A DNA stretch of 64,000 nucleotides from Ophelia neglecta (lineage: Eukaryota): NCBI GenBank assembly GCA_965285935.1, contig OZ260662.1, positions 44,330,001 through 44,394,000 on the forward strand, written 5' to 3'. The notes under the pieces are model-generated. The model was not told where the DNA came from, did no database searches, and was given only the letters and a program-made list of their open reading frames with translations. The position numbers and the translations under genes were made by a program. Shown here piece by piece: positions 1 through 64,000 of the stretch; within the stretch, counting starts at the first letter, position 1; every line of letters starts with the position of its first letter.

Positions 1-1
1 T

Positions 2-1393
2 GGCTACCTCGCATTGACCTAGGAAGTCGCCATACGATCGCAGGGCTGTGCCATCTCTCGGGGGGACTCTAGGCCACCGTTCCAACTTGTCCCGGAATGC
101 CTTAGCGATGAGAAATGGATCGCCATATCTTTGATCCAACAGAGCCTTTGCCTCTTCAAAGGCTCCACCATTTGACAACAATAGGAAGCCCTCCACAGCC
201 TGCTTGGCAGGTCCACCCAGGTATCTTCTCAAAAAATGTATCTTCTCTGGGTGTGGTATGCCTTTACGCTCGATTAGGGTGCCGAAGGATTCCTTCCAGC
301 CAGGGTACTCCAATGGGTCGCCTGTGAAAACACCAGGTTCAGGCATGGGCAATCTACCAGCATTCAAAACAGACCTCAGCAAGTGGACCAGGTCACCCCG
401 ACTGCCTACCTGAGACAGAGCAGCAGATGAACAACGTTCTGGCACCTGCGAGCCTCCTGTATCCTCTTCTTCCGGAAGTTGCAGCCCACCATGCTCCGAG
501 GACTCAATTGGCAAATATTCACAAGGAGCAGGCGTCACTTTTTGTGGCAGCTGATCATCATTAGGTAAGTCATCTCGACTGGGCACCACGTCTTGTACCG
601 CCTTGTCGGGTAAGCTCTCTTTTTTCTCCACACTCTGTAAATACTGATCTAGAAGCAACTTTCTCCCGTCAGGTACATCAGGAAGCTTGGGCTGATTTGA
701 AACCTCTTGTGTGGTAGCACTGGCTAGCTTCGCTATCGCCTTGAACCTTGCCTCAGCCACATCTATTTCCTTTAAGGTCCTAAGCCTCTCTGCTTCTGCA
801 CGCTGCTTTGCTTCAGCTTCAATGTATCGCAGTTCAGCTTTCAGGGCTGCTGCTTTGGCAGCAATATCTGCTTGTCTTGACATCATGGAAACAGCGGACT
901 CTTGTGATCTGTGTGAAACGCGAGAGCCTTGACCACGGTTTGACGTAGAACTACGCTTGGAAATCATAGAACCAGCTTCCTCCAAGTCAAGCATCACATT
1001 AGTACACAAACCCATGAGGTTAAAATGATCCCTTTCAATAGCATCATATTGATCAAATAATCTTTCTTTCTCATCGGGATCTGCTTGAGAAAGTATACTG
1101 CAATATTTGTTATATTCAGCTTCCACCACTCCCAATATTTCCTCTACCTGAGTGCGACTTCTCCTCAAAGTGGCAATGTCTTCTGTTTCAGTGAGCAGCG
1201 TGGATAGCTGTCCAGCAGCCTTGCGCCATGCGGATATAGCAGAGCGGTAATTTCTCCTCGAGACATCTAAATTATAAGCCACACCCTTTTCTGTGAGAGT
1301 ACGCACGCGTTCGCGATCTTCGCGGGACACATTTTCGGTTTGAGGCCCCCCACTAGCCTGTGTCAAATTATCCTGGTCATGAGCAGTTGCCAT
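2..1393 (-). CDS. gag: BEL/Pao Gag (DUF1759-like) N-terminal part of the polyprotein, 3' partial
   Basis: Manual translation from the ATG at 1393 is stop-free to the window edge (~464 codons), which is why the ORF track misses it. Motifs: RVRTLTEKG; coiled coil AKAAALKAELRYIEAEAKQRAEAERL; RLPMPEPGVFTGDPLEYPGWKESF; EKIHFLRRYLGGPAKQAVEGF; AKALLDQRYGDPFLIAKAFRDKLERWP. Confidence 0.9.
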   Translation of the reverse strand, partial: MATAHDQDNLTQASGGPQTENVSREDRERVRTLTEKGVAYNLDVSRRNYRSAISAWRKAAGQLSTLLTETEDIATLRRSRTQVEEILGVVEAEYNKYCSILSQADPDEKERLFDQYDAIERDHFNLMGLCTNVMLDLEEAGSMISKRSSTSNRGQGSRVSHRSQESAVSMMSRQADIAAKAAALKAELRYIEAEAKQRAEAERLRTLKEIDVAEARFKAIAKLASATTQEVSNQPKLPDVPDGRKLLLDQYLQSVEKKESLPDKAVQDVVPSRDDLPNDDQLPQKVTPAPCEYLPIESSEHGGLQLPEEEDTGGSQVPERCSSAALSQVGSRGDLVHLLRSVLNAGRLPMPEPGVFTGDPLEYPGWKESFGTLIERKGIPHPEKIHFLRRYLGGPAKQAVEGFLLLSNGGAFEEAKALLDQRYGDPFLIAKAFRDKLERWPRVPPRDGTALRSYGDFLGQCEVA

Positions 1394-2224
1394 TACAAAC
1401 CGATATGCCCAGGTACACAATATACACTGCTGGAAATACAGGTCATATCTCAAAATCAAATACAAAATAGACACTCAGAAACACAATGCAGATAAATCAG
1501 GCAACTCAAGCAGACAAAAATATCAAAGGTGACCCGCAAAGGTAATCAAGACAGTATTGCAATATAATTTGTCACTCAGTCTACAAGCAGAAATGATATG
1601 CAAAGACACTGCAATGATACAACAAGTATAAAACACACAAAATTATGAAAGCCACAATACTACTTTGTAATCTACCTATGTGGACATAAAGCTCAGTCAC
1701 ATGTAATTCACAATTTCACAAATATACAGTTACACTCAGTGACAGTTTACTAGTGAGTAAATTTTCAACTTAATCACAGCTATAAACACTGAACTGAAGT
1801 GGTCAAGTAGTGTAGACATGCTTGTATATGCTTTACATAGCGTGGAATACATATTATATATGTGAACACAAAATCACCAGATTTACAGTAAATACCACCA
1901 GTGTGCAAGTGCAACGCATTCTACCCTCATTTAATACAGCAATCCTCCGACGATACAGGCTCCTCAGACGGCTGGCCTCACAAAGCTCGCTGCTACAGAG
2001 TACATATAACCTGGTCACGCCTGTATACGGTCCGGCCCGGCTGCTGCATGTACGGGTCCACACTCAGACACAGCGGCGGCTCGAATGTAGGTCACAGGAT
2101 CACTCCACAGGCACCAGCGTTACCACCAGCCCAAATACGTCTAAACTTCTAGCATGGAGCCTGCATGTACATGACAGGATACTGGCTGGCTATATACGTC
2201 GAACTGCTTTCAAGGAGTTTTCAC

Positions 2225-2645
2225 TGTTAGGGCAGACAGGGGCGATGTCTACCCGGGACGCATTAAGACACACAAGGAGACTCAACTGATGACATAGGCC
2301 TTTTCAGCGTTTATTTCAACCATACGTTGTCACCGTGAAAACTACAACAAAACAATATGACCATGAAATACAGCTTACACCTGCTGGTATTAGTAATATC
2401 TATGGCTTCCGATTAAAGTTATTAAACGTAACACTAATTACCTCCTTGGTCCCTTTACTTTCGACTAAAATCTCCTTAAAATGTTGACACGTCGAGAAGG
2501 AGGACAGCCATCTCACTGGCCATCTGGCGTACCACGCAAAATCAAAAACTGGTGCAGCCACCAAGCGCTAGCTGCGCAAACTAATATCAGAGAAAGCTAG
2601 GTAGTTTAAAATAAGTAGTGCATTAGTAGTGCAGCTACTGTTACA
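2225..2645 (-). repeat. 5' long terminal repeat of the BEL/Pao element
   Basis: The minus strand reads TGTAACAG...GCCCTAACA, with AATAAA at ~2310-2315. The outer flank CCTTA (2646-2650) is the predicted 5-bp target-site duplication. The second LTR is outside the window. Confidence 0.75.
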
Positions 2646-4231
2646 CCTTATCCCCCCCCCCCCCCCCCCGAAAACCGCACCCCCATTGCCATCCGCAAAC
2701 CCATTTATAGACATTGTAAAGGCCAACAATAGTAAATTACTAAACTGGAAGGTTTGAAGAGTTTAAAAAGGGGCAGGATATTTCCCTGCTTGCTCAGTGC
2801 ATTTTTTTACTGCATGTCAATTTCCGAAGATACCACGGTGGTAGGATGCCTCTAGACCAACGCGGGAATACTCTAAAATGGGTATGGGTAATTAAAACGA
2901 AAGTCAACAGTTTTAAACCCCCAATACCACCATGTGAACCTTTCTTCAGTTGATGGCACTGTGTATTGCCCTATATTTGCAGTGGAGGCCGACAAATTCC
3001 ATCCTTCGCAATCGGCGTCTCCAAGAAGGAATACCCACCAATAAAAATGATTTATAGGCCTAACTCTACAAGATTATAGTGCTATGACTTATGGGAATAT
3101 TGGGTTCTCTATCTCAGGCCGCTAAGTGCCGTTGAATACCGACAGAAAGCGTGATATTCAATGCGCAATTTCTAGCTGTCATCTTAAAAACAAACGAATA
3201 CTGCCAGAACAGAACAGCCTGCAATTCCCTCCATCAGCAGACGGCTGATATAATGTCACTTTTTTACTGTGCCTTTCTGTGAAACCTGTTCAGCGGCTGT
3301 TCAAAATAAAAGCATGGGTGGGCTTGACTTGCCCTCTGTGGAGGCGTGTTGATTTATAGATTCTGAACGAAAACCATGATGCAAGGTACATTTTTGCTTT
3401 GTCCAAGTATGGATCAAACTCAAAAGGGGGAGCTAAGGGAAGCTGTATTGTCGTGTAGACGGGACTGTAGCCATTTCAGCTTGTTTTAAGAACGCATATA
3501 AAATACCAAGTTAAGTATGCTGAATGTGTTCACGGAAGAAAAGACCTTAATCATTCTTGACAAGGCTGCTGCCGACTAACATTTACGCTACACCCACATA
3601 GCCTCAAGTTAATAGGATGTAATAAGAAACAATAATGACAATTATCTCGGCCATTATCTTGACGAATAGAGCCACAGGCTGACAGCGTTGTAAATCTGTA
3701 TGTTACAATCTGCTACTTCCGTTTGCAAAGTCTGTCGGGCGGGGTGCTGGGTCAGACTCTCGGCACGGTGGGTACGGTCAGGTTCGACCTTTATTCTGAC
3801 CCATACTATCATCCATTAATCATCATTTTTCCGAGAAAGCCACCAGGATTTATTCCATTAACTCTGACAGATTAGCATTTTCGAGGTATCAGATTAGAAC
3901 ATTCTTTTACCAGATTACCACCCACCCGCATAAAATCGACCGCGAATAAAACGGTTTTACATTCTAAAAGCAACAAGACCAACACAATATAGCTTCAGCT
4001 TTAAATTGGATGTAGCGGCTAGCTAACACAATGTGAAAGATTCATCTGGGCACAGCATCAGGGATTACAGTATGGGTGAATCGATATCCTTTATCCGATA
4101 TTATACATCAAAGTTTCCCCTATTTTTATTTTAGGTCTGGCTCATGTTATCTACGTCCAGCGGCTGCGGCAGACTGGAATTATGTCTTCCGGACTACAAG
4201 CGTGACGGGGATAGTTTCACGGATGACTCAC

Positions 4232-7200
4232 ATGTGGTTATATAACATTACAGTAATATTAAAGTTCACATTAAAATAGAAATCAGAAGGGCTGCGTAAC
4301 CATATGTATAAAAGCATTATTACAAGCATCAAACAGACTGCGCCTTCACAAACACGACTACGAAGGTCGGATATAACAGTATAATTATAATTTTTTATAG
4401 GTGTAGGCCTTAACACTGTGCTTATTTGTTTGTCATATTTGCTTGAATAAAAAAAGATACAACTAGAAAGGTTTGCTTTACAAAGGACATGACCAACACT
4501 GGTCACTTTATAAGGTGGCAGCTGCATTATTATAAACAATAATATTTTGAACAAGAATATACATCTTTGAAAATGATCAAATTTCATAACCGATTGCTGA
4601 TATGAAAATTGCTGATATCACGTGACTTAAATGAAAAATGCCCTCATCGCTGAGGTATTATTATGGATATCAAGAAATTACCAGGCTACAATGATAGACA
4701 GAGATATATCGATATACCGACCATAGCACTCCAAAGAAGTCCAATGGCCGACTTCTTGTGCCAAACACTCTTAAACATGGACTCGAAATGTATTTTGACC
4801 TGCGCAAAGTCGATGACTGTTATTTGCAGTTGGGTTGTTTCCCCGGGGTTGGAGACAACTGACAGTGATTAGTAATGTGAAGTGATCACCAGTCAGCGGC
4901 CGGCTGTGTCATTGACAGGCGTGAGACAAGTTGGAGGCTATGGTCGTCTGCCGAGATTCCTTATCAGCATAGATCAAGAGACTTCCTAGCTGTCATATGA
5001 CCATCCGGATTCCACAGGCAAATGAAAAAGGGTAATGGCAACCTTACTGCAAAAAAGGTCCCCAAGCAAGTTCACCGCTCAATATTTTGTCCACCATATT
5101 TTTGCCGCGGAAATGAATTGGGCCAGACGACATTCTTTCCCCTGCCATAAGGGACGATGCTACTAACTTCAAACAGGGGACCGGTTTATTTGCCGTCCAC
5201 CTCAAGTGTTGACCAAGAAAACGCATTTAGATCGAAGTTGTTGTCTGAATACAAGACACTCCCCTAGGAGTCGTTGAACATTATTTACTTTTCCTGCATC
5301 TTGGGCTCAGCCGCTTTAGGACATGAGCGAAATACCCTGCAGGCCATACAAGGCGGACAGGAGAAATGTAAAGGCCCACAAACCTCACCAATACTGTAAC
5401 TCAAATACGTGGCCAGTGAAATGCTGCGGAAAGTACTTCTCATGCAAAGAGAAGCTCACAACCAGAGTCATGAAGAATAACATTCCAACGTCTGCCAGAA
5501 CAAATCATGCACTGTCACGAAATGGACATATCAATTGCAGGCTTCTCTGAGGTATACTCTAAGTGACAATACATGTTTTCAACTATAAGCCATGCATTCA
5601 TGAGACTCATATGATTGTTAAATAGATATAGGTTTACCATTTACAGTGCTAGCACCGCTAGTCATGAGCCAGAGAAAAAAGCACTGTAGTGAGCAAGCTG
5701 ACAATCACTAAATGAATTTCAGCACCGGTTTCATTTCCTTAACCCGATGCCTGGTTTTAGTGCAAACCTTTAGTTATTGATAGGATGTCTTTTACTACAG
5801 ATCCCATGCTGTTTTATATAACCACGAACCCTGCCTTCTAACTATTCCAATTTTCCAACTGCAACCGTGTTGTTCTAATAATTCGAAACTCACCAATTTA
5901 GGTAATTTTCTTTCTCTGGCCTCAATAAATTGTGATATCTTGCTGGATTTTTAAATACTTAAAGGAGAAATGTTGTTTAAAATGCCGCCCAGTCCTCTGG
6001 AATGAGCCATGTATGCGGTGATTGTAGACGTATGCGCCATAACCTGAGGTCCCATCGAATGAATAATAGATAGCGATTTTCCTTCAACCTATAGAACATT
6101 GAGCTTGTTCTTGGCTGGCGATCTTTATCACTTCGGAGGCACTCTCCTGGACACATTCAGTTGGAAAAGCAGAAATTTTGTCACTTTTGCATTGGTTTCA
6201 CAAACTGGGATAACTAGAAAACAGTATGAGCTCTGATGTCGACGGTTGACATATTTGTCGCAATAAAGCTCAGCATTATTCATGTGGACTAGGCTTACAA
6301 GTGGCTCTCTATTCTTATTAAAATCTGAGTAGAAGCCATTCATGGAAATTACACCGTATTCATACGCTTGACGCCATTCTCGAGATACCAAAATGTCACG
6401 CCCCGAGGGTAAATACAGTCTCACCCGTCAAAAAGGAGGAAATGCATCGAATACCGTTGAGCCAACTGCAATACAAGGAAACCTGCCGATATATTCTGCT
6501 TGTCCTTCCGCAACTGCTCTTCACAGTAACGAGAACTCGTATAGGCCCCGAGAGAATAGCCGAAAAGATTAAGCCTCACACACATCACTCTAAGGTAGTA
6601 CGATGCACGTAGCCAGGTTTAGAGTCAGTTGCCACATCCAGTCCCTTACCGGCATAGGCCTATGAGAATTAGTTACCGGGATGGATACCCGGCTGAGAAA
6701 ACCTATTCACTACTCTGACGAATCAACATACCTATATAGGGCAGTTCTATTCAACGTCCATATAGACCTAGGTATTGAAAACCTGATGGAAACCAAGGTC
6801 AAGTTTGAAAACCATTTAAAATGCGAAAAATATGCTTTCCTATATGCTTTTAATGGTGATCATGGTTTCATCTCAAAGACGTAAAGCTCACATCTTATTT
6901 CGGTGAATAAACCTTGAAGGTAAAGGAAAAGGTCACTTCTAAATATAATCCCTGAATTCACCTTTCCTACTTTTTTTATAGCTTTCAATATAGTATGTTT
7001 CATATTTAAGACGTTACACTACATAAAAATTTAAGCATGCAGCTGGGGTGATTTTGTAGCGTCTGCTTAAGGCATTTGCATCAGATACAGAATGAAGATT
7101 CTTGGGTATCTGGGTATCATGGTCCGGCACCCCGCTAGATGTGGTACCTGATCGATGTAATCGTTTATACGCCGCGGGTAGATAGCAGTTGGCTCACCCT

Positions 7201-10200
7201 CCTCAGGGAGTTGAGCCTGCACTGGTCTGATGATAAAGTCCAGACCGGGGAGGTAAATGTGAAGTCATTAGAGCGTGGTTGCCGCTTGAAAATCAAAATT
7301 ATGAACCTCTACTTTTGTTAAACTATTTTTACACTGAATATGTCAAAATAATAATAGATAATTATCAAGCACTGACGTTGCCAGCAAATTACCAGTTGTT
7401 ATTTTATATATTACGAACATTGCACAATTTAAGGTACATGTAGAAATTGTTTGTACACAACCGCAGGACTGTCCAATGAAACCATTTGTTGCGTAAATAT
7501 ATATCAAATGTTATGCGATGTTGATCAGTTATCAATCGGTCTCAGAAATAGTTGTTTGTGCATTAATGACATGATTTTTAAGACTGTAGCTTGTATAAAC
7601 AGTACATTAAAGTCGAAACAACAAAGATGGACAGTCTGAGCTGCCATTAGCAACTTGAGCCGCACGCGAGGGTGGCAAATGGCAGGAAAGACTGTTCATC
7701 ATTTGTGTCGGGCCAATCACACAGCATAACGACCGTGAACATCATGTCATCACCACTGTTAGTACCTTTGCCATCGTGCATAATTTAGACACAATCCAAT
7801 CTTCTATGCTATATAGGCAGCAAAGGCGCCACCGCTCCGCAAGTAGGCCTAAATGACTAATTCAATCCGTCGCACCATTAAATTCTAGTTCCGGCATTGC
7901 GGTAAATAGACAAACATTGAGGAGCATGTCCTATTCGCCTATGACATGGTCAAAGAACTAAGAAATGTTCAGATTTCAAGGCAAAATTTTAGGCCTGTAG
8001 AGTTTTTCAAACTTTTGCCGCAAATTGCATTTGTTTTATAAGCCAACAAATATGACATCAACATGACTGTAACTATATATGTCATCATGATGTCATGCCT
8101 AACTCATGTGTTCAAAGCTTCAATCATGGGAGCGCTAAGGGAAATATTCAATAGGAGTATTAATTCTTATTTTATCTATTGAGTATCCCGGTAAATTGCA
8201 ACTTTTTCCTCTTCGCCAAGTTGTACTCTTTTAACCAAACGTATGGCACGGGCCCTTTGGTGTAAAGTAAACCGGCGGTGGCAAGAAACAAAGCATCATT
8301 GTCCATGCACGTTTCCCGTTAAAAATTAAGGCCTTGGAGTTAATATTACCAAATTCAATTCAATTACGGAATTGTTCTTATATACATTAATATTTAAGAT
8401 GTACACCATTATAACTTGGAAGAAAGTTGGTATTTTTCAGCTAAGTGCAAAAAACCACAACTAAAAATAGTTTGTCACAGGAAGAAAATATATGGATTAA
8501 CTATAAATAGTCGACCTACTCCTTGAGTATTTCAAGACGTTCCTCACGTGGCAACTAATTTGGCATATCTAGGCTGATGCCCTTTGCCGCATGTGCCCTA
8601 TACAACCTTCTCGAATTACATGTCCCAACTAGCAATTCGCTACAATAATATTTGTTGTTATTTCGCGTGAAAGAAACGGATAAAATTAGCCGTTTTAATG
8701 ACCTTTCTATGGCTTCTACGACAAGAAGGAATCCTGCAAAACGTCTTGTAGCTGTCGGGATTCTAAACATTGTTACTGTTTTATGGCCGCTTTTTATGTT
8801 CTTTTTTATTACATTATTGAAATACCCATCGCCATTGCAAGATCATCGTGCAATTTATGAGCAGATGACATGCAACAAGAAATTCGCTTGGGTGAATATT
8901 TAACGGAGTACAACGCTCCCTTCAGCGGGACAATAACATGTCCGTTTATTAATTCGATAGAAATCATTTAACTGTAACCAAAGGCTGTAGCCACATAATA
9001 GGAACAAAGGGGACATTTGTCAACTAGTCAAGACTCCGATATGCGAGAGTCGATTTAAGGATACCCCATAATAACACGTGTCAAGGAAGCAATATATTTC
9101 CTTTAATGGAAAACGAACATTGCTGGGTTGGGTAGTCTACGAAAATAACTTCTTAGGCCCATTTTACTTTAATTGTGTGCAATACCATCATCATTCCAGT
9201 TTTTGTTCTTATACAACTTAATGGCTTACCGCTGTACATCATGTATTTCAAAATGTGGGTAAAAAACAGCTATTTGAACAAAAGATGGCTCGACAAATTA
9301 CGGGCTGTTTGTGATCATAACAGTCCTGGACTTGATCAAGTCAAGGAACTCAAATGTCTGTCTCAGTGATAGTATTATTTTACAGTTTTTTAACTTTAGT
9401 ATATGAACGGCAATTCGTCAGTCACCCTTTCAGATAATTAGACTTCTGCGCAGGAGAATCATCATAAAAAGAGTTAGTTAGTCACAAGAACTAGTTCCAA
9501 TACGCTTAAGGACTATCTATAGTGTCTGTTCATCAATTATTTGCTTATAATGAGCCAAGACTCGGGAACAATCTCAGTGGCAAAGTTGGAGATGTTGCGC
9601 AATTAGAGGCTAAGAAGGAGGTGTCATGTTTATTATAACGGTTGGCCTTAGCTTTACGCCACTGATTATACTTTATATTGATTCATTACATCTCGGAACG
9701 GTTTAGGGGAGCATCGCCCTGTCTATTGAAGGACTTTCATGTTGTATTCTGTGCACACTGTTTCACTATATGTAGTTCGATTGGAAATAGGCGAAATAAC
9801 ATCATTTTGTCTGGTGGAAAAAAATGTACTTTTTCCAAGCACAAAATGGCGACCATATTGGAGTTAGGACAAATTCTATACGTCTACAGCTTATGTAAAC
9901 AAACCCATGTTTCATCGGTAAAAGTGAGCAAAGATATTCTAATTTGGAACAAAATATGATTCTACCATTTCCGGATTAGGATATTGGTTGTAATCAGAAA
10001 TGTAAATTTAAATGCAATTTCATCATAACTAGGCCTTGAAACTTGCACACTGATTTAAATTGATGTCAAGACAGAGATAATTTTGTTACTTGTCTATTAT
10101 CCATAAGATTTCAATAAATTTATGATGCTTTATTTAAAACACAATTAAGTACACGCCAGAAATCGTAATATTAGCGCAAAAGCAACTGGTTACAGTTAAA

Positions 10201-13200
10201 ACCTTTCAGTGACCCAACAAATTCAAATATAGCTTTATACCAATTAGGTCTTCTTTTTGATAACGTCAGAGACGGTGTCAGACTAAGCATGGGATATATG
10301 TGCTTGGAAGGCCAGTGTTTAACATCAACAACTGTTTTGGATATGGGCACAATTCTAAAATCCACCCGTCAATCCCTCAAAACGAATTCTACATCGGACA
10401 TTTGAACGGCTTATTTAATTCTTGCTTTATAGAACAAATCCTGCTTGTGCCTATCATACTATCGATGACTTTCCTTTTTACTGTTTATATGTAGGTTCTG
10501 GCGGCCACTGTTTTGACACAAAAGCAGTAAAAGCACATTGGCTTTAAGTAATCTATTTCCCTCATCCTAGTTCTAGGGATCGGGCGCATATACTTCGTTC
10601 TGTTATAGCATCATATGTGGCAGATGCACGTGTTCATGCACAATACAAGCGAGGCTGTTTCACTTTAAAATTGCTAACATCTTATTGCACCATCGAGGAG
10701 ATTAAATAATACTTTCCTCGTGAGTATGGAAAAAAGGGACCTCTTTGTCTTTTCTTGTGTTGATTGAGACAATTTCGTCTTTGTCTTTAAAATATTAGAG
10801 ATAGCTTATACCATCATAGACCCTCCTAGACCAGATTTCATCTCTTCCGTACAATAACCATTGGTCCAGTTTTTTGTTGTTGCACTTTATCGCCTAGTTG
10901 ACTACTTCTCGTTGCAAATGAAACCGATTTTTTTTTTTCATTTTGAATTTGCGTTAATTTACTGCTAGGGAACTGAGGATTGATTAAGGGGATCTGTGCC
11001 TGGAGGTTCCTGGACATTTTGGAACGATTGAACTATTGTTGTTTAATGATTTTACTTTGTTTGCGGGGTATCTATGTATCCTCATTTTTAGAATAACGCG
11101 ATAGTTGCTGACACGATAAAAGATTCCGATAATTTACTGCGATTTCCGAATAAACATTATTATTAAATAAGCGAACGATCGAAACTGAGACGAAAACGGT
11201 AAACTGTGTGGTGCATTAAGACTGTAAAGAGGGTATACAACGAGACAAATCTTGTTATCCAATGCTAAATCTTTTCTTGTCATACATAGCCAAATCTTGG
11301 CAAAGAGATGTGCAAAGACTCATTCAATTCCATCAAAACCAGGCAGGATCACTTCCTAGAAAAAAAGTAACAAAATGGTTTACCGAGAACATTTTAGGAT
11401 CATTAAGCAGCTGAAAGTTGACAGAGTTCAAGCAGTACTGCCTTATTATACATCTGTAACGACCGTCTTCGAAAGGTTGCTGATTATATTCTCCAAAGAT
11501 TGCACAAAAATTCGAAGTGATTTTGCAAGGGAAATGAACAGCTTGTGCCAATTACGAGTGGTTTTCTGGGGAAGGTCGAACCTTGTTTCACGAATTGGCA
11601 TGTTTTTGGAAATGTTTTTTTAACAAACATGATCCAAAACATGAAAACTCATAATGGATTTCGCTACTAAGTAGGGCAAATCCGACACAATAGCAATATG
11701 GCTTATACAGGAGTGTGACTTTAGCCAATGCCTGTTATCGGAGATATTGAGTACAATTCTCTTGCTTCGTCCTTTCACCCTGATACATTTAAATGCGCCC
11801 TGGTCCATCCTCTGCCAGGTTTGAAAAAGGAGGTGCTCGTCAACTATTGGCCAGATTAACATAAAAAAAATATTGGAGAAGGTAGTCCTGAAAAAAGATG
11901 GATGACCAGATCCGAGAAAACTTATCAAGACCATGCCTGATGTCAGAAACACTCAACAGAAACGGCACTGCTTAGAGTACAAAAAGACCTCACTGAGGTT
12001 CTCGATGTTGGTTCCAATGTTGCACCGATGGACTTAGATCTATCGGAAGCTTTTTTATTTTATTCTTAAAGGGTCTGTCGAACATGTAAGAATTAAACAT
12101 CGGATGCATTGAAGTGGTTTGAGCAATATCTGGCCATATCGATCACGGAAGGTAGCTATTGAAATATCTGTCGTCCAGCAAACTGTTCAACTGCTCTCCC
12201 TCTCAGGTTCATTCATTTGCCCCGAGGGGAATAGTATTTACTGAAAGCCTGTTAGTTGGTATAGATCTATCACAGTCTGGTATTTGCTACTATTACTACC
12301 ATTACTTTGGTGCTGACACTCAGCTTTACCTTTTGAATACGTCAATAGTCGAGTGGTGTTACAATTCCCACAGGATCGTATCATGTGCTTCGATGTATGC
12401 AATAGGGTACAAATGAACACATGTAAACAGAGATAATCATATTCACGCCTCAGAAGTCTAGGGTTGCAGGTTGTTATTTATGTCTTTAAGCATTTGTACG
12501 AGTGAAATCAAGCCCCAAAATGTGTCAAGATTCTAGCTACGATCATCCTGGGATCCTCATATGAGTATGGACACACAGGTCAGTTATGTCTAGCGCCGTC
12601 ACTTTCGCTGTATGAGCTGATTCTCACGGAAGATGCTGATAGAATCATTGTTCAGGCACTTGTTGTTTCGCGCCTGGATTATGGCAAAGCATTGCCTAGC
12701 ATACCTCTGGTGAAACAAATAGCCTGGCCGCAGAAAGTGCAAAATGCTGCAAAAAGGTGAGGCACGCTAAATGGACCTTTTGCACAACCCTGGCGGCCAT
12801 TTTGTTTTTCATAATATCTTCACAAACTTATCCGTACTAACCTTCTCGTATTCTATACACCAATTGAGTCGTGGGGCTGTCACTGGAGCCGCTCGCAAGT
12901 TACCACGAGTCATAGCGGCCATTTTTCGGATCTTGATAGTTATCGAACTTGACTCCAATATTATGCCCATAAATATTGTCAAGAAAATTAAAAAACATAG
13001 GATGATAATTATTCACGTTATTGTCTGGACATGGCAAATGGACGCCGTCGCCGCGGTCTGGCTCTCTTTTTTATGTGATATTGCTGGTTATCAAAATTGG
13101 CCGAGATATTATGCACATAAACTTCGGAGGCGTGTTCACTGAGTCCGCCTTCCAGGCGACAGATTACATGGCGTAAGAAGGCTGCTTTTGAAAGCGCTAC

Positions 13201-16200
13201 ATAGGCAGAAGGTCGTAGAGACAGGTAAATTAAGAGCAGGGTGAAAATGACATATTTCCGAGAGGCTGTATACCCTTTCTGTCAAATGTTAACTGGTAAA
13301 AAAAAATCAGCTATGTCTACCAATTACCTATGTGTTGGAAACATTCTAAGGCTTTGATAGAAGACAAGTCTAGATGATTGGCGTTCCCAGTCAAATTGCT
13401 TTTTCCGGCAAGGAAATTTATTGAAACTTCAGTGAATTTGAGCAATGCTCTGCTCATCGTTTGTAACAAAATAAGGCCAAATGAGGCCATTCATCGTTCT
13501 GACATTTCCCTTGCTAACCTTCGGTGGAAATGTCGCGGAAAGTGATGTCCTTTTTGTTGTGTCTACTTATGAAAGCCTATCCTGACGGACTGGAAAACCT
13601 GATTCGAAGGTACAAATCTATAATCTCTTACGTGTTATTTGAGTGCAAGTTAACGACTCTTTGCGATCAAATCAATTATGTTTTTGTTGCGTTGCCAATA
13701 CATTTAGACTGTATAGCCTGTGACCCAGAACGCTCATCCTGTGTCAAAGGCTGCCATGTATAACCGAATGCGCTCAGAGGCCAGCCTAAATCAACTGATT
13801 TAAAGCCTTCCCCTATGCCAAAGCTCAGTACCGGATGCAAGCTTCACCAACGAAGGCAATGACTGATCTGCACGATCCGTGTTGCTGCTTTAGCGAGTAC
13901 AGGACCATGCACTGATTTTGCCATATGAAGCTTAATTGACATATTTGTCTGTCCAATAATGGATTATACTCCATAAACAATAATCATGGCCATTCCGGAT
14001 CTTACTACTCGATCAAATTGTTAAATATAGCATAGAATCTTGAATGGTAAACTAACACATACACAAAAAAAAAATCTCTTTTTCTGTGTGTATGTGTTAG
14101 TTTATAAGGTAAGTTTCAAACGTGTAATACTTGTTCATTCGTCCAAATGTATACATTGTGCATTATCTAACCATAGGACAAAGTATTTATTAACACAGAG
14201 GAATACATAACATCGTCATTTGGTAATTTACTTCTTTTCGTACATTTCAAATTTATTTATTTGTCGGCACACAACCTATAACTCGTTTACCCTTCCACAA
14301 TAATAAAAGATCCACCATTTTTAAAAGCCTAACCCAATGCTTATTCTATAAAAAGCAAGCCTATTATAAGACATTTTTTGCCACAAACTCACCAAGCTAG
14401 TCTGGCACTATTAAACGACACTAGGTTGGAAATGGGTGGTTTTATGCACATAAAATACTCCTTCTAGTACAACTAAAAGGAAGATAACATAAATGTTGCA
14501 CCGGCTAGGCTTTTAAGGAATATTGTCACACAAAAGGTTTGGCTAATGAGATTGAAGGGTTCACGAAAATAGACCGTCACCGCCTGAATGATCGTCTTTT
14601 GCAACTGATGGAGTGGTTTTAGAATACCTACATATGAATTGGGACACTTAAAAAGGCAATGTTGCACTGATGTTCAAACAAACAATAAAACTTCTTGCGG
14701 GAAAGTTTATTTTTTACTGGCTGTATCAGGGCACGTTAACCTGGGACAAAAACCCATCAGAACAAGAGGCTTTCCTCTGGCGTGTTGCGCCATCAAGTCA
14801 AGTAGAGAAGCCATGTTTCAATCCCGGCACATGCCAATAAGAACGACATGTGATAATTTACCTCAGATCTAGCTAAATGGTAAATGCGGTGAATGGCGAA
14901 TCGTGATATTCATGTTCCCGGATTGCCTATACCAGCAATTTGCAGTTGGCCAGACTCGTTTGCTTCGAAAGAGCCGAATGGTAACCCATGGATTGAATTA
15001 CATAAACGAAGACTAGAGATTGGCATGCGAGATAGGTGTGGTCTTGCAGCTCTAGTTAACTACTCAATCAAATCACGGGATCCTTATTTGGCACCCTTAA
15101 TTTCGCATCAACTTAGAAGGGGTATCTCTCTGCTCTGACGTTACATGTAACATCCTACGACATTCTGCTTTGAAGAGTCGTGCTTAGTTTTCTCGATCCG
15201 GTTTGGACTGTGCTCGGCATCTGCCTGTCTGTCGGTGTGAGAGGAGGGATGTTCCTTGACTGCCACCCGCACAGTCACAGCGCTGTCCCACCTGATCTGT
15301 CTGGTGGTTTGAAAATAACCCGGAATGGACATTCACCGAGTGATGGGCCCCCACGGGGAGAATGTATGGGCCTGCTTAACAAATCGCTGCTCGGACATGG
15401 CTTAGACCTATAGAGTTAACCATCGCGTATAGTACCGGTTGGCAGGAGACTGATAAACATTGTCATGATAAAGTGTTCTCCTCTTATCGAATCAGTCATT
15501 TATATAAATGCCTGCTTTGAGAGAAATTTCATCAATATTTACTTTAAGGGTAATTCCATATGGCCGCGATGCCCTCAAACAAACAGAGCCTTTTCTATAA
15601 TAATGGCCGAATTGCTGCATAACAGTCCCCTGTATCAACTGAAGCACCGCATTAAACATGCATGGCCCAATATGTACGATATGATTATGACGGAGATGGA
15701 ACCTATGATCTCTATACAGTTCGTTAAATAGTAAATTAACTCTCCATGGGATGAATCCTTAATGTGTTAAGAAGGAAACGGACAAGGGTTCAATATACCA
15801 ATGTGATTTTTCCTCCCGGAACTATATCGAGACATAGAAAGTAAGCCCGATCACAAAGAGCAATCAGGGTTTACATTTACGCATGGCCGTAAGTTTTTAC
15901 GTGCACCAATGGATTGGAAACCCCGGCAATTTGTCCTATATCCATTAGTACAGTGAATGTAAATAAAAATAGATATTGAGGACCCTTTTTCCAAACAACC
16001 AAGCAGTGTAAACGCTAACGAAAGTCACTAAGATCAACCAATTCTTACGCTTATGAAAACAGGTTCGCAACCTAATTATTATTCCCTGTTTTTCCGCCCC
16101 TTCTAGACAAGGTTCCCACCAATATTTCCTAGTTCCAACTTCTTTTAATTCAATACGACAGACATGGATTCCGGGCTGTCATGGACGCCTGTTTAATTAT

Positions 16201-18477
16201 TACGGTTCAGGTTGACATGTACCTTGACTAACCAGACGACAGCGGCTCAGATTAACTTGATATTTCATTGAGCAGACGACTTGTGGGATGACGTCATTTG
16301 ATGGTGGTGAGGCATCGGAAGTAGAGTACGTATTTTAAAGTGCCATCCACAATTCTTTGCCGAACATCTTTGACCACTCACTGCGTATATGATTCATGAC
16401 TGAAATGCCCAATGCTCACAACAAATACTTCATAATCAAGGCTGTTTGTTCTTAGGATTGGGAGGGGGGGTAGTTGACATGTTGGCAACCAACTGTTTTC
16501 CTCGCGCAGCCTGAGACCTGCCTTTTTTGACAAAAATACATAGGAGAGTATGCCTGAGCTTGAGAGTCATACTTTTTGTTTCTCCAAATATGGAAACCCA
16601 ATTTTTGTCTCCAAAATCTTCTAGACTCCCTATTGTGTGAATGGTGGTTCACTAAAGACTCGCCATGCGAGGACACCTCTTGCTGAATCGTATAAAAATG
16701 ACGCAGCACTCGACATGGAGTATTCTATCGAGGACTTCAAGACGACTGCTTTTGGTCTGCTAATGAAGATGGTCGGCGACACTAATTATGTTGTGGGTGT
16801 ACAAGGGTTCACGGCATAAGCAGAGCCTCTCTGTTTGAACGATGAAAATTTACTGGCCTTGCCCACTTCGGGCGTTTAGAAAGTATCCCGATTTATTTTG
16901 AGTTTAACCCTATATCGGTTCTAGAGTCACGTAAAAAAGGTTCCGAGTTCACTCACCATCTTTTTGCCAAGCATCACTACTAAATTGGCAACACACATAG
17001 CGTACATTATACAAACGGACACTAAAAACCCGTCTCGACCCGGAATTTTTTGAAAAAAACATTTACATGATATCAACGCAGGATGACTGCATAAGGGTCC
17101 AGGAATACAATTATGTATAATATAAGCATCAACAGTCATCATTGTGTTCTCCACCACGTAACTAATAATGATAGGCATTGTGCCTGCCAATTTTGCAGCG
17201 GTGTTTCTCCCAAATGCATGTATGAACTTTATCATCTGCTGTCTGTCATCTGAATTGATATAGACTGCTCTGATAATATTATTGCGAAAATAAGCAAAAG
17301 GTGACGCTTGAAGCAAATCTTTAGGACAAACGTGCAAAAATGTACGTCTGGACTGTGTAAATGAGTAAATTTTTATGCATGTTACTGAGAACAATTTAAG
17401 CCGCCGCCAACTTTGCAAAGAAGCACTAATTAAAGTGACTGAATATGACCACTTGTTTACAGATTCAAGAAACGGGGGATCTTCATGGGGATAAATCTTT
17501 GTTGTGACAGTACAACAATAAATTAATTCCGAACCATGCAGGAGTGGAAACCTCATTATTGTGTGTCTGTCGACTGTGGATTCTAAAGCCGCCAATGCCG
17601 CCAAGGCTAATGTGGATTATGCATGCGATCCGTATAGAAAATGGATCATCAGGCGGGAACTCTGAGCTCTTCTCCTATCAGGGAAATAGACGAGCAATGA
17701 GTTACTATTGAATGCCAGGATGCCATTCAAACTTCTGCATAATCAACATGTATGATCGGTAATAGTCAAATGTCGTGGCTTCAACTTGGTTAGGAGCAAA
17801 TCGAGTGGATCACTGGGAGTGATTAGAAAATAATGACAGAATTTAAAGACCATCCACGGTGTCTACTGACATCCTCCTGGCCCTTAAAGCACACACAAGG
17901 CGCCTATTGGCATAGACAGAAAACACATGAAATGCTGTCTCTGCAACTAATGTTGAGAAAAAACCGGTTGAAACAGATCGGGACTATGCATATAACTTGT
18001 AAACAACAAACTCTCGCCCACTTCTTCGTCCATGGCCTGTCACCTAAAGAAAATTGTTGCTTAATACTGTCAACACAGACTCTGCTACGTGTAGTGGTTC
18101 GGACAGTGTTCCTTGTAAGTCATTTTTCATTGGTAGTATATATATACAGACACATTCTGAGATGGTCTTACATACCCTTGCAGCTTACAGGTTCGATCGA
18201 TGATGCAGAACTTGGATGTCCCATGTACTAGACCACTGTATAGTAGTTTTTTCTAACCAAGGTTAAAATCACTAGATATTGCCGTAAAGATGCAATTTCA
18301 TGGACAATTCCCAGTTAAATGCAAAAGTCGGAAAATATAAAGGACCTACCTTAGATATTGGTATATAATATTATTAACAGTGCAGGTCCTTCTATGACTT
18401 GCACCAGGGCAGCAGTTCCTATCTCCTCTTCGACTGAACGACAAGCCTCCATCTGATCGCAGTTGCCATGGTGACAT
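4232..18477 (-). CDS. Candidate N-terminal exons of a type II membrane protein (3' part outside the window)
   Basis: Exon 18350-18540 (ctttgcag|...CTAAG|gtaggt; ATG at 18477 with an in-frame TGA upstream) joins in phase 2 to exon 4232-4357 (cttcgtag|...CACAT|gtgagt). Product: MSPWQLRSDGGLSFSRRGDRNCCPGASHRRTCTVNNIIYQYLSRVCEGAVCLMLVIMLLYIWLRSPSDFYFNVNFNITVMLYNH, with one hydrophobic helix. No family recognised; the start context is weak. Confidence 0.4.
7090..7290 (+). mobile_element. Degenerate SINE-like fragment (3' part)
   Basis: CTCCTCAGGGAGTTGAG...GGAGGTAAATGTGAAGTCATTAGAGCG resembles the 3' body and tail of invertebrate tRNA-SINEs. Recognised by pattern only. Confidence 0.35.
11750..12760 (+). 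mobile_element. Decayed L2/CR1-clade LINE reverse-transcriptase fragments
   Basis: Interrupted frames give, in the expected order: FKCALVHPL, KILEKVV, KHSTETALLRVQKDL, LDLSEAF, DALKWFEQYL, IIVQALVVSRLDYG and QKVQNAAK. Many frameshifts and stops. Confidence 0.85.
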
Positions 18478-18948
18478 GTATTTGGGGTCCCTGCGGGTAG
18501 CTGTCCGCTCTTCTCATGCCTCACACGAGTAATAATGAAACTGCAAAGGAGCTTTTGCCAATGAATGTTTTATGTGCTTCGGTTCTTGCAGGAGCATAGT
18601 CACACGAAATCAGCTGGAGTATTAACGAAAACACAACAAACGCTGACAAATGTGATTAGACGAGGGACCTTTCAGGGGAACAGTTGGGGTTTGCTGTCAC
18701 ACATGGCCTGTTGGTAAACGCATTAGGGATTTCTGGTGCAAATGTTGGCTAAGCGACACTGAGAAACAATATTAAGATATGAAATCCCAGCGAGCACGTG
18801 TCAGTGCAACAAGTGATCTTAAAATATAAATAGGCTAAAACGGATTGTTTGAGGAACAAAATCAATACTGTAGTGCAGCGTTAGTTCTTTTTGTCTCTTT
18901 GAAGTACATGGTCTGGACGATATTTTAGGCCGTTGTTTTATCCCGCCT

Positions 18949-19875
18949 TAGGATCCGGTTACTATTTATCCGACGGGGGGCTGTGGAAACATATAACACA
19001 ATTGAATTTCAATTGACCCCCCCCTCCCTTATGATCGGTAAATAAAATGAAATTTATAACCCGCCCCCCCCCCCTCGCCACTTAGTCTATTAGTTAGCAC
19101 CAAATTTGGTGTCCAACTTGCACAGTTAGTCATAAATACAGCTTATGGAGAACAACACCCTCAAAAATCATATTTCTATTATAATAAGACTCCCTGCGAA
19201 TGATATGATGCACAGCTAAACCATGAGAAACTGCAAGAACACCGAAAGTTTGTCTATAATATTGGACCTCTATAACGAGGTCAAGGTCAAACTTAAATAC
19301 CAACAGATTCCTTAATTGTAAAATTATGACTTCCTATTAGTAAAACTGGTTTGTGAATTCCTATTAGGCCCTAGTGTTAATTCAATACATTTGGCTTGAC
19401 TTTCTTGCACCTTGAGACACAGAGGGCATTACAAATGTACTGCAAAAGTTTGAGAATTTCTTAGCCTAGACATTTCATCAAGATTAAATAGTTAACTTTA
19501 CATAAGTTTTGTAAAAAGTTGTCCGACATTCCACCTGAAACAATATCAGACTAAAACAGCCTGATGGATTCTGAGGAGAATAAGTTTTGATGTACTGGGA
19601 AAGGGTGTACAGTAAAATATAGGTCACAGTGGCCTACTTTATATAAATCCGAAAGAGGGAGGTGAATTAATGGAGCCATGTGGAAGAATAAAGTTATAGG
19701 GCTGGCGTTTTCTTGGCTCCGCTTTGCATATTTAGCAAAAACAAGGCAACTGATTTGTACTTTTTATATTGAAGACCACACCCCTATCGGTCCAAAACAT
19801 ATCAATTACATCCCTAAAATCCCCCCCCCCCCCCACCACCACAACTATACCTTGTAATTAATGACCGGGCCCTTA
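18949..19875. mobile_element. Non-autonomous DNA transposon/MITE-like element, copy 1
   Basis: Imperfect terminal inverted repeats (TAGGATCCGGTTACTATTTA ... TAATTAATGACCGGGCCCTTA) with subterminal poly-G/poly-C. The internal sequence is homologous to 53.2-53.9 kb (shared GCATTACAAATGTACTG and AGTGGCCTAC). Confidence 0.7.
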
Positions 19876-21759
19876 AATGCATGGATACCAACAAATTGCT
19901 ATAGGCTATCCGCGGAGGCTACAAGTAAAATGCTAGGCAAAGGGGCCAATATTTTTGCGAAAGCAAGAATACATAGCCCGATGATATTTGTGCTAGGGCC
20001 CTATGGGGTCGTTCGTTTGTGATTTGTATGGCGCTTCTTCATAAGCTCATCCCAAGCGGAATAATGTCGTCTGCTGTTTATATGTAATACTATACAATAA
20101 CACAAAGATTGCTGTCATTGAAACTATCAGCTGAATAACAGATGGTTTTGACTGTCTTGCGTCGTCAAGTGGTTGAAAGGATTCTCCATAAAGATATGAA
20201 TACATAGGAGAGTATATCACAATAGTATAGGGGCTTCCTGGTCGCTATATTCCTCTCTATCTGCCAGGCGTGTGATATGATTGTCGCTTCATTATTTGCT
20301 TTATCAGTCGTACATCGATCTTTAGCCTTGATTGCTGCCATCAAGGCACAGCAGCGGGTTAGTTTCTTATGTAAATATTTCATCAGTCTCATTTTGTATG
20401 ATTCTAACAGACATGAGCGCTGTTCAAATTTATTATAGTGTATGTCCTCCCCCGACAATTACATTACCACTGACGCGGGTTCGATACGAGTCCAAGGGCA
20501 TATTGACAGATGCAACAATCGATATAGCAGTTAAAAGCCCCGTTTTCACGGCTTTCAAATATCTGACAAATGTTGTCTCGTATTTCATTGTTCGATATCT
20601 TGCGCAATGAATGTTTTCATGGGCGGGTTCGACCCCTGCATGTAAGAAGTACCCTTCGAAATTCTCCTGTATTTTGCATAAAATCCACAATTGCCAACCT
20701 CGATAAAACCCTCGCCAAAGAGTTACCTTTGTAAGCAGACAAACCCTAATACGGCCATGGCATAGTTGATCAAGTTTTAAATTAAAAAAGAATTTCTCCA
20801 GTACTGAATTAATTAACTGTTGCCTCCAAAAGGTACATATATATCGCCCATGAGGATTACTCTTGTGCAATATGACCATACTCCGCTCATTAGTTTAGGA
20901 GACCAGATACGAAAAAATTCACTTTTATGGCCCCAGGGGATGATTCATATGGTCAATTCTTTTAGAAATCTGCCGATGAAACAAATATAAATGATAAAGG
21001 AATGTGGTCCACACTTAAGCAATTAAAGTAGATCAAAGGTCAGTTACATCAGATTGTTCCTCTGGAGCCCCTGAGCATCAGTCATGTGTAATATGGTTAC
21101 ACATGATCCATCCAGCAGTTTGGGAGATCTACTCCGGAAACGAAGAATGGGCGTAAAAATGAATAATGTTCAACAGTTCTACATCAATAGTGGCCAAAAT
21201 AACAGTCACCCTGAAACGCATGGGCTTTGACTGGCATGGAATAAATACTGTCTCTCCGATCTACCACAGGTTTCGGATGATGATTCTGATGTCGTCTAGG
21301 GAACTACATATTGGACTATGCTATTAACCTAACGAGACCCGCCAGTGGTCTTTGGTGTCAACAAACGCTTAATGGACAGATATCATAAATTATAATATAC
21401 TAGATACCGCCAAACATGGAGTAAATTATATAGTTATAGAGTTCATTTTGTTGAAGCGACACAGCTAACTTTCTATAAACTGCACGGTGTCCCTTTATCA
21501 GGGTATCTTCAATTAAACCCCACTTACTACTAGCATGTAGGTAACGGCATATATGTCACGTTCTCTAGGCCCCCTAGGTCGGTTTGATTTGTAAGTAATT
21601 TGTCTATTGGAAGCCCGGGCAGATAGTAGATCATTTATTTCATGTCCAATGATGCCGTCTCTAGACCGTCACATCTAATAGGCTATATAGTTCAAGTCAC
21701 TATCTGTGTTAATGTGCTGTGATGATCGTAATAAAATCATCAGTTTAGGTAAAGTAACT

Positions 21760-22150
21760 TACCACTTGAGATACGAGAATGTCACTAAACCTCCTCCGTC
21801 GCTCGCCTTCGGACTCTTCTTAAACAAATGTTTAGTTTGAAGTGGGGCCAGATTAACAGCACCTACCAGAGGTGATCAAAGTTATCGCAGCGAAGATGTT
21901 ATTTGAGTGATGGTCTTTTGTCTACCAGAATGGACACCCCGCGGACAAAACCCGTCCGTTCACCAAGTAGCGGACATAAATTGCTCCCGGTTCTCCGGGC
22001 TATCGACCATTGCAGCAGGCAGGTGGGTCACGTCCGGTTTGAGTCAGTGACGTGTTATCTATGTCTTTCCTACATGACTAACTGTCATTGTTTCGCCCAG
22101 ACACCACTTGCCTCGATCATGTCTTTGGCCGGCGGCATTTATAATAAATC
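21760..22150 (-). promoter_or_regulatory. Possible promoter and non-coding first exon of the minus-strand gene
   Basis: Locally CpG-richer segment ending in a consensus donor (G|GTAAGT, + strand ACTTAC near 21757-21762), with a TATA-like run near 22140. Confidence 0.25.
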
Positions 22151-24760
22151 CCCTCCCTCATACGTGTATGTAAGAGTTTTTGGTGATTTTTTTCTAGTTT
22201 AAACTGGAGACAGGTTAAAAAGAAACTTCTTAAATGCTTGTGTTTGTGATCAGACCCAAACTGGCGCTATCTGGTATGTTTAAGACCGCGGTTGTCTACT
22301 AATGTTGAATATTTATAAATATCTGTCACATGTGGATAATCATTGATAATGGGTTGTGGGAAAGGCGCAATGAAAGTTGACGAATACTCATTGAAAAGAA
22401 TGTGCAAGGCAAAGTTGTATTAACAATTTGACTGCCATAAAGGGCAACAAAGTGAATTATGATTCCCGAAGGAATGTACCCCAAAGTTATATAACGTGAA
22501 GCCGCAGGCCCAGGTTTAGCAATTTAAGGGGCATATTCCAGACTTTTTTAATATAATTATAGACCCAATGTGTTTCACACAATGTGTATAACACCAAAAC
22601 AAGAATAAATTTAAAGTTTTTATTTGTTCCAACGCTTAAAACGACTCCGAAATGTTTCATGTTTATTGGCAAATGAACACGATAATCAATAGCAATATCA
22701 CAAGTGTGATGGTCGTGATCAAACCCAAATCAGTAGTATCTTAGTTCCAAATGACGGTCAATAGCTAGTCCAGTACTATTGACCAGTCACCAAAGTGTTA
22801 TTATCCGGTCAATAGTACTAGACTTTGAAACGGTTTTCTAATTTTGCGGTAAGCAAGGAGTTTTAAGACAGCCCACGTGACCTTGTCGGGACCAATGAGG
22901 GCCCTCCATACATATAAAGTATGTACTAGTGAATGAAACGGACGTTCGCTGCAAAGCGAAATATATCAAATATATATATAGTGTTCCGAAAAATGATTTT
23001 TGTAATCGGCGAATATGAAAGCAACAGCACAAGCGAAAGTGGTGACAACATAATTTACCATGTTAGTATGAATGTATGAAGGTATGTGCCCTTACTCAAC
23101 CCTTACCAATTAAACCCAGATGTATTGGTATAAATGGCTTAGGAAAAGGGTTAAAATTATGTAAACATTAGCCGCGATACGAAGTTGCCATTGTTGCTTT
23201 TGCTTAACTTTCGCCGATTACACAAAGCCTCTGAAAATCAACTGATTAAGATGACACAAATTTGGTTATCTTCTGTAGAAACCTAACGCACGTAGGAGAC
23301 GCGTCAGCTGCAAAGGTCTGAACTCCAGGACGCCCGCTTTCCGGTATTTTGTCAGAATCTAAGACCGGCTTCAAATTTGTCAATAAAAACCCCTCCAACC
23401 CACGCTTATACTGACTCTTGTCCAAGTGGGTCAATGATCGTTTTACCCACGCTGGTCTGGCGAGTATGACAAGCACAGACATCATGGTTTAGATAATTCG
23501 GTCAATTCAAGCTTTTAAAAGGGCCTATACCTAGGATAAAGAGTCATAAAATGTGTTCCCATGTGATAGAGCTAGTGGCTTATTCTGTGTTAGGGTTTGG
23601 GTCCAAAATTGTGAGGAGAACCCTGTAGGCTCCACAGTTAACCACAGAGGCATTTCCAGTCTAAAGCGATGTCTTTGTAGAGCAGCTTCGACGTTTGGAG
23701 TTTGGGACACTCCTACGGTGCCAGCCGATATTGAGTGAAAGAGGAGCATTGATTTCTCCCTACTACCATTTTGTGTGGCTGAAAATGGAAGAGGAGTTTT
23801 TCAATGTCAGATACTTTTATCACATTGACATTTGGGAGGTGCAATTTACCTTGGGGAAGAAAGACCCCATCTGTCAGGAGTGTAAGATCAAAAAAAAATT
23901 CAGATCTATTACATTTAAACACAATCAAACAATGCATGTAAGTCGGTTGAAACACATTTGAGCACATGCCGTGTAGATACAACCAAACACCTTGTCAGTC
24001 TTAGGAAAGGAAATTTCAATGATATAATCATACACATTTTCCTGATTTTGCCAACCTGTTGTGTAAACTGCATGTTTCCGATACACATTATACTTTTAGA
24101 GGTCCAGCGGCGTAATTTATTTAGCATGTTATAAAAAAAGATGTCTCTGCTTGTGTTGCAACCGAATTACATGCCTTGTCGTATTGTTTGCTTGAGTAAT
24201 CTATTTCTTTGCTACTTATCAGGGCCAATATTAAGCAACGACCTTGGAATATTATATTAATGGACTTCACATTAAGTGATGATATTACCGGCCGGAGGAG
24301 CAATCTTTGGAACGGACAGGGACTCTTATGATGGTATACATAGATACATGTATATAAGGATAATTGTAGGCAATAAATCGATAATTTTCTTCATCATCTG
24401 GTATATATTGTTCCCTATATAGATTTAATATCGTCGACCACAGTTTTTATGACTCTATGTTTACTAGCAGCGGGTGTGCTATTGTGGTTTGCAGTCAAGT
24501 GCACCGAACGGACACATAATCATATTAAAATAATAATGTTTAATGTATAAAATTTGAGCTACCTTGGTAGGATAATCTTTTCATTAAACTGTCCCCATTT
24601 TACTGGTCACACTGTAAATAGGTTGTAAGGTGTCTTACACTACCGAATGCAACACGTTTTGATATAGATGGATGACAGGGAATGTGGCTCAATGTAAAAT
24701 ACGAATCGACCAGACATTTCAAAGAGATAAAAATAAACCAATCTATTCATGTAAGGGACT

Positions 24761-24932
24761 ACCTGCCTTAAAGACCACCTCTATAATCAGACTTCCTGTC
24801 AATTCAGACTACGAAAATGAAGAACATACTGTGCAACTTCAAAGTAAAATAACCTGTCTAAACAGACCACCTCCATAATCAGACCAGTGTTTTCCCGTCC
24901 CTAGCGTAGTCTCTATTGACAGGTTTTATTAT
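24761..24932. mobile_element. Tc1/mariner (pogo/Tigger-like) MITE, copy 1
   Basis: Reverse-complement homologue of 39805-39981, with GACCACC subrepeats and a CAGGTTTTATTATA end. Confidence 0.7.
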
Positions 24933-25698
24933 ACTCATTATACTCAACTTGAATGCGATCCAAAATATTTGCCAGTGAGTGACAATGAACCAGAGGTTGT
25001 TGAATTATTAATAAGTGATAATGTCAACACTGTTTCTAGATGGGCGAAGGGCATCTTTGGCGGGAGCAAGTCGGCCGCTCATCACACTGTACCAGGGCGA
25101 ATGGGTCGGATTGAATGTAGTATGACAGAGAGCTCTGAAAATGAAATATTGACCAAGACAGGAAGAGTCCATGCTGTTACCTACAAGGGCTATACCGACA
25201 AATACTAAGTTGCAAACTTCTCAGGCCTGGCTATCCGGAATGGCGAACACATGGTTCGCAAAACCTAGCCCTGTTAATTTGGCATATATACGTGCTTCGG
25301 GTCTTTCTACAAACACCCAATTATCTGTTTAAAGCCACCACCACAAAATTAATACATTGCTGAAAAATAGCTGTTGAAGACCTCCTGGGCAGTGCATTTC
25401 TCTCTTGAGCAGTCAAAGCATCAGTAGTAATACGGTGGTCTGTGTGTAAGCTGTCGTATACTTTGTTACACACGCTTCATAGCTTTTTGTAAAAACTAGC
25501 TTTCCTGTAGAAATTCATGTACGACTAAGCATTCTGCTGACTACCACGAGACACATAACATTGTTCGTCTGACATCTGTCGCACCGACAATTCCCAGTCG
25601 TAATCACTCAAACTGTTGTAGTATTATGTATGCCACAATTCTTCAGCTATATGTATTATTTATACACAGATATGAATAGTACTGCACAAGGTTTCTGC

Positions 25699-25899
25699 NN
25701 NNNNNNNNNNNNNNNNNNNNNNNNNNNNNNNNNNNNNNNNNNNNNNNNNNNNNNNNNNNNNNNNNNNNNNNNNNNNNNNNNNNNNNNNNNNNNNNNNNNN
25801 NNNNNNNNNNNNNNNNNNNNNNNNNNNNNNNNNNNNNNNNNNNNNNNNNNNNNNNNNNNNNNNNNNNNNNNNNNNNNNNNNNNNNNNNNNNNNNNNNNN
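25699..25899. other. Assembly gap (~200 N)
   Basis: Run of N bases. Confidence 1.
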
Positions 25900-28800
25900 T
25901 TCTACTATCACGATAGCTGGTAAACAATCTATTTACCAAATCATCTGTTATATGTACCAAGTGTTATGCCAAATAAAATGAATAAATGAAAATGAAAAAA
26001 CATTTAAAAATTCATGTGGTCCAGCTCATTTTAAACCAATTTGGTGGAAACCAAACAAGGGTATTGAGTGTTATATCCTTTCCTTAGTAATATATCTTAT
26101 TCTGGGCTTTCTCGTTTGTGAGCAGCAGCTGGTGGTTCCTGGTAATTCATGGGCTAATCTTCAAGCTGCTTTGTCTGCTTTGTTTTATTTTACTCATTTA
26201 TGCTAGAATCAATATATACTTGTTATAAAACTTGGCCAGACCTGTCAAAGATGCACAAAGAAGCGTTTTCTCAATTATGCCTTGTGCGCAGTATATGTTA
26301 TGCATGATTACTTCTCATCATGGCAACTATTTATGCAACCAATGAATATTACATACATCAGGTTGTCATGTCACAAACAGTAGTTATAAGATGCATTGGT
26401 GTCTCATATCTATTAGTAATATCCCAAAATTCTAAATTCAAGAGAATAGACAGACATGGACAGGACGGCCTAGTCTTAATCAGTTCTGGCAGTAACCAAA
26501 GGGGAATATTACTTCATATTGACATATTGTGTGCTGTCCGGTCAAAGGTTCACTGACAGCTCTGGAAACACTGGAAAATGAGTTCCATCATAGCTGCTTC
26601 TGTTGGATGACCTTGCTGTCAGTTGCAACAGGTTTCTGAATTAGTAGGCGTCACGACTAACGCCCCAAACAAATCAATAAACAGACCAGACTCAGTTTTA
26701 GACGTCGGGATCGACTAAGTGAACCCATCTCAACACAAAAGCGATTTCAGGTTTTCGTTATATTATTTGATTCACCCATATTTCAAAGAAATACCCGGGC
26801 ATGCATTGAACAGGGCTCCATATCTGATATGTCTTCACATAAGAACGACCTGCAAAGTTCAAAACCTGCACAGTCTCATCTATATCTTTTTGAAGTATTT
26901 TGGTCTGCCTTTTAGTACTTGAAAGTAAAAACATTCTGCACTATTCCATATAAATTGGTCTGTAAAAAAAGGAGTGTACGAAGACGACTGGGAAACAGAC
27001 AAACGTACATGATGCTAGATAACAGTGTAATGACCAGTTTTATGATTGACTAATTACTGGATCGAATATATGCATTTGGCCTGTATGATTTTTGCATCAT
27101 TCATTTTTTATGAAGCTGAACTCGTCAGAAAATGCAGATTGATGCAATAGCAGCATGCATGTTTTTTTCAGAAACTACAATGCGCTATGCATGAGTAAGA
27201 ATTCACAAGTGATATTTAGCGTGGATGTGAGCCTACTGTTTTTAACTTCACGGGCATTGTTTATTTTAACTCATACCTTTTTTTTGCATAATAGATATAG
27301 GTCTTCATTGTTAAACCCATTCGGGATTTTAATGTGGTGCATGTGGTGAAATTCAAAATGGCTTGGACTTGGAGGGTATTGTTTCTCTATCTAGATGGTA
27401 CTAATTGGTAAATGGTTGGTAGAGGTATTTTATTTCTTTATCTTTATCTTTATCTTCGTCTGCTACTCACAAAATAAGACAGTTATACCAGTCCATGAAG
27501 TTCGAGTAAACTTGTTTTCAGTGGCTGATCACGAGCCACAAAAGGATATAGAGATGGCTGTGCTCCAAATAAGCCTGTCAAATCTAATCTCAGTCCAATG
27601 TCACCCACTGACGTCTCCTGAAAGCTATCATGATTGTGATGAAGCAGTATCCAATCTCTTCAATGGAAAACCCATGACAAGTGTAGATTAAACAACTGAA
27701 CCATAGTATGACGTTGACATGAACGAGACAAAGGTTACTTTAACAGGCAAGGACAGAATGCAGATGAATCTCCCTTCATTGTGTACACCAATAGATACTA
27801 CCAAAGGGCATCTATGACTCGCCCTTGGACACTGACCAAACAATCTACGGGTATAATAATTCGCCAAAGCTGCTAAAAAATTCTCCATACTGATCTGTTA
27901 ATCTTTGCTGTATTACATTATGTGCTTCCTTACATTACTTTTCATATATAGAACTATATATTGAAACCCTAAGTTACATTTTGAGAAAATATTATCACAA
28001 TGTTGCCCGGGCAATAATCTCTTGCGGCACAAGCATACAGAATAATGCCGCATTGATTTTGAAAAACACTGTCATCCAGTTATGAGTGAAAGGTAGGTAA
28101 AGTAGTGGTAATTGGAAAAGTAGTGTCGGCCTACAGTGACTGCCAGATTGCGCATTATGCTTAAATTGCCAGAAATGCTCTTCGATCTCAGTAACTAATG
28201 TAATATAGAGCTGCATAAGTTCTGTTTCTCATATCAATATGTTTAAATTTTTGTTTTGTTTCATAAGTGATAATATAGATATTTTTATAGTGACAGAAAC
28301 AGAATATGCTAGTTAACCCACTACTCACTACTTAGCTACCCCTCACTCTTAAACTGGAAGTGATGCTTGTAACATAACAGATGTTCCCAGTTGGTTGGCT
28401 ATAAAAGCTCAATCCAGGAAAGAAAACATTTCATATAAAAATTGAATAATTTGCATGTGTTTGAGATAGAAAATATATCTTGAAGGGCGCTTTCGCTGGG
28501 GCAGATGGGAGCAGCACTGATGAGTCTTAATGCTTTCCTGAACAAACATGAATATGAAGATACATTTCACATGTATTGTGAAAGTTCCCCAGTTAATTTT
28601 TTTAAGGTTTTGGGCGCGGAATACCAAGTAAAAGTTGAACATTGCTTACGCTGAATTATAATTCTCAAGCCTCTAAGAAAATGCAAATTCAAACGTCGAG
28701 TAAATTTCTGATTGACTGTAAAAAGCTGTTACAAGGAAAATATAATTGACTCATTTATGTTGTTGGTTTACAAACTTGTGTTTAGGACCATGTGTTGATA

Positions 28801-29854
28801 CATAAAGACCCAAAACAAGGTACACTCCAAGAGATAGCTGACCAAAAACTTGGGAAGGTTAACCAACAAGTCAATTAATGGTATTATGTGATTTGTGTAC
28901 TATCCTGGTTTTTTTGAGAGAAAGGTAAAGGTTTTTATTTTTTCTTGCTTCTAGGATGCTAATAGTTTGAAATCACTCGATCAATGTTAAAAGAATGCAA
29001 CTTTCAATGGGAGACGACCAGCAAGAAGCATATGTACTTGCACTATTTTCTATTTTCCCCATTTTAAATCTAGCTAGCCTGCAAAATACTATTATGATCA
29101 AAACATCCAGGAAATGGTGACATTATTCTCCCTCCCTCCTAACAAATATTTGACAGGCACTGCCCCGGCCCCTAGGTGTTTACTAATGATTCCTACCGCA
29201 CACCATGCTAGAGAACCAAGCCTGACCTCACATGGCAAATGTCTCATTGACCTGACAACTGTCATACATATCCTCCCCTCGAGACCCCCTAACAAACAGG
29301 CCAACCTGTACATACATTGGGTACATCACGTCGCGAAAAATGAGATCGAGGAATTAGAAGTAAAGAGATTCTTTATCTCTTCCTCCTTCACATACTCGTA
29401 AGGATGTTGTTATCAAGCCCAAAAGCTGTATATTTACAGGCATTTTGACCAGCATTAAAACAAGGGACTTAAAGTACTTTATGGTCACCTATCAGGATGA
29501 TATCCATCGGTCCTTTTTTTGTTATCACATTGGTTAAAGTTTTATGTCATTTTAAGCCATTGGTACACAGCACGGTAATGAACCATGACCATGAAGACGC
29601 CCTGCCTACTGCAGGAGATCGGGGCTGGACATGCATAGCTGGCAGACAAACAAATCGTTTGTCGAGAATTGATTCTTTAATAAGAATTCGGTCTGTTTTT
29701 GCCAGGAACCGGTAATCGTATTCCCCAGATAAGAAAGCGAAAATAAAGTGGAAATAAAAATTGAATTAGAAAATAAACAGAAAAAAATATAACGAATGCA
29801 TTAACAAATGAGAGTCAAATTAAAAACAAATGAGTCAACGACCAAAAAGAAATG

Positions 29855-30036
29855 TGGCTTGAAGGCGTGTGGAACTTTATAAAGGATAGCTAGACAATGT
29901 GGTAATAAAAAGCACTAGAATCTGCGTCGGTTATGTACATAGCTTGGTTTAGAGTTTAACTAGAGTGAAGAGATACATTTAATAAATCTGTCTGGACGTT
30001 GCTATCCTTTTTAAGGTCCCACACGCCTTCAAGCCA
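29855..30036. mobile_element. MITE with 36-bp terminal inverted repeats
   Basis: TGGCTTGAAGGCGTGTGGAACTTTATAAAGGATAGC ... GCTATCCTTTTTAAGGTCCCACACGCCTTCAAGCCA (3 mismatches). Confidence 0.7.
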
Positions 30037-33000
30037 TACGCCATGTTTAGATACACCTAATATGCTGGCAAAAAAGGAAAGTTGCTATAAATTGATTTGA
30101 TGATTAATTGTGGATAATCGAAAACTTTCCAATCACGACTCCCAGCGTGCATTTAAAATGTTGCTTTTGGAAATGAAAATAGCTCTTATTGAGACCACTT
30201 AAGGTTCTGGGCTTTTACCGACAGCCTTATTATATGTTCAAGAAGCTTTTCTGTCTGGGGCTAAGAAACCCACAACCGACAAGTTTACCAACACTGAGGA
30301 AAGCCTCAAGCCATGAGGATGTAGTTGGTGGAGATTCCAATCAAAGGACTAACAGCAGTTATGGTCATGGAGCCCAAGTGCCGGAATAAATCAACATGAA
30401 AAGATGCCAACGGGGAAATTTCAACTAAAGCCATTGGCCGCTATGGGCCCTGCTTCCGACCAACTGTTACACTTTCCCTTCTTTTTATCTAAGTGGGTAA
30501 GTGCTAGTGGTTGAATTATGTATCCCAGCGTCCGAGCTTGTCCGACTGACCTAAATGCAGTTCCAGGACAGAAGCAGGAGTAAGGAGAATCTTTACAAAC
30601 AGAAAAAAACGGCTTGTATAGCTTGGTGACGATTTGTCTATGATATGGAATTGGAGTAACTCTGTTGGTTACTTAATCCGCTGTATTTAACTGCATTTCC
30701 TTCTTGCATTGCTTCCGCCTTAAAACGTGTGCTGTGGGCAACACTTCTCACCAAGAACTTAATAAAGTTATCAATTCATCAATAATGAGAAGTGGCTGCT
30801 GTTTTGAAAACTCGAGAAGACTCACTGGAAAATCAAATCACAAAAATATGTGTGTCCTGTGCCGCTTTTCTTGATACATCCATTAAGTCCTGCCCAATTG
30901 TTCATGGCCGATGAATGAGAAATTTAGAATAAATGGTTAATGGCTGCATGAAACCATATCCAAATCTCCCTTTCAAAATGCTCCCTTTATAAATTATACA
31001 ATCATTTCTAAGGCAGCCTGTTCAAAAGAAATGTGGGGTCCGGCAATTCAGAATAAAAAAACATTGACAACATCTTAAAAACGCGTGAACAGTTTCCAGC
31101 CGAATATAAATCGTTTCGCTTCTTTGCGAATTTATCTTTAAATATAAAAACAACAAAAGAGGCGATTCTAATTCAAGATGCTTTTCGAGGAGGCAAACGA
31201 ATCTGCACAACTGTGTCTCGACAAAACTAATTGCAGATCCACCGCTCTACAATAGCAGCTGGTCCTGGTACCATCTGCTGCTAGGCACTCTGAATTTGTT
31301 CAATCACCGTCTTGTATCTGCAGAATTGCATGTTTGAGATACTACTTGCTAAAATAAGAAGTAGCTGGAATTTACAGTGTTAAAAGGGGTTAGCACTGTC
31401 AAGTACCTTGCAGAAAAATCGGAGCGGTGTATTTGAAATAAATATTACTCGGGTGGTTATATTTATCAGATATGACAATTTTTGTATTACCTTTTAGTTA
31501 TCCCCTCGGTCGAGTAAAATATTATAAACTAAATTTTTTTTTTCACTTCCGATTCATGCATTATTTTCGGTTTGCGGGCACCTGCCACCAATACCCTTAG
31601 ACACTTGCAGAACCGATTTGTCTTATGTAATACATCTAGAGTTAAAAACTGGGAAAGAAAGAGAAAGGTGGACTTTGAAACAGCCTCGGAGAGTGATGAA
31701 TATGGAGAAGAGGATAAGTTCATAAAAAGAATGAGAAATTAAGGCGGTATGCCAGCAAAGGGAAGACGAAGTATGTAAGTAGGTACTAGGGAATCAGAAA
31801 ACCCACTCCCTCAAATCAAATGGAGGACAAAACATCACAATTAATTTTACTCAAGCGTTTCTGCTGAAATTTACCCATGAAATTTCAGTCTGACAATAAA
31901 ACCTGTTTGTTATACTTTTTATGAAATGCTAGATAAAGATAAAGAATATATTTTAGAAAATACAAAATATGTTAACTAGTAGATTTTGCTTGGATTTTCC
32001 ATAGCTTTTATACCCGCCACCTTTAGAAAATTGAATATCCTGCCATAAAAAACATCCAAATATCCGTTTAAGCGAAAAATATACATAACATTCTTCTCAA
32101 CTCTGGTAGTTAGCGTATAGGTAGGAAAAATTAAACCCAAAGTTAATGGAAATGCCTATTTTTATTTCCCTTGCAGTCGCTTTTTCCTTTCCACCTTAAG
32201 CTTCTGACATTACTGTACTTAAACAAGGTGGATTCCTTACACGATCGTTTGACTGTGTTAACTAGGCCTACTAGGCCTATCATTTGTCTAATTTGTCCCC
32301 AGTGTTGTTAGCACGTTCAAGCAAGATTAGATTCGCTAATTTCGCGAATAACTGATCGGTCACGATATTATATGTTGCTAATATAGCATTCACACGTCTA
32401 TATAGGGCCTGCACATCTCTAGCCACAAAATTAAATGACGCGGCGAGCTTTTTTTTTGTAAAAGCGCGAATTTTACCCGCCTGAACATTGTCAAAGTAAA
32501 AGTATACAGTTCTTTATATAGATTGTTTTTGTTATGCACTAGAAAAGGTGAATTACAAAAAGAGATTTATTAGTTACCGTCAAAGTAGCTGTAATTGTTC
32601 AGATTATAACGACTGAGACACACACAATCTATAAATTACAGAGGCAATGTTATTAAATTCAAATGTAAAGTATGCATAACTTTATGCTTTTCTGTATGCG
32701 TGCTGAACTTAACCAACGCTATCGTCAGACGGAATTGTAAGATGCCAAAAGACAATTACAAGCATAGTCCATTACTTTTATTGATTAGGCAACAGTAATA
32801 CCTACATATAATATACATCTTTGAATAAAAAGACGGTAAACATTAAACATTGGTGCTCTCTATAGGTTCCTCATTTATCAGAAATTAGTCAGAGTTGAAA
32901 CTCCTAGGTAAATCTTAACATCATATTGTTACTTATCACCACCAACACTTCAAACTCTCCGAATAAAATATCATCCGGCCATCAAAACCTACAATATGGG

Positions 33001-33883
33001 GCAAAAGTCACTAATTATTCTTGAATCAGCTCATTAATTTGACCTCATACTGTTATTGGTGAATTTTATAAGCCTTTCTAAGGGGTTCATAAGTAACCCT
33101 AGTTTATTTGTTCAGTGTTTAAAATAAAAGCCACTCGCCATTCCAAATTTTACTGAACGATTACAAAATTTAAGTTGTAAATATGCAGTTATGGTGTTTC
33201 ATGCTAATCATAACTCATTAATACATTAACTTTACTGATTATTACTAATAATAAGTTGATTCACATGAGACAGAAATAGTTTAAACTTCTGAGAGCCATT
33301 TTTCTGGTAAATGTGTATAACTTTGGCCTACGCATCTTTTATAACAATATAATCGTTATATGAAAACATTAGCTAATTAAATTGACCGGGAAAGTACAAC
33401 GGAAGGGAGGAGTGTGTAGTATGCATTGAGACGCTTTATTTAGAGATATTTAGGTAGATAAAGAAAAAATGAACACGTTTGAGATGAGACCTTCCAGCAA
33501 CTTCTCAAGTGAAACATTCGAAGCTTAATAATTAATGTGTTGAAGGACGCAATTTTGGCGATAAAATTCCATGTTATATATGGTTTGTATTTCCCCCTAG
33601 GCCTAGAAGGCTTGTCATTTTAGTCGTTACACTCATTCAAAACACTGGTAACTTGTAAATGAGCATTCTTACATTTTTTTTGTTCGATGAGTTACTATTA
33701 AGAATGTACACACATGGCCGCAAGCAGAAACGTGTATGTCTTGAATTAATAATAGTGAAATGAAATTATTCATACCATTTCTGTTTCTCAGTCGTCGCAT
33801 GCAAAGTGGATCGCTTTTGCCACTAAAGTGTACTTCATCTTATCTTTAACGCGACCTGAATATATATTAGCTCTTATTATACA

Positions 33884-33893
33884 TATATATAAA
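33884..33893 (+). promoter_or_regulatory. Candidate TATA box of gene A
   Basis: TATATATAAA ~100 bp upstream of the signal-peptide ATG at 33995. The background is AT-rich. Confidence 0.3.
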
Positions 33894-33994
33894 TTTTGCT
33901 CTTAGTTCTTGTGCAATTCTTGGACGCCGACAGACTTGGGTCAGTTGATGACTGTTAATATCCGATATATCTACTTCCGCGGCTTTGTTAGAAT

Positions 33995-35438
33995 ATGAGT
34001 CGATTGCATGTTTCGACATTTTGGACACTTTTTCTATGTTCACTGTTCCAGGACAATACAAAGGCACAAGGTAAGATTGTACAATGTCCTATACGGTGCA
34101 TAAGTTAGTTTATATCGCCATTAAATATGCCTAACATATAGATTAAATGTTCATAAGTTTCAAACGACTCTGATTCTTTCGTATAGTGGTTGTTTACATG
34201 TAATTCCATGGTATAATGTCTTTGCTTTTGTTGTACTATCATAGCACTTAGTTTTTATGCCGTTCGATCACTTTTACAGTCACTTGCCCGTCCACCGCTG
34301 GTCCTTCATTTATCCAGGATGCAAACCATGTTTGCCGAATGAGTGTTTGTGCTAATGGCGTGGCCATCCCCGGGGCCATCTGTCCGCCAGCGGACATGGT
34401 CCGAGCTATGGAAACTGCCGACCCAAACCTCTGCTCCCAATGCCGTATGTTCTGCTTGCTGTTACACAGCCTTATGTATCATACATATATTTATATATAT
34501 ATATATATCTTCATTCCCCTCCAATGTCTGGAGAGTTTATGAAAAGCTAGACAAGACAGTATGGTGGATATTCACAGCGAGGTGCATAACATGAATAATA
34601 CATATACATAATTCAAATCCATACATCAATGAATGAAATATTGGCAGAATGCCATAGCAATATCAGAACTGTTGGTTTAAGGTGAAGGAATAACAAAACA
34701 TAGAGAATAGAAAGGGGGCAACCATATTCCTATTATAGATCAGGTAATACTACAAGTCACATTCATCAAGTATATTTTACGTACACCATGAACATCCCGA
34801 ACACCTCGTTCAATGTATGAATTCATTTGTAATACATACATCAGACGGCTTGCTCGCTAATGCAAGACGTCGCAGCAGGAAATGGCGAAAATCATCGTCA
34901 ACGGTCAGGCACAAGCGTCTCTGGTCTCCTTTATCTGTCATATTACGTCATGCATCTCTATACAATACTGAGATCCTAATCTGAAACTTCATAATGATTT
35001 GAGAACCGCGTACTGCTTAAACAAGTCATATAATATTACTTTTTTTACCTCGCAAAAATACCTAAATCAGTTATATGTTGTTACAAACTATGTTTTGTGT
35101 CCATTCATTGGAGGTGTTGCCTCCTGAAAAGACGATGGCACATGCCTTAGTTCGTCCATGTTTTTAAAGCATTACACTAAACGCATCATCGGGAAATGTT
35201 TTAATAGTATTTTACAGTAATCTGCCAGCGCTGGATGAGATTCATGCCGGCCTGGTTCTGTGATAAGCATTTAGTTTGGCACAGAAAAACAACCTTACCA
35301 GTGGCTGGCTTTAAAACCATTGCTTAACTCTGGCTTGTGGCATTTCCTCTAACAAGCATCGAATCAATACCCTTGATAAACGGAGATGTAATAGTGTAAA
35401 TAAATCAAAATAACAATAATAATACTTATTATTATTAA

Positions 35439-35478
<40 letters not shown>

Positions 35479-37017
35479 AACAGATAATACAGATGATAAA
35501 AACAATTACAATAACACTTACTCAATGTAGCGCTCAGTGTCGCGATTATTTCACTAAGCCTTTGATTCAAACTGCAGTAAAATAATTTAAACATGTCTTT
35601 CCAAGGCAAGGGGACGTGTAATGAAGAGGGTATTGTTATTGTTTACTTTTTAATTAATTACTGCGCATGATATCTTATCCTATTTTGATAATAAAGACGA
35701 CAAAATACCTGTTTCTGATCAATTTTATGATTAGAAATCTACCAGCCATAAAACCGAATAGGCATTAAACCTTGAGTGATCTTACATACACAGAATACAC
35801 AGAGAGTCGGAACACTCACCTATTCGGAGGCACACTTCAGCAGTCGATCACCACCCTTAATGATTGTCTTCTAAGATGTGCCGTAGATGGAGTTTGCCAA
35901 GCGGTGGACTTTGACCGTCGAGGCGGCGGTTCCTGCTGGTTTCACTACGCTAATACTTCATGTTCAATGGAGAGTAGTAAACCTGAGTGTAAACATTTAA
36001 AATTTGTCAACTGTTGTAAGTGTGCAGCTTATCTGTTTTTAATCGTTTCTTTTCTTCAGATATAGTGAGATGATTTGGAAGCCCGAAAATCAATCAGGAA
36101 ATAATCCATTTCTATTATTCTTTAGCTACGACAACAACCTCAACCGCAACGTCATCCGCTACAACCATAACAGCCACTACCACATCCACTGCAACAGTGG
36201 TGACAACCACAATACCCACCACGACAACCACAGCACCAGTGGTGACAACCACAATACCCACCACGACAACCACAGCACCAGTGGTGACAACCACAATACC
36301 CACAACGACAACCACAGCACCAGTGGTGACAACCACAATACCCACAACGACAACCACAGTACCAGTGGTGACAACCACAACACCCACCACGACAACCACT
36401 ACACCAGTGGTGACAACCACAACAGCCACCACGACAACCACAACACCAGTGGTGACAACAACAACACCCACCACAACCACTACGGCAGGGGTGACAACCA
36501 CAACCCCAACCACGACAACTACTGCACCAGTGGTGACAACCACTTTATCCAATGGTTCGTACGAAAGACCAATTTGAAGGCAGTTGTTAGCTTTAGGAGC
36601 AATTCAAGCATGTTTAAAGCCCAGTCCCAATAGAATGGAGCAAATGATAAATGTATTTACATTTTAATTAAAGGCCAATGGTCCCGAATATTAAGTAAAG
36701 GAAGCATTATAACATCTAATTTCAAATACGCATGCCCACATTTGAGAACGAACTAATAAAGTGATGTTATTTCATTGACAGATATCTCCCAATCGCTAGA
36801 TATGCACATCTTAGGCGGCGTCCTTCAGGATGCAGCCATTGATACAGATATCAAATGTTTAATCGCCTGCATCAATGACGTCACAACTACATGTGCCGGG
36901 GTCGACTTCGACGGCAACACCAACCGCTGCTGGTTCCACACCACGGCAACCAAGTGTAACACACTGCTCGCGAAAGCAAACTGTTCAAACTACCGCCTGG
37001 GTGCTTGTACTGGGTAG
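33995..37017 (+). CDS. Gene A: secreted chitin-binding-like / PAN(Apple) / mucin / PAN protein, 375 aa
   Basis: Exons: 33995-34070 (signal peptide MSRLHVSTFWTLFLCSLFQDNTKAQ), 34280-34444 (6-Cys CBM14-like), 35794-36015 (PAN), 36126-36554 (Thr-rich) and 36782-37017 (PAN, TAG). All introns are GT-AG phase 1 and the joined frame is open for 1128 nt. AATAAA at 37044-37049. Confidence 0.88.
35427..35477. repeat. (ATT)n microsatellite in gene A intron 2
   Basis: Visible trinucleotide run. Confidence 0.95.
36197..36543 (+). repeat. Coding 42-bp tandem repeat ([14 protein letters not shown]), ~8 copies, mucin domain of gene A
   Basis: The unit GTGGTGACAACCACAATACCCACCACGACAACCACAGCACCA repeats nearly perfectly; one unit is 3 bp shorter. 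Confidence 0.95.
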
Positions 37018-38967
37018 ACTCTCGTTTGTACATTCGTTGAAATAATAAAGCTTTTAAATTGATATTTCTCTTTATGGGTATCCTGAAAATCACCCTGTAA
37101 TCTTTTACTTTGTGTCAAAACATTGGACCAGCGTTACACTACGTCACTTTTCAAATAACCAGGTATTTCACTTTGAACATGAAGCATTCTTGTACTGAAT
37201 TTAAAACTGTCAGTCAATTTTTCAATATTGTAGAGTAACACATAATTATATCTTCGATCTGAATGTTAAAGAGCTTAACATCCAAACGATTTCTAAGTAG
37301 ACGTAATTTCATTTCTTTCGTCTGTTTCCTTACCCATGCAAGTTGATGCAAATTTTGGCAGTTTGATATCAGCATAAACTTTTAAATACACTTCCATTCT
37401 GATTTATGAAGCATTATTTCTTCTTTTCTGTCAACGTGCTTCATTAAAATATTCGTAGTCTCTAAAAATCAAAAAAAAATTCTATAAAAACTACTATGCA
37501 CATTTGATGATGCCATATATCAATGTCGTTCGTAATCTATGAACAAACGAAGGAAACAGTATATATTTAGAGCTTTTCTAACAACCTATTTGGAACACTG
37601 CCTTCTTGATCCTAACCCCAACCCCAACCCTTGCTATGTTTACAATACCTTATATCTTGCTTCTGCATGAGTCTCGTATCTGCAATTTTGAATCAGATTT
37701 TACATTATTTCCTGTTCATGACCTTTATGCCTATAAAAATCTATCTCTCATCAAATAAACTATTGAGCACCGATCAATCAAATAAGTTGGTGAAAAGGAA
37801 AGTATCGATGTAAATGTACAGTGCTAAACTTTTCCGCATTCAATGTTGATTTGATATGTTAAGCCGTTTATTGTTATATAAATTTATAAGCAAACAAATT
37901 TTTCATATACATGTTTCATCATTCCCATGTAAAAGGGCAAAAATGGGATGAAAAATGATTATGCAATCTTCCTCATTTTTTTACTCCGCAAGACGTCCGA
38001 TATATTTTCTGAATATCGTTATGGTAAGACCGAGATGTAAGCACGTTTATCTGGGCAAAATTCGGGGGATTACGTAATCCCAAAATTAAATCGCCCATCC
38101 GAGAATTCTGCCAAAAGCTGTACAAGAAAAATGTATTGTTATTTTTGCGACAAAACTAATAATGCAGATTGTTCTTAAAGGTCTAGAGCCCAAAAATTTA
38201 TTATTGTAACTTATCAAGTTAATGTCGCTCATTTATCGGATGTACGGACTTTGAAGTACAGAATTTGATATAGAGGAAGTTAGGCTTATCAGGTTTCCAA
38301 ATTGATGTCAACACTAAATGAATAATTTTGTTACGGCTTCAATAGTTTAACCTTGAGGGTCGTGTAATACAGCATTCAAATACACCTTCTCAAATGGGTA
38401 GAAAGCAGATCACGATATAATAAATCAGCATAGAAAGCATGCTTTGAAATAAGCATTGCCAATCCGAAAAATTCTGTGCACTAAGTTTGGACGGGCGCTT
38501 CTCTTATGCGAATCGTTACATGAATGGTTTAGAATTTTTATTTTTTTATTTACATACATTAAACATAAAAACAAGTATGATAATTCTAATCAAATACAGT
38601 GTCTGTAGTTGAAACTTTTGTTCCAAATTGGTAAAATGTCTTTAAAATTAACAAGTTTTGAAAGTAACATATTCCAATACCTTAGTTTGCACATTGTTTC
38701 ATCAAGGCTAAATGATTTTGTCAGCATGGGACTAATATTGTTTTAACACCAGTTTACATAGATACTAGGCCTATACAAAATTATGCTTATTAGCACATTC
38801 CAAAATTTAGAATGGATGTTGTTACATGTGAATCCTAATACAAGATGTTTCCATTGTATGTTACAATTTATGCGTTCACCTATATAGATATCATTCTCTT
38901 CCACTACATTCTCCGTTTTTTCCGTTTTTCCGCTGATAAAAAATGCTTCCAATCTTCCAATTGTCTT

Positions 38968-39250
38968 CGTGCATCCGTTCTTCCAACAATTTTCCGTGCT
39001 TCCATTATTCCATTAAGTATCCGTGCCTCCGTTTTGTTAAAATATTTCTTCGTTCATACATTCTTCCTATGTTTTTTGTGCACACGTATTCCATTAATTC
39101 TACGTGTTTTCATACTTCCAACATTTCTTCCTCTTGTTATTCCATTCCTTCATAGTGCATCTGCTATTCCATTAATTATCCGTGCATCCGTAATTGCAAT
39201 ATTTCTTAGTGCATTCGTCTTTACAATAATTTTCCGTGATGCATCATTCT
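38968..39250. repeat. Degenerate ~27-bp minisatellite
   Basis: About 10 units resembling CGTGCATCCGTTATTCCATTAATTATC. Confidence 0.75.
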
Positions 39251-39483
39251 ACACACGTGTGGCCAGCGGGTCTGGATATAGGGTTTAACTCTTGTCCTTG
39301 CCCTCCTCACAGCTGTGCCCAAACGGCCTTTATTTAAATGACCGAACCCATAACTTAGTCATCCACCAATGCCAAAACCAGAGGGTCTGGTTACATAATT
39401 TAACCCTTGCACTAATCGTCCTTTAGATCCTCTCCCACGTGAGTGGCATGTCTAATGGTTGGTTTAAAGATCAAATTCGAGTT

Positions 39484-39720
39484 TTATGTTTCACCGTTGG
39501 TACCAAATAGTAAAGGGACGACCGAGGCGTATGTATCATTTGTGAAGGAAGTCCAGCATAGCGCAAAGCGGTAGCAGAGAAAAAAGTTATGACACGGTGT
39601 CTCACAATGACACAGTGGACTATCAATGCAGTGATGGTTAAACAGATGACAATATAAAGCGCTGCATCCCAGTCTCATTTGGGACAATCATATATTGAAG
39701 GGTCGTGAGCCCAGGCGGAA
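39484..39720 (-). mobile_element. Non-LTR retrotransposon ORF2 C-terminal fragment
   Basis: MRLGCSALYCHLFNHHCIDSPLCHCETPCHNFFLCYRF...LLFG matches the Cys/His-containing C-terminal tail typical of CR1/L2-related LINE ORF2. Confidence 0.7.
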
Positions 39721-39804
39721 GTAACGAGAAGGTGAGGGAGGAGCAGGATTTGGTTTAAGTTTAAAAACGTAAAGAGAAACAAGATGGTCAAATGGTTCTG
39801 ATAA

Positions 39805-39981
39805 CAGTGAAACCTGTAAATTAAGACCACCAAATGGACTGGAGAATACTGGCCTGATTTTAGAGGTGGTCGGTTTAGACAGGTTATTTAGCGTTGAAAG
39901 TATAAGCAACACTATCATATTGGTGGTCTGAATTGACAGGTGGTCTGATTATAGAGGTGTTCTTTAAGGCATGTTTCACCG
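39805..39981. mobile_element. Tc1/mariner (pogo/Tigger-like) MITE, copy 2
   Basis: Terminal inverted repeats CAGTGAAACCTG...CATGTTTCACCG followed by TA, with internal GGTGGTC subrepeats. Homologous to 24761-24932. Confidence 0.75.
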
Positions 39982-42094
39982 TACATCAAATTTTAAGACA
40001 CCCCCTAAACCTCCAGATATGGTCAAGATTTAAACGTTTCACTGACTCTCTAACACGTGCAGAGGTGGCCAGAATGGCTCGGTACGAGATTAACCCTAGC
40101 CCACACCATGGTAAGGGGGGCAGTTGGCATGATTTAACGCTTACCCTAACTACCGACCACAGCCGTAACCAGGGGATCTGGTTACATGAGTTGACCTTTA
40201 CCCTAACCCTCCGCCATAGCCAGGGACAATTTAACCCTTACCCTAATCATTCAACACGTGTGTGGTCATAGGACATGTTACTTAAATTAACCCTTGCCCT
40301 TAAATCCTCAACCATATAGTTGTGGCTAGAGGGTTTGTTTCATGATTTAACCCTTACCTAGAAATAACATCGCATTTTTAACTATAGGAAACAATATACT
40401 GGCATTTGTTTGGTAGAATGAAAAAGCAATACACAAAACATGTATGTTTAATAGTACAAGAAAGAACTTTAAGTGTCATTTTATAGGGTTACATTAATAT
40501 GTATACTGGTAACGTTAGTTGTCACATAAAACATTAAATGCAATGACACCCTGATATTGAATTGTGCGGTGAATAATAATCATAAGATGATATTGGGGGA
40601 ACATTTAACTTAGATGTTCTAGCCCATCTGGCCAATGTTTGGTAAGCGTGAACATCGCTATTGCGAATGTGTATATGATCTCAAGATTGAGGTGATGCTA
40701 GGCCACGGTGTATGAAATGATACCTACATATATTAACAGACAAGTCGATCGTAAGATCGATAAAGCGGGTGATTTTATGTACGTAACTTTGTTACCGTTG
40801 GTTGGCTGTGGGCCATAGACTTACCTACAAGGCATGTTATCTTATCATGTTAACAAAGACACTGTTACAATAGATGACACTGATTTATTTATTTGGTATT
40901 GTTCTTCTCCTGGGGTAGCCTTATCAATCTACAGTTCTCATGGTTCCAGCTTATAATATACGCATGTGATGAAATATTAAAAATAAAAGGTGTACAGTAT
41001 CTAGCATATTTACAATATTTACAAGGATATTATGAATTATTATTTGAAACACGTTCACTAACATAGCATAAGAAAATGTCTCCGTAGAGTAAAGTTAGGC
41101 ATAAACCATATATTATTCACTTAGGTTAATTGAAAATTTCTGCATATAAGAACGCTCATCAGAGGCTTAGTGTTTAGAGCAAAACAATTCACAGATCATA
41201 TTTCAAAGATATTTACACTACGCTGTTTTGTCATATATATTATTTTTAAAGACGTTTCGCACTAATTAACACTGCAGAAGCCCGTGCTTAAAAGCAACAA
41301 GCAACATATCTGCGTATTTCTAGATTCATAATAGGGTAATAGGGTAAAAGGGTCACTTGCGAAGAAATTTCCCTGCTGAGAGAGCTCCTTCAGTCAGAGA
41401 TATACCTCTGCCTTCAGTACATAGTCCTGGTGATGGTAAGTGAGGAGGCGCATCAATATGGTGTGATCAATATGCAATTCTTTTCTGTATAGACATCGTC
41501 TAGCCCAGGTGGAAATTGAAAAATAACCTTTCGGAGATAGGATATCTGGGTGTCAAAATTCATTGAAGACGCGCGAGAGTCTGACCCCGTCCCGAGATTG
41601 ATACCGCACTCGATGAGGATCTAGTTTGCCACTTTAACACTATAATATTGATACTGTATTGACTGGTTTTGCTGATAGACATACCTCACAGTATAGCAAG
41701 ATAACCACCATCAGACACAAACTCTACATCCAACACAGAGGAGCTCCGTCACCGTAAAAGCATCCGCAGAAAAAGCTCAAAGAACCTACGGCGGAACAGG
41801 ACTGTCTGTTCACGATGAGTTGTTGGGCGTAGGGTTATAATTATCGTGATTAACCAAGACGGTCAAGGCTATTTTTTACATAAATGTACCCTTTACGTTT
41901 ATCTCACGACAACGTGTCAACTTCCTTGCTCAGACAGTGCGTAGACGAGATTCTCTGCTGCGTTTGACACCATTGATCATCAGATTGTCCGCAGAGACTG
42001 GAGTTTGATATTATAAAAGTGAGGCATGGGTCACCAATACTTGTGGCTGTTTGAGCTCGAGCCTGTTGGAGATCGACGAAGACAAGGTGGAGGG

Positions 42095-42217
42095 CACAGG
42101 GCCTTTTAAAACTGAAATCTCCCATATAGAGTCACTATATACTATATCAAAATAACTTATTTTTATATAGTATATAGTGACTCTATATGGGAGATTTCAG
42201 TTTTAAAAGGCCCTGTG
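42095..42217. mobile_element. 123-bp foldback MITE with perfect 53-bp arms and an 8-bp target-site duplication
   Basis: Arms 42095-42147 and 42165-42217 are exact reverse complements. GTGGAGGG is duplicated at 42087-42094 and 42218-42225. Confidence 0.92.
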
Positions 42218-42379
42218 GTGGAGGGTATATTCTCCACACCAAAGCACCGGGGGGGGGGGGGGCATATTGGACAGTCACACCCAAAGACATCACCAATCCA
42301 AGTCCTTGGATTATACGTTGACTCGGGCCTCGCTATAATATGAACCACCAAACAAGCAACCCTCATCATGTTTCATCAA

Positions 42380-42660
42380 CTCCGGAACAGCAAACACCTA
42401 GGGTAAACCGTACAAAGCTTACAAACTCTTCCGGGCTTTTATCAATGTCAGGCCTGACTACGGTTACAACATTTTCACTGGTCCCCACGAAAATAAAAAT
42501 GTGGCTACTGGGCATTTAAAATACTGCTGTTTTAAATTTATAGAGCATGCTGTTTCTGCTGTTCGCCCTCTCAGGTCGTTCTGCGCATGTCACCCCCTTC
42601 CTGAAAACTTCACTTGTTACGAGTCGCTCAAATAGAAAACTACGTCTTTATTTTATATTT
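42380..42660 (+). mobile_element. Decayed L2-type LINE 3' fragment
   Basis: RPDYG and SAHVTPFLKT resemble the L2 motifs SRLDY and HITPVLKSLHWL. Confidence 0.5.
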
Positions 42661-44137
42661 AAAGCTTGGACGCGTTCGTTCGTGGGCAAACCGATTAGGT
42701 CTCTGCGCTCGCTTGTGGATAGGTCTAGAATGCTCCCAATATTTCTCTTTTAGAAAAAAAGGTCTCAAAACATATTTAGTTAAGATAGCATATGAATAAA
42801 TTGTGATGAACTATGACAGTGTATTACCCGAAGTAATTATTTTATTTCTTATTCGCATAAGCTTTAAATTGATTTCAAAGGAAGATTTTCTATTTTATAT
42901 CATACATTAGCTTTCCTTGCAGTACACATGCATTAATAGATTTTAAATGGATTTAGAGCATACTTTTTATGGACGAAGCGCTTTAAAATACTGCGATAAT
43001 AATGTATACCCATAAAATGAGCCCCTGTATCCAACGAAGTGACTCTTTAAAAATGCAAGATAGCAAGAAAGCTAAAAGCAGACCCAACAGAGTGAAGAGG
43101 AGCCTACCTCTCCTAACTGTGGTCATGGATGTGGGAGGGCTCGGGGGCAAGCTGCCATGGGATGAATCAATTTGGACTTAACACTTTTAATTGCATCTGA
43201 CAGTACAAAGTTAGCCCTTTTCTTTTCAAAAAGCGAGTAAGCGGGTTTAACAATCTGATCTAACCGAAAGGCCGACATTCTCACCTGCCTCCGTGGGTTG
43301 ACCGCAGCAGTGCTAGGAATTCACTATGTAAACATACTGAGCCTTACCTCGAAAGTCTTACTAGAATGAAATCTCCATTACCGTGTAGTAATGGAGACTT
43401 AAGACAAATGGTCTAGTTACATCATAAGTAACTTTTACTTCTATTTCAAAATGTCCTGCAGTGTATTGACACGTGTACTCATCAAACCACGACAGGATGA
43501 CAGTCAGTATAAGGGTTGAATTATAAGTACTGTCCATCTCAAGTAGACAACATGAAGCCGCAGAGCAGCGGAAGCGTGCAGATGTCGTAAAAGTTAACAT
43601 TTATAGCGTAGTTCTGCCGAACTAATTCAAGCTTTAATAAATTGGTCTCTATATAATTGACATAGGTTAATATACATTACTATGATGATAGCCTCAAACG
43701 TCCTACTGGTGAGGCTGGGGAATATATATCAAGTTTGCATTAATATCAATTAAATGGGACTCGGCATTTCGTGACCAACGCATTCGTGAATGCAAAGAAC
43801 ACTTATGATTTAAACTGAGTGGCCCGCGGGCAAATTAACAGGCTCCGTTAATTGCGAATTCTAAACATCCATTATTAATTGTCGGTTCAATCGCTTTCGA
43901 TCCATTTATAGACAGCTGCCTGAATAAATGTGTTCGAGTAAAGCATCTAGTCACATATTGTCACTGGCTCTACCTGACTTTAATTGATTTCGTTCGAGAG
44001 CTCATTCCATCCCTGGGTGCGGTTCGAATCTTTATGGTCTGCATGAACACCGAGTGACAGTCAATCTGTGTAAAGAGGCAATCAACTTCTCTCATCAGAG
44101 ACTCGTATCGATCAAGGGCCGAGAGTAGACACGGGCC

Positions 44138-44150
44138 GCCACCGCCATGG
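44138..44150 (+). promoter_or_regulatory. Consensus Kozak context of the gene B start codon
   Basis: GCCACCGCCATGG directly precedes a signal-peptide sequence. Confidence 0.8.
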
Positions 44151-47100
44151 TTTCACTCTATTTTCTTATCTTCGGATATGCCACCATTGCATTCGCACAG
44201 GACGGTTTAAACAGTCTGAGAGAAGACAACCAACCACCAAAACTTGCCGAATGTAAGATTATTTGATACTTATTTATACATTTAAATCAATAGAAAATCA
44301 ATGTTTGAATATTTCCACTAGCCTTAAATCTGTTTTAAAAAGTACCACTTTCAGTAAACTGTTCATATTATATATTTATGTATTAAGTATGGCGATTCAA
44401 ATTTTATGCTATATTTAACGTGCACCGCTGTTCCGACAATCGCTGTGACTGAAAGTTTGCTCTATCCGTTATCAGATTTTGTCAGTCGAGAAGATGGGTT
44501 CTACCTGGCCCCCAGTTCTGTGGTTGCCAAGGACGTGACGGAGGAGGCTTGTCTCTCAGTCTGTCTGATGAATCCCTCCTGTTTCGCCGTCGACTACGAC
44601 TTCCAGTCTCGGTCCTGCTATGATCACTCCAAGGAGTCCTACTGCGAACTGGACTTAATGAGACCAGCCACCTACAGGGTACATTACAGAAGAGTCCCTT
44701 GTGTCAGAAGTGAGAGTAGTTTTACGAATTTCATGTGCATAAAACACATTTAAAACCACCATCAAAATATCAATACCACTTAAGAAGGGCATTATAAATC
44801 TAGGAAGCGAGTGCGTAAAAGTTGCCACCTTTCTTTGGCGAATATATGGGTCGGATGAAAATAAGTGTTGCCTCAGTTTATATCTTTAACTAGAAACTAT
44901 TTAAGTAATGATGGAACAATATGGTGAAGTAACATTAGGTTCAAACCTTATTTGGCCATAATGATGCAATTACAACAATTTTCTCTGTTGGATATGTTGC
45001 AGGCGAAAATGGTGACCTAGAGGTCGGGTTCAGCTCCTTATACCAACAGCAGCGCGTAAATGGGGGTCGTCTGGCTTGCAGTTCCTGTAACGTCGCTTTC
45101 TGCATGAGTCTGTGTCGAGATAGCGTCGAGTGCCGTTCCATCGACTACTCGTATGACCAGCGCATGTGCTTTCGTCACTTCCGGGATACCCCTTGCCTTG
45201 ACCTTGTGCGCACAGATAACGTTGGCTATTTACACGCCGAGAAAGAATCTTGTGCATTTGGTAAGAATTTATTGACGGCTTATTCGTATGCTGCATGCTT
45301 ATAGAGCATCGAGTGCTGAGCTGTACTAGTTCTGTTTAGCCGTTCTGTGGCAGTAACATAACTGTAATGATTTATTTTAAAAACAAAGAGGGGTTTCGTC
45401 TTTGAATAAGCACAAATGCATACTTTTGGTCTACCTGTCGAGTTCGTCTTATCATAGTGGCCCTAGGTCTAAAACAAATCGCTCTGGATGAATTCATGAC
45501 TCTTTTTAATGCAGATATTGACACTGAGGACAATTCCGCTACAATGGAAGCAGGTAAGATGCCCATCCCGATAGAAACATATTGGTTCAGTTATGGCGAT
45601 CGCGTTTGTTCATGAGAGCTCGCAACGGTTACCCGACTAACTGTCTAGTTATTTCCGATATGAACCAACTGATAGATCTAAAATTAAAATAAAACACATT
45701 AGCATGTATATGAAATACACGAATTTAGTACTATGTGCCTTCCTAATTATTATGATATATTTAATTGGTGGAAAGTAAATGAATTACACCGTATTTACTA
45801 ATTAATTTACAGGCATAGCAATAACGGAGCCACCCCCCATAATGAACATGTCATCGGAGACAGCGTTAACGGGTAGGCCTAACTTAGCATTGGGTTTGTA
45901 ATAGTGTGCAGAGAGCTAGGGGGCACATATTTATGGGTTATTATCATTGGGACCATAAATTATTTTATTGGATCTAATTCATAGAATACAATCATACATA
46001 GGTTGTAATTACTCAGTAAGAAATGACAGTGGCCCATTACAAAAGTACGGCGCCTAATTAGTGGAGCTATTTTAGCTGTTATTTGTTTTTCATTTTCCAA
46101 TTATTCACCGCTAATTAGGTCTATAATAGGATGCAACCTCGGAGGACACGTTGATAATGTATAACCTAAGACTATTTCAGTGTATACCATTCCTTCATTT
46201 ATTAATTTAAGTCAATGGTTTTAGGTATGATTGGAAAAATGGAAGGTTTTCGGATAAGCGGTGGGGCGATCAGGTTTGGAAATGTGACCGAGCGGCGTTG
46301 TGCTATGTTATGTGCCCAGCAAGTGTCCAGCCAATTCACTTGTAACGCCGCTGACTACAATCTGGTCACCAATGTTTGTTTTCTGCACTCATCGGAGAAC
46401 GCCTGCAACCCCCTCGAACCCAACTTAATGTACAACCACCATAGGAGAGTAGAATGTGAAGGTACTTGATATGTTACATTCCACGCGCAACCAACGTATC
46501 GATGTGTCTAAAATATCACATGTAAAGGAAACTATTACAGAATTCAACATTCCTATTACTACGATGTTGAGCCTACAATACGTTAAAGGAATTCGAAAAG
46601 CTTTACATACCAACGTCGGTTTATTTCATCTTTCTCGTGTAAACAGAGACCGTAATTGACTACTGTGCGGCCACTTCTTGTCTAAATGGAGGAACGTGTA
46701 GAAATGTATTGGCAACTTACCAGTGTGACTGCGGTCCGAGGTACACAGGAAGAAACTGTGAAACAGGTAACACATATATACTTAATATTCACATTGTTTA
46801 ATTTTTGTTCATTGTCAAGTTACCCTAGTTAGTCCTGTACAAGTGTTTTTTCAAACGTTATTCGTAGGAGTATTGTTTACCAGCTTATTATATATAATTA
46901 TATGCATCTGTAATGTAATATTGTACAATAATATGTATATTATTATCTCTATAATAATATTATTTACAATGGTCCGTTACCATCATTCCCTAGAAACCTG
47001 TAGAAATCCTTTAAAGGTGATTCTTAAAGCTCGCAGTCATTAAATTTTATTCTCTATGTACGATTCTTGAGCCTCCCCCCTCCCCGCCAACAAAATAGGA

Positions 47101-50100
47101 CGGTAATTTACCCCCCTCCCCCCGACAGAAGATTGAAACTTAACACCACCCTAGCCCGCCCCTCCCCCAAAATTATGTAATATCTTAATACGACATTTGA
47201 GCAAACTACAATTTTACTATCATTGCTCCAAATCCCCTCAAAAAAATAAGGCCTACAGGATTTTTCCTATTATATCTATCAGCGTGGTATTTCGTTACCA
47301 GCAAACGACTGCACAAGACTCTTGTGTGAACGTAATAACATCCACCCTAAAGGCCTCGTGACATACATTGTAACTAGACAGTTTAGCATTAATAGTTTGT
47401 ACTACTGACTTAATGAACTACATATATGATTATGAGAGTTTCGAACACAGTACAGTAAAGTATACTCTGATATAAGCCAATGCCTATTTTCCATATTAAA
47501 TAACATTGTCACGTGGTTGATTTGTTGGACAGAGCTTGATCCCTGTGACAGCTCTCCCTGTGAGAATGGAGCTACCTGCGCGAGTGCTGACGACGAGTTC
47601 GTGTGCGAATGTGCTGCAGGATACACCGGAACTACCTGTGATCAAGGTTAGCAAACAAGCCAGGGAAGTCACGTGTTGTCAAATAATATAAAACAAAATT
47701 AAACCTCTTTATAAAATTCGAATAGCAAGAGGGAATCAAACAAAACTTAGAAATGTTATTAAAGATGGTTCATATAACTATGGCGTGTTTTATTTTTAAT
47801 TTTTTTTTGCCTGTAATAGTAACTTGCAACAGAACCTTGACGAGGACACCGTGGGCCTTTTTACCTCTGATGTTACCCTTGACAGTATGGAAATAATCTG
47901 TTAATTCTGGAGTCAATATGTTTAATGTTTTATCTGTTAGAAATCAATGAGTGTGATCCCAACCCTTGTGTGAATGGAGCGACTTGTGTGGACGAGATCA
48001 ATGACTATAGGTGTAACTGTTTAGTTGGATTCGATGGCATCAACTGTCAGAATAGTAAGAACTGATATTACCTTGTTTTAAAAAGCACCAAATGGATACC
48101 CAATAGAGGCCTTGATATTCTGTGACCAATCACAAAGTTTCCTCAATATATTATGGTGTGAATGATTACAAGACACTACCATTACTTCATAGACATTATT
48201 ATTTTGATTGATTTTACAACATCCACAGTTTTTGAAGTTGATGTACACCTAGCAATGAAACTCAATCATTTCCATGATATATTAATCTACAGATATTGAT
48301 GACTGTGCAAACAGTCCTTGTCAGAACGGAGCTCAGTGTATGGACGCGGTCAATGACTACTTCTGTGCCTGTCTGCCCGGCTACGAGGGAACCAACTGCC
48401 AAACTAGTACGGATATTAACATGTCATCAAATGTTAACTCATAAAATTATTAATCAAATAAGCATTTCTAATGCATAAATACTTTTATTTGTGTTAATTC
48501 ATTAACCATTATCAATGAAGGAGTGAATAACTGTTACATTACTAATATTCATTTGCGTGTTTACTAAGAAATTGATCGCTGTGTTGCCAATCCTTGTGGA
48601 GACCGAGGTACATGTGTTGACGGGACCACCGCGCACACATGTCAATGTTTGGCAGGCTATATTGGAACAAATTGTGAAACCGGTATGATATCTCGGACGG
48701 TTCTTACCTCCGGGACTGCTTGGATAAACATGTTGTCTCAGACTCTTGTTCTATACTTTTTTCTGCAGTAATTTCTTTCTATTATTTCACCAATATTCAG
48801 TTATTTATCTTATGTTTTGCATGAATTATATTTATCTTGTCATTTTAAAGTGCACTATTTATTTATAATTTTGTTGTCGTTTACTTTTTCATTTTTATGT
48901 TATTTTAGTTATAAATCATTTATATATATATTTTTTAATTTCTCCATTGAGTTACACATTTTCCGTTCGTTTTCTTCTTTCATTTAAGTTTATTTTATTA
49001 TTTTTCTTTGAGCAACTTATTTTTCTTTTCTAAGATACTCAAGGTTCCACTGCTCATGACTAACATAAAATACATTAATAATAGAATTTTTTTTCTTGAA
49101 ATCCGTGTAGATATAGATGAATGTGATCCTGATCCTTGTGAGAATGGTGCTACATGTGTGGACGGTATAAACGCTTACACATGTGAATGTGCAGCTGGCT
49201 TCGAGGGGGTCATATGTCAGATAGGTAACAGCATTTTAAACGATTCGGTATTGCCTCGCAACACCTCCAGGCCACAATATCTAGTACATGTAATTACATG
49301 TATCATGTCCAACTGTGGATACACCTGTCAGTGTGTTCGTCCTGTCACGTGACATCCTAGTTCGTTTGGCATGTGATAGAAAGAAAACGGCAACGCCGGG
49401 TTTCTCGATCTGCACACTATATACGAGTCATGGTATATCATGTGGTTTTTAGTGAGTTCTATATAAAGAAATAAGGGAGAAGAATATCCAACCTTTTTAT
49501 AGGATGAGGCCAAATATGTTTAAATTCGTGGAATGGTTTACTGTAAGAGCAAGAAAAAAAATAGCTATATATATATAAGTAAGGCGTTTGAGAAACATAA
49601 ACTTAATAATGGAAACTTATCATAGTATTATGTGTGCTTTTGCAAATTACTGTGCTTGCGGTTTTATCTTATGTAGGCATTACTAGTATTATAGTACGTT
49701 TGGGCTTAATTGCGTTCTCCTGAGTACGTGTAAATATACATGTAATTTACAGTATAAATGTACAAGTTTGTACAGATTTCATTGAGATAAATCTATCTTT
49801 TTTTGAAGCTTTTCGAATGCCCTTTTGAATCGACATACATCTGTTGTGTTGCCTCGAACAGAGTTAAGGCTTTGACAGACCTTTTGAGTAATGGGTGCAA
49901 TAGAAACATAAAGTTTCTTATAGTGTCGACATAATAGCACTATAAACATAATAGCCGTTTAAGAAAACCACTGATAGGAAAAAAGTCACACTCGTGTTAT
50001 CATTGGATCATTATTCCGCCCGTTACTTTACCCATGCTAACGGTGTGCATTTCACCCTGCAGATATAGACGACTGCAACCCCGGACATTGCCGGAATGGA

Positions 50101-53100
50101 GGGCTATGTGAAGATGGCATCAATACCTACACCTGTGTCTGTGTAGAGGGCTTCACCGGCAACGATTGCCAGATAGGCAAGTACCAAACTCTGCCTAAGA
50201 AATTAATCACAACAATAAAATTAATGTACAAATATTTCTTATTTTCGTACAATCATTCTGTTACTTAAACCCATGGAAAATGATATCGCAGATTTTCTTT
50301 TCCAATCATATGCATGAATTTTACGTTAACCATGAAATGTTAGACCCTATATTGGTGATCACTCAGTTGAATGAAAGTGTGAATGTATGATTTATATTCA
50401 CCGGATATCAGACATAGATGATTGTGTCGATACACCCTGCCAGAACGGAGGCAACTGTACAGACGGAGTCAACGCCTTTACTTGTACGTGTGAGGAAGGT
50501 TACGAGGGAGAATTGTGTCAGACAAGTAAGTCAAATCAGACCACCCATTTTGGGAATTTTTGGGAAACTATTTCATTTTCCGTTTAACCGCCCTCCTACT
50601 CTCATCCCCCCCCCCCCTGCTCCTTCTAAATCCCTGGTTCTATCCACTTAACAAAACCATCATTTATTACATATAGAACCGGTAATCATAATATCCATCA
50701 ATACAAACGTCTCGATGCAGTATTTTAGAGTCGTGAGAAGAAAAGGTTATTTAACCTGCTCTCTTTTTGTACTTTGTACCTCGGATAGGATAAATGGCGT
50801 GGCTACTTAGTAGTTTTCTAAAATCCAGTCCGATCCACATTTCAGGATCATATCACAATTTCTCCTTAATTCCATCTTTAGGCCTATACTAGATGTATAG
50901 TTCGCCTAAACCTATTAATATCAAGTATGGAAAATAAAAGGTTTACAATGTTTATACGTCCTTTCCCTTATGTTGATAAAAGGGGAGATTAATGTGTCTG
51001 TCTTGTCTATGGTTTTAGTTACAGATGATTGTAGGGATGATCCTTGCGGAGGTCGAGGCCGGTGTATGGATCTAGACGCTGATTTCATGTGTGATTGTGA
51101 TGCGGGATACACGGGAAAATCTTGTCAAACAGGTATTTACCTCACTACCAATTTCAATATGAATCACTACATACAAGTTATCAGTTTTATATACTTCCTA
51201 ACACTCAACAACTTTTATTTTCATTTATTTTGATATTTTATTTTGATATTATTTATAGACATAGATGATTGTGTGGAGGACCCTTGTGAGAACGGGGCCG
51301 TCTGCGTCGACATTCTGAATGGATACGAGTGTAACTGTGTCCCTGGTTACGAGGGAGTGAACTGCGAGACAAGTAGGTCAAGCCATCCAACTACAATAAC
51401 CTTTGAACCCACTTTTATTCGCCTTTTCTTATCCGTTTACTCAATGATGTGCATTCAATAAAGATCTAGTGAGTAAAGAAAATTAAAGTACAATCACCAA
51501 TGGCATCTCTTAAACGTTTCCCCTCAAATGGGCAATGCTTACTTTTTTGGTATTTTTATCTATTTTAGATACAAACGAGTGTTTGAGCGAGCCTTGTGAG
51601 AACGGTGCAACCTGTAACGACATGATCAATGGTTATTACTGTACATGCGCTGCTGGCTTCATCGGCGACCATTGTGAGACAAGTAAGTGGCGTCGGTTAG
51701 ATATATACAGGACACTATACATTTATAGACAAAATGAAATAATTGTAAGCGTTATTTTAGTGTCTTGATCAAAACATTTGGTTTTTTTACTGTTAATCTG
51801 CTATACGGTTATTAGAAAATGATCCGTCCATATTTAGGGTTATATCAGTTGAAAATGAATCACTTTACAATCTATATCCTGCTTCAGACTTTGATGACTG
51901 TGCTAGCATGCCGTGTCAGAATGAGGGTGTGTGTCTAGACGATATCAATGGCTTTAACTGTGGCTGCTTCGCTGGATTTGTCGGACTACAATGTGAAATA
52001 AGTAAGTTAAAGGTAGAAAAATAATAACTATTAAATTTGCTCCTATAAAAAAGAGTGGTTTGATTTTATTTCTAGTGATTGGGACTATTAAAAATATAGT
52101 ACTGTCAATCGTTTCACTGGTGCCGTAAAATCTTTACTGTTTAATAAGCACTTTTATTTGCACAAGCCCTTTTGCATCAACATCAGCTTGTAAAGTCCTA
52201 TCAGTCATAACTTGAAATAACATTATAATCAACTAAATGAATAATTATTGTTACATGAACGCATGAGAAGTTTTTAAGGGAAAGCGAGCTGCATAACTGT
52301 TAATTTTAAATTCTTCATAATTAATGATTTGTAACTCAGACGAAGACGATTGCGCTGGTGACCCGTGTATTAATGGAGGCACATGTACGGATGGCATAGC
52401 CGAATACAATTGTCAATGTCTGGAAGGTTTCACAGGGCAACAGTGTGAATACAGTAAGTTAGTGAATTAATTCACAGGTCGAAATATTGGGGCATTAATT
52501 TTCTTTGCCTAGTTTTGTGTACAGCTTGTTGCGAAATAAATAATCTAATATTCAAATATATCATAGGCATTTATACGCATTAAAACATTGAAGTATATTT
52601 TACACATTCTTATATGAAAGGTAAACTTGTTATATTTATCATTTTTCAGTTTTGATAGATTGATATGTAGTATTCACAATTTTCGCTGTAGACATAGACG
52701 AATGTGAGGCGAATCCTTGTGAGAATAACGGGACCTGTATGGACCTCGTCAACATGTATACCTGCATGTGTCTACCGGGCTACACCGGCATCGACTGTGA
52801 AACTGGTAAGGATCACTGGCGAGGCTAGCGAAATGTCAATGGGTGGGTGGGGGGGGGGGGGAGAGAGGGGGCAGGTACTTATTGTATAGCAGGCTGCTGA
52901 GAAGAGCACCTAAAGCTGTTAGTTATTCTGTAAAAAGCTTAATATTGGTCGACTGGATATGATGGCGGATTTAGCGTAGCGATGATAACCGCCGATTTAT
53001 GGGCAAATCGGCCAATATATTTTAAGGGTCAAATTATGGAACAATCAGAAACCGCCAAGTGTTCTTGTTTCTAAAATAATTGAGCGATTTAAAAGACGTA

Positions 53101-56100
53101 GTTTTCTAGGAATGCCCCCATTTTATCTGTTTAACCCTTAGCATACACGGAAAGTAAGTTTATCAATATTAGACATTTATATCAAGGTCAAGGACAAACT
53201 AAAATACGACCAAATTCCTTGTATGTGTGTTCCTGTTAGAATATTTATTGTCTCAGTTTGACCTTGAAATAAGACCCAAGGTCAAATTCAATGGCACTTC
53301 TTTTTTCCCTGCATATGAATCCCCACTGATGTTACATATATTTTGCTTAACTATCTTGCACCGTGAAGATCTGTGACACTGAGAGCATTACAAATGTACT
53401 GTTACTGTTTGAAAATTTGTGAGGCTTTTTATTTCATCAAATATGATTAAATTGCTAAGCCTTTAGATACATTTTGTACAAAGTTTTTATACAGTACACA
53501 TGGTGCAATATTAGAGTATATGGCCTGTTGGATTCTGGGGAAAAAATGTTGATTTGTTGATATTCTGGACAGGTCTTTTCAGTACACTATACATGGTTAC
53601 ATAGTGGCCTACATTTTATAAACCTAAAGAGAGGAGACAATAATGAAAGCACGTATTTCGCAAGGCTTTAGCTTTTTAAAAAGTGTCAAAATTAGTAATT
53701 CGTGAACAAACGACGACTTTGTGACAACATGATTCGATGAGCTCAGTTTTGCTTTGCAAGCTGAGCTAAAAATGCAATTGATTTGTTATTTTCAATTAAT
53801 GACCTCCTATTGGTCCGAAATAAATCAGTGAGCCTCCGAAAATTGCCCCCTCCCCTATCCCCCCTGGTAATAGTAGTGACTTGGCTCTTCGGAACACTCC
53901 TTTTTTTATCATGGACTCCTCGGTTTGACCACTACCTTTAGCCACACTCTTGGCCATCCTCTTTCCGTTCGAAGACAAAAGGACAAGGATCTTTTGTGCA
54001 ATGGAGGCAGTAACCAGAGATATTTTCAGGCTATATGCAAATGCTGAACTTGCTTTGATGCCAATGACCTTTACATACAAATTTTATACGCACGCATACC
54101 GCAAGATTTTGCTATACTCCACTTGTAATCATAAAATGTCCAGCTTCCGCCTTGGTGTCACAGCGAACAGATAACGCCATGAGCGTTTAATATTTTTCAA
54201 TCCATGACACGAACGTGTGTGCATAATTTTCTCTTTAAAGCAATAGTAATTTAAAATGGCGGTGACTTTCCCACGCACGTACTTTGTCATTATTCAGATA
54301 TCGACGAGTGCTCAGAGGGGCCCTGTCAAAATGGCGGACTTTGTGTCGACGAAGTGAATAGATTCTTGTGCGTCTGTCCTTCAGGATACGAGGGCTTGAC
54401 CTGTGACACTGGCAAGAACATGGGACTTGTCCTAATTCTTTCCTTTTTCATATTGCATTTCAACAAAAAGATGTAAAACGTATCTCAAGTACAGTTCGCT
54501 CTAAAGTTAAGTTTATTCCTCAGTATTGAAATATAATTATGTTTTGTTTATATCAGAGACAAATGAGTGCGCTCCAAATCCGTGTCAGAATCTTGGTATC
54601 TGTGAAGACTTGGTGAATGGTTATAACTGTACCTGCTCCCCGGGGTACGTCGGGGATAACTGCGAGATAAGTTAGTATATACTACCTCGAGCTACAAACC
54701 TTTTAGTTTTGAAAATTCTTTTTCAGAACTTCTATAATATAATATAAGAGATCTCCGCACTTTACACTTTCACCCTAAAATGATGTAGAGGACTGCCCGC
54801 TGCCCTCCTTGTACATTGCATTATGTACTTCGAAAATAGGTTGCTCCTTCCTGGCTGAGTATAAGAAATTTATAGAATAAGGAATGCTTATAAATTGCGT
54901 TTCTTTCGACAAGGCATGTTGACGGCCTGGCCAGACACGTGTGTGAGCGGCGGGATCCTAAACAGGTCTCTCACGACGGCCGAGTCGTGTATGGAAGCCT
55001 GCATGGCAAGTGACGAATGCTTCGCCGTCGATTTTGACATGGTGGATAACGACTGCCTCCTCCACACAACCTTGACCTTCTGTAGTGAACGTGAACACTG
55101 CCCCGGAAAAATCCATTACCTCTTTGTGCCATGTTTACCAGGTAAGAGATTTGTCCATCGGTTGACAAACCTGCAGCATATATATGTCTGGGTTAAATGT
55201 TAGAGGCAATTTTTGGACTTGACTACGTTCGTTGTCAAATTCTCACTCACCAATAATCAGACGTTTCAATGTTTCAATGTGTCAGCAAATTTTATAGCCC
55301 GGACTAAAACAAATAATTTATTCTTGGTTGTAACCCTTACGCCACTTGGGGATATCTTCTCCCAAGGTGACAGCAAAGTCCTTTTAAAGTTCCCAGGTAA
55401 TCTTGTTAGTTGGGAGGGCGATGTGTCTTCACGTGATCGTAAACCAATAAGGAAATCAGCGCAACAGTTTCCGGCAACGCCCGGACATTCTTAGTTCAGG
55501 CATCCTAAACACAGTTATTTTGACGTTTCCACTCAGAAAGGAGATGACTCGGGGGTCATCCGAGCTCTCTGACTAGTATATTGTCATTTCCCGAGTTTTT
55601 TTTGATTAAATTCAGGCATACGTTTTGATTGATATCAGGTTATAATTCTCCAGCTGCCTTTTCGATAACATGGTGTAACCAGCCGCTGATATAAGTTAGC
55701 GTAATTTACTTAGATTAAGCCACGAAGAAAGCGTTAAGTGGAGAAGAATAACCCGGGTGTTCAAAACACGTTCATCCGCGCATATATTTTCATTGCGGCA
55801 TTATTATATTTGCCATTTAATTTAAATTAACCATTGCTATGCACCCGCTTTGCGGCTTTCTGTGATATTGTGCAGCCAGAGCGCTGTCAATGCTGCATTT
55901 TTGTGCTATTGTGCGACGAACACTTACAGTGTTAACTTACATGGTCAAAACATTTAACGGGCTCTTTAAAGTGGACCATGCTCGACCATTCAATGACTCC
56001 GGAAACGCAGCATGATGTAGATTGATATTTAGGCGTTTACCTGAGGCGATGATAAAATAATGGCGCTTGACCATTCGTGTTTAATATCTCTTGATTATCA

Positions 56101-57652
56101 GCGCATGTCATTGTCCTATTTTTATTGGTACATATTGATTGTGATTACTATTCAGGATAGGCTTAATTCGTGTTAAATATATTCCCATCAGGCGTCACTG
56201 CTGATGACCAGATGAGGTACGTTAGACGATCCTATTCTGTGACTGGGGGCCAGGTTGTGTCGGACCGGAACTGCCCTCGCTGCAGTCCCGACATGTGTCT
56301 TAGTATCTGCTACTTCCAGGACGATTGTGAGGCGGTCGATTTTAACATGGCAACCCTCAGATGTTCATTGCACACCAGTAATACAGTTTGTAACCCCATT
56401 GAACCAGAACCAAATACAGTCCACTACACAAGAGAAATCTGTGGTATGTCCGGCAATTTCTCCACCAACCAGAAATATTATTAAAAATGAACTACCGACA
56501 CTGGGAATTATAATTTCTGTATATACTTTATATTATTAATACATACTTATAAAACAATAGCATCCTTGGTTAAATTTTACATGTTGGTTGACCTCGATTC
56601 TTATGTATTTGATTATGATTAAAACTCTTATATTTACATACGTAATTAAGGTGACTAGAACAAACAATCGGCTAATTGTCGACCAAGTATAGTATTCATT
56701 GCATCAAACATGTATGACATTACAGAGAACCAGAAGACAATAGCGCCGCGTGGGAGCTTTGCAGCGGGGAACTTACCGGCACCTACAAGTGCGTCGTAGT
56801 ATAGTTAGCCTTTTTTTCTCCACTTGTGTCTAAATTCCCTGTGATTAACAATGTCGGTGTGTCTTAATTCCCGTATGTGTCACAATCATATGGTTTATTC
56901 GGAATCACGCAAACAAGGTGATCGATTTAGTTTTTCCCTTGAATAGCATTTTCTATGTGGAGTTCTTTTTCAAATCATAAATATTAAACTGAAGGTTAAT
57001 TTTTTGCTGGCTTTCTTTTGTTTAGGGTCATTAATTAGGAGTTTTAAATGATATGCCTATTTCTACAACGACGAGTCGCTTGGTGCATCAAGTGGCCTGT
57101 CAGTTGAAACTGAAATATTTTATGAATTCAGACTGCCATTTTACTACGTATTGCAGGCATATCACCCGGGTGGCAGGCCTATCCCGGAAGGTTTCAGATT
57201 GGTGGACGACAGTATGAGATGCCTAATCGGGGGGCCACCCACATGTACACCGGTGACCAGTGTCTATCTCTGTGCGAGGATGACGAACGCTGTCTGGCTG
57301 TAGACTACAACTCAAATGATGGCACGTGCTATGCTCATTGGACAGAGGAACGGAAGTGTGGGCCGCTCCTGGACAACCCAGAAATATATCATGTTAAAAG
57401 ACCCGGCCGCTGTGGTAGGTGTCTCTGTAACTCAATTTATCATTACATATGTTTACTAATAAAGAATCAGTTATGAGAAAATGGAATATAAACTTACATT
57501 TTAGCCAATAGCTAACCCACAAGTTTACAAATTTAGCGCTACATGAAGACTTCTAATAACATCCTCGTTTTTCAGAGTTCATATTTAATGAAGAAGGGGA
57601 AACTAGTATGCCTTACCCAGAACCAGATCTCGTTGGAGTAGAGCGAGAGTAA
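44147..57652 (+). CDS. Gene B: secreted PAN(Apple)x3 - EGF x16 - PAN x3 protein (fibropellin/Notch-type EGF repeats), 1213 aa
   Basis: 27 phase-1 exons. Signal: 44147-44252 ([17 protein letters not shown]). PAN: 44476-44709, 45003-45260. Linkers: 45515-45553, 45813-45872. PAN: 46225-46461. EGF: 46647-46766, 47533-47646, 47941-48054, 48293-48406, 48569-48682, 49111-49224, 50063-50176, 50412-50525, 51019-51132, 51259-51372, 51569-51682, 51888-52001, 52340-52453, 52692-52805, 54298-54411, 54557-54670. PAN: 54914-55141, 56192-56443. Linker: 56726-56788. PAN: 57157-57414. Terminal: 57576-57652 ([25 protein letters not shown]). The joined frame is open for 3642 nt. AATAAA at 58013. The linker and terminal exons are the least certain. 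Confidence 0.9.
46647..54670 (+). repeat. Array of 16 EGF-like exons (15 of exactly 114 nt), mostly calcium-binding type
   Basis: Each exon encodes one 6-Cys EGF, e.g. [38 protein letters not shown]. Confidence 0.95.
52870..53890. mobile_element. Non-autonomous DNA transposon/MITE-like element, copy 2, in a gene B intron
   Basis: Colinear homology with 18949-19875 over ~53180-53890. The left boundary is uncertain. Confidence 0.65.
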
Positions 57653-60218
57653 AGCCTCACTATACAACATACCTATGCTGTGTTCACCCTATTGACATGA
57701 AGGTTTACATGGTATAAAAGGCCTCAAAGGGAGACTGGACTACAATAGAAGTATCGCGTTTTTGTTGAACAAAAACAATATATTTTTATACACTACGAAT
57801 ATAAATCGAAGTGGAAATAAGTAGGGGCTAAAAAATAAGATAAACCCATATGTTCAAAAGTCGCTTTTCATAGTTTTCAAAAGGTCATAGATTATTTTCT
57901 TTAATCGACCACGAAATTAGTTCCGATTTGACGTATACTTTTTGTATCAGCACTATTGAATTTATTTTATAAAACACTACGGAAATGTAAATAAGCGGTG
58001 AAGGAAATATTGAATAAAATACATTGGTATACATGTTCGCGCGTTGTTTTCAGAGTGCGATTGAGAACTTTTTTCTATATTTATGATTTTAAATCGATAA
58101 AGAAAAGCAAATCAGGTGTAAAACTACGTTAGAACCAAAAATTTATCTCAAATAACAATAACAGATAGATTTTTTTTAAATTGTGAAATCTTTATTTTTT
58201 GCTTATACGTTTTAGGTCAAAGTATTATTTATAACATTGGGAGTTAAATATTATTAGATTTTAGCAATTAATAGATATCGCCTTGCAAAATAAAGACCTA
58301 ACGAACTGTCTTGACATTTAGGTGTGATAAGAATAGTGATCATTCATGCATTAATTATCTTCATCTGGAGAAAATTCAGATATGGTAGTTGTTTCATAGA
58401 ATTTACTAAATTTAAAGTATTTTATTGACTAATAAGCATTGTAGTCGTGATATTCGTAACTGTGTTTGACACTGTGATTTTGATCGATATGCATTAAAGA
58501 CGACATGGGTCCTATAACTGATCCTTGTTAAACACAAAATTACAAGTAGGCCTATGGAGCATTGCTTCATTTACAATACCAGTGACATTAGTAGAAAGAT
58601 ATGTTGGATATTGCATTTTTCTCTCTTAAGTTACATATTCAAGGATATACATTTTAATTAAATACATACCTAAGTTCAGATACAAACGCTACCAAAATAG
58701 CAGCACGAGAAATAAATAATGAAAAAGTTAGGAATAGGAAGCCACCATCAGAATTCACGCAGAATTAGTCATTTTAAGGATAACCATTGACTGCGCCCTT
58801 AAGATATGGGTCCGACAGGGATAGCACTATATAACTCAGTCCTTAATAAATTAAACCGTGTAGTAATGCACTATAAGCACCGAACAAGACACTATGGAGA
58901 TAAATATTGCATAAGTTAGGCTAAGCCTTTAGTTTCTCAAGCACGAATTAAGCAATTATTTATCCAAAATATGAAATCAGTATGCTATTATTTTGCCAAT
59001 CATTCAGTAAGAAACTATTTGCTACAGTATATAGGGTATGCTTGACTACTGCATATGGCAAATTGCTAATTCATTCGTAAGACAAAAAGTTATGTTAGAC
59101 CAATGTAATGTTTTAAAATTCAGGAAAGGTGTTGCAAATTTATAAATGTGCAAGTGTTTCAGGGGGGCACCCTATTTGTTCAGCAATTAGGTTTTGGTTC
59201 AATGGCGCTTCGATAATTCAGGAATCGGCAATTATTTCCTCAAAATTTCCGTTATTTGTTCTCAACTTTTAAATTTGTAAATTGATTTTGAAAGAGCGTT
59301 GCTCAATAGAAGGTGTCTCGTATGCCTCTGCATTACATTATTTTTCAAAAAACAATAAGTGACAATACGCGGTTTTGCCACACCGTGTTTTGGCGAATTG
59401 CAGCATTTTTAAGAAACATTTATCTAAAAAACATGAACACCTTATTAAAGAATAGACATATACAAAAAATATCAGACCCAAGAAGGAATGAGTGGCTTGA
59501 TTACGAATATGCGTTAAAATTTATATTAATAACCAAATCGTGATGTTTGAAAGGGGGTAAGCTTTACTTTGGTGGGAACTCAGGAAGGGACATCTATAGT
59601 GCGGAGAATTCAGTAATGTAGGTATTTGAGAAATAAAAAATCCCCAAAAAAGTAATTTGGAGGTTTTTTAGAAAACCTAGAAATGAAATTGAGAATAAAC
59701 TGGATAATTCAGCTTCATAAAACAGGGATTGCATGAACAATTCTTTCCCCATATTGTATGCATAAGATTTAATGCCAACCGCAAAATTCGTTTAAAACGG
59801 GAACTCAAATAAAATTTTAAAATCATTGGAATGTAAAATATAGATACTGTCCTTTATTTGTGTCTTTAGTAAATTTCATTCATAGTTAAGGTCGTGTAAA
59901 TTGAATTTATTTTCGTATATCACCGTGTATAGATCTACCTGGGCTTGTGATAGGCCCTATACCTAAATACATTTAATGTGGAGTTTAATTCTACAGTCAA
60001 AATAATAATAATTCCATTGCATAGATATAATGACATGTACAGAGCAAATTTTACTACCAATTTAAATATTATTGCTGGTGATTATAAATTTTATGTGCAT
60101 TACCGCAGATTGTCATATTCAACGCCTGGGGCTTGGAACAGGGACGGTTCTCGATATGTAGGTCATTCTAACTTTAGTTCAATCAGATTTGAACTCACAA
60201 GGCATGAAATCGGTGACA

Positions 60219-60532
60219 ATGAACTTATTAAATATCGTTTTGTTTTTCCAGTGGATATTCAACAATGTGTTGGAATTAACCGCTCAAAATGGTAAGTTTT
60301 GTTTTATTGTTACGCGTATACAGTCTACAGATTAAGTGTGAATCTTGATTGCCAAAAAGTAGGGGGACGAATGTATCACATATTTGCAATATGCTTCATT
60401 GTCGCCTTATATAATACTGAATATATACGCACATATCATATATTTACATGTGCAAGAATGATTTCTATACTTGACTATTGCCAAAAGCGATAAATATTTT
60501 ACGGTTTTTAATACATTATTATCATTAAAAGT

Positions 60533-60575
<43 letters not shown>

Positions 60576-63500
60576 CATTATTATTATTATCATTATTATC
60601 ATTATCATCAATATGAATAAGGCAATTCCAACTCGAATTGGGAAGAATTACATAAAATGGTCCAATATTTAATCCAACATTGGCAGAATAAGTCGTTTAT
60701 TTGCATAGTTGGGTTTTGCCAGCGTTACTAAATTGAATATGGTAGCGATTATTCCCATGGAGGTGGGATCTACCAAAAAGAAAACTATTAACATGAAATT
60801 AACATTTTTGTGTTTATTCTATTGGAGAACACTCACATATACAGTAAGGTTAGAAGATATAAATCTACAAACATTCCAGACTACCCTACTTCCGTTTCCG
60901 TGTTTTCCACCAAGCATACTTTGATTTCGATACATAATTTGTCTAAGGCATCTCTTTATAAAGCTTGCTATCATAACGGACGCAGCGGGCTCGAGTATGC
61001 CAGGCTTCGTCGATTCTTCTTTTTCTATGTATCCATTATTAGTATATCATTATCATAAAAATATTATAAATATTATTATATCTGTAAACGATCATGTGGT
61101 CATTTATCACAAAATCAGATAATTTTTCTCTATTCATAAATGCACTTCTCATAACAGAAATTGCTGCTACATACATTGAGGGCTATGGCATACCTGGTGG
61201 TATAAAGAAGAGAGAGTTCAGAACTCTATTACAATGTTTGCAAGCTTGTGCAAAAGATTCAGACTGTTTGGGTTTGGATTTCAACACAAGAACGGAAAGT
61301 TGCTACTACCACCCGTCGAGTACAATTTGTAACCAACTGGAGAAGAAAACGAATTGCCTCCACATCCAGATGACAAATTGCTGTATGTTTATATTTACAA
61401 TGCTTTACCTGATTTAGATAAGCAACAAAGATATAAGACTGGATGAAACATGTTTGTTGCACATAAAGCTCTTATATAACAGTTTATAAATGACTCGAAT
61501 TCCTTACATATTATTGTATACCGTTATTGACAGCGACCAGTAATGTTGATGAGGACAGTGATACAACGACAAGAAGGGTTCAAACAACCTCAGCCACCAC
61601 GACAATTCCCACAACCACAACGACTTTTCCAGCAACCACAACGACTACTCCTACCACCACCACGACTATTCCTACCACCACCACGACTATTCCTACCACC
61701 ACCACGACTGCCCCTACAAGCACAAAGTTGTCGACAACAACGCAAGTTCTATTTACAACGAGCAACAGTCCATCTGACTTTGAACCTTCCAATGCTTCAC
61801 AGAGGACTGAATCTCAGTCGAGCATTGACACCTCAGGTCAGTACGTTTCTGAAGTTTAAAGATTTGGAAAAGCCAGGTGTCTTCTAAAAAGAAACCACAA
61901 GTCGTCGGAGTCATACAAACTCCTCGTATAATATATATGACTCGGTCATTACAGCCATATAGGCCTATTTTTCTCTATTTCAAAGCCTTTCATGATATCT
62001 AGTCATATTTATTTCCATCGGTCCTGCCATCAGCGTACCTGTTTACTGCACCAGGAATGTATGTCTCAGGCGGATATTTTCGCCACCAGGGTGTGCGACA
62101 ACAAGAGTGTCTTGACGCATGCGCCGCTCAGCCTCTCTGTTTGGCTGTAGATTACACAGTCCCTGCTGGAGGATGCTACTTCCACGGGACTGACACCTAC
62201 TGTGGTCAATTGAGAAACCTGTCTAGTAGCACGCACTACAAACGAGCCCTATGTGTTGTTGAAGGTAACCCAATGAGAACGCAAGATAACATAAACAGGA
62301 CCAAAGCTAATTGGCATACATTCGAAAACACCAAAATTTTCACATTGTCTTTGATAACCACCTGTTTGATATTTGGATTTTTAGGTTTATCTCTTTTTAT
62401 GTCGTTCATGCTGCTTTTCCAGGGAGTAACCAAGTAATAGAGATGTACCGAGGAATGTATTCCCCTGGTGATAGTTTGCTATGTGAACAAGGTTGTACAA
62501 TAGAAACGTGTATGGCAATGTGCGAACTCGTTGACGAGTGTGTTGGCGTCTCAATCAATACAACATCCGGGACTTGTCTGGCAAACGCCCCTTCCAATGT
62601 ATGTCTCCTAAACCGCAGAAGCCCAGATGTGGTTCAGGTTAACTTAGGACCGTGCTGTGAGTTTAACTTATGTTCTTTATAATCAGTGATATAAAATCAA
62701 ATTCCTCTGTGAAACAGAGTACATTGTATGCATCGGGCAAGAGAGTGTCCCCTTTCTAAGACAGACTTTTAGGCGTGTATTAGTTCTCACGAAGGTGGCG
62801 GTGGGAGTGGGGGTTTAGCAATTTTGGGGAAAACAATTAGGTTTTTTTTAAGCCCCCGCCATCATAAGTGTCGTAGTTCTTGAACCCCCCCCCCCCCCCC
62901 AGCTTACGCGGTTTTACGTGTCAGTGTCCTCCTGGGTTTACCGGAACTAACTGTGAAACAGGTGGGGAACAATACAAATCTCAAGCGGAATTCCCATCCA
63001 GGACATTTATCATTACATTAAGGATTTCCTTTCTAGATTATAAAATTGAATATACATTATAATGCACGATTTTTCTGATGACTGCATGGCAATTCATGTC
63101 CCTGATCAACTTATTCACCGCAGATATTGATGAGTGTCACAGCAACCCATGTCAACATGGCGGGAGATGTATTGATGACGTGGATAGCTTTATATGTGAT
63201 TGTCAGCCGGGTTTCTTTGGTTCAGATTGTATCATTGGTAACGTTATGGTCAATATAATACAGAAGAAATTGCCGTACACTTCTTACATAAACATATGTC
63301 GCAGTCAGACATATGTGCCTTTTCACCATGGGATTTTGCGGATTAATGTACTTTCATTTTAATATGAACATATAACCAAATTTGGACATCCAAATCAGAT
63401 ATATTCAGTTGCATCCCCAAATGCTAACTGGACGGGGACTTTTATGCAGGAAGATAATCAGAGCAATGAATAAGTGTTCCGTCTCTTATAGACAGTGATT

Positions 63501-63905
63501 CGACATATAACTACTTTTTCAAAATCGGTTTTGCCGGTTTTATAGCCACAGAAGCATTATTGTGGAGCTGGCATCAAATGATTATAATGTATCATTTATG
63601 AGGATCTGATGCCAAAATTGAACATTATGCAGCTCTATGTTGCCTTGCACAATTCCACAAGTTGGTAGAAACAATAGCTGTGCAGAACTAGGAAGGAGTG
63701 GGGGCATTTTCTTCTCACTTTTTTGAAGTTTCTTCCCACTGCTCTCCTTTAATTGTGTAAACCCTTAAATGCGACATTTTTCATACTGCAGAACTTAACG
63801 AGTGTGCCAGTTCACCTTGTGAAAATGATGGTACGTGCGTTGACAGGGTCAATGGATATCTGTGTGTATGTGAGTCCGGCTTCACAGGGACCAACTGTGA
63901 AATAG
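60219..63905 (+). CDS. Gene C: secreted PAN / mucin / PAN x2 / EGF-repeat protein, 3' incomplete
   Basis: Phase-1 exons: 60219-60291 (signal-like [24 protein letters not shown]), 61158-61382 (PAN), 61534-61836 (Thr/Ser-rich), 62034-62264 (PAN), 62423-62656 (PAN), 63124-63237 (EGF) and 63792-63905 (EGF, GC donor). A half EGF exon lies at ~62901-62961. TATAAA at ~60083. Confidence 0.85.
60535..60610. repeat. (ATT/ATC)n microsatellite in gene C intron 1
   Basis: Visible trinucleotide run. Confidence 0.95.
61596..61718 (+). repeat. Coding 21-bp tandem repeat (PTTTTTI), mucin segment of gene C
   Basis: About 5-6 units resembling CCTACCACCACCACGACTATT. Confidence 0.9.
62901..62961 (+). pseudogene. 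5'-truncated EGF exon remnant in gene C
   Basis: Encodes only [20 protein letters not shown] followed by a G|gt donor. It is preceded by a poly-C run rather than the first half of the EGF. Confidence 0.7.
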
Positions 63906-64000
63906 GCAAGTCGAATATATGATTGTCCTTACAGCATTTATTCTTTCAATGTAGAACAGTTAGGGGAATGTGGCATGTAATTGAAGATATGATAATTGTA

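Follow-up and report, generated by a model that had tools for sequence, protein, structure and literature searches.

The surface secretions of annelids, among them mucus, tubes, cuticle and chaetal sheaths, matter in ecology and attract interest as materials, but only a small part of their protein makeup is known. The locus analyzed here, on the plus strand of a 64,000-nt stretch of the Ophelia neglecta genome (hereafter the window), combines PAN/Apple modules with mucin-type and EGF segments in three predicted genes, and raises the question of what family these genes represent, how they are built, and what their products might do outside the cell. As predicted models, the genes are concrete candidates for annelid matrix proteins, and the locus defines a large family of putative secreted PAN-repeat glycoproteins, distributed from Owenia to Capitella, that has no studied member.

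Exon architecture of the predicted genes

Throughout the genes of the window, each module is a single exon between phase-1 introns, and all predicted junctions are in phase 1 and yield sense codons, with introns of 126–1492 nt in the predicted models. Because modules are carried by single phase-1 exons, they can be added, duplicated or skipped without a break of frame, and the locus provides a clean example of phase-1 exon shuffling into new extracellular architectures. ATG codons at 33995, 44147 and 61094, each followed by a hydrophobic stretch, open genes A, B and C, respectively; signal peptides were called by eye and from hydropathy. The initial annotation of three co-oriented genes, each starting with a signal-peptide exon, holds for genes A and B, whereas in gene C the signal peptide is present but shares its exon with the first PAN module. 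The features are as follows.

Gene A
33995..34070, +, exon 1: start codon and signal peptide (phase-1 donor AAG/GTAAGA, donor score 6.4)
34280..34444, +, exon 2: 54-aa six-Cys module (phase 1-1 splice sites read)
35794..36015, +, exon 3: PAN A1 (PAN_1 E 4.6e-4; local profile 7e-24; splice sites)
36126..36554, +, exon 4: mucin-type Thr-rich PTS segment, 142 aa (composition, tandem repeat, splice sites)
36782..37017, +, exon 5: PAN A2, then TAG stop (PAN_1 E 4.6e-3)

Gene B
44147..44252, +, exon 1: start codon and signal peptide, phase-1 donor (sequence, hydropathy)
44476..44709, +: PAN B1 (PAN_1 E 3.8e-5, above cutoff; splice candidates)
45003..45260, +: PAN B2, 8-Cys type (PAN_1 E 0.022; local profile 2.8e-20)
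46225..46461, +: PAN B3 (PAN_1 E 8.2e-6, above cutoff)
46647..54670, +: EGF array of 16 single-EGF exons (Pfam EGF each; phase 1-1 throughout)
54914..55141, +: PAN B4 (PAN_1 E 4.3e-4; donor score 7.1)
56192..56443, +: PAN B5, 8-Cys type (PAN_1 E 8e-5, above cutoff)
57157..57476, +: PAN B6, terminal 'SPGWQAYPG' type (PAN_1 E 5.5e-7)

Gene C
61094..61382, +, exon 1: start codon, signal peptide and PAN C1 together (PAN_1 E 2.2e-6)
61534..61836, +: mucin-type Thr-rich exon, repetitive (composition, tandem repeat)
62034..62264, +: PAN C2 (PAN_1 E 7e-5; alternative acceptor 62055)
62423..62656, +: PAN C3, most divergent copy (local profile 1.1e-18; six core Cys aligned)
62903..62961, +: relic half-EGF that retains just its final three Cys (preceded by 16 nt of poly-C)
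63124..63237, +: EGF exon, calcium-binding type (Pfam EGF E 3.5e-11)
63792..63905, +: EGF exon, calcium-binding type, GC donor (Pfam EGF E 3.6e-9)

All exons of genes A and B could be classified as signal peptide, Cys module, PAN, PTS or EGF, and both genes have a stop codon with an AATAAA nearby (at 37044–37049, beyond the TAG stop, in gene A). Beyond the signal peptide, no exon of either gene reached a 19-residue Kyte-Doolittle mean of ≥1.4, in agreement with the earlier claim that neither product carries a membrane anchor. Genes A and B are thus, as predicted models, secreted proteins without a membrane segment.

The predicted gene A product, of ~375 aa, consists of a signal peptide, a degenerate CBM14-type Cys module, a PAN module, a Thr-rich and putatively O-glycosylated spacer, and a second PAN module. 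The spacer exon encodes 61% Thr and contains 9.2 copies of a 42-nt unit, corresponding to 14-aa repeats; together with its gene C counterpart, it is one of two Thr-rich mucin exons in the window, and both of these tandem-repeat exons qualify as mucin-type PTS segments. Exon 2 had been described as chitin-binding-like, a label we withdraw: an assignment to CBM14/peritrophin-A (PF01607) was rejected, as Pfam is silent for this exon even at E ≤ 10 and the aromatic pair is gone. By position, the exon is the counterpart of a CBM14-like N-terminal module in Owenia and Capitella relatives, and its first four Cys align with those of P0008, P0163 and P0032; between Cys 2 and Cys 3, however, gene A reads CRMSVC where the relatives read CRYYWC (Capitella) or CRFFIC (Owenia), i.e., the aromatic pair was lost in gene A. 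The exon sequence is unique in the genome, its AlphaFold (AF2) model is poor (pLDDT 48.8), and an Atlas search gave no usable match; the Owenia counterpart fell nearest to CBM_14 clusters in the same type of search, which we note as a lead only. Arthropod mucin-peritrophins of the peritrophin-A/CBM14 type share the signal peptide, six-Cys module and mucin spacer with gene A, but have no PAN modules, and Pfam CBM_14 matches neither gene A exon 2 nor its relatives.

Gene B is predicted to encode ~1,150 aa with the layout PAN×3–EGF×16–PAN×3, its 16 EGF repeats being mostly of the calcium-binding type. The EGF exons, one of 120 nt and fifteen of 114 nt, start at 46647, 47533, 47941, 48293, 48569, 49111, 50063 and 50412 (repeats 1–8) and at 51019, 51259, 51569, 51888, 52340, 52692, 54298 and 54557 (repeats 9–16). 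Two of them are followed by GC donors (after 50176 and after 54411), both in the canonical GCAAG context. Counting the two of gene C, 18 intact EGF exons match Pfam EGF (PF00008) with E-values of 1e-6 to 2e-12. Pfam EGF_CA stayed below its cutoff, and the cbEGF pattern (PROSITE PS01187/PF07645) is present in 12 of the 16 gene B repeats and in the intact gene C repeats when the junction codon is included. Small linker exons within the PAN triplets were sought and not placed. The frame of B6 runs to a TGA at 57474–57476, with an AATAAA at 57458, 11 nt upstream of the stop. A phase-1 GT after 57414 may be an unused or alternative donor, and genes B, F and D of the array each show a phase-1 GT immediately past the final Cys of their terminal PAN, leaving room for a further last exon.

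This gene B architecture had no counterpart in any other organism searched. None of the best 150 of 1.84 billion representatives combined PAN modules with an EGF array, and no EGF exons were found in six other PAN clusters of the same genome. On these grounds, the predicted architecture looks like a local invention.

Gene C comprises a PAN module, a mucin spacer, two further PANs and EGF repeats, with more, unassigned exons past the window end. Its first exon is collinear with the N-terminus of Capitella P0011; a Glu lies within the hydrophobic stretch of its signal peptide. The half-EGF at 62903..62961 is probably skipped, since the phase of its acceptor does not match the preceding donor.

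PAN/Apple modules and the wider annelid family

The interval from 33,995 to 63,905 contains exactly 11 PAN/Apple exons, all on the plus strand, the number originally counted. Pfam PAN_1 matches ten of these with E-values from 5.5e-7 to 0.022, five exceeding the gathering score and the others scoring 15–20.5 bits. The eleventh, at 62423–62656, is without a Pfam match and was linked through a profile built from the other PAN modules (1.1e-18). Across the 133 kb read, this local profile detects 23 modules, on the plus strand only and none upstream of 34 kb. Six Cys are invariant in 23/23 modules, and a G, a D and an H are nearly so, which agrees with the motif first proposed. Mutual identity between modules is only ~28%, and the retention of six Cys at this level of divergence argues for selection. 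The AF2 model of module A1 (pLDDT 97.4) comprises strands and one helix, and Foldseek places only PAN/Apple folds at the top of its PDB matches (HGF N domain, plasminogen, FXI and SRK; TM 0.66–0.74). By profile, modeled fold and aligned Cys positions, the modules of the window are therefore PAN/Apple domains (PF00024 and clan).

The best PDB sequence matches of these modules are the apple domains of Toxoplasma MIC4 and the leech anti-platelet protein LAPP (1I8N). While the MIC4 match covers only the central third, 1I8N aligns over the whole PAN module (E 3.7e-5). LAPP binds collagens I, III and IV (PMC7191736). It is likewise a secreted annelid PAN protein, but a small one from the saliva of a blood-feeding animal, and consists of a lone PAN without mucin or EGF segments. 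The present locus suggests that the leech anticoagulant was recruited from the wider PAN protein family.

The array continues for ~32 kb past the window, to about 95.7 kb, and places its 23 modules over ~62 kb in at least seven tandem genes, the first three of which lie in the window. Hence, the proposed cluster of three genes is accurate for the window and too small for the array, and the proposal that secreted modular proteins built on one divergent PAN module have expanded locally as a family is borne out. Genome-wide, at least 82 modules of the same PAN subtype occur in at least ten clusters.

A PAN profile search returned 3,433 matches. Closest to the present genes are two proteins of Owenia fusiformis (CAH1788818.1, CAH1788508.1), two of Capitella teleta (ELU14836.1, CAPTEDRAFT_224151), and contigs from plankton metatranscriptomes. 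The Owenia and Capitella proteins share the PAN subtype (40–55% identity per module), the signal peptide, an N-terminal Cys module, PANs split by Thr/Pro-rich spacers, and a terminal 'LPSGW.YPG' PAN with a short tail, and likewise have no membrane segment; they differ in having no EGF repeats and in keeping the aromatic pair of the Cys module. Two layouts are shared with these relatives, namely signal peptide–Cys module–PAN–mucin–PAN and PAN–PAN–linker–PAN. All close relatives are annotated as 'hypothetical' or 'unnamed' annelid proteins, and a literature search for publications on them found none, consistent with the initial impression that these architectures match no named family. Judged by sequence, the genes belong to an annelid-wide, uncharacterized PAN/Apple-repeat family without a named counterpart for these architectures.

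Candidate functions and alternatives

For the functional role of this family we hypothesize, with slightly better than even confidence, that the window genes encode secreted, non-membrane glycoproteins that build or cross-link mucus or another surface matrix. The modules, exon layout, signal peptides, absence of membrane segments, family size and relatives come from the analysis itself, whereas we infer that the products are glycosylated, which ligands and tissue they would have, and that they might co-assemble as initially proposed. Their proposed destination is a layer outside the apical cell face, for instance mucus or glycocalyx, the surface of the cuticle, the lining of a tube, or a structure associated with chitin. 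In that layer, the PAN modules may be the heads that bind glycans or matrix proteins, a role suggested by the precedents of LAPP (collagen) and LET-653 (docking to luminal matrix), and the mucin and EGF segments may act as hydrated and stiff spacers, respectively. With PAN heads on such spacers, each protein would be a bivalent or multivalent cross-linker. LET-653 of C. elegans is a PAN-PAN-mucin-ZP apical matrix protein whose PAN domains place it in the luminal matrix (PMC4970718). Like the proteins predicted here, it is secreted and combines PAN/Apple modules with a Ser/Thr-rich linker, O-glycosylated in LET-653, but its ZP domain is essential for function and no ZP is found in the 133 kb read; the likeness is one of design alone and does not imply orthology.

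VWD-C8-TIL assemblies and the cystine knot of gel-forming mucins are absent from genes A–C. VWD and TIL occur only in a separate gene 40–70 kb downstream, which also encodes LDLa and a giant PTS region and lies just beyond the array. This adjoining mucin-like gene is weak evidence for a shared function. A speculative extension, which we think rather improbable, is that the array and this gene form a co-regulated annelid 'surface-layer kit', in which the PAN-PAN-linker-PAN cassette, conserved and specific to annelids, docks cuticular collagen, chitin or mucin glycans and gene B is a fixed-length molecular strut. If true, gene B would set the spacing of the layer through a calcium-stiffened rod of 16 EGFs that bears a cassette at either end.

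An unlikely alternative is that the products are not structural but soluble lectin-like recognition factors (for example, agglutinins or opsonins acting in mucus or in the coelomic fluid), whose PANs read microbial or other foreign glycans and whose expansion reflects an arms race. The size and divergence of this tandem family would fit such a role, as would the galactose binding of the matched MIC4 apple domains and the further match to the Sarcocystis lectin SML-2. Some relatives also join PAN to SUEL-lectin, C1q, F5/8C or trypsin domains. Mucin spacers, a degenerate CBM14-type module and a long EGF rod are, however, more typical of matrix. Toxoplasma MIC4, Eimeria MIC5 and SML-2 are likewise secreted tandem PAN/Apple arrays, acting as lectin-type adhesins, but these apicomplexan proteins serve invasion by protists, and their context and architecture are unrelated. 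More generally, tandem expansion and fast divergence suit immune or gamete-recognition genes as well as matrix genes.

It is also improbable, to a greater degree, that the gene models are wrong in part or describe dead genes, such that the EGF array and PAN triplets of gene B would be separate or decaying and the array an unexpressed product of exon duplication. The lack of a PAN-plus-EGF relative, the broken half-EGF exon in gene C and the frame of B3, which hits a stop three codons beyond its donor, could all be read in this way. Yet all 23 PAN and 18 EGF exons are open with every core Cys kept, all junctions are in frame, the GC donors have canonical context, and neither a start exon nor a signal peptide lies in the 185-nt intron between PAN3 and EGF1 or in the 243-nt intron between EGF16 and PAN4.

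Even less probable are egg-coat or gamete-recognition proteins, which would sit in the oocyte envelope or on sperm as secreted PAN/EGF proteins under rapid diversification. Rapid divergence and tandem duplication would be expected of these, and the plankton metatranscriptome relatives could stem from spawned gametes, embryos or larvae; larval epithelia explain such transcripts equally well, however, and neither a ZP match (in any Pfam scan) nor another egg-coat hallmark was found across the whole 133 kb read.

Least probable of all is a membrane-tethered Notch/Crumbs-type receptor, with gene B (and C) continuing into a transmembrane exon past the last PAN. Gene B does resemble the EGF arrays of Notch, Crumbs and fibropellin in its 38-aa repeats, one per phase-1 exon and mostly with the calcium-binding signature, several of which have O-fucose or O-glucose consensus sites, and the phase-1 GT behind the terminal PANs could serve such an exon. 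Unlike those proteins, it has no LNR, LamG-between-EGF, transmembrane or avidin-like parts and is capped by a PAN triplet at both ends. A comparison of the regions downstream of genes B, F and D found no exon in common, hydropathy after the EGF array identified no transmembrane exon (19-residue means >1.4 occur only in signal peptides), and the B6 frame closes at its own stop next to the AATAAA. In line with this, both the gene models and the transcript contigs without introns that represent relatives (P0008, P0016, P0028, P0029, P0040, P0072 and P0163) stop 5–25 aa past the terminal PAN type.

PAN/Apple modules and gene models of the window

The window (G000:C2:44,330,001–44,394,000) comes from an animal genome of 762 Mb assembled to chromosome scale. 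When stop-to-stop frames were scanned for patterns, all PAN-like and EGF-like frames fell on the + strand, after 35.7 kb, including exactly the 11 PAN/Apple (PAN) copies counted in the initial annotation. Ten of these PAN frames matched Pfam PAN_1 (E 5.5e-7 to 0.022; 5 of 10 above the gathering score), and the eleventh (62,423–62,656), without a Pfam match, scored 1e-18 against a profile built from the neighbouring modules. The sequence motif first proposed for this module corresponds to the module alignment, in which six Cys are invariant and Gly, Asp, and His nearly so. The AlphaFold model built from this alignment was very confident (pLDDT 97.4), and every one of its best PDB matches was a PAN/Apple domain (HGF N domain, plasminogen, plant SRK, SML-2, and factor XI). 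A tree of the modules was mostly unresolved, and recovered only a terminal-type group, F2/P0028-2, and B1/F1/P0028-1 (modules of gene B, of gene F downstream of the window, and of the related protein P0028). All EGF frames passed Pfam EGF, and in the Thr-rich mucin-type exon of gene A 61% of the residues are Thr.

A run search for this organism returned three DNA runs, all of a single sample, and no RNA; splice sites were therefore read off the sequence and scored with a simple matrix, and the window's products were searched exon by exon. In the models of the three co-oriented genes A, B, and C, each module is a single exon between phase-1 introns, all junction codons are sense, and introns measure 126–1,492 nt.

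Features of genes A and B
33,995–34,070, +, gene A signal peptide
34,280–34,444, +, gene A six-Cys module
35,794–36,015, +, gene A first PAN
36,126–36,554, +, gene A Thr-rich exon (142 aa, 61% Thr, a 42-nt unit repeated 9.2 times)
36,782–37,017, +, gene A last PAN and TAG stop (AATAAA at 37,044)
44,147–44,252, +, gene B signal peptide
57,474–57,476, +, gene B open-frame end (AATAAA at 57,458)

Exon 2 of gene A, the six-Cys module, had been labelled "chitin-binding-like", a label that we do not retain. This exon lacks any Pfam match up to E 10, any paralogue in its own genome, and any usable Atlas match, and it folds poorly alone (pLDDT 48.8, single-sequence model). Its first four Cys and their flanks align with the N-terminal module of Owenia and Capitella proteins, which likewise follows the signal peptide. 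The Owenia module is nearest to CBM_14 clusters, at lead level only (features 0.85, structure TM 0.5–0.6). The aromatic pair typical of CBM14 is present in these relatives (CRYYWC, CRFFIC, CHYWLC), whereas gene A reads CRMSVC. Weighing the aligned Cys and shared position against the missing pair and Pfam match, we place exon 2 in a CBM14-like module class, as a putative degenerate member.

In gene B, the signal peptide is followed by three PAN exons, sixteen EGF exons, and three more PAN exons. All but one of the EGF exons are exactly 114 nt (15/16), and 12 of the 16 display the calcium-binding EGF pattern. A further start exon would not fit into the 185-nt intron between PAN3 and EGF1 or the 243-nt intron between EGF16 and PAN4, so gene B is best read as one gene of ~1,150 residues. 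A short frame at ~57070–57123 is weakly similar to linkers of P0072 and P0028, two related proteins from the database searches, and in P0072 this linker precedes the terminal PAN. Splicing it to the acceptor at 57157 would not keep the reading frame; given that its frame differs from that of the PAN exon and that the acceptor is too near, it may be a decayed linker.

Gene C starts at ATG 61,094, with signal peptide and first PAN in the same exon, as in the related Capitella protein P0011, and then carries a Thr-rich exon and two PANs, followed by a broken half-EGF and by two intact EGF exons, before extending past the window. The broken module (62885–62961) consists of a 16-nt poly-C run, an immediate AG, and a 59-nt half-EGF with the last three Cys only. 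Because its acceptor phase misfits the preceding phase-1 donor, it looks like a relic exon from a deletion or insertion, and it is probably skipped in splicing. GC donors were found at 50177 and 54412 (gene B) and at 63906 (gene C), all at EGF exons and in the canonical G|GCAAG context, and probably represent genuine GC-AG introns.

Extent of the array and its genomic setting

The cluster of three genes initially described stands for the window itself, but the array continues past the window end. With 70 kb of downstream sequence added, it extends to ~95.7 kb (window coordinates, as below) and comprises 23 PAN modules in at least seven genes, with every module on the + strand. At least four further family genes lie at 68,700–95,700, where family members include a signal peptide-PAN-PAN-PAN gene that stands alone (own start exon and GTAAGT donor at ~68.77 kb), a five-PAN gene, a single terminal PAN, and a Pro/Gln/Trp-rich-PTS-PAN×3 gene at 88.5–90.7 kb (PTS, Thr/Pro/Ser-rich mucin-type segment), the first PAN of which shares 78% identity with a plankton metatranscriptome protein. 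Between these downstream genes sits an inserted reverse-transcriptase element (~79–85 kb). Gene C probably also includes the open frames at 65,233–66,611, of which one is Cys-rich and two contain short motifs that recall LamG/ConA-like domains. They had no Pfam match and resembled the Cys-rich/LamG_3 tail of Capitella P0011, in which a LamG_3 domain follows the PANs at the end of the protein, only insignificantly.

Adjoining the PAN array, a separate + strand gene (~102,900–133,000) combines exons for EGF, VWD (two or three), TIL, and LDLa with a Thr/Pro-rich repeat exon of >2 kb, and is similar in make-up to a gel-forming mucin or SCO-spondin-like gene. Across the genome, a profile search detected at least 82 modules in at least 10 clusters on chromosomes 1, 2, 5, 9, and 12; six of the clusters other than this one (180 kb) contain PAN exons but no EGF exons.

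The 3' half of the window has many introns and 34–42% GC. The first 34 kb, which includes an N run at 25,699–25,899, yielded no PAN or EGF exons on either strand and contains only scattered open frames, one probably derived from a mobile element. A 491-codon frame at 2–1474 (–), acidic and coiled-coil-like, extends beyond the start of the window; it may belong to a mobile element or to an unrelated gene.

Relatives in other organisms

When 1.84 billion representative proteins were searched with the profile, 3,433 matched at E ≤ 0.001. Nearest full-module matches were 40–55% identical (78% for one downstream module), and came from Owenia fusiformis (CAH1788818.1, CAH1788508.1, and CAH1796671.1), Capitella teleta (ELU14836.1, with CAPTEDRAFT_224151 added by a further search), and short contigs without introns from plankton metatranscriptome-type samples. 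All of these relatives are unnamed or hypothetical, in agreement with the earlier remark that the architectures were not recognised as a named family, and nothing specific was found in the literature on annelid PAN/Apple-mucin proteins. Their common plan consists of a signal peptide, an N-terminal six-Cys module, PANs spaced by Thr/Pro-rich segments, and, after the sequence "PGPTVLPSGW.YPG", a terminal PAN, beyond which the protein stops within 5–25 residues, with no hydrophobic tail. P0028 (359 aa; signal peptide-PAN-PAN-linker-PAN) is collinear with the triplet at 69.4–72.3 kb and similar to the C-terminal triplet of gene B. The relatives' transcripts offer the best available evidence of an expressed, secreted family without a membrane anchor.

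Other relatives fuse the same PAN subtype to trypsin, collagen, LamG_3, C1q/VWA, CAP-MAM, SUEL-lectin/F5-8C, or FN2, and the PAN module is evidently a freely shuffled exon in annelids. In the plankton-derived transcripts P0009 and P0020, the fusion partner is a trypsin-like serine protease, an arrangement similar to that of vertebrate prekallikrein and factor XI.

Invertebrate genomes commonly show lineage-specific shuffling of extracellular modules. Here, the modules are all of known types, and the PAN family is uncharacterised yet present across annelids. The PAN×3-EGF×16-PAN×3 layout of gene B has no counterpart within the searches made: several PANs with an EGF array occurred in none of the best 150 of the 3,433 profile matches, and PAN and EGF were likewise never combined in a word-indexed search seeded with Capitella P0011.

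Likely function and alternative readings

The genes are open and selectively maintained, and encode secreted, modular products without an anchor, which are probably heavily O-glycosylated. Calcium-binding EGF arrays form extended rods, PTS segments form hydrated brushes, and annelids have a collagenous cuticle. Outside the cell, the products may act as multivalent binders, the gene B product as a two-headed strut and those of genes A and C as two-headed mucin-like linkers. The PAN modules would be the docking units, with precedents in LAPP and LET-653: leech anti-platelet protein (LAPP), the only solved annelid PAN protein, aligns over the whole module (E 3.7e-5) and binds collagens I, III, and IV (PMC7191736), and two PAN domains dock C. 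elegans LET-653 in the luminal apical matrix (PMC4970718). A mucus or matrix neighbourhood would agree with the adjacent VWD/PTS gene, although location by itself is weak evidence.

Lectin-type immune recognition proteins would also fit, considering the expansion of the family, the divergence of its modules, and their similarity to MIC4 and SML-2. Gamete-coat proteins are a further rival, although no ZP domain was found. A membrane-encoding exon missed downstream is made less probable by several observations. Signal peptides apart, no exon of genes A and B is hydrophobic enough for a membrane segment, as initially claimed; the gene B frame stops at 57,474–57,476, by the AATAAA; the regions 3' of the terminal PANs in genes B, F, and D (F and D being downstream genes of the array) share nothing in protein or DNA comparison that could be a hidden C-terminal exon; and the relatives end soon after this module. 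Finally, the lack of a PAN and EGF relative, both among the best 150 matches and in the six other clusters, could suggest that the genes are mis-modelled or decaying, a reading weakened by their intact frames, conserved Cys, and in-frame junctions.

Follow-up and report, generated by a model that had tools for sequence, protein, structure and literature searches.

The window analysed here is a stretch of 64,000 nt from Ophelia neglecta (OZ260662.1, assembly GCA_965285935.1, positions 44,330,001-44,394,000 of the forward strand), and all positions given below are window coordinates. It carries three genes with PAN exons, termed A, B and C. Gene A is a single open frame of 320 codons in four exons, encoding a signal peptide, a PAN domain, a spacer and a second PAN domain that ends with the stop; as an earlier note on this DNA had pointed out, vWD assemblies and a C-terminal cystine knot are absent from it. 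The spacer contains 87 T, 5 S, 14 P, 18 V, 10 A and no Cys (T/S/P = 106/142), and the Cys of the mature chain number 14, an even count. The mapped features are the following, with domain residues numbered by profile position.

33995..34070, + strand: gene A exon 1, ATG and likely signal peptide (hydrophobic N-terminus, read by eye), with the phase-1 donor GTAAGA
35794..36015, + strand: gene A PAN domain A1, 7 Cys (PAN_1 E 6.7e-5)
35817-35819, 35979-35981 and 35988-35990, + strand: A1 codons for His8, Lys64 and the odd Cys67
36126..36554, + strand: gene A Thr-rich spacer exon, 142 aa, phase 1-1
36782..37017, + strand: gene A PAN domain A2, 7 Cys, closing with TAG (PAN_1 match, predicted PAN fold)
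36805-36807, 36973-36975 and 36982-36984, + strand: A2 codons for His8, Lys64 and the odd Cys67
37044..37049, + strand: possible polyadenylation signal AATAAA, 27 bases past the gene A stop
44147..57414, + strand: gene B, with a likely signal exon, PAN B1-B3, 16 EGF exons and PAN B4-B6; its 3' end lies beyond the mapped part
54914..55141, + strand: PAN B4, 8 Cys, two extra Cys occupying the His8 and Lys64 positions
60204..60291, + strand: gene C exon 1, ATG and likely signal peptide
61158..61382, + strand: gene C PAN domain C1, 7 Cys, with Lys64 at 61346-61348, Cys67 at 61355-61357 and Gly replacing His8
61534..61836, + strand: gene C Thr/Ser-rich exon, 100 aa (43 T, 14 S)
62034..62264, + strand: PAN C2, 6 Cys, immediately 3' of the gene C Thr-rich exon
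62423..62656, + strand: PAN C3, 8 Cys (extra CxxC-type pair), with EGF exons 3' of it

Gene C likely extends beyond the window end. All 11 PAN exons begin at an AG acceptor in the window sequence, and 10 of them are closed by a phase-1 GT donor, A2 closing with its stop codon instead. PAN_1 (PF00024) is matched by every one of the 11 (E 3e-7 to 0.03), seven exceeding the curated cut-off. Three sequencing runs cover gene A with DNA-like contigs from one sample; as these show no splice joints, the exon models have been based on splice signals and open frames. RNA covering gene A has been found in none of the sequencing runs searched, and the letter differences listed for the three matched runs leave the codons of H8, K64 and C67 untouched.

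The predicted A2 structure (pLDDT 94.4) was matched by Foldseek to the HGF N domain (E 5e-4, TM 0.70), and the PAN core C-x3-C ... C ... C is present as invariant cysteine columns. The best sequence match to a solved structure had an E of 0.0011. Used as a single query, A2 retrieved no homologous protein at E 0.001 (21 candidates), a profile query found 5 homologous proteins, and only generic PAN clusters came up when the ESM Atlas was searched with a homologue. A predicted complex of two A2 copies, run without an alignment, scored 0.17 against a mark of 0.32. For the Cys-rich terminal modules of relatives, a chitin-binding CBM14 assignment has been dropped after Pfam gave no match at E 0.05 in 13 proteins.

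The earlier note had claimed that PAN domains with seven Cys occur only next to mucin segments, and had read gene A as a mucin that could polymerise end to end by disulfides. The underlying counts are correct: A1, A2 and C1 (3/11 PAN exons) have 7 Cys, the remaining eight have 6 (B1, B3, B6, C2) or 8 (B2, B4, B5, C3), and the extra Cys of the three falls in one alignment column (KPECKH, KANCSN and KTNCLH). All three also adjoin a Thr-rich exon, as do 4/11 PAN exons of the window, and the chance of finding all three among those four is 0.024, with two of the three belonging to one gene. The rule is not exclusive, however, as the six-Cys domain C2 adjoins the same Thr-rich exon as C1. When 20 paralogous 10-kb stretches of the same genome were added to the window, a Thr-rich neighbour was observed for 5/23 odd-Cys and 3/20 other domains (p=0.70; 7/23 vs 5/20 and 8/23 vs 6/20 at looser thresholds); the paralogous stretches by themselves gave 2/20 vs 2/12. 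In database proteins, Thr/Ser-rich flanks were counted for 9/49 domains with the odd Cys (C67) vs 2/56 others (p=0.022) and for 17/49 vs 9/56 (p=0.04), a further count of adjacency yielded 5/51 vs 2/56 (p=0.25), and the 14 proteins with both domain kinds gave 12/28 vs 9/21 (p=1.0), so that any lean of C67 domains towards such neighbours is at most weak and unstable. A mucin-like overall character is seen in many family members (P0005, P0159, P0104), and the C67 type sits mostly in tandem arrays distant from Thr-rich exons. The premise that the odd Cys is a mucin-specific feature thus fails, and the main statistical support for a mucin-specific disulfide polymer is gone.

The odd Cys itself is conserved at the family level, being present in 74 of 150 subfamily domains and absent from 76, and these two groups formed the set used for covariation. 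Six Cys are common to the whole subfamily, while the seventh appears and disappears together with Lys64, which is found in 72/74 C67 domains (1 Arg, 1 Tyr) vs 6/76 domains without C67. His8 follows less strictly (64/71 vs 25/66), being missing in C1 and 6 other C67 domains, and all six PAN domains of gene B lack both Lys64 and Cys67. C67 has been gained or lost among equivalent domains of related proteins; among nearest-neighbour pairs differing in C67, K64 follows in 21/24, is unchanged in 3 and moves oppositely in none (disjoint pairs whose independence is unproven), and tree-based contrasts (142 rows, 68 columns) left just 2 independent pairs on supported branches. The CxxC-type domains occur in both states, with 5 carrying Lys and Cys, 6 neither and 1 having C8 in place of the Lys. 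Position 71 of C67 domains holds 37 Arg and 22 Lys, and compared with this mixture the residue pattern at position 64 suggests that Lys itself, not mere charge, is required there. The subtype has been observed in Ophelia neglecta, in the further annelids Owenia, Capitella and Paralvinella, and in the brachiopod Lingula; a published description of the H8/K64/C67 motif or of the family was not found in the literature searched, which included few subscription papers. A Cys-Gln thioester has been rejected as a candidate, as Gln occupies profile position 14 independently of C67 (17/49 vs 19/54 database domains).

Covariation of this kind reports coupling, not chemistry, and tight packing or a metal site would give the same pattern. 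A purely structural role, in which Cys67 is another small beta-branched-like residue and Lys packs over it or caps the turn, leaving a buried and inert thiol, would agree with the residues that replace it, as Val (20), Ile (13), Thr (13), Ser (9) and Ala (7) hold position 67 in 62/76 other domains, and with its frequent loss (35 changes, counted on a weakly supported tree). Packing leaves unexplained why Lys is taken over Arg, and why Lys is nearly absent from the Val/Thr domains (6/76). Moreover, as free thiols of secreted proteins are normally retained in the cell or paired, according to the available text of PMC7350206, the retention of C67 across annelids and a brachiopod suggests selection, and we regard an inert thiol as rather improbable. 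A metal site, with H8 and C67 binding Zn or Cu alongside H69 or residues from an adjacent domain, K64 in the second shell and bridging that could stiffen a matrix, would account for the H8-C67 covariation and for the His residues of C67 domains (H52 74/74, H69 63/74). These are equally conserved in domains without C67, though (71/75 and 68/76), H52 and H69 being near-invariant in the subfamily like D41; in addition, the tightest partner of C67 is Lys, a poor ligand, and C1 does without H8, so that metal binding seems quite improbable.

Natural Cys substitutions give a hint at the geometry. B4 carries Cys at positions 8 and 64, whose pairing would suggest that these positions touch, and Capitella ELT97281 (P0104), the sole case of Tyr64, has Cys at 8 and 67 and an even count of 10; together they point to a proximity of positions 8, 64 and 67. 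With disulfides expected for C25-C49, C29-C37 and C58-C75, the three residues would come to lie close together at the edge along which the first strand meets the last. As mostly Val, Ile and Thr replace C67, partial burial of this position is suggested; charged residues occupy it in 3% of cases vs 20-22% at positions 63-66. Tentatively, and at somewhat less than even odds, we favour the reading that C67 marks an annelid/brachiopod PAN subtype with K64 and usually H8, in which a partly buried thiol is activated or capped by the lysine within the domain and does not serve as a mucin-specific interchain link. The lysine amine would shield the thiol, making secretion possible, and would also lower its pKa. 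Once in an oxidising mucus or matrix, Lys64 and Cys67 may react with oxidants or electrophiles, the simplest product being a reversible Lys-Cys bridge (NOS or sulfenamide), for which H8 might serve as the base, and the domain could thus provide a redox or electrophile site in the secreted matrix. Gene A would accordingly encode a short secreted dumbbell of mucin-like character, bearing one Lys-Cys site per end and associating mainly via the PAN binding face. Against this reading, K64 is kept without C67 in 6 domains and H8 is missing in 7 C67 domains, and the mucin-like character of many family members fits a role in mucus cross-linking.

If C67 forms interchain disulfides across the family, with K64 and H8 only activating it, proteins with at least two such domains would polymerise to a gel or network that needs neither vWD nor cystine-knot domains. 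The gene A spacer does bear exactly one odd Cys per end, the part of the earlier reading that stands, and at least two C67 domains occur in 18/32 proteins, mostly 2-4 in full-length relatives (many single-domain ones are fragments); the weak flank lean in database proteins and the factor XI dimer, linked via an apple-4 Cys (available text of PMC6899681), would also suit it. Partial burial, which otherwise argues against an exposed link, is compatible with it too, since the multimerising Cys of vWF stays unexposed until assembly, as stated in the portion of PMC9737082 at hand. Against a disulfide network, Thr-rich neighbours show no association in the Ophelia genome or in mixed proteins, and equivalent domains drop C67 freely. 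In A2, C67 lies within an N-C-S glycosylation sequon (36979-36987), which would place a glycan at the interchain contact. A near-strict lysine three residues upstream would be unneeded for a plain Cys-Cys link, and its Lys:Arg ratio of 72:1 is stricter than electrostatic activation demands. End-to-end disulfide polymerisation is therefore less likely than the intradomain Lys-Cys site, and the network reading as a whole is held to be unlikely. A disulfide between the two odd Cys of gene A, closing the spacer into a loop, with neighbours pairing likewise in arrays, would agree with the even 14 Cys of the mature chain and with the frequency of proteins with 2 or 4 such domains; seemingly complete proteins with 1 or 3 domains (P0057, P0021, P0006 and two three-domain clusters in the Ophelia genome) and the unexplained K64 make it scarcely credible.

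Strict Lys, Cys and a potential base would also be the ingredients of a self-catalysed, non-reducible link, in which C67 is converted to dehydroalanine with the aid of H8 and K64 adds to give lysinoalanine within or between chains. In spirochetes, a conserved Cys and a conserved Lys of neighbouring subunits of the hook protein FlgE become linked in this way by self-catalysis (10.1101/2023.06.13.544825, in its accessible part). FlgE depends on ordered oligomers, and neither homology nor a FlgE-like fold was present among the 50 structure matches listed for the PAN model; we consider this route very improbable. As a bolder extension, and a long shot, the H8/K64/C67 domain might be a Lys-Cys curing module that joins the chains of stacked domains by an NOS, sulfenamide or lysinoalanine bond in place of a disulfide; the mucus, tube or cuticle of annelids and brachiopods would then be cured by gene A and other dumbbell or multi-domain proteins. 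The literature searched contained no description of Lys-Cys curing chemistry in animal extracellular matrices, and if chains are cross-linked in this way, it would be a new means of curing mucus and matrix in invertebrates. Under the favoured intradomain reading, an unpaired Cys that recurs across many secreted domains and is tied near-strictly to one Lys is a rare signature of a chemically active Lys-Cys pair. Such bridges are known mainly from crystal structures, and selection for their maintenance is hard to test; since natural on and off variants occur within the same proteins, this domain of ~75 residues offers a direct test case.

Among known systems, the domains resemble PAN/apple (PF00024) in their four-Cys core and a helix on a five-stranded sheet, the model superimposing on plasminogen PAN (4a5t, Z 11.0, rmsd 2.0 over 73 residues), the HGF N domain (3hms, Z 10.1) and leech anti-platelet protein (1i8n, Z 8.3). 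They differ from that superfamily by the missing N-terminal Cys, a presumed C58-C75 pair, near-invariant D41/H52/H69 and the optional H8/K64/C67. The third disulfide of the apple subtype (factor XI/kallikrein), from an N-terminal to a C-terminal Cys, is absent; C58 and C75 co-occur instead, and the first Cys following the gene A signal peptide already belongs to the core. Whereas C67 lies at the start of the last strand, factor XI Cys321 is located in a loop, probably the hairpin between the two central strands. Cys321 of factor XI apple 4 forms an interchain disulfide, while plasma kallikrein pairs Cys321-Cys326 internally (PMC6899681, available text). In both systems an extra PAN/apple Cys has a partner inside its domain in certain paralogues and none in the rest; unlike the C67 proteins, factor XI has one dimer link per chain, and that text describes no coupled lysine for Cys321. 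The T/S/P-rich composition of the gene A spacer would fit the O-glycosylated region of gel-forming mucins (MUC2/5/6), though the spacer is short. FIM-A.1, a frog mucin of ~400 aa without vWD domains, probably assembles by lectin activity (PMC7350206 and PMC7177656, in part). TFF1, a secreted mucus protein with a masked free seventh Cys (PMC7350206, in part), and TFF3 share the small disulfide-rich mucus domain with an odd seventh Cys, free or dimer-forming; there, as far as that source goes, the fold differs and the Cys lies outside the domain, masked by acidic residues, whereas C67 is within a strand and tied to Lys. Spirochete FlgE is likewise a polymer-type extracellular protein with conserved Lys and Cys, yet it is unrelated and its link joins adjacent subunits of the ordered hook, with nothing showing such a link in PAN proteins. 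A further parallel is provided by NOS redox switches, which were found in crystal structures, K64/C67 being known as a conserved covarying sequence pair of a secreted repeat domain. As in the intradomain site proposed here, Lys and Cys are near in sequence on the same chain: the Lys-Cys NOS bridges described in the available text of PMC8964421 are mostly intrachain, mostly less than 10 residues apart and need no catalyst, and Hox-A9 Lys207-Cys210 shows the same i/i+3 spacing as K64 and C67.

The window lies on contig C2 (G000:C2) of a 762-Mb animal genome and carries 11 PAN exons in three genes, all on the + strand, which have been modelled from splice signals and reading frame, not from transcripts. 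Gene A comprises four exons in one frame of 320 codons:

33995-34070, + strand, likely signal peptide
35794-36015, + strand, first PAN domain (A1)
36126-36554, + strand, 142-residue spacer with 87 Thr
36782-37017, + strand, second PAN domain (A2) and stop

Gene B contains 16 EGF exons flanked by PAN exons, six PAN in all (B1-B6), and gene C, which likely extends beyond the window, runs from a PAN exon through a Thr/Ser-rich exon and two further PAN exons (C1-C3) to EGF exons. Named relatives of these domains belong to the annelids Owenia fusiformis, Capitella teleta and Paralvinella palmiformis and the brachiopod Lingula anatina, which makes an annelid the probable source of the window. The PAN cluster goes on past the window (G000:C2:44394001-44426000, stretches L058-L061) with at least three further PAN genes; one encodes five PAN domains and is like Capitella CAPTEDRAFT_224151, another is Trp/Ala/Pro-rich, encodes three and is like Capitella ELU04495. 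The window pattern is one exon per domain; at G000:C2:26920210-26922446, 26938560-26939693 and 14941813-14941947 an intron interrupts the PAN domain close to its conserved D-F-N/C-W-x-H motif. In contigs from public runs the Thr-rich exon is 3 bases shorter at 36512 (one run) and A2 residue 59 is Asp instead of Asn (36958, all three runs); these are allele or strain differences. A row of 201 N (25699-25899) lies outside the studied genes, and an open frame of 491 codons on the - strand (2-1474) resembles the gag of a BEL/Pao-type retrotransposon.

The earlier note had counted seven Cys in A1, A2 and C1 and six or eight in the remaining eight domains, and had placed all three beside a Thr-rich exon; both observations hold, and the extra Cys share one alignment column, residue 67 in A2 numbering. 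Its further claim, that 7-Cys domains occur only next to mucin segments, does not hold as a rule, so that the observation is confirmed in part: in the window 3/3 adjoin a Thr-rich exon, but the 6-Cys domain C2 of gene C (62034-62264) adjoins the same exon as C1. As 4/11 window domains have such a neighbour, finding all three odd-Cys domains among them gives p=0.024, with two of the three in one gene. The own genome has been searched with A2 (38 matches among 60 candidates scored) and a paralogue (52 among 93), and twenty 10-kb stretches surrounding the matches on contig C2 have been profile-scanned together with the window; matches on contigs C1, C5, C9 and C12 were excluded from the count, and those inspected are 6-Cys types. 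Cys67 is present in 23 of the 43 domains aligned through position 67, a ratio that is not genome-wide, since the stretches were picked by likeness to 7-Cys queries. In this larger set adjacency to a Thr-rich frame no longer goes with Cys67 (5/23 with Cys67 vs 3/20 without, p=0.70; 7/23 vs 5/20 and 8/23 vs 6/20 at two looser thresholds; outside the window 2/20 vs 2/12), and the Cys67 domains stand mostly in tandem arrays, e.g., three at C2:89.76 Mb and three at C2:44.405-44.407 Mb.

Among database relatives, 720 domain matches in 158 proteins yielded 123 domains of the subfamily (four core Cys plus Cys58, aligned through position 67), or 105 after removal of those >70% alike. Here Cys67 leans weakly and threshold-dependently towards Thr/Ser-rich flanks (9/49 vs 2/56, p=0.022; 17/49 vs 9/56, p=0.04; 3/49 vs 2/56, p=0.66; in a second analysis 5/51 vs 2/56, 16/51 vs 9/56 and 17/51 vs 11/56, p 0.07-0.25), and in 14 proteins with both domain kinds the flank is found in 12/28 with and 9/21 without it. 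Taken as whole proteins, many relatives resemble mucins, which makes a mucus or matrix setting plausible, but the odd Cys is not a mucin-boundary feature. The mucin-specific disulfide linkage proposed earlier is weakened, and an interchain disulfide polymer through Cys67 appears unlikely, even with factor XI as precedent (excerpts of PMC6899681) and with vWF hiding its multimerising Cys (excerpts of PMC9737082).

A different and much stronger pattern has been found instead. Across 150 domains (107 database, 43 own-genome), Lys64 occurs in 72/74 with Cys67 vs 6/76 without, the two exceptions carrying Arg and Tyr. At position 71 these domains have 37 Arg and 22 Lys, so that it is lysine itself that position 64 demands. 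His8 follows with 64/71 vs 25/66 and is missing in window C1. In a scan of all columns Lys64 ranks first (p 3e-32) and His8 second (p 2e-10), p values that ignore kinship; a tree test, with 2 supported pairs, did not remove this effect. In its place, 24 disjoint nearest-neighbour pairs differing in Cys67 were compared: Lys64 follows in 21, is unchanged in 3 and is opposite in 0. Both states also occur within the CxxC domain type (5 with Lys and Cys, 6 with neither, 1 with Cys8) and the 'CLM' type (2 and 5). Lys64 is sometimes kept after Cys67 is gone, and Cys67 without Lys64 is almost never seen.

The A2 model is confident (pLDDT 94.4; strands 2-9, 39-43, 48-52, 61-71; helix 22-31) and has the PAN fold, with Z 11.0 to plasminogen, 10.1 to HGF and 8.3 to leech anti-platelet protein. 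As Cys58 and Cys75 accompany each other in both the 6-Cys and the 7-Cys types, Cys67 would be left unpaired within its domain; an intrachain loop joining the odd Cys of A1 and A2 is hardly credible. Extra Cys at 8 and 64 in window B4, and at 8 and 67 in Capitella P0104 (ELT97281, the Tyr64 exception), suggest that positions 8, 64 and 67 are neighbours. A metal site is quite improbable. Where Cys is absent, position 67 holds V, I, T, S or A in 62/76 and is charged in 3% (20-22% at 63-66), residue types that suggest partial burial. Inert packing of Cys67 seems unlikely. N66-C67-S68 of A2 forms a glycosylation sequon, found at Cys67 in 4/74 Cys67 domains.

From covariation we infer contact, and from contact chemistry. 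In the most likely reading, held at somewhat less than even chance, the Lys64 amine would sit on the Cys67 thiol within the domain, where it would protect the thiol for secretion and render it reactive; oxidants or electrophiles in mucus or matrix would be taken up by the thiol, and a Lys-Cys bridge may form. Most NOS bridges are short-range and lie within one chain, an i/i+3 case among them, and no catalyst is needed (excerpts of PMC8964421). In TFF1, a secreted protein, the seventh Cys is free but masked, and oxidant scavenging has been proposed for it (excerpts of PMC7350206). A lysinoalanine cross-link as in FlgE (excerpts of 10.1101/2023.06.13.544825) is very improbable.

A sister PAN type (P0063, P0006, P0036; G000:C2:26927605-26927760 and 26941148-26941357, stretches L066 and L067) lacks Cys58 and carries a C-C-x-H sequence that puts neighbouring Cys at 66 and 67; P0063 has a further Cys at the N-terminal end. 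The two neighbouring Cys possibly form a vicinal disulfide, so that this turn would take sulfur chemistry more than once. The 8-Cys domains at 45003-45260, 56192-56443 and 62423-62656 of the window have an extra CxxC-like pair ahead of the helix, a type also seen in Capitella and Owenia, sometimes with Lys64/Cys67 (9-10 Cys). Near-invariant in all subfamily domains, with or without Cys67, are D41, W/Y/F50, H52, H69 and an aromatic or aliphatic 70; this set may be a glycan-binding face, because position 52 presumably corresponds to the lysine through which apicomplexan apple lectins bind sugar. A Cys-rich module with spacing like chitin-binding peritrophin (N-terminal in P0154, P0008, P0026 and P0046, C-terminal in P0155) has no Pfam match at E 0.05.

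The literature gives PAN domains four to six core Cys (excerpts of PMC9249922) and reports them among the phosphate-shell matrix domains of lophotrochozoans (excerpts of PMC13425148). In the literature searched, mostly outside subscription journals, no description of a Lys64/Cys67 PAN subtype or motif was found. Both sequence and fold place the window domains in the PAN family, and their third disulfide sets them apart from the apple type. In P0004 and P0022, Lys64/Cys67 PAN arrays are joined to a protease domain of trypsin type (Pfam Trypsin), an arrangement that echoes factor XI and plasminogen. Gene A is not of the vWD/cystine-knot mucin kind; a short mucin without vWD domains, FIM-A.1, is already known (excerpts of PMC7177656), and its migration does not change on reduction; lectin activity is the probable means of its assembly (excerpts of PMC7350206).

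Follow-up and report, generated by a model that had tools for sequence, protein, structure and literature searches.

On balance, gene B, which lies within the 64,000-nucleotide stretch of Ophelia neglecta DNA analysed here (the window), appears to encode an exon-shuffled secreted spacer in which a 16-EGF rod, likely stiffened by calcium, separates two different PAN heads. Because only its rear end carries a conserved, free-standing triplet unit, the predicted protein would likely link two different partners rather than identical ones. This departs from the initial annotation, according to which a whole PAN-PAN-linker-PAN triplet had been duplicated as a block; judged from their sequences, only the first two PAN classes are common to both heads of gene B.

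The joined, predicted model of gene B (44147-57653, + strand) comprises 27 exons in phase 1-1 and 1213 amino acids, and its sole stop is codon 1214 of 1214. That this is one gene had been claimed before, and the joined frame, open to codon 1214, agrees; the bounds then given (44476..57414) lie inside the gene, but the true start is upstream (44147) and the true end downstream (57653). All 27 exons were assigned to signal, PAN, linker, EGF or tail, in the order predicted signal peptide, PAN-PAN-linkers-PAN, 16 EGFs, PAN-PAN-linker-PAN and short tail (Table 1), which bears out the arrangement of PAN, PAN, short linker exon(s) and PAN first described for each end. No membrane anchor was found in gene B, the highest 19-residue hydropathy past residue 30 being 1.14. 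Three sequencing runs were DNA-like contigs and served for assembly and variants only; in these, 7 of the 10 exonic variants listed for gene B were synonymous (24% expected; P 0.003), and none of the 12 indels listed lay within its exons. As predicted here, gene B is a single intact reading frame for a secreted, soluble, acidic 1213-aa protein, likely built through shuffling of phase 1-1 exons. Such shuffling is an established route to proteins of this kind and the parts are textbook modules, so the finding is unsurprising in kind: the architecture is new, the parts are known.

Table 1. Features of gene B and its neighbour, numbered from the first letter of the window
Feature	Position	Strand	Basis or remarks
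Gene B exon 1 (phase-1 donor), bearing the start codon and a predicted signal peptide	44147..44252	+	Hydrophobic N-terminus
PAN B1, first-position (alpha) class, 6 Cys	44476..44709	+	Pfam PAN_1 25.0 bits; alpha profile 77 vs next 50
PAN B2, middle-position (beta) class, extra Cys pair, 8 Cys	45003..45260	+	Class profile; AF2; Pfam 16.1 bits, below cut-off
Front linker mini-exon 1, 13 aa, acidic, predicted	45515..45553	+	Splice sites and frame
Front linker mini-exon 2, 20 aa, Thr/Pro, predicted, no kinship to rear linker	45813..45872	+	Splice sites, frame, linker profile
PAN B3, 6 Cys, outside terminal (gamma) class, nearest alpha/beta types	46225..46461	+	Profiles, trees, genome searches
16 single-exon EGFs, 610 aa	46647..54670	+	Exon length 120 nt (1) or 114 nt (15); phase 1-1 throughout; GC donor at two
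Dispersed repeat in EGF14-15 intron (longest, 1492 nt)	53240..53830	.	47 other genome matches
PAN B4, first of rear triplet, diverged, 8 Cys	54914..55141	+	Pfam 21.4 bits; profile ambiguous
PAN B5, beta class, extra Cys pair	56192..56443	+	Class profile; sister of P0051 domain 1, 94.7/98
Rear linker exon, conserved F-x-x-x-N-[FL]-x-x-P-T motif	56726..56788	+	Linker profile
PAN B6, terminal (gamma) class	57157..57414	+	Gamma profile 126 vs next 55; clade 99.6/95; sister of P0051 domain 2, 93/93
Gene B last exon, acidic Pro-containing short tail and stop, without membrane stretch	57576..57653	+	Hydropathy
Gene C, in-window part: signal peptide, PAN, Thr-rich mucin exon, alpha PAN, beta PAN (C3), EGFs 1-2 of 3	60204..63905	+	

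Exactly 16 EGFs form the predicted rod between the PAN ends, as had been annotated, and Pfam EGF was confirmed for both of the two tried. The EGF region holds 113 D/E against 13 K/R. The O-fucose site pattern occurs in 8/16 EGFs and that of O-glucose in 3/16. The calcium-binding consensus, defined as [DENQ]-x-[DENQ]-[DENQ]-C ... C-x-[DN]-x4-[FY]-x-C, is complete in 12/16 EGFs (EGF1, 2, 5 and 9 are without it), which makes an extended spacer plausible and suggests that the rod is likely segmentally stiff. Passages of two studies describe calcium-binding EGF pairs as linear and triple repeats as stiffening with calcium (PMC3906135; PMC10214685). Recent expansion or periodicity of the array was rejected, as mean identity is 35% outside Cys and 30% at four-fold third positions and is flat for lags 1-8.

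Gene B belongs to a cluster that spans 45 kb and holds 22 PANs; a signal-peptide scan found the first exons of genes B, C, C', D and E and missed that of gene A. An alternative to the two-headed spacer, which we regard as unlikely, is that the PAN heads self-assemble, perhaps by disulfide exchange at an extra Cys pair, and that B forms a gel or fibre by polymerising together with the products of C', D and other genes of the cluster, with the EGF rod setting the mesh size. The cluster genes are all predicted to be secreted and have one domain family in common, many PANs of family members have odd Cys numbers (7 per domain), and in the AF2 model of B2, the one gene B domain modelled (pLDDT 89.4; PAN fold Z 10.7), the extra pair sits at the strand-to-helix turn. 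Against self-assembly, the 138 Cys of the gene B product are distributed in the 27-exon model as an even count in each domain, and no free thiol is therefore predicted.

Five of the six gene B PANs lie at or above the Pfam PF00024 cut-off of 21.4 bits, our criterion of fit (25.0, 26.3, 21.4, 23.8 and 30.5 bits), and B2 scores 16.1. Six core Cys are invariant in all PANs of the window (11/11) and of the cluster (22/22). The third PANs do have 6 Cys, as annotated, but this is not diagnostic, as all 22 cluster PANs have these six, B1 exactly 6 and B4 8. The extra Cys pair ascribed to middle PANs was found, with the quoted motifs, at B2, B5 and C3 (62423-62656). It occurs in 10/97 family PAN domains, beyond chance; nine of these stand directly behind a PAN or PAN remnant, and that of P0064 is the first in its record. 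Profiles trained on position assigned 33/36 domains correctly in leave-one-out tests (terminal class, 9/9). B2, B5 and C3 scored best on the middle-position profile, so that the middle PANs are alike as proposed, and the beta class is not a single clade in trees.

The rear head has the marks of a terminal module, namely a beta PAN with the extra Cys pair, a motif linker, a gamma PAN and a short tail; the front head has neither the motif linker nor a gamma third PAN. B4, at the first position, is ambiguous in class and on the profiles leans to beta (51.8) and delta (46.8) over alpha (38.0). A profile of the rear linker and third-PAN start, built from nine proteins with gene B left out, gave 26.7 bits at the rear junction of gene B, a score reached by 0/300 shuffles, and no match at the front junction. 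B3 scores lowest on the gamma profile (alpha 47.6, beta 44.2, delta 26.1, gamma 18.1). Likewise, of four terminal-class marks, chosen after the terminal sequences, B6 among them, had been seen, B3 has none and B6 all. B3 is absent from the 36 matches listed by a genome search with the terminal class, and none of three terminal-class exons is among the 24 matches listed by a search with B3. Two downstream paralogues have the same module, gene C' as a free-standing neighbour and gene D at its end; it also occurs in Owenia and further matches, and P0051 has the end of a PAN, beta, linker, gamma and tail within one protein, as in B4-B6. The terminal module at the rear of gene B is, on this sequence evidence, an old unit.

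These class assignments bear on the claim of a block duplication of the whole triplet that left two still equivalent heads and so a symmetric bivalent cross-linker, which we consider improbable. The exons are laid out alike at both ends, the alpha class of B1 and beta class of B2 match the terminal module, and the best 57-row tree groups B4 with alpha, near B1, though other trees place it elsewhere. Against this stand the lack of all terminal marks in B3, front linkers unlike the rear one and without a profile match, and non-Cys identities between heads of 17% (B1-B4), 16% (B2-B5) and 23% (B3-B6), compared with 37-38% between B6 and the terminal PANs of paralogues. The sole blastn match between the front and rear heads is 14 bases long and inverted (E 0.05). 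B6 joins the terminal PANs of paralogues and other species in a clade (99.6/95) with B3 outside, which does not support the block claim. In the proposed tree of the 11 window PANs, none of eight branches was starred; B2+B5 was recovered (59/75), but B1+B4 and B3+B6 were not. A 22-domain tree places B3, B4 and B5 together (82/80) and the top tblastx match between heads includes B3-B5, so that no simple doublet story fits.

AU tests gave p 0.22-0.57 for the proposed pairs taken singly (B3+B6, 0.22 and 0.44), 0.25 and 0.34 for B3 inside the terminal clade, and 0.093 for all three pairs jointly, which falls short of formal rejection at 0.05. The joint constraint was nevertheless the worst of seven trees (lnL 21.9 lower; bp-RELL 0.009), on an 80-column likelihood surface so rugged that three constrained trees beat the first free tree. 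Since the AU tests do not reject the pairs, a very old triplet duplication, all marks of which were later lost, may have occurred; even if so, the present heads are too divergent for a common ligand to be assumed.

That gene B is two adjacent genes (PAN3-EGF and EGF-PAN3) fused by the model is very improbable: a stand-alone triplet gene does exist in the cluster, 1.1 kb after the gene C stop, and EGF occurs in 0/151 family matches, but just two introns out of 26 are longer than 1 kb (1492 and 1050 nt), the longer of them containing a dispersed repeat, the introns flanking the rod are short (B3-EGF1, 185 nt; EGF16-B4, 243 nt), the six largest hold no additional coding exon and no convincing in-frame terminal exon, and a scan of 8/26 introns, both long ones included, gave one weak AT-rich signal-peptide candidate (EGF1-2) and none in the long ones. 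Much of the length of the EGF14-15 intron is due to that repeat. Two joints skipping ~815 nt of this intron, whose only support was 21 letters beside a poly-G run, were discarded.

Gene C runs past the window into three-finger-like and LamG-like exons. These putative labels follow sequence motifs, since Pfam named neither exon and tblastn with P0012 matched neither. Gene C was rejected as a second dumbbell with a 3-EGF rod, as it is parted from the next triplet by the three-finger-like and LamG-like exons, then a stop and a further exon for a signal peptide. That triplet belongs to gene C', a free-standing triplet gene with its own signal-peptide exon, of which P0022 is a full-length counterpart; an AF2 model of the free triplet (10 rows) has its three domains folded separately and not confidently packed against one another (pTM 0.35), which gives no support for a compact head. 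In gene D the terminal triplet follows two further PANs.

We suggest that gene B, like gene C, reused an old alpha-beta PAN pair, in its case at the front, and that insertion of Notch-like EGF exons between PAN modules in this lineage gave the two-headed spacer. In calcium-rich fluid the calcium-binding runs EGF3-4, 6-8 and 10-16 would become stiff and hold the spacer extended, and EGF1-2, 5 and 9 may act as hinges. An EGF is ~3 nm long, and the spacer would measure ~45-50 nm. The rear head would bind the same partner as the free triplet protein C' and the front head another, and the product would thus tether two unlike partners non-covalently within a secreted matrix, be it mucus, cuticle or tube. 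For the predicted PAN heads, protein ligands such as collagen seem as likely as glycans; relatives include parts of Thr-rich, trypsin-like, collagen and LamG type. A bolder and rather doubtful reading is that the alpha-beta-linker-gamma triplet has been an undescribed annelid-wide binding unit, free or stalked, since the Owenia/Capitella split, and that gene B would be a calcium-switched molecular ruler of fixed length, stiffening on release into seawater and spacing two secreted-matrix components with its two different heads. The 45-kb cluster offers a natural comparison set, with the terminal triplet free (C'), behind two PANs (D) and on a 16-EGF rod (B). Because the small free triplet is expressible, the function of this large, unstudied annelid PAN family is directly testable, with a possible bearing on how worms build mucus, cuticle or tube.

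The six-Cys PAN subfamily of gene B is shared by annelid and brachiopod multi-PAN proteins (Owenia CAH1788818, CAH1790505 and CAH1788508; Capitella ELT97281, ELU14836 and ELU04495; Lingula LOC106153018), and the Owenia and Capitella records have the alpha-beta-linker-gamma-tail terminal module, whole or partial. Their PANs stand beside Thr/Pro-rich stalks, other PANs, or trypsin-like, collagen or LamG parts; none of the 151 family matches has an EGF or PAN triplets on both ends of a rod. No description of this PAN family or architecture was found among the openly accessible papers retrieved. Foldseek gave no match at E <=0.001, nearly all rows listed being PAN-bearing, and querying the Atlas with P0008 yielded no feature match of use (TM <0.3 by query). 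Word-index protein searches for longer relatives returned 1, 0 and 0 matches, which is weak evidence, and a metagenome match to one GC-rich contig with a bacterial-looking frame was set aside as chance.

The B2 model shows the PAN fold, in which a helix with the C-x3-C core lies on a five-stranded sheet, and all eight chains with Z >=8 to it carry PAN/apple. Plasminogen, HGF, factor XI/prekallikrein and MIC4/SML-2 have the same fold as B2 (Z 10.7, 4a5t; 10.3, 3hms; 8.4, 2yil; 8.3, 2ll4; 8.1, 7qox) but only 8-19% identity to it and other partner domains. Such domains bind ligands as diverse as proteins, heparin and galactosides, so the fold names no ligand. The best PDB sequence match is leech LAPP (1i8n; E 2.3e-5; fold Z 8.2, rmsd 2.7, 77 aligned), which with saratin (2k13) is an annelid secreted PAN fold like those of gene B; both are small, single-domain and 13% identical to B2, unlike multi-domain gene B. 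LAPP is introduced as collagen-binding in a passage of PMC7191736.

Neither a Notch-type single-pass membrane segment (maximum hydropathy 1.14) nor, in the 27 exons or six large introns, the CUB and avidin-like domains of fibropellins were found in gene B. Fibropellins are tandem calcium-binding EGF rods of the form EGF-CUB-EGFn-avidin. Like the rods of Notch, fibrillin/LTBP and SCUBE, that of gene B consists of 38-residue one-exon EGFs with the calcium consensus (12/16 in gene B); unlike these proteins and the fibropellins, gene B has no membrane stretch, CUB, TB, DSL or avidin part, and its predicted rod is capped with PAN triplets.

The PAN and EGF exons of the window, which is G000:C2:44330001-44394000 in a eukaryote assembly of 762 Mb, were located by splice-site scan. 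Joined into one model, those of gene B form 27 exons with no stop inside, all internal exons being in phase 1-1 and two donors being GC, and encode a product of 1213 aa with 138 Cys. The order is signal peptide, PANs B1 and B2, two mini-exons, B3, 16 EGFs, B4, B5, one linker exon, B6 and a tail; the 27-exon model holds no membrane stretch, and the pI of the mature chain is 4.07. Five of the six PANs reached the Pfam PAN_1 cut-off, and the sixth, B2, gave a confident predicted model (pLDDT 89.4) that matches the PAN folds of plasminogen (Z 10.7) and HGF (Z 10.3). Long colinear pieces of DNA contigs from three runs cover the gene. Among the variants listed (40 of 156 substitutions, plus 40 of 42 within a sub-region), seven of the ten lying in gene B exons were silent (P 0.003), while all 12 listed indels lay outside its exons. 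Gene B looks intact and under selection. Contig joints of two runs skip about 815 nt within the EGF14-15 intron, with just 21 letters of support on one side, possibly an insertion polymorphism.

Gene B could also be two genes wrongly joined, a risk illustrated by its neighbours C and C′, separate genes that can be misread as one; their fusion was ruled out by the gene C stop and a new signal-peptide exon about 1.1 kb past it. However, just two of the 26 gene B introns exceed 1 kb. The longer contains a dispersed repeat; the other is unique sequence, and the domains equivalent to those flanking it are joined in one protein in P0051, a related database entry. The head-to-rod introns measure 185 and 243 nt, and a signal-peptide scan of eight introns yielded a single weak candidate. 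Gene B is thus likely to be a single gene.

The initial annotation had proposed that a whole PAN triplet was duplicated as a block, giving a symmetric bivalent cross-linker. This symmetry of front (B1-B3) and rear (B4-B6) heads found no support. Outside the invariant Cys, identity is 17%, 16% and 23% for B1-B4, B2-B5 and B3-B6. B6 is 37-38% identical to the last PANs of C′ and D, and B1 is 34% identical to the first PAN of C′. Position profiles were built from nine domains each, gene B left out, for the first, second and third PAN of the terminal triplet (alpha, beta, gamma) and for other family PANs (delta); leave-one-out classed 33 of 36 training domains correctly, including 9/9 gamma. By these profiles B1 and the gene C PAN C2 are alpha, B2, B5 and C3 (also of gene C) are beta, B4 is ambiguous and B6 is gamma (126 vs 55), whereas gamma is the lowest class for B3 (18 vs 48 for alpha). 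Three or more of four gamma marks, picked after the alignment had been seen, occur in 12 of 97 domains, with four in B6 and none in B3. Searched with a gamma exon, the genome gave 36 matches, of which three (the query, C′ and B6) had E 2e-16 or better and the next 2e-8; B3 was not among them, nor was any gamma exon among the 24 matches of a B3 search. Finally, the linker profile scored 26.7 bits at the rear junction, reached by 0 of 300 shuffles, and had no match at the front junction.

A tree of the 11 PAN domains gave no resolution. With 22 domains, B6 grouped with the last PANs of C′ and D (90/84) and B3 with B4 and B5 (82/80); with 57, a gamma clade of 13 members (99.6/95) left B3 outside. 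Three constrained trees scored better than the one from the first free search, and the gamma clade recurred in a better free tree obtained later. AU tests rejected none of the proposed pairings, the joint constraint of all three being the worst of seven trees (AU p 0.093). As the alignment of eighty columns has little power, the case against a triplet copy rests on the class marks. These suggest that the heads share at most an alpha-beta pair, which the gene C front also has; linker, gamma and tail are, by the same marks, unique to the rear head. The extra Cys pair noted in the middle PANs is real and was seen in just 10 of 97 family domains, but having six Cys in the third PAN is uninformative, because all 22 cluster domains share them. 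Family PANs also show a His ahead of the early GG (62/97), C-x-x-H (95/97) and a late C-x-H/N, its Cys often unpaired (52/97), which could form a putative metal site; all six gene B PANs lack the first and the last.

Features of the PAN cluster and related loci (L, loci; G000, assembly; C2, C5, C9 and C12 in this table, contigs)
Feature	Position	Content
Gene A	window 33995-37014	signal peptide, Cys-rich exon (about 34280-34444), PAN, long Thr-rich exon, PAN, stop
Gene B	window 44147 (ATG) to 57653 (stop)	
Skip in EGF14-15 intron	window 52861-53679	
Gene C	window 60204-64000 + L001:514-3603	signal, PAN, mucin-like exon, alpha, beta, three EGFs, three-finger-like and LamG-like exons, stop
Gene C′	L001:4713-8480 (G000:C2:44398713-44402480)	307 aa; alpha, beta, linker, gamma, tail only; predicted secreted
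C′ signal-peptide exon	L001:4713-4770	
Gene D		476 aa; two delta PANs, linker, alpha-beta-linker-gamma triplet
Gene E	L003, window-extended 87835-90720	signal peptide, Trp/Pro/Ala-rich repeat, three PANs
Two duplicated blocks	L004-L014, window-extended 102900-204000	
Two-PAN subfamily	G000 C12 9.05-9.11, 40.97-41.00, 47.5, 50.3 Mb; C5 21.35-21.43 Mb; C9 41.87 Mb	

With 60 kb added upstream of the window and 140 kb downstream of it, the PAN genes form a tandem cluster on a single strand. The rear end of gene B recurs twice in it, because C′ and D carry the alpha-beta-linker-gamma triplet; one of these two copies (C′) is a gene in its own right. The database protein P0022, full-length and representing a cluster of eight, is laid out like C′, and each of its domains pairs with the corresponding one of C′ (tree support 90/98, 99/100, 64/63). 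C′ is the best handle toward the ligand of the terminal module. P0051, whose first part is the end of another PAN, pairs with B5 (95/98) and B6 (93/93), and the module is present whole or in part in Owenia and Capitella records. Besides gene B, gene C is another PAN gene in the cluster that has EGF exons; its three-finger-like and LamG-like exons, labels that we assign from motifs, had no Pfam match. Nor did the Cys-rich exon of gene A, which bears a weak likeness to the N-terminal module of Owenia P0008 (E 0.07) and presumably resembles a chitin-binding module. Gene E has close matches in Capitella ELU04495 and in P0035 and is therefore conserved across annelids. Directly downstream of the cluster, both duplicated blocks combine EGF exons with Thr/Gly/Pro repeat exons several kilobases long, as giant mucin-like genes. 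Elsewhere, a dispersed two-PAN subfamily has recently multiplied; its first domains are basic and rich in Lys, and its tandem copies are nearly identical.

Twelve of the 16 gene B EGFs have the full calcium consensus (EGF1, 2, 5 and 9 do not) and 15 the G-[YF]-x-G packing motif; the array shows no periodicity, and its repeats are old. At about 3 nm per EGF, the rod would span about 45-50 nm as a spacer that is stiff in segments. Calcium-binding EGF pairs of fibrillin and Notch are linear, which other EGF pairs need not be (PMC3906135), and calcium stiffens triple calcium-binding EGFs (PMC10214685). The free triplet was predicted as three folded PANs without confident packing (pTM 0.35); the ends may therefore be flexible PAN clusters instead of compact heads. 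The domain content and the asymmetry of the heads are established. Beyond that, the gene B protein would be secreted, its rod stiffening and its ends tethering; we lean, if slightly, towards a tether that holds non-covalently and whose two ends differ.

Named relatives of the window PAN domains come from Owenia, Capitella and Lingula, which makes the source animal probably an annelid. EGF was absent from all 151 relatives inspected (the best 150 of 2983 matches, plus one) and from all nine further PAN loci of this genome that were sampled (10-40 kb each), and literature searches found no description of this PAN family or architecture. Gene B combines known modules in a new arrangement and belongs to an undescribed family. 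The available text of PMC13425148 lists PAN and EGF among the domains of phosphate-biomineral proteomes and does not mention this family. Partners of these PANs in relatives (Thr-rich, trypsin-like, collagen, LamG and short Cys-rich N-terminal parts) fit a putative role as binding modules in secreted matrix proteins. Capitella ELU14836 (PAN x5 ... LamG) has a LamG end that gene C recalls, but is without EGF. The nearest solved relative by sequence, ahead of apicomplexan apple lectins, is leech LAPP, which is reported to bind collagens I, III and IV (PMC7191736).
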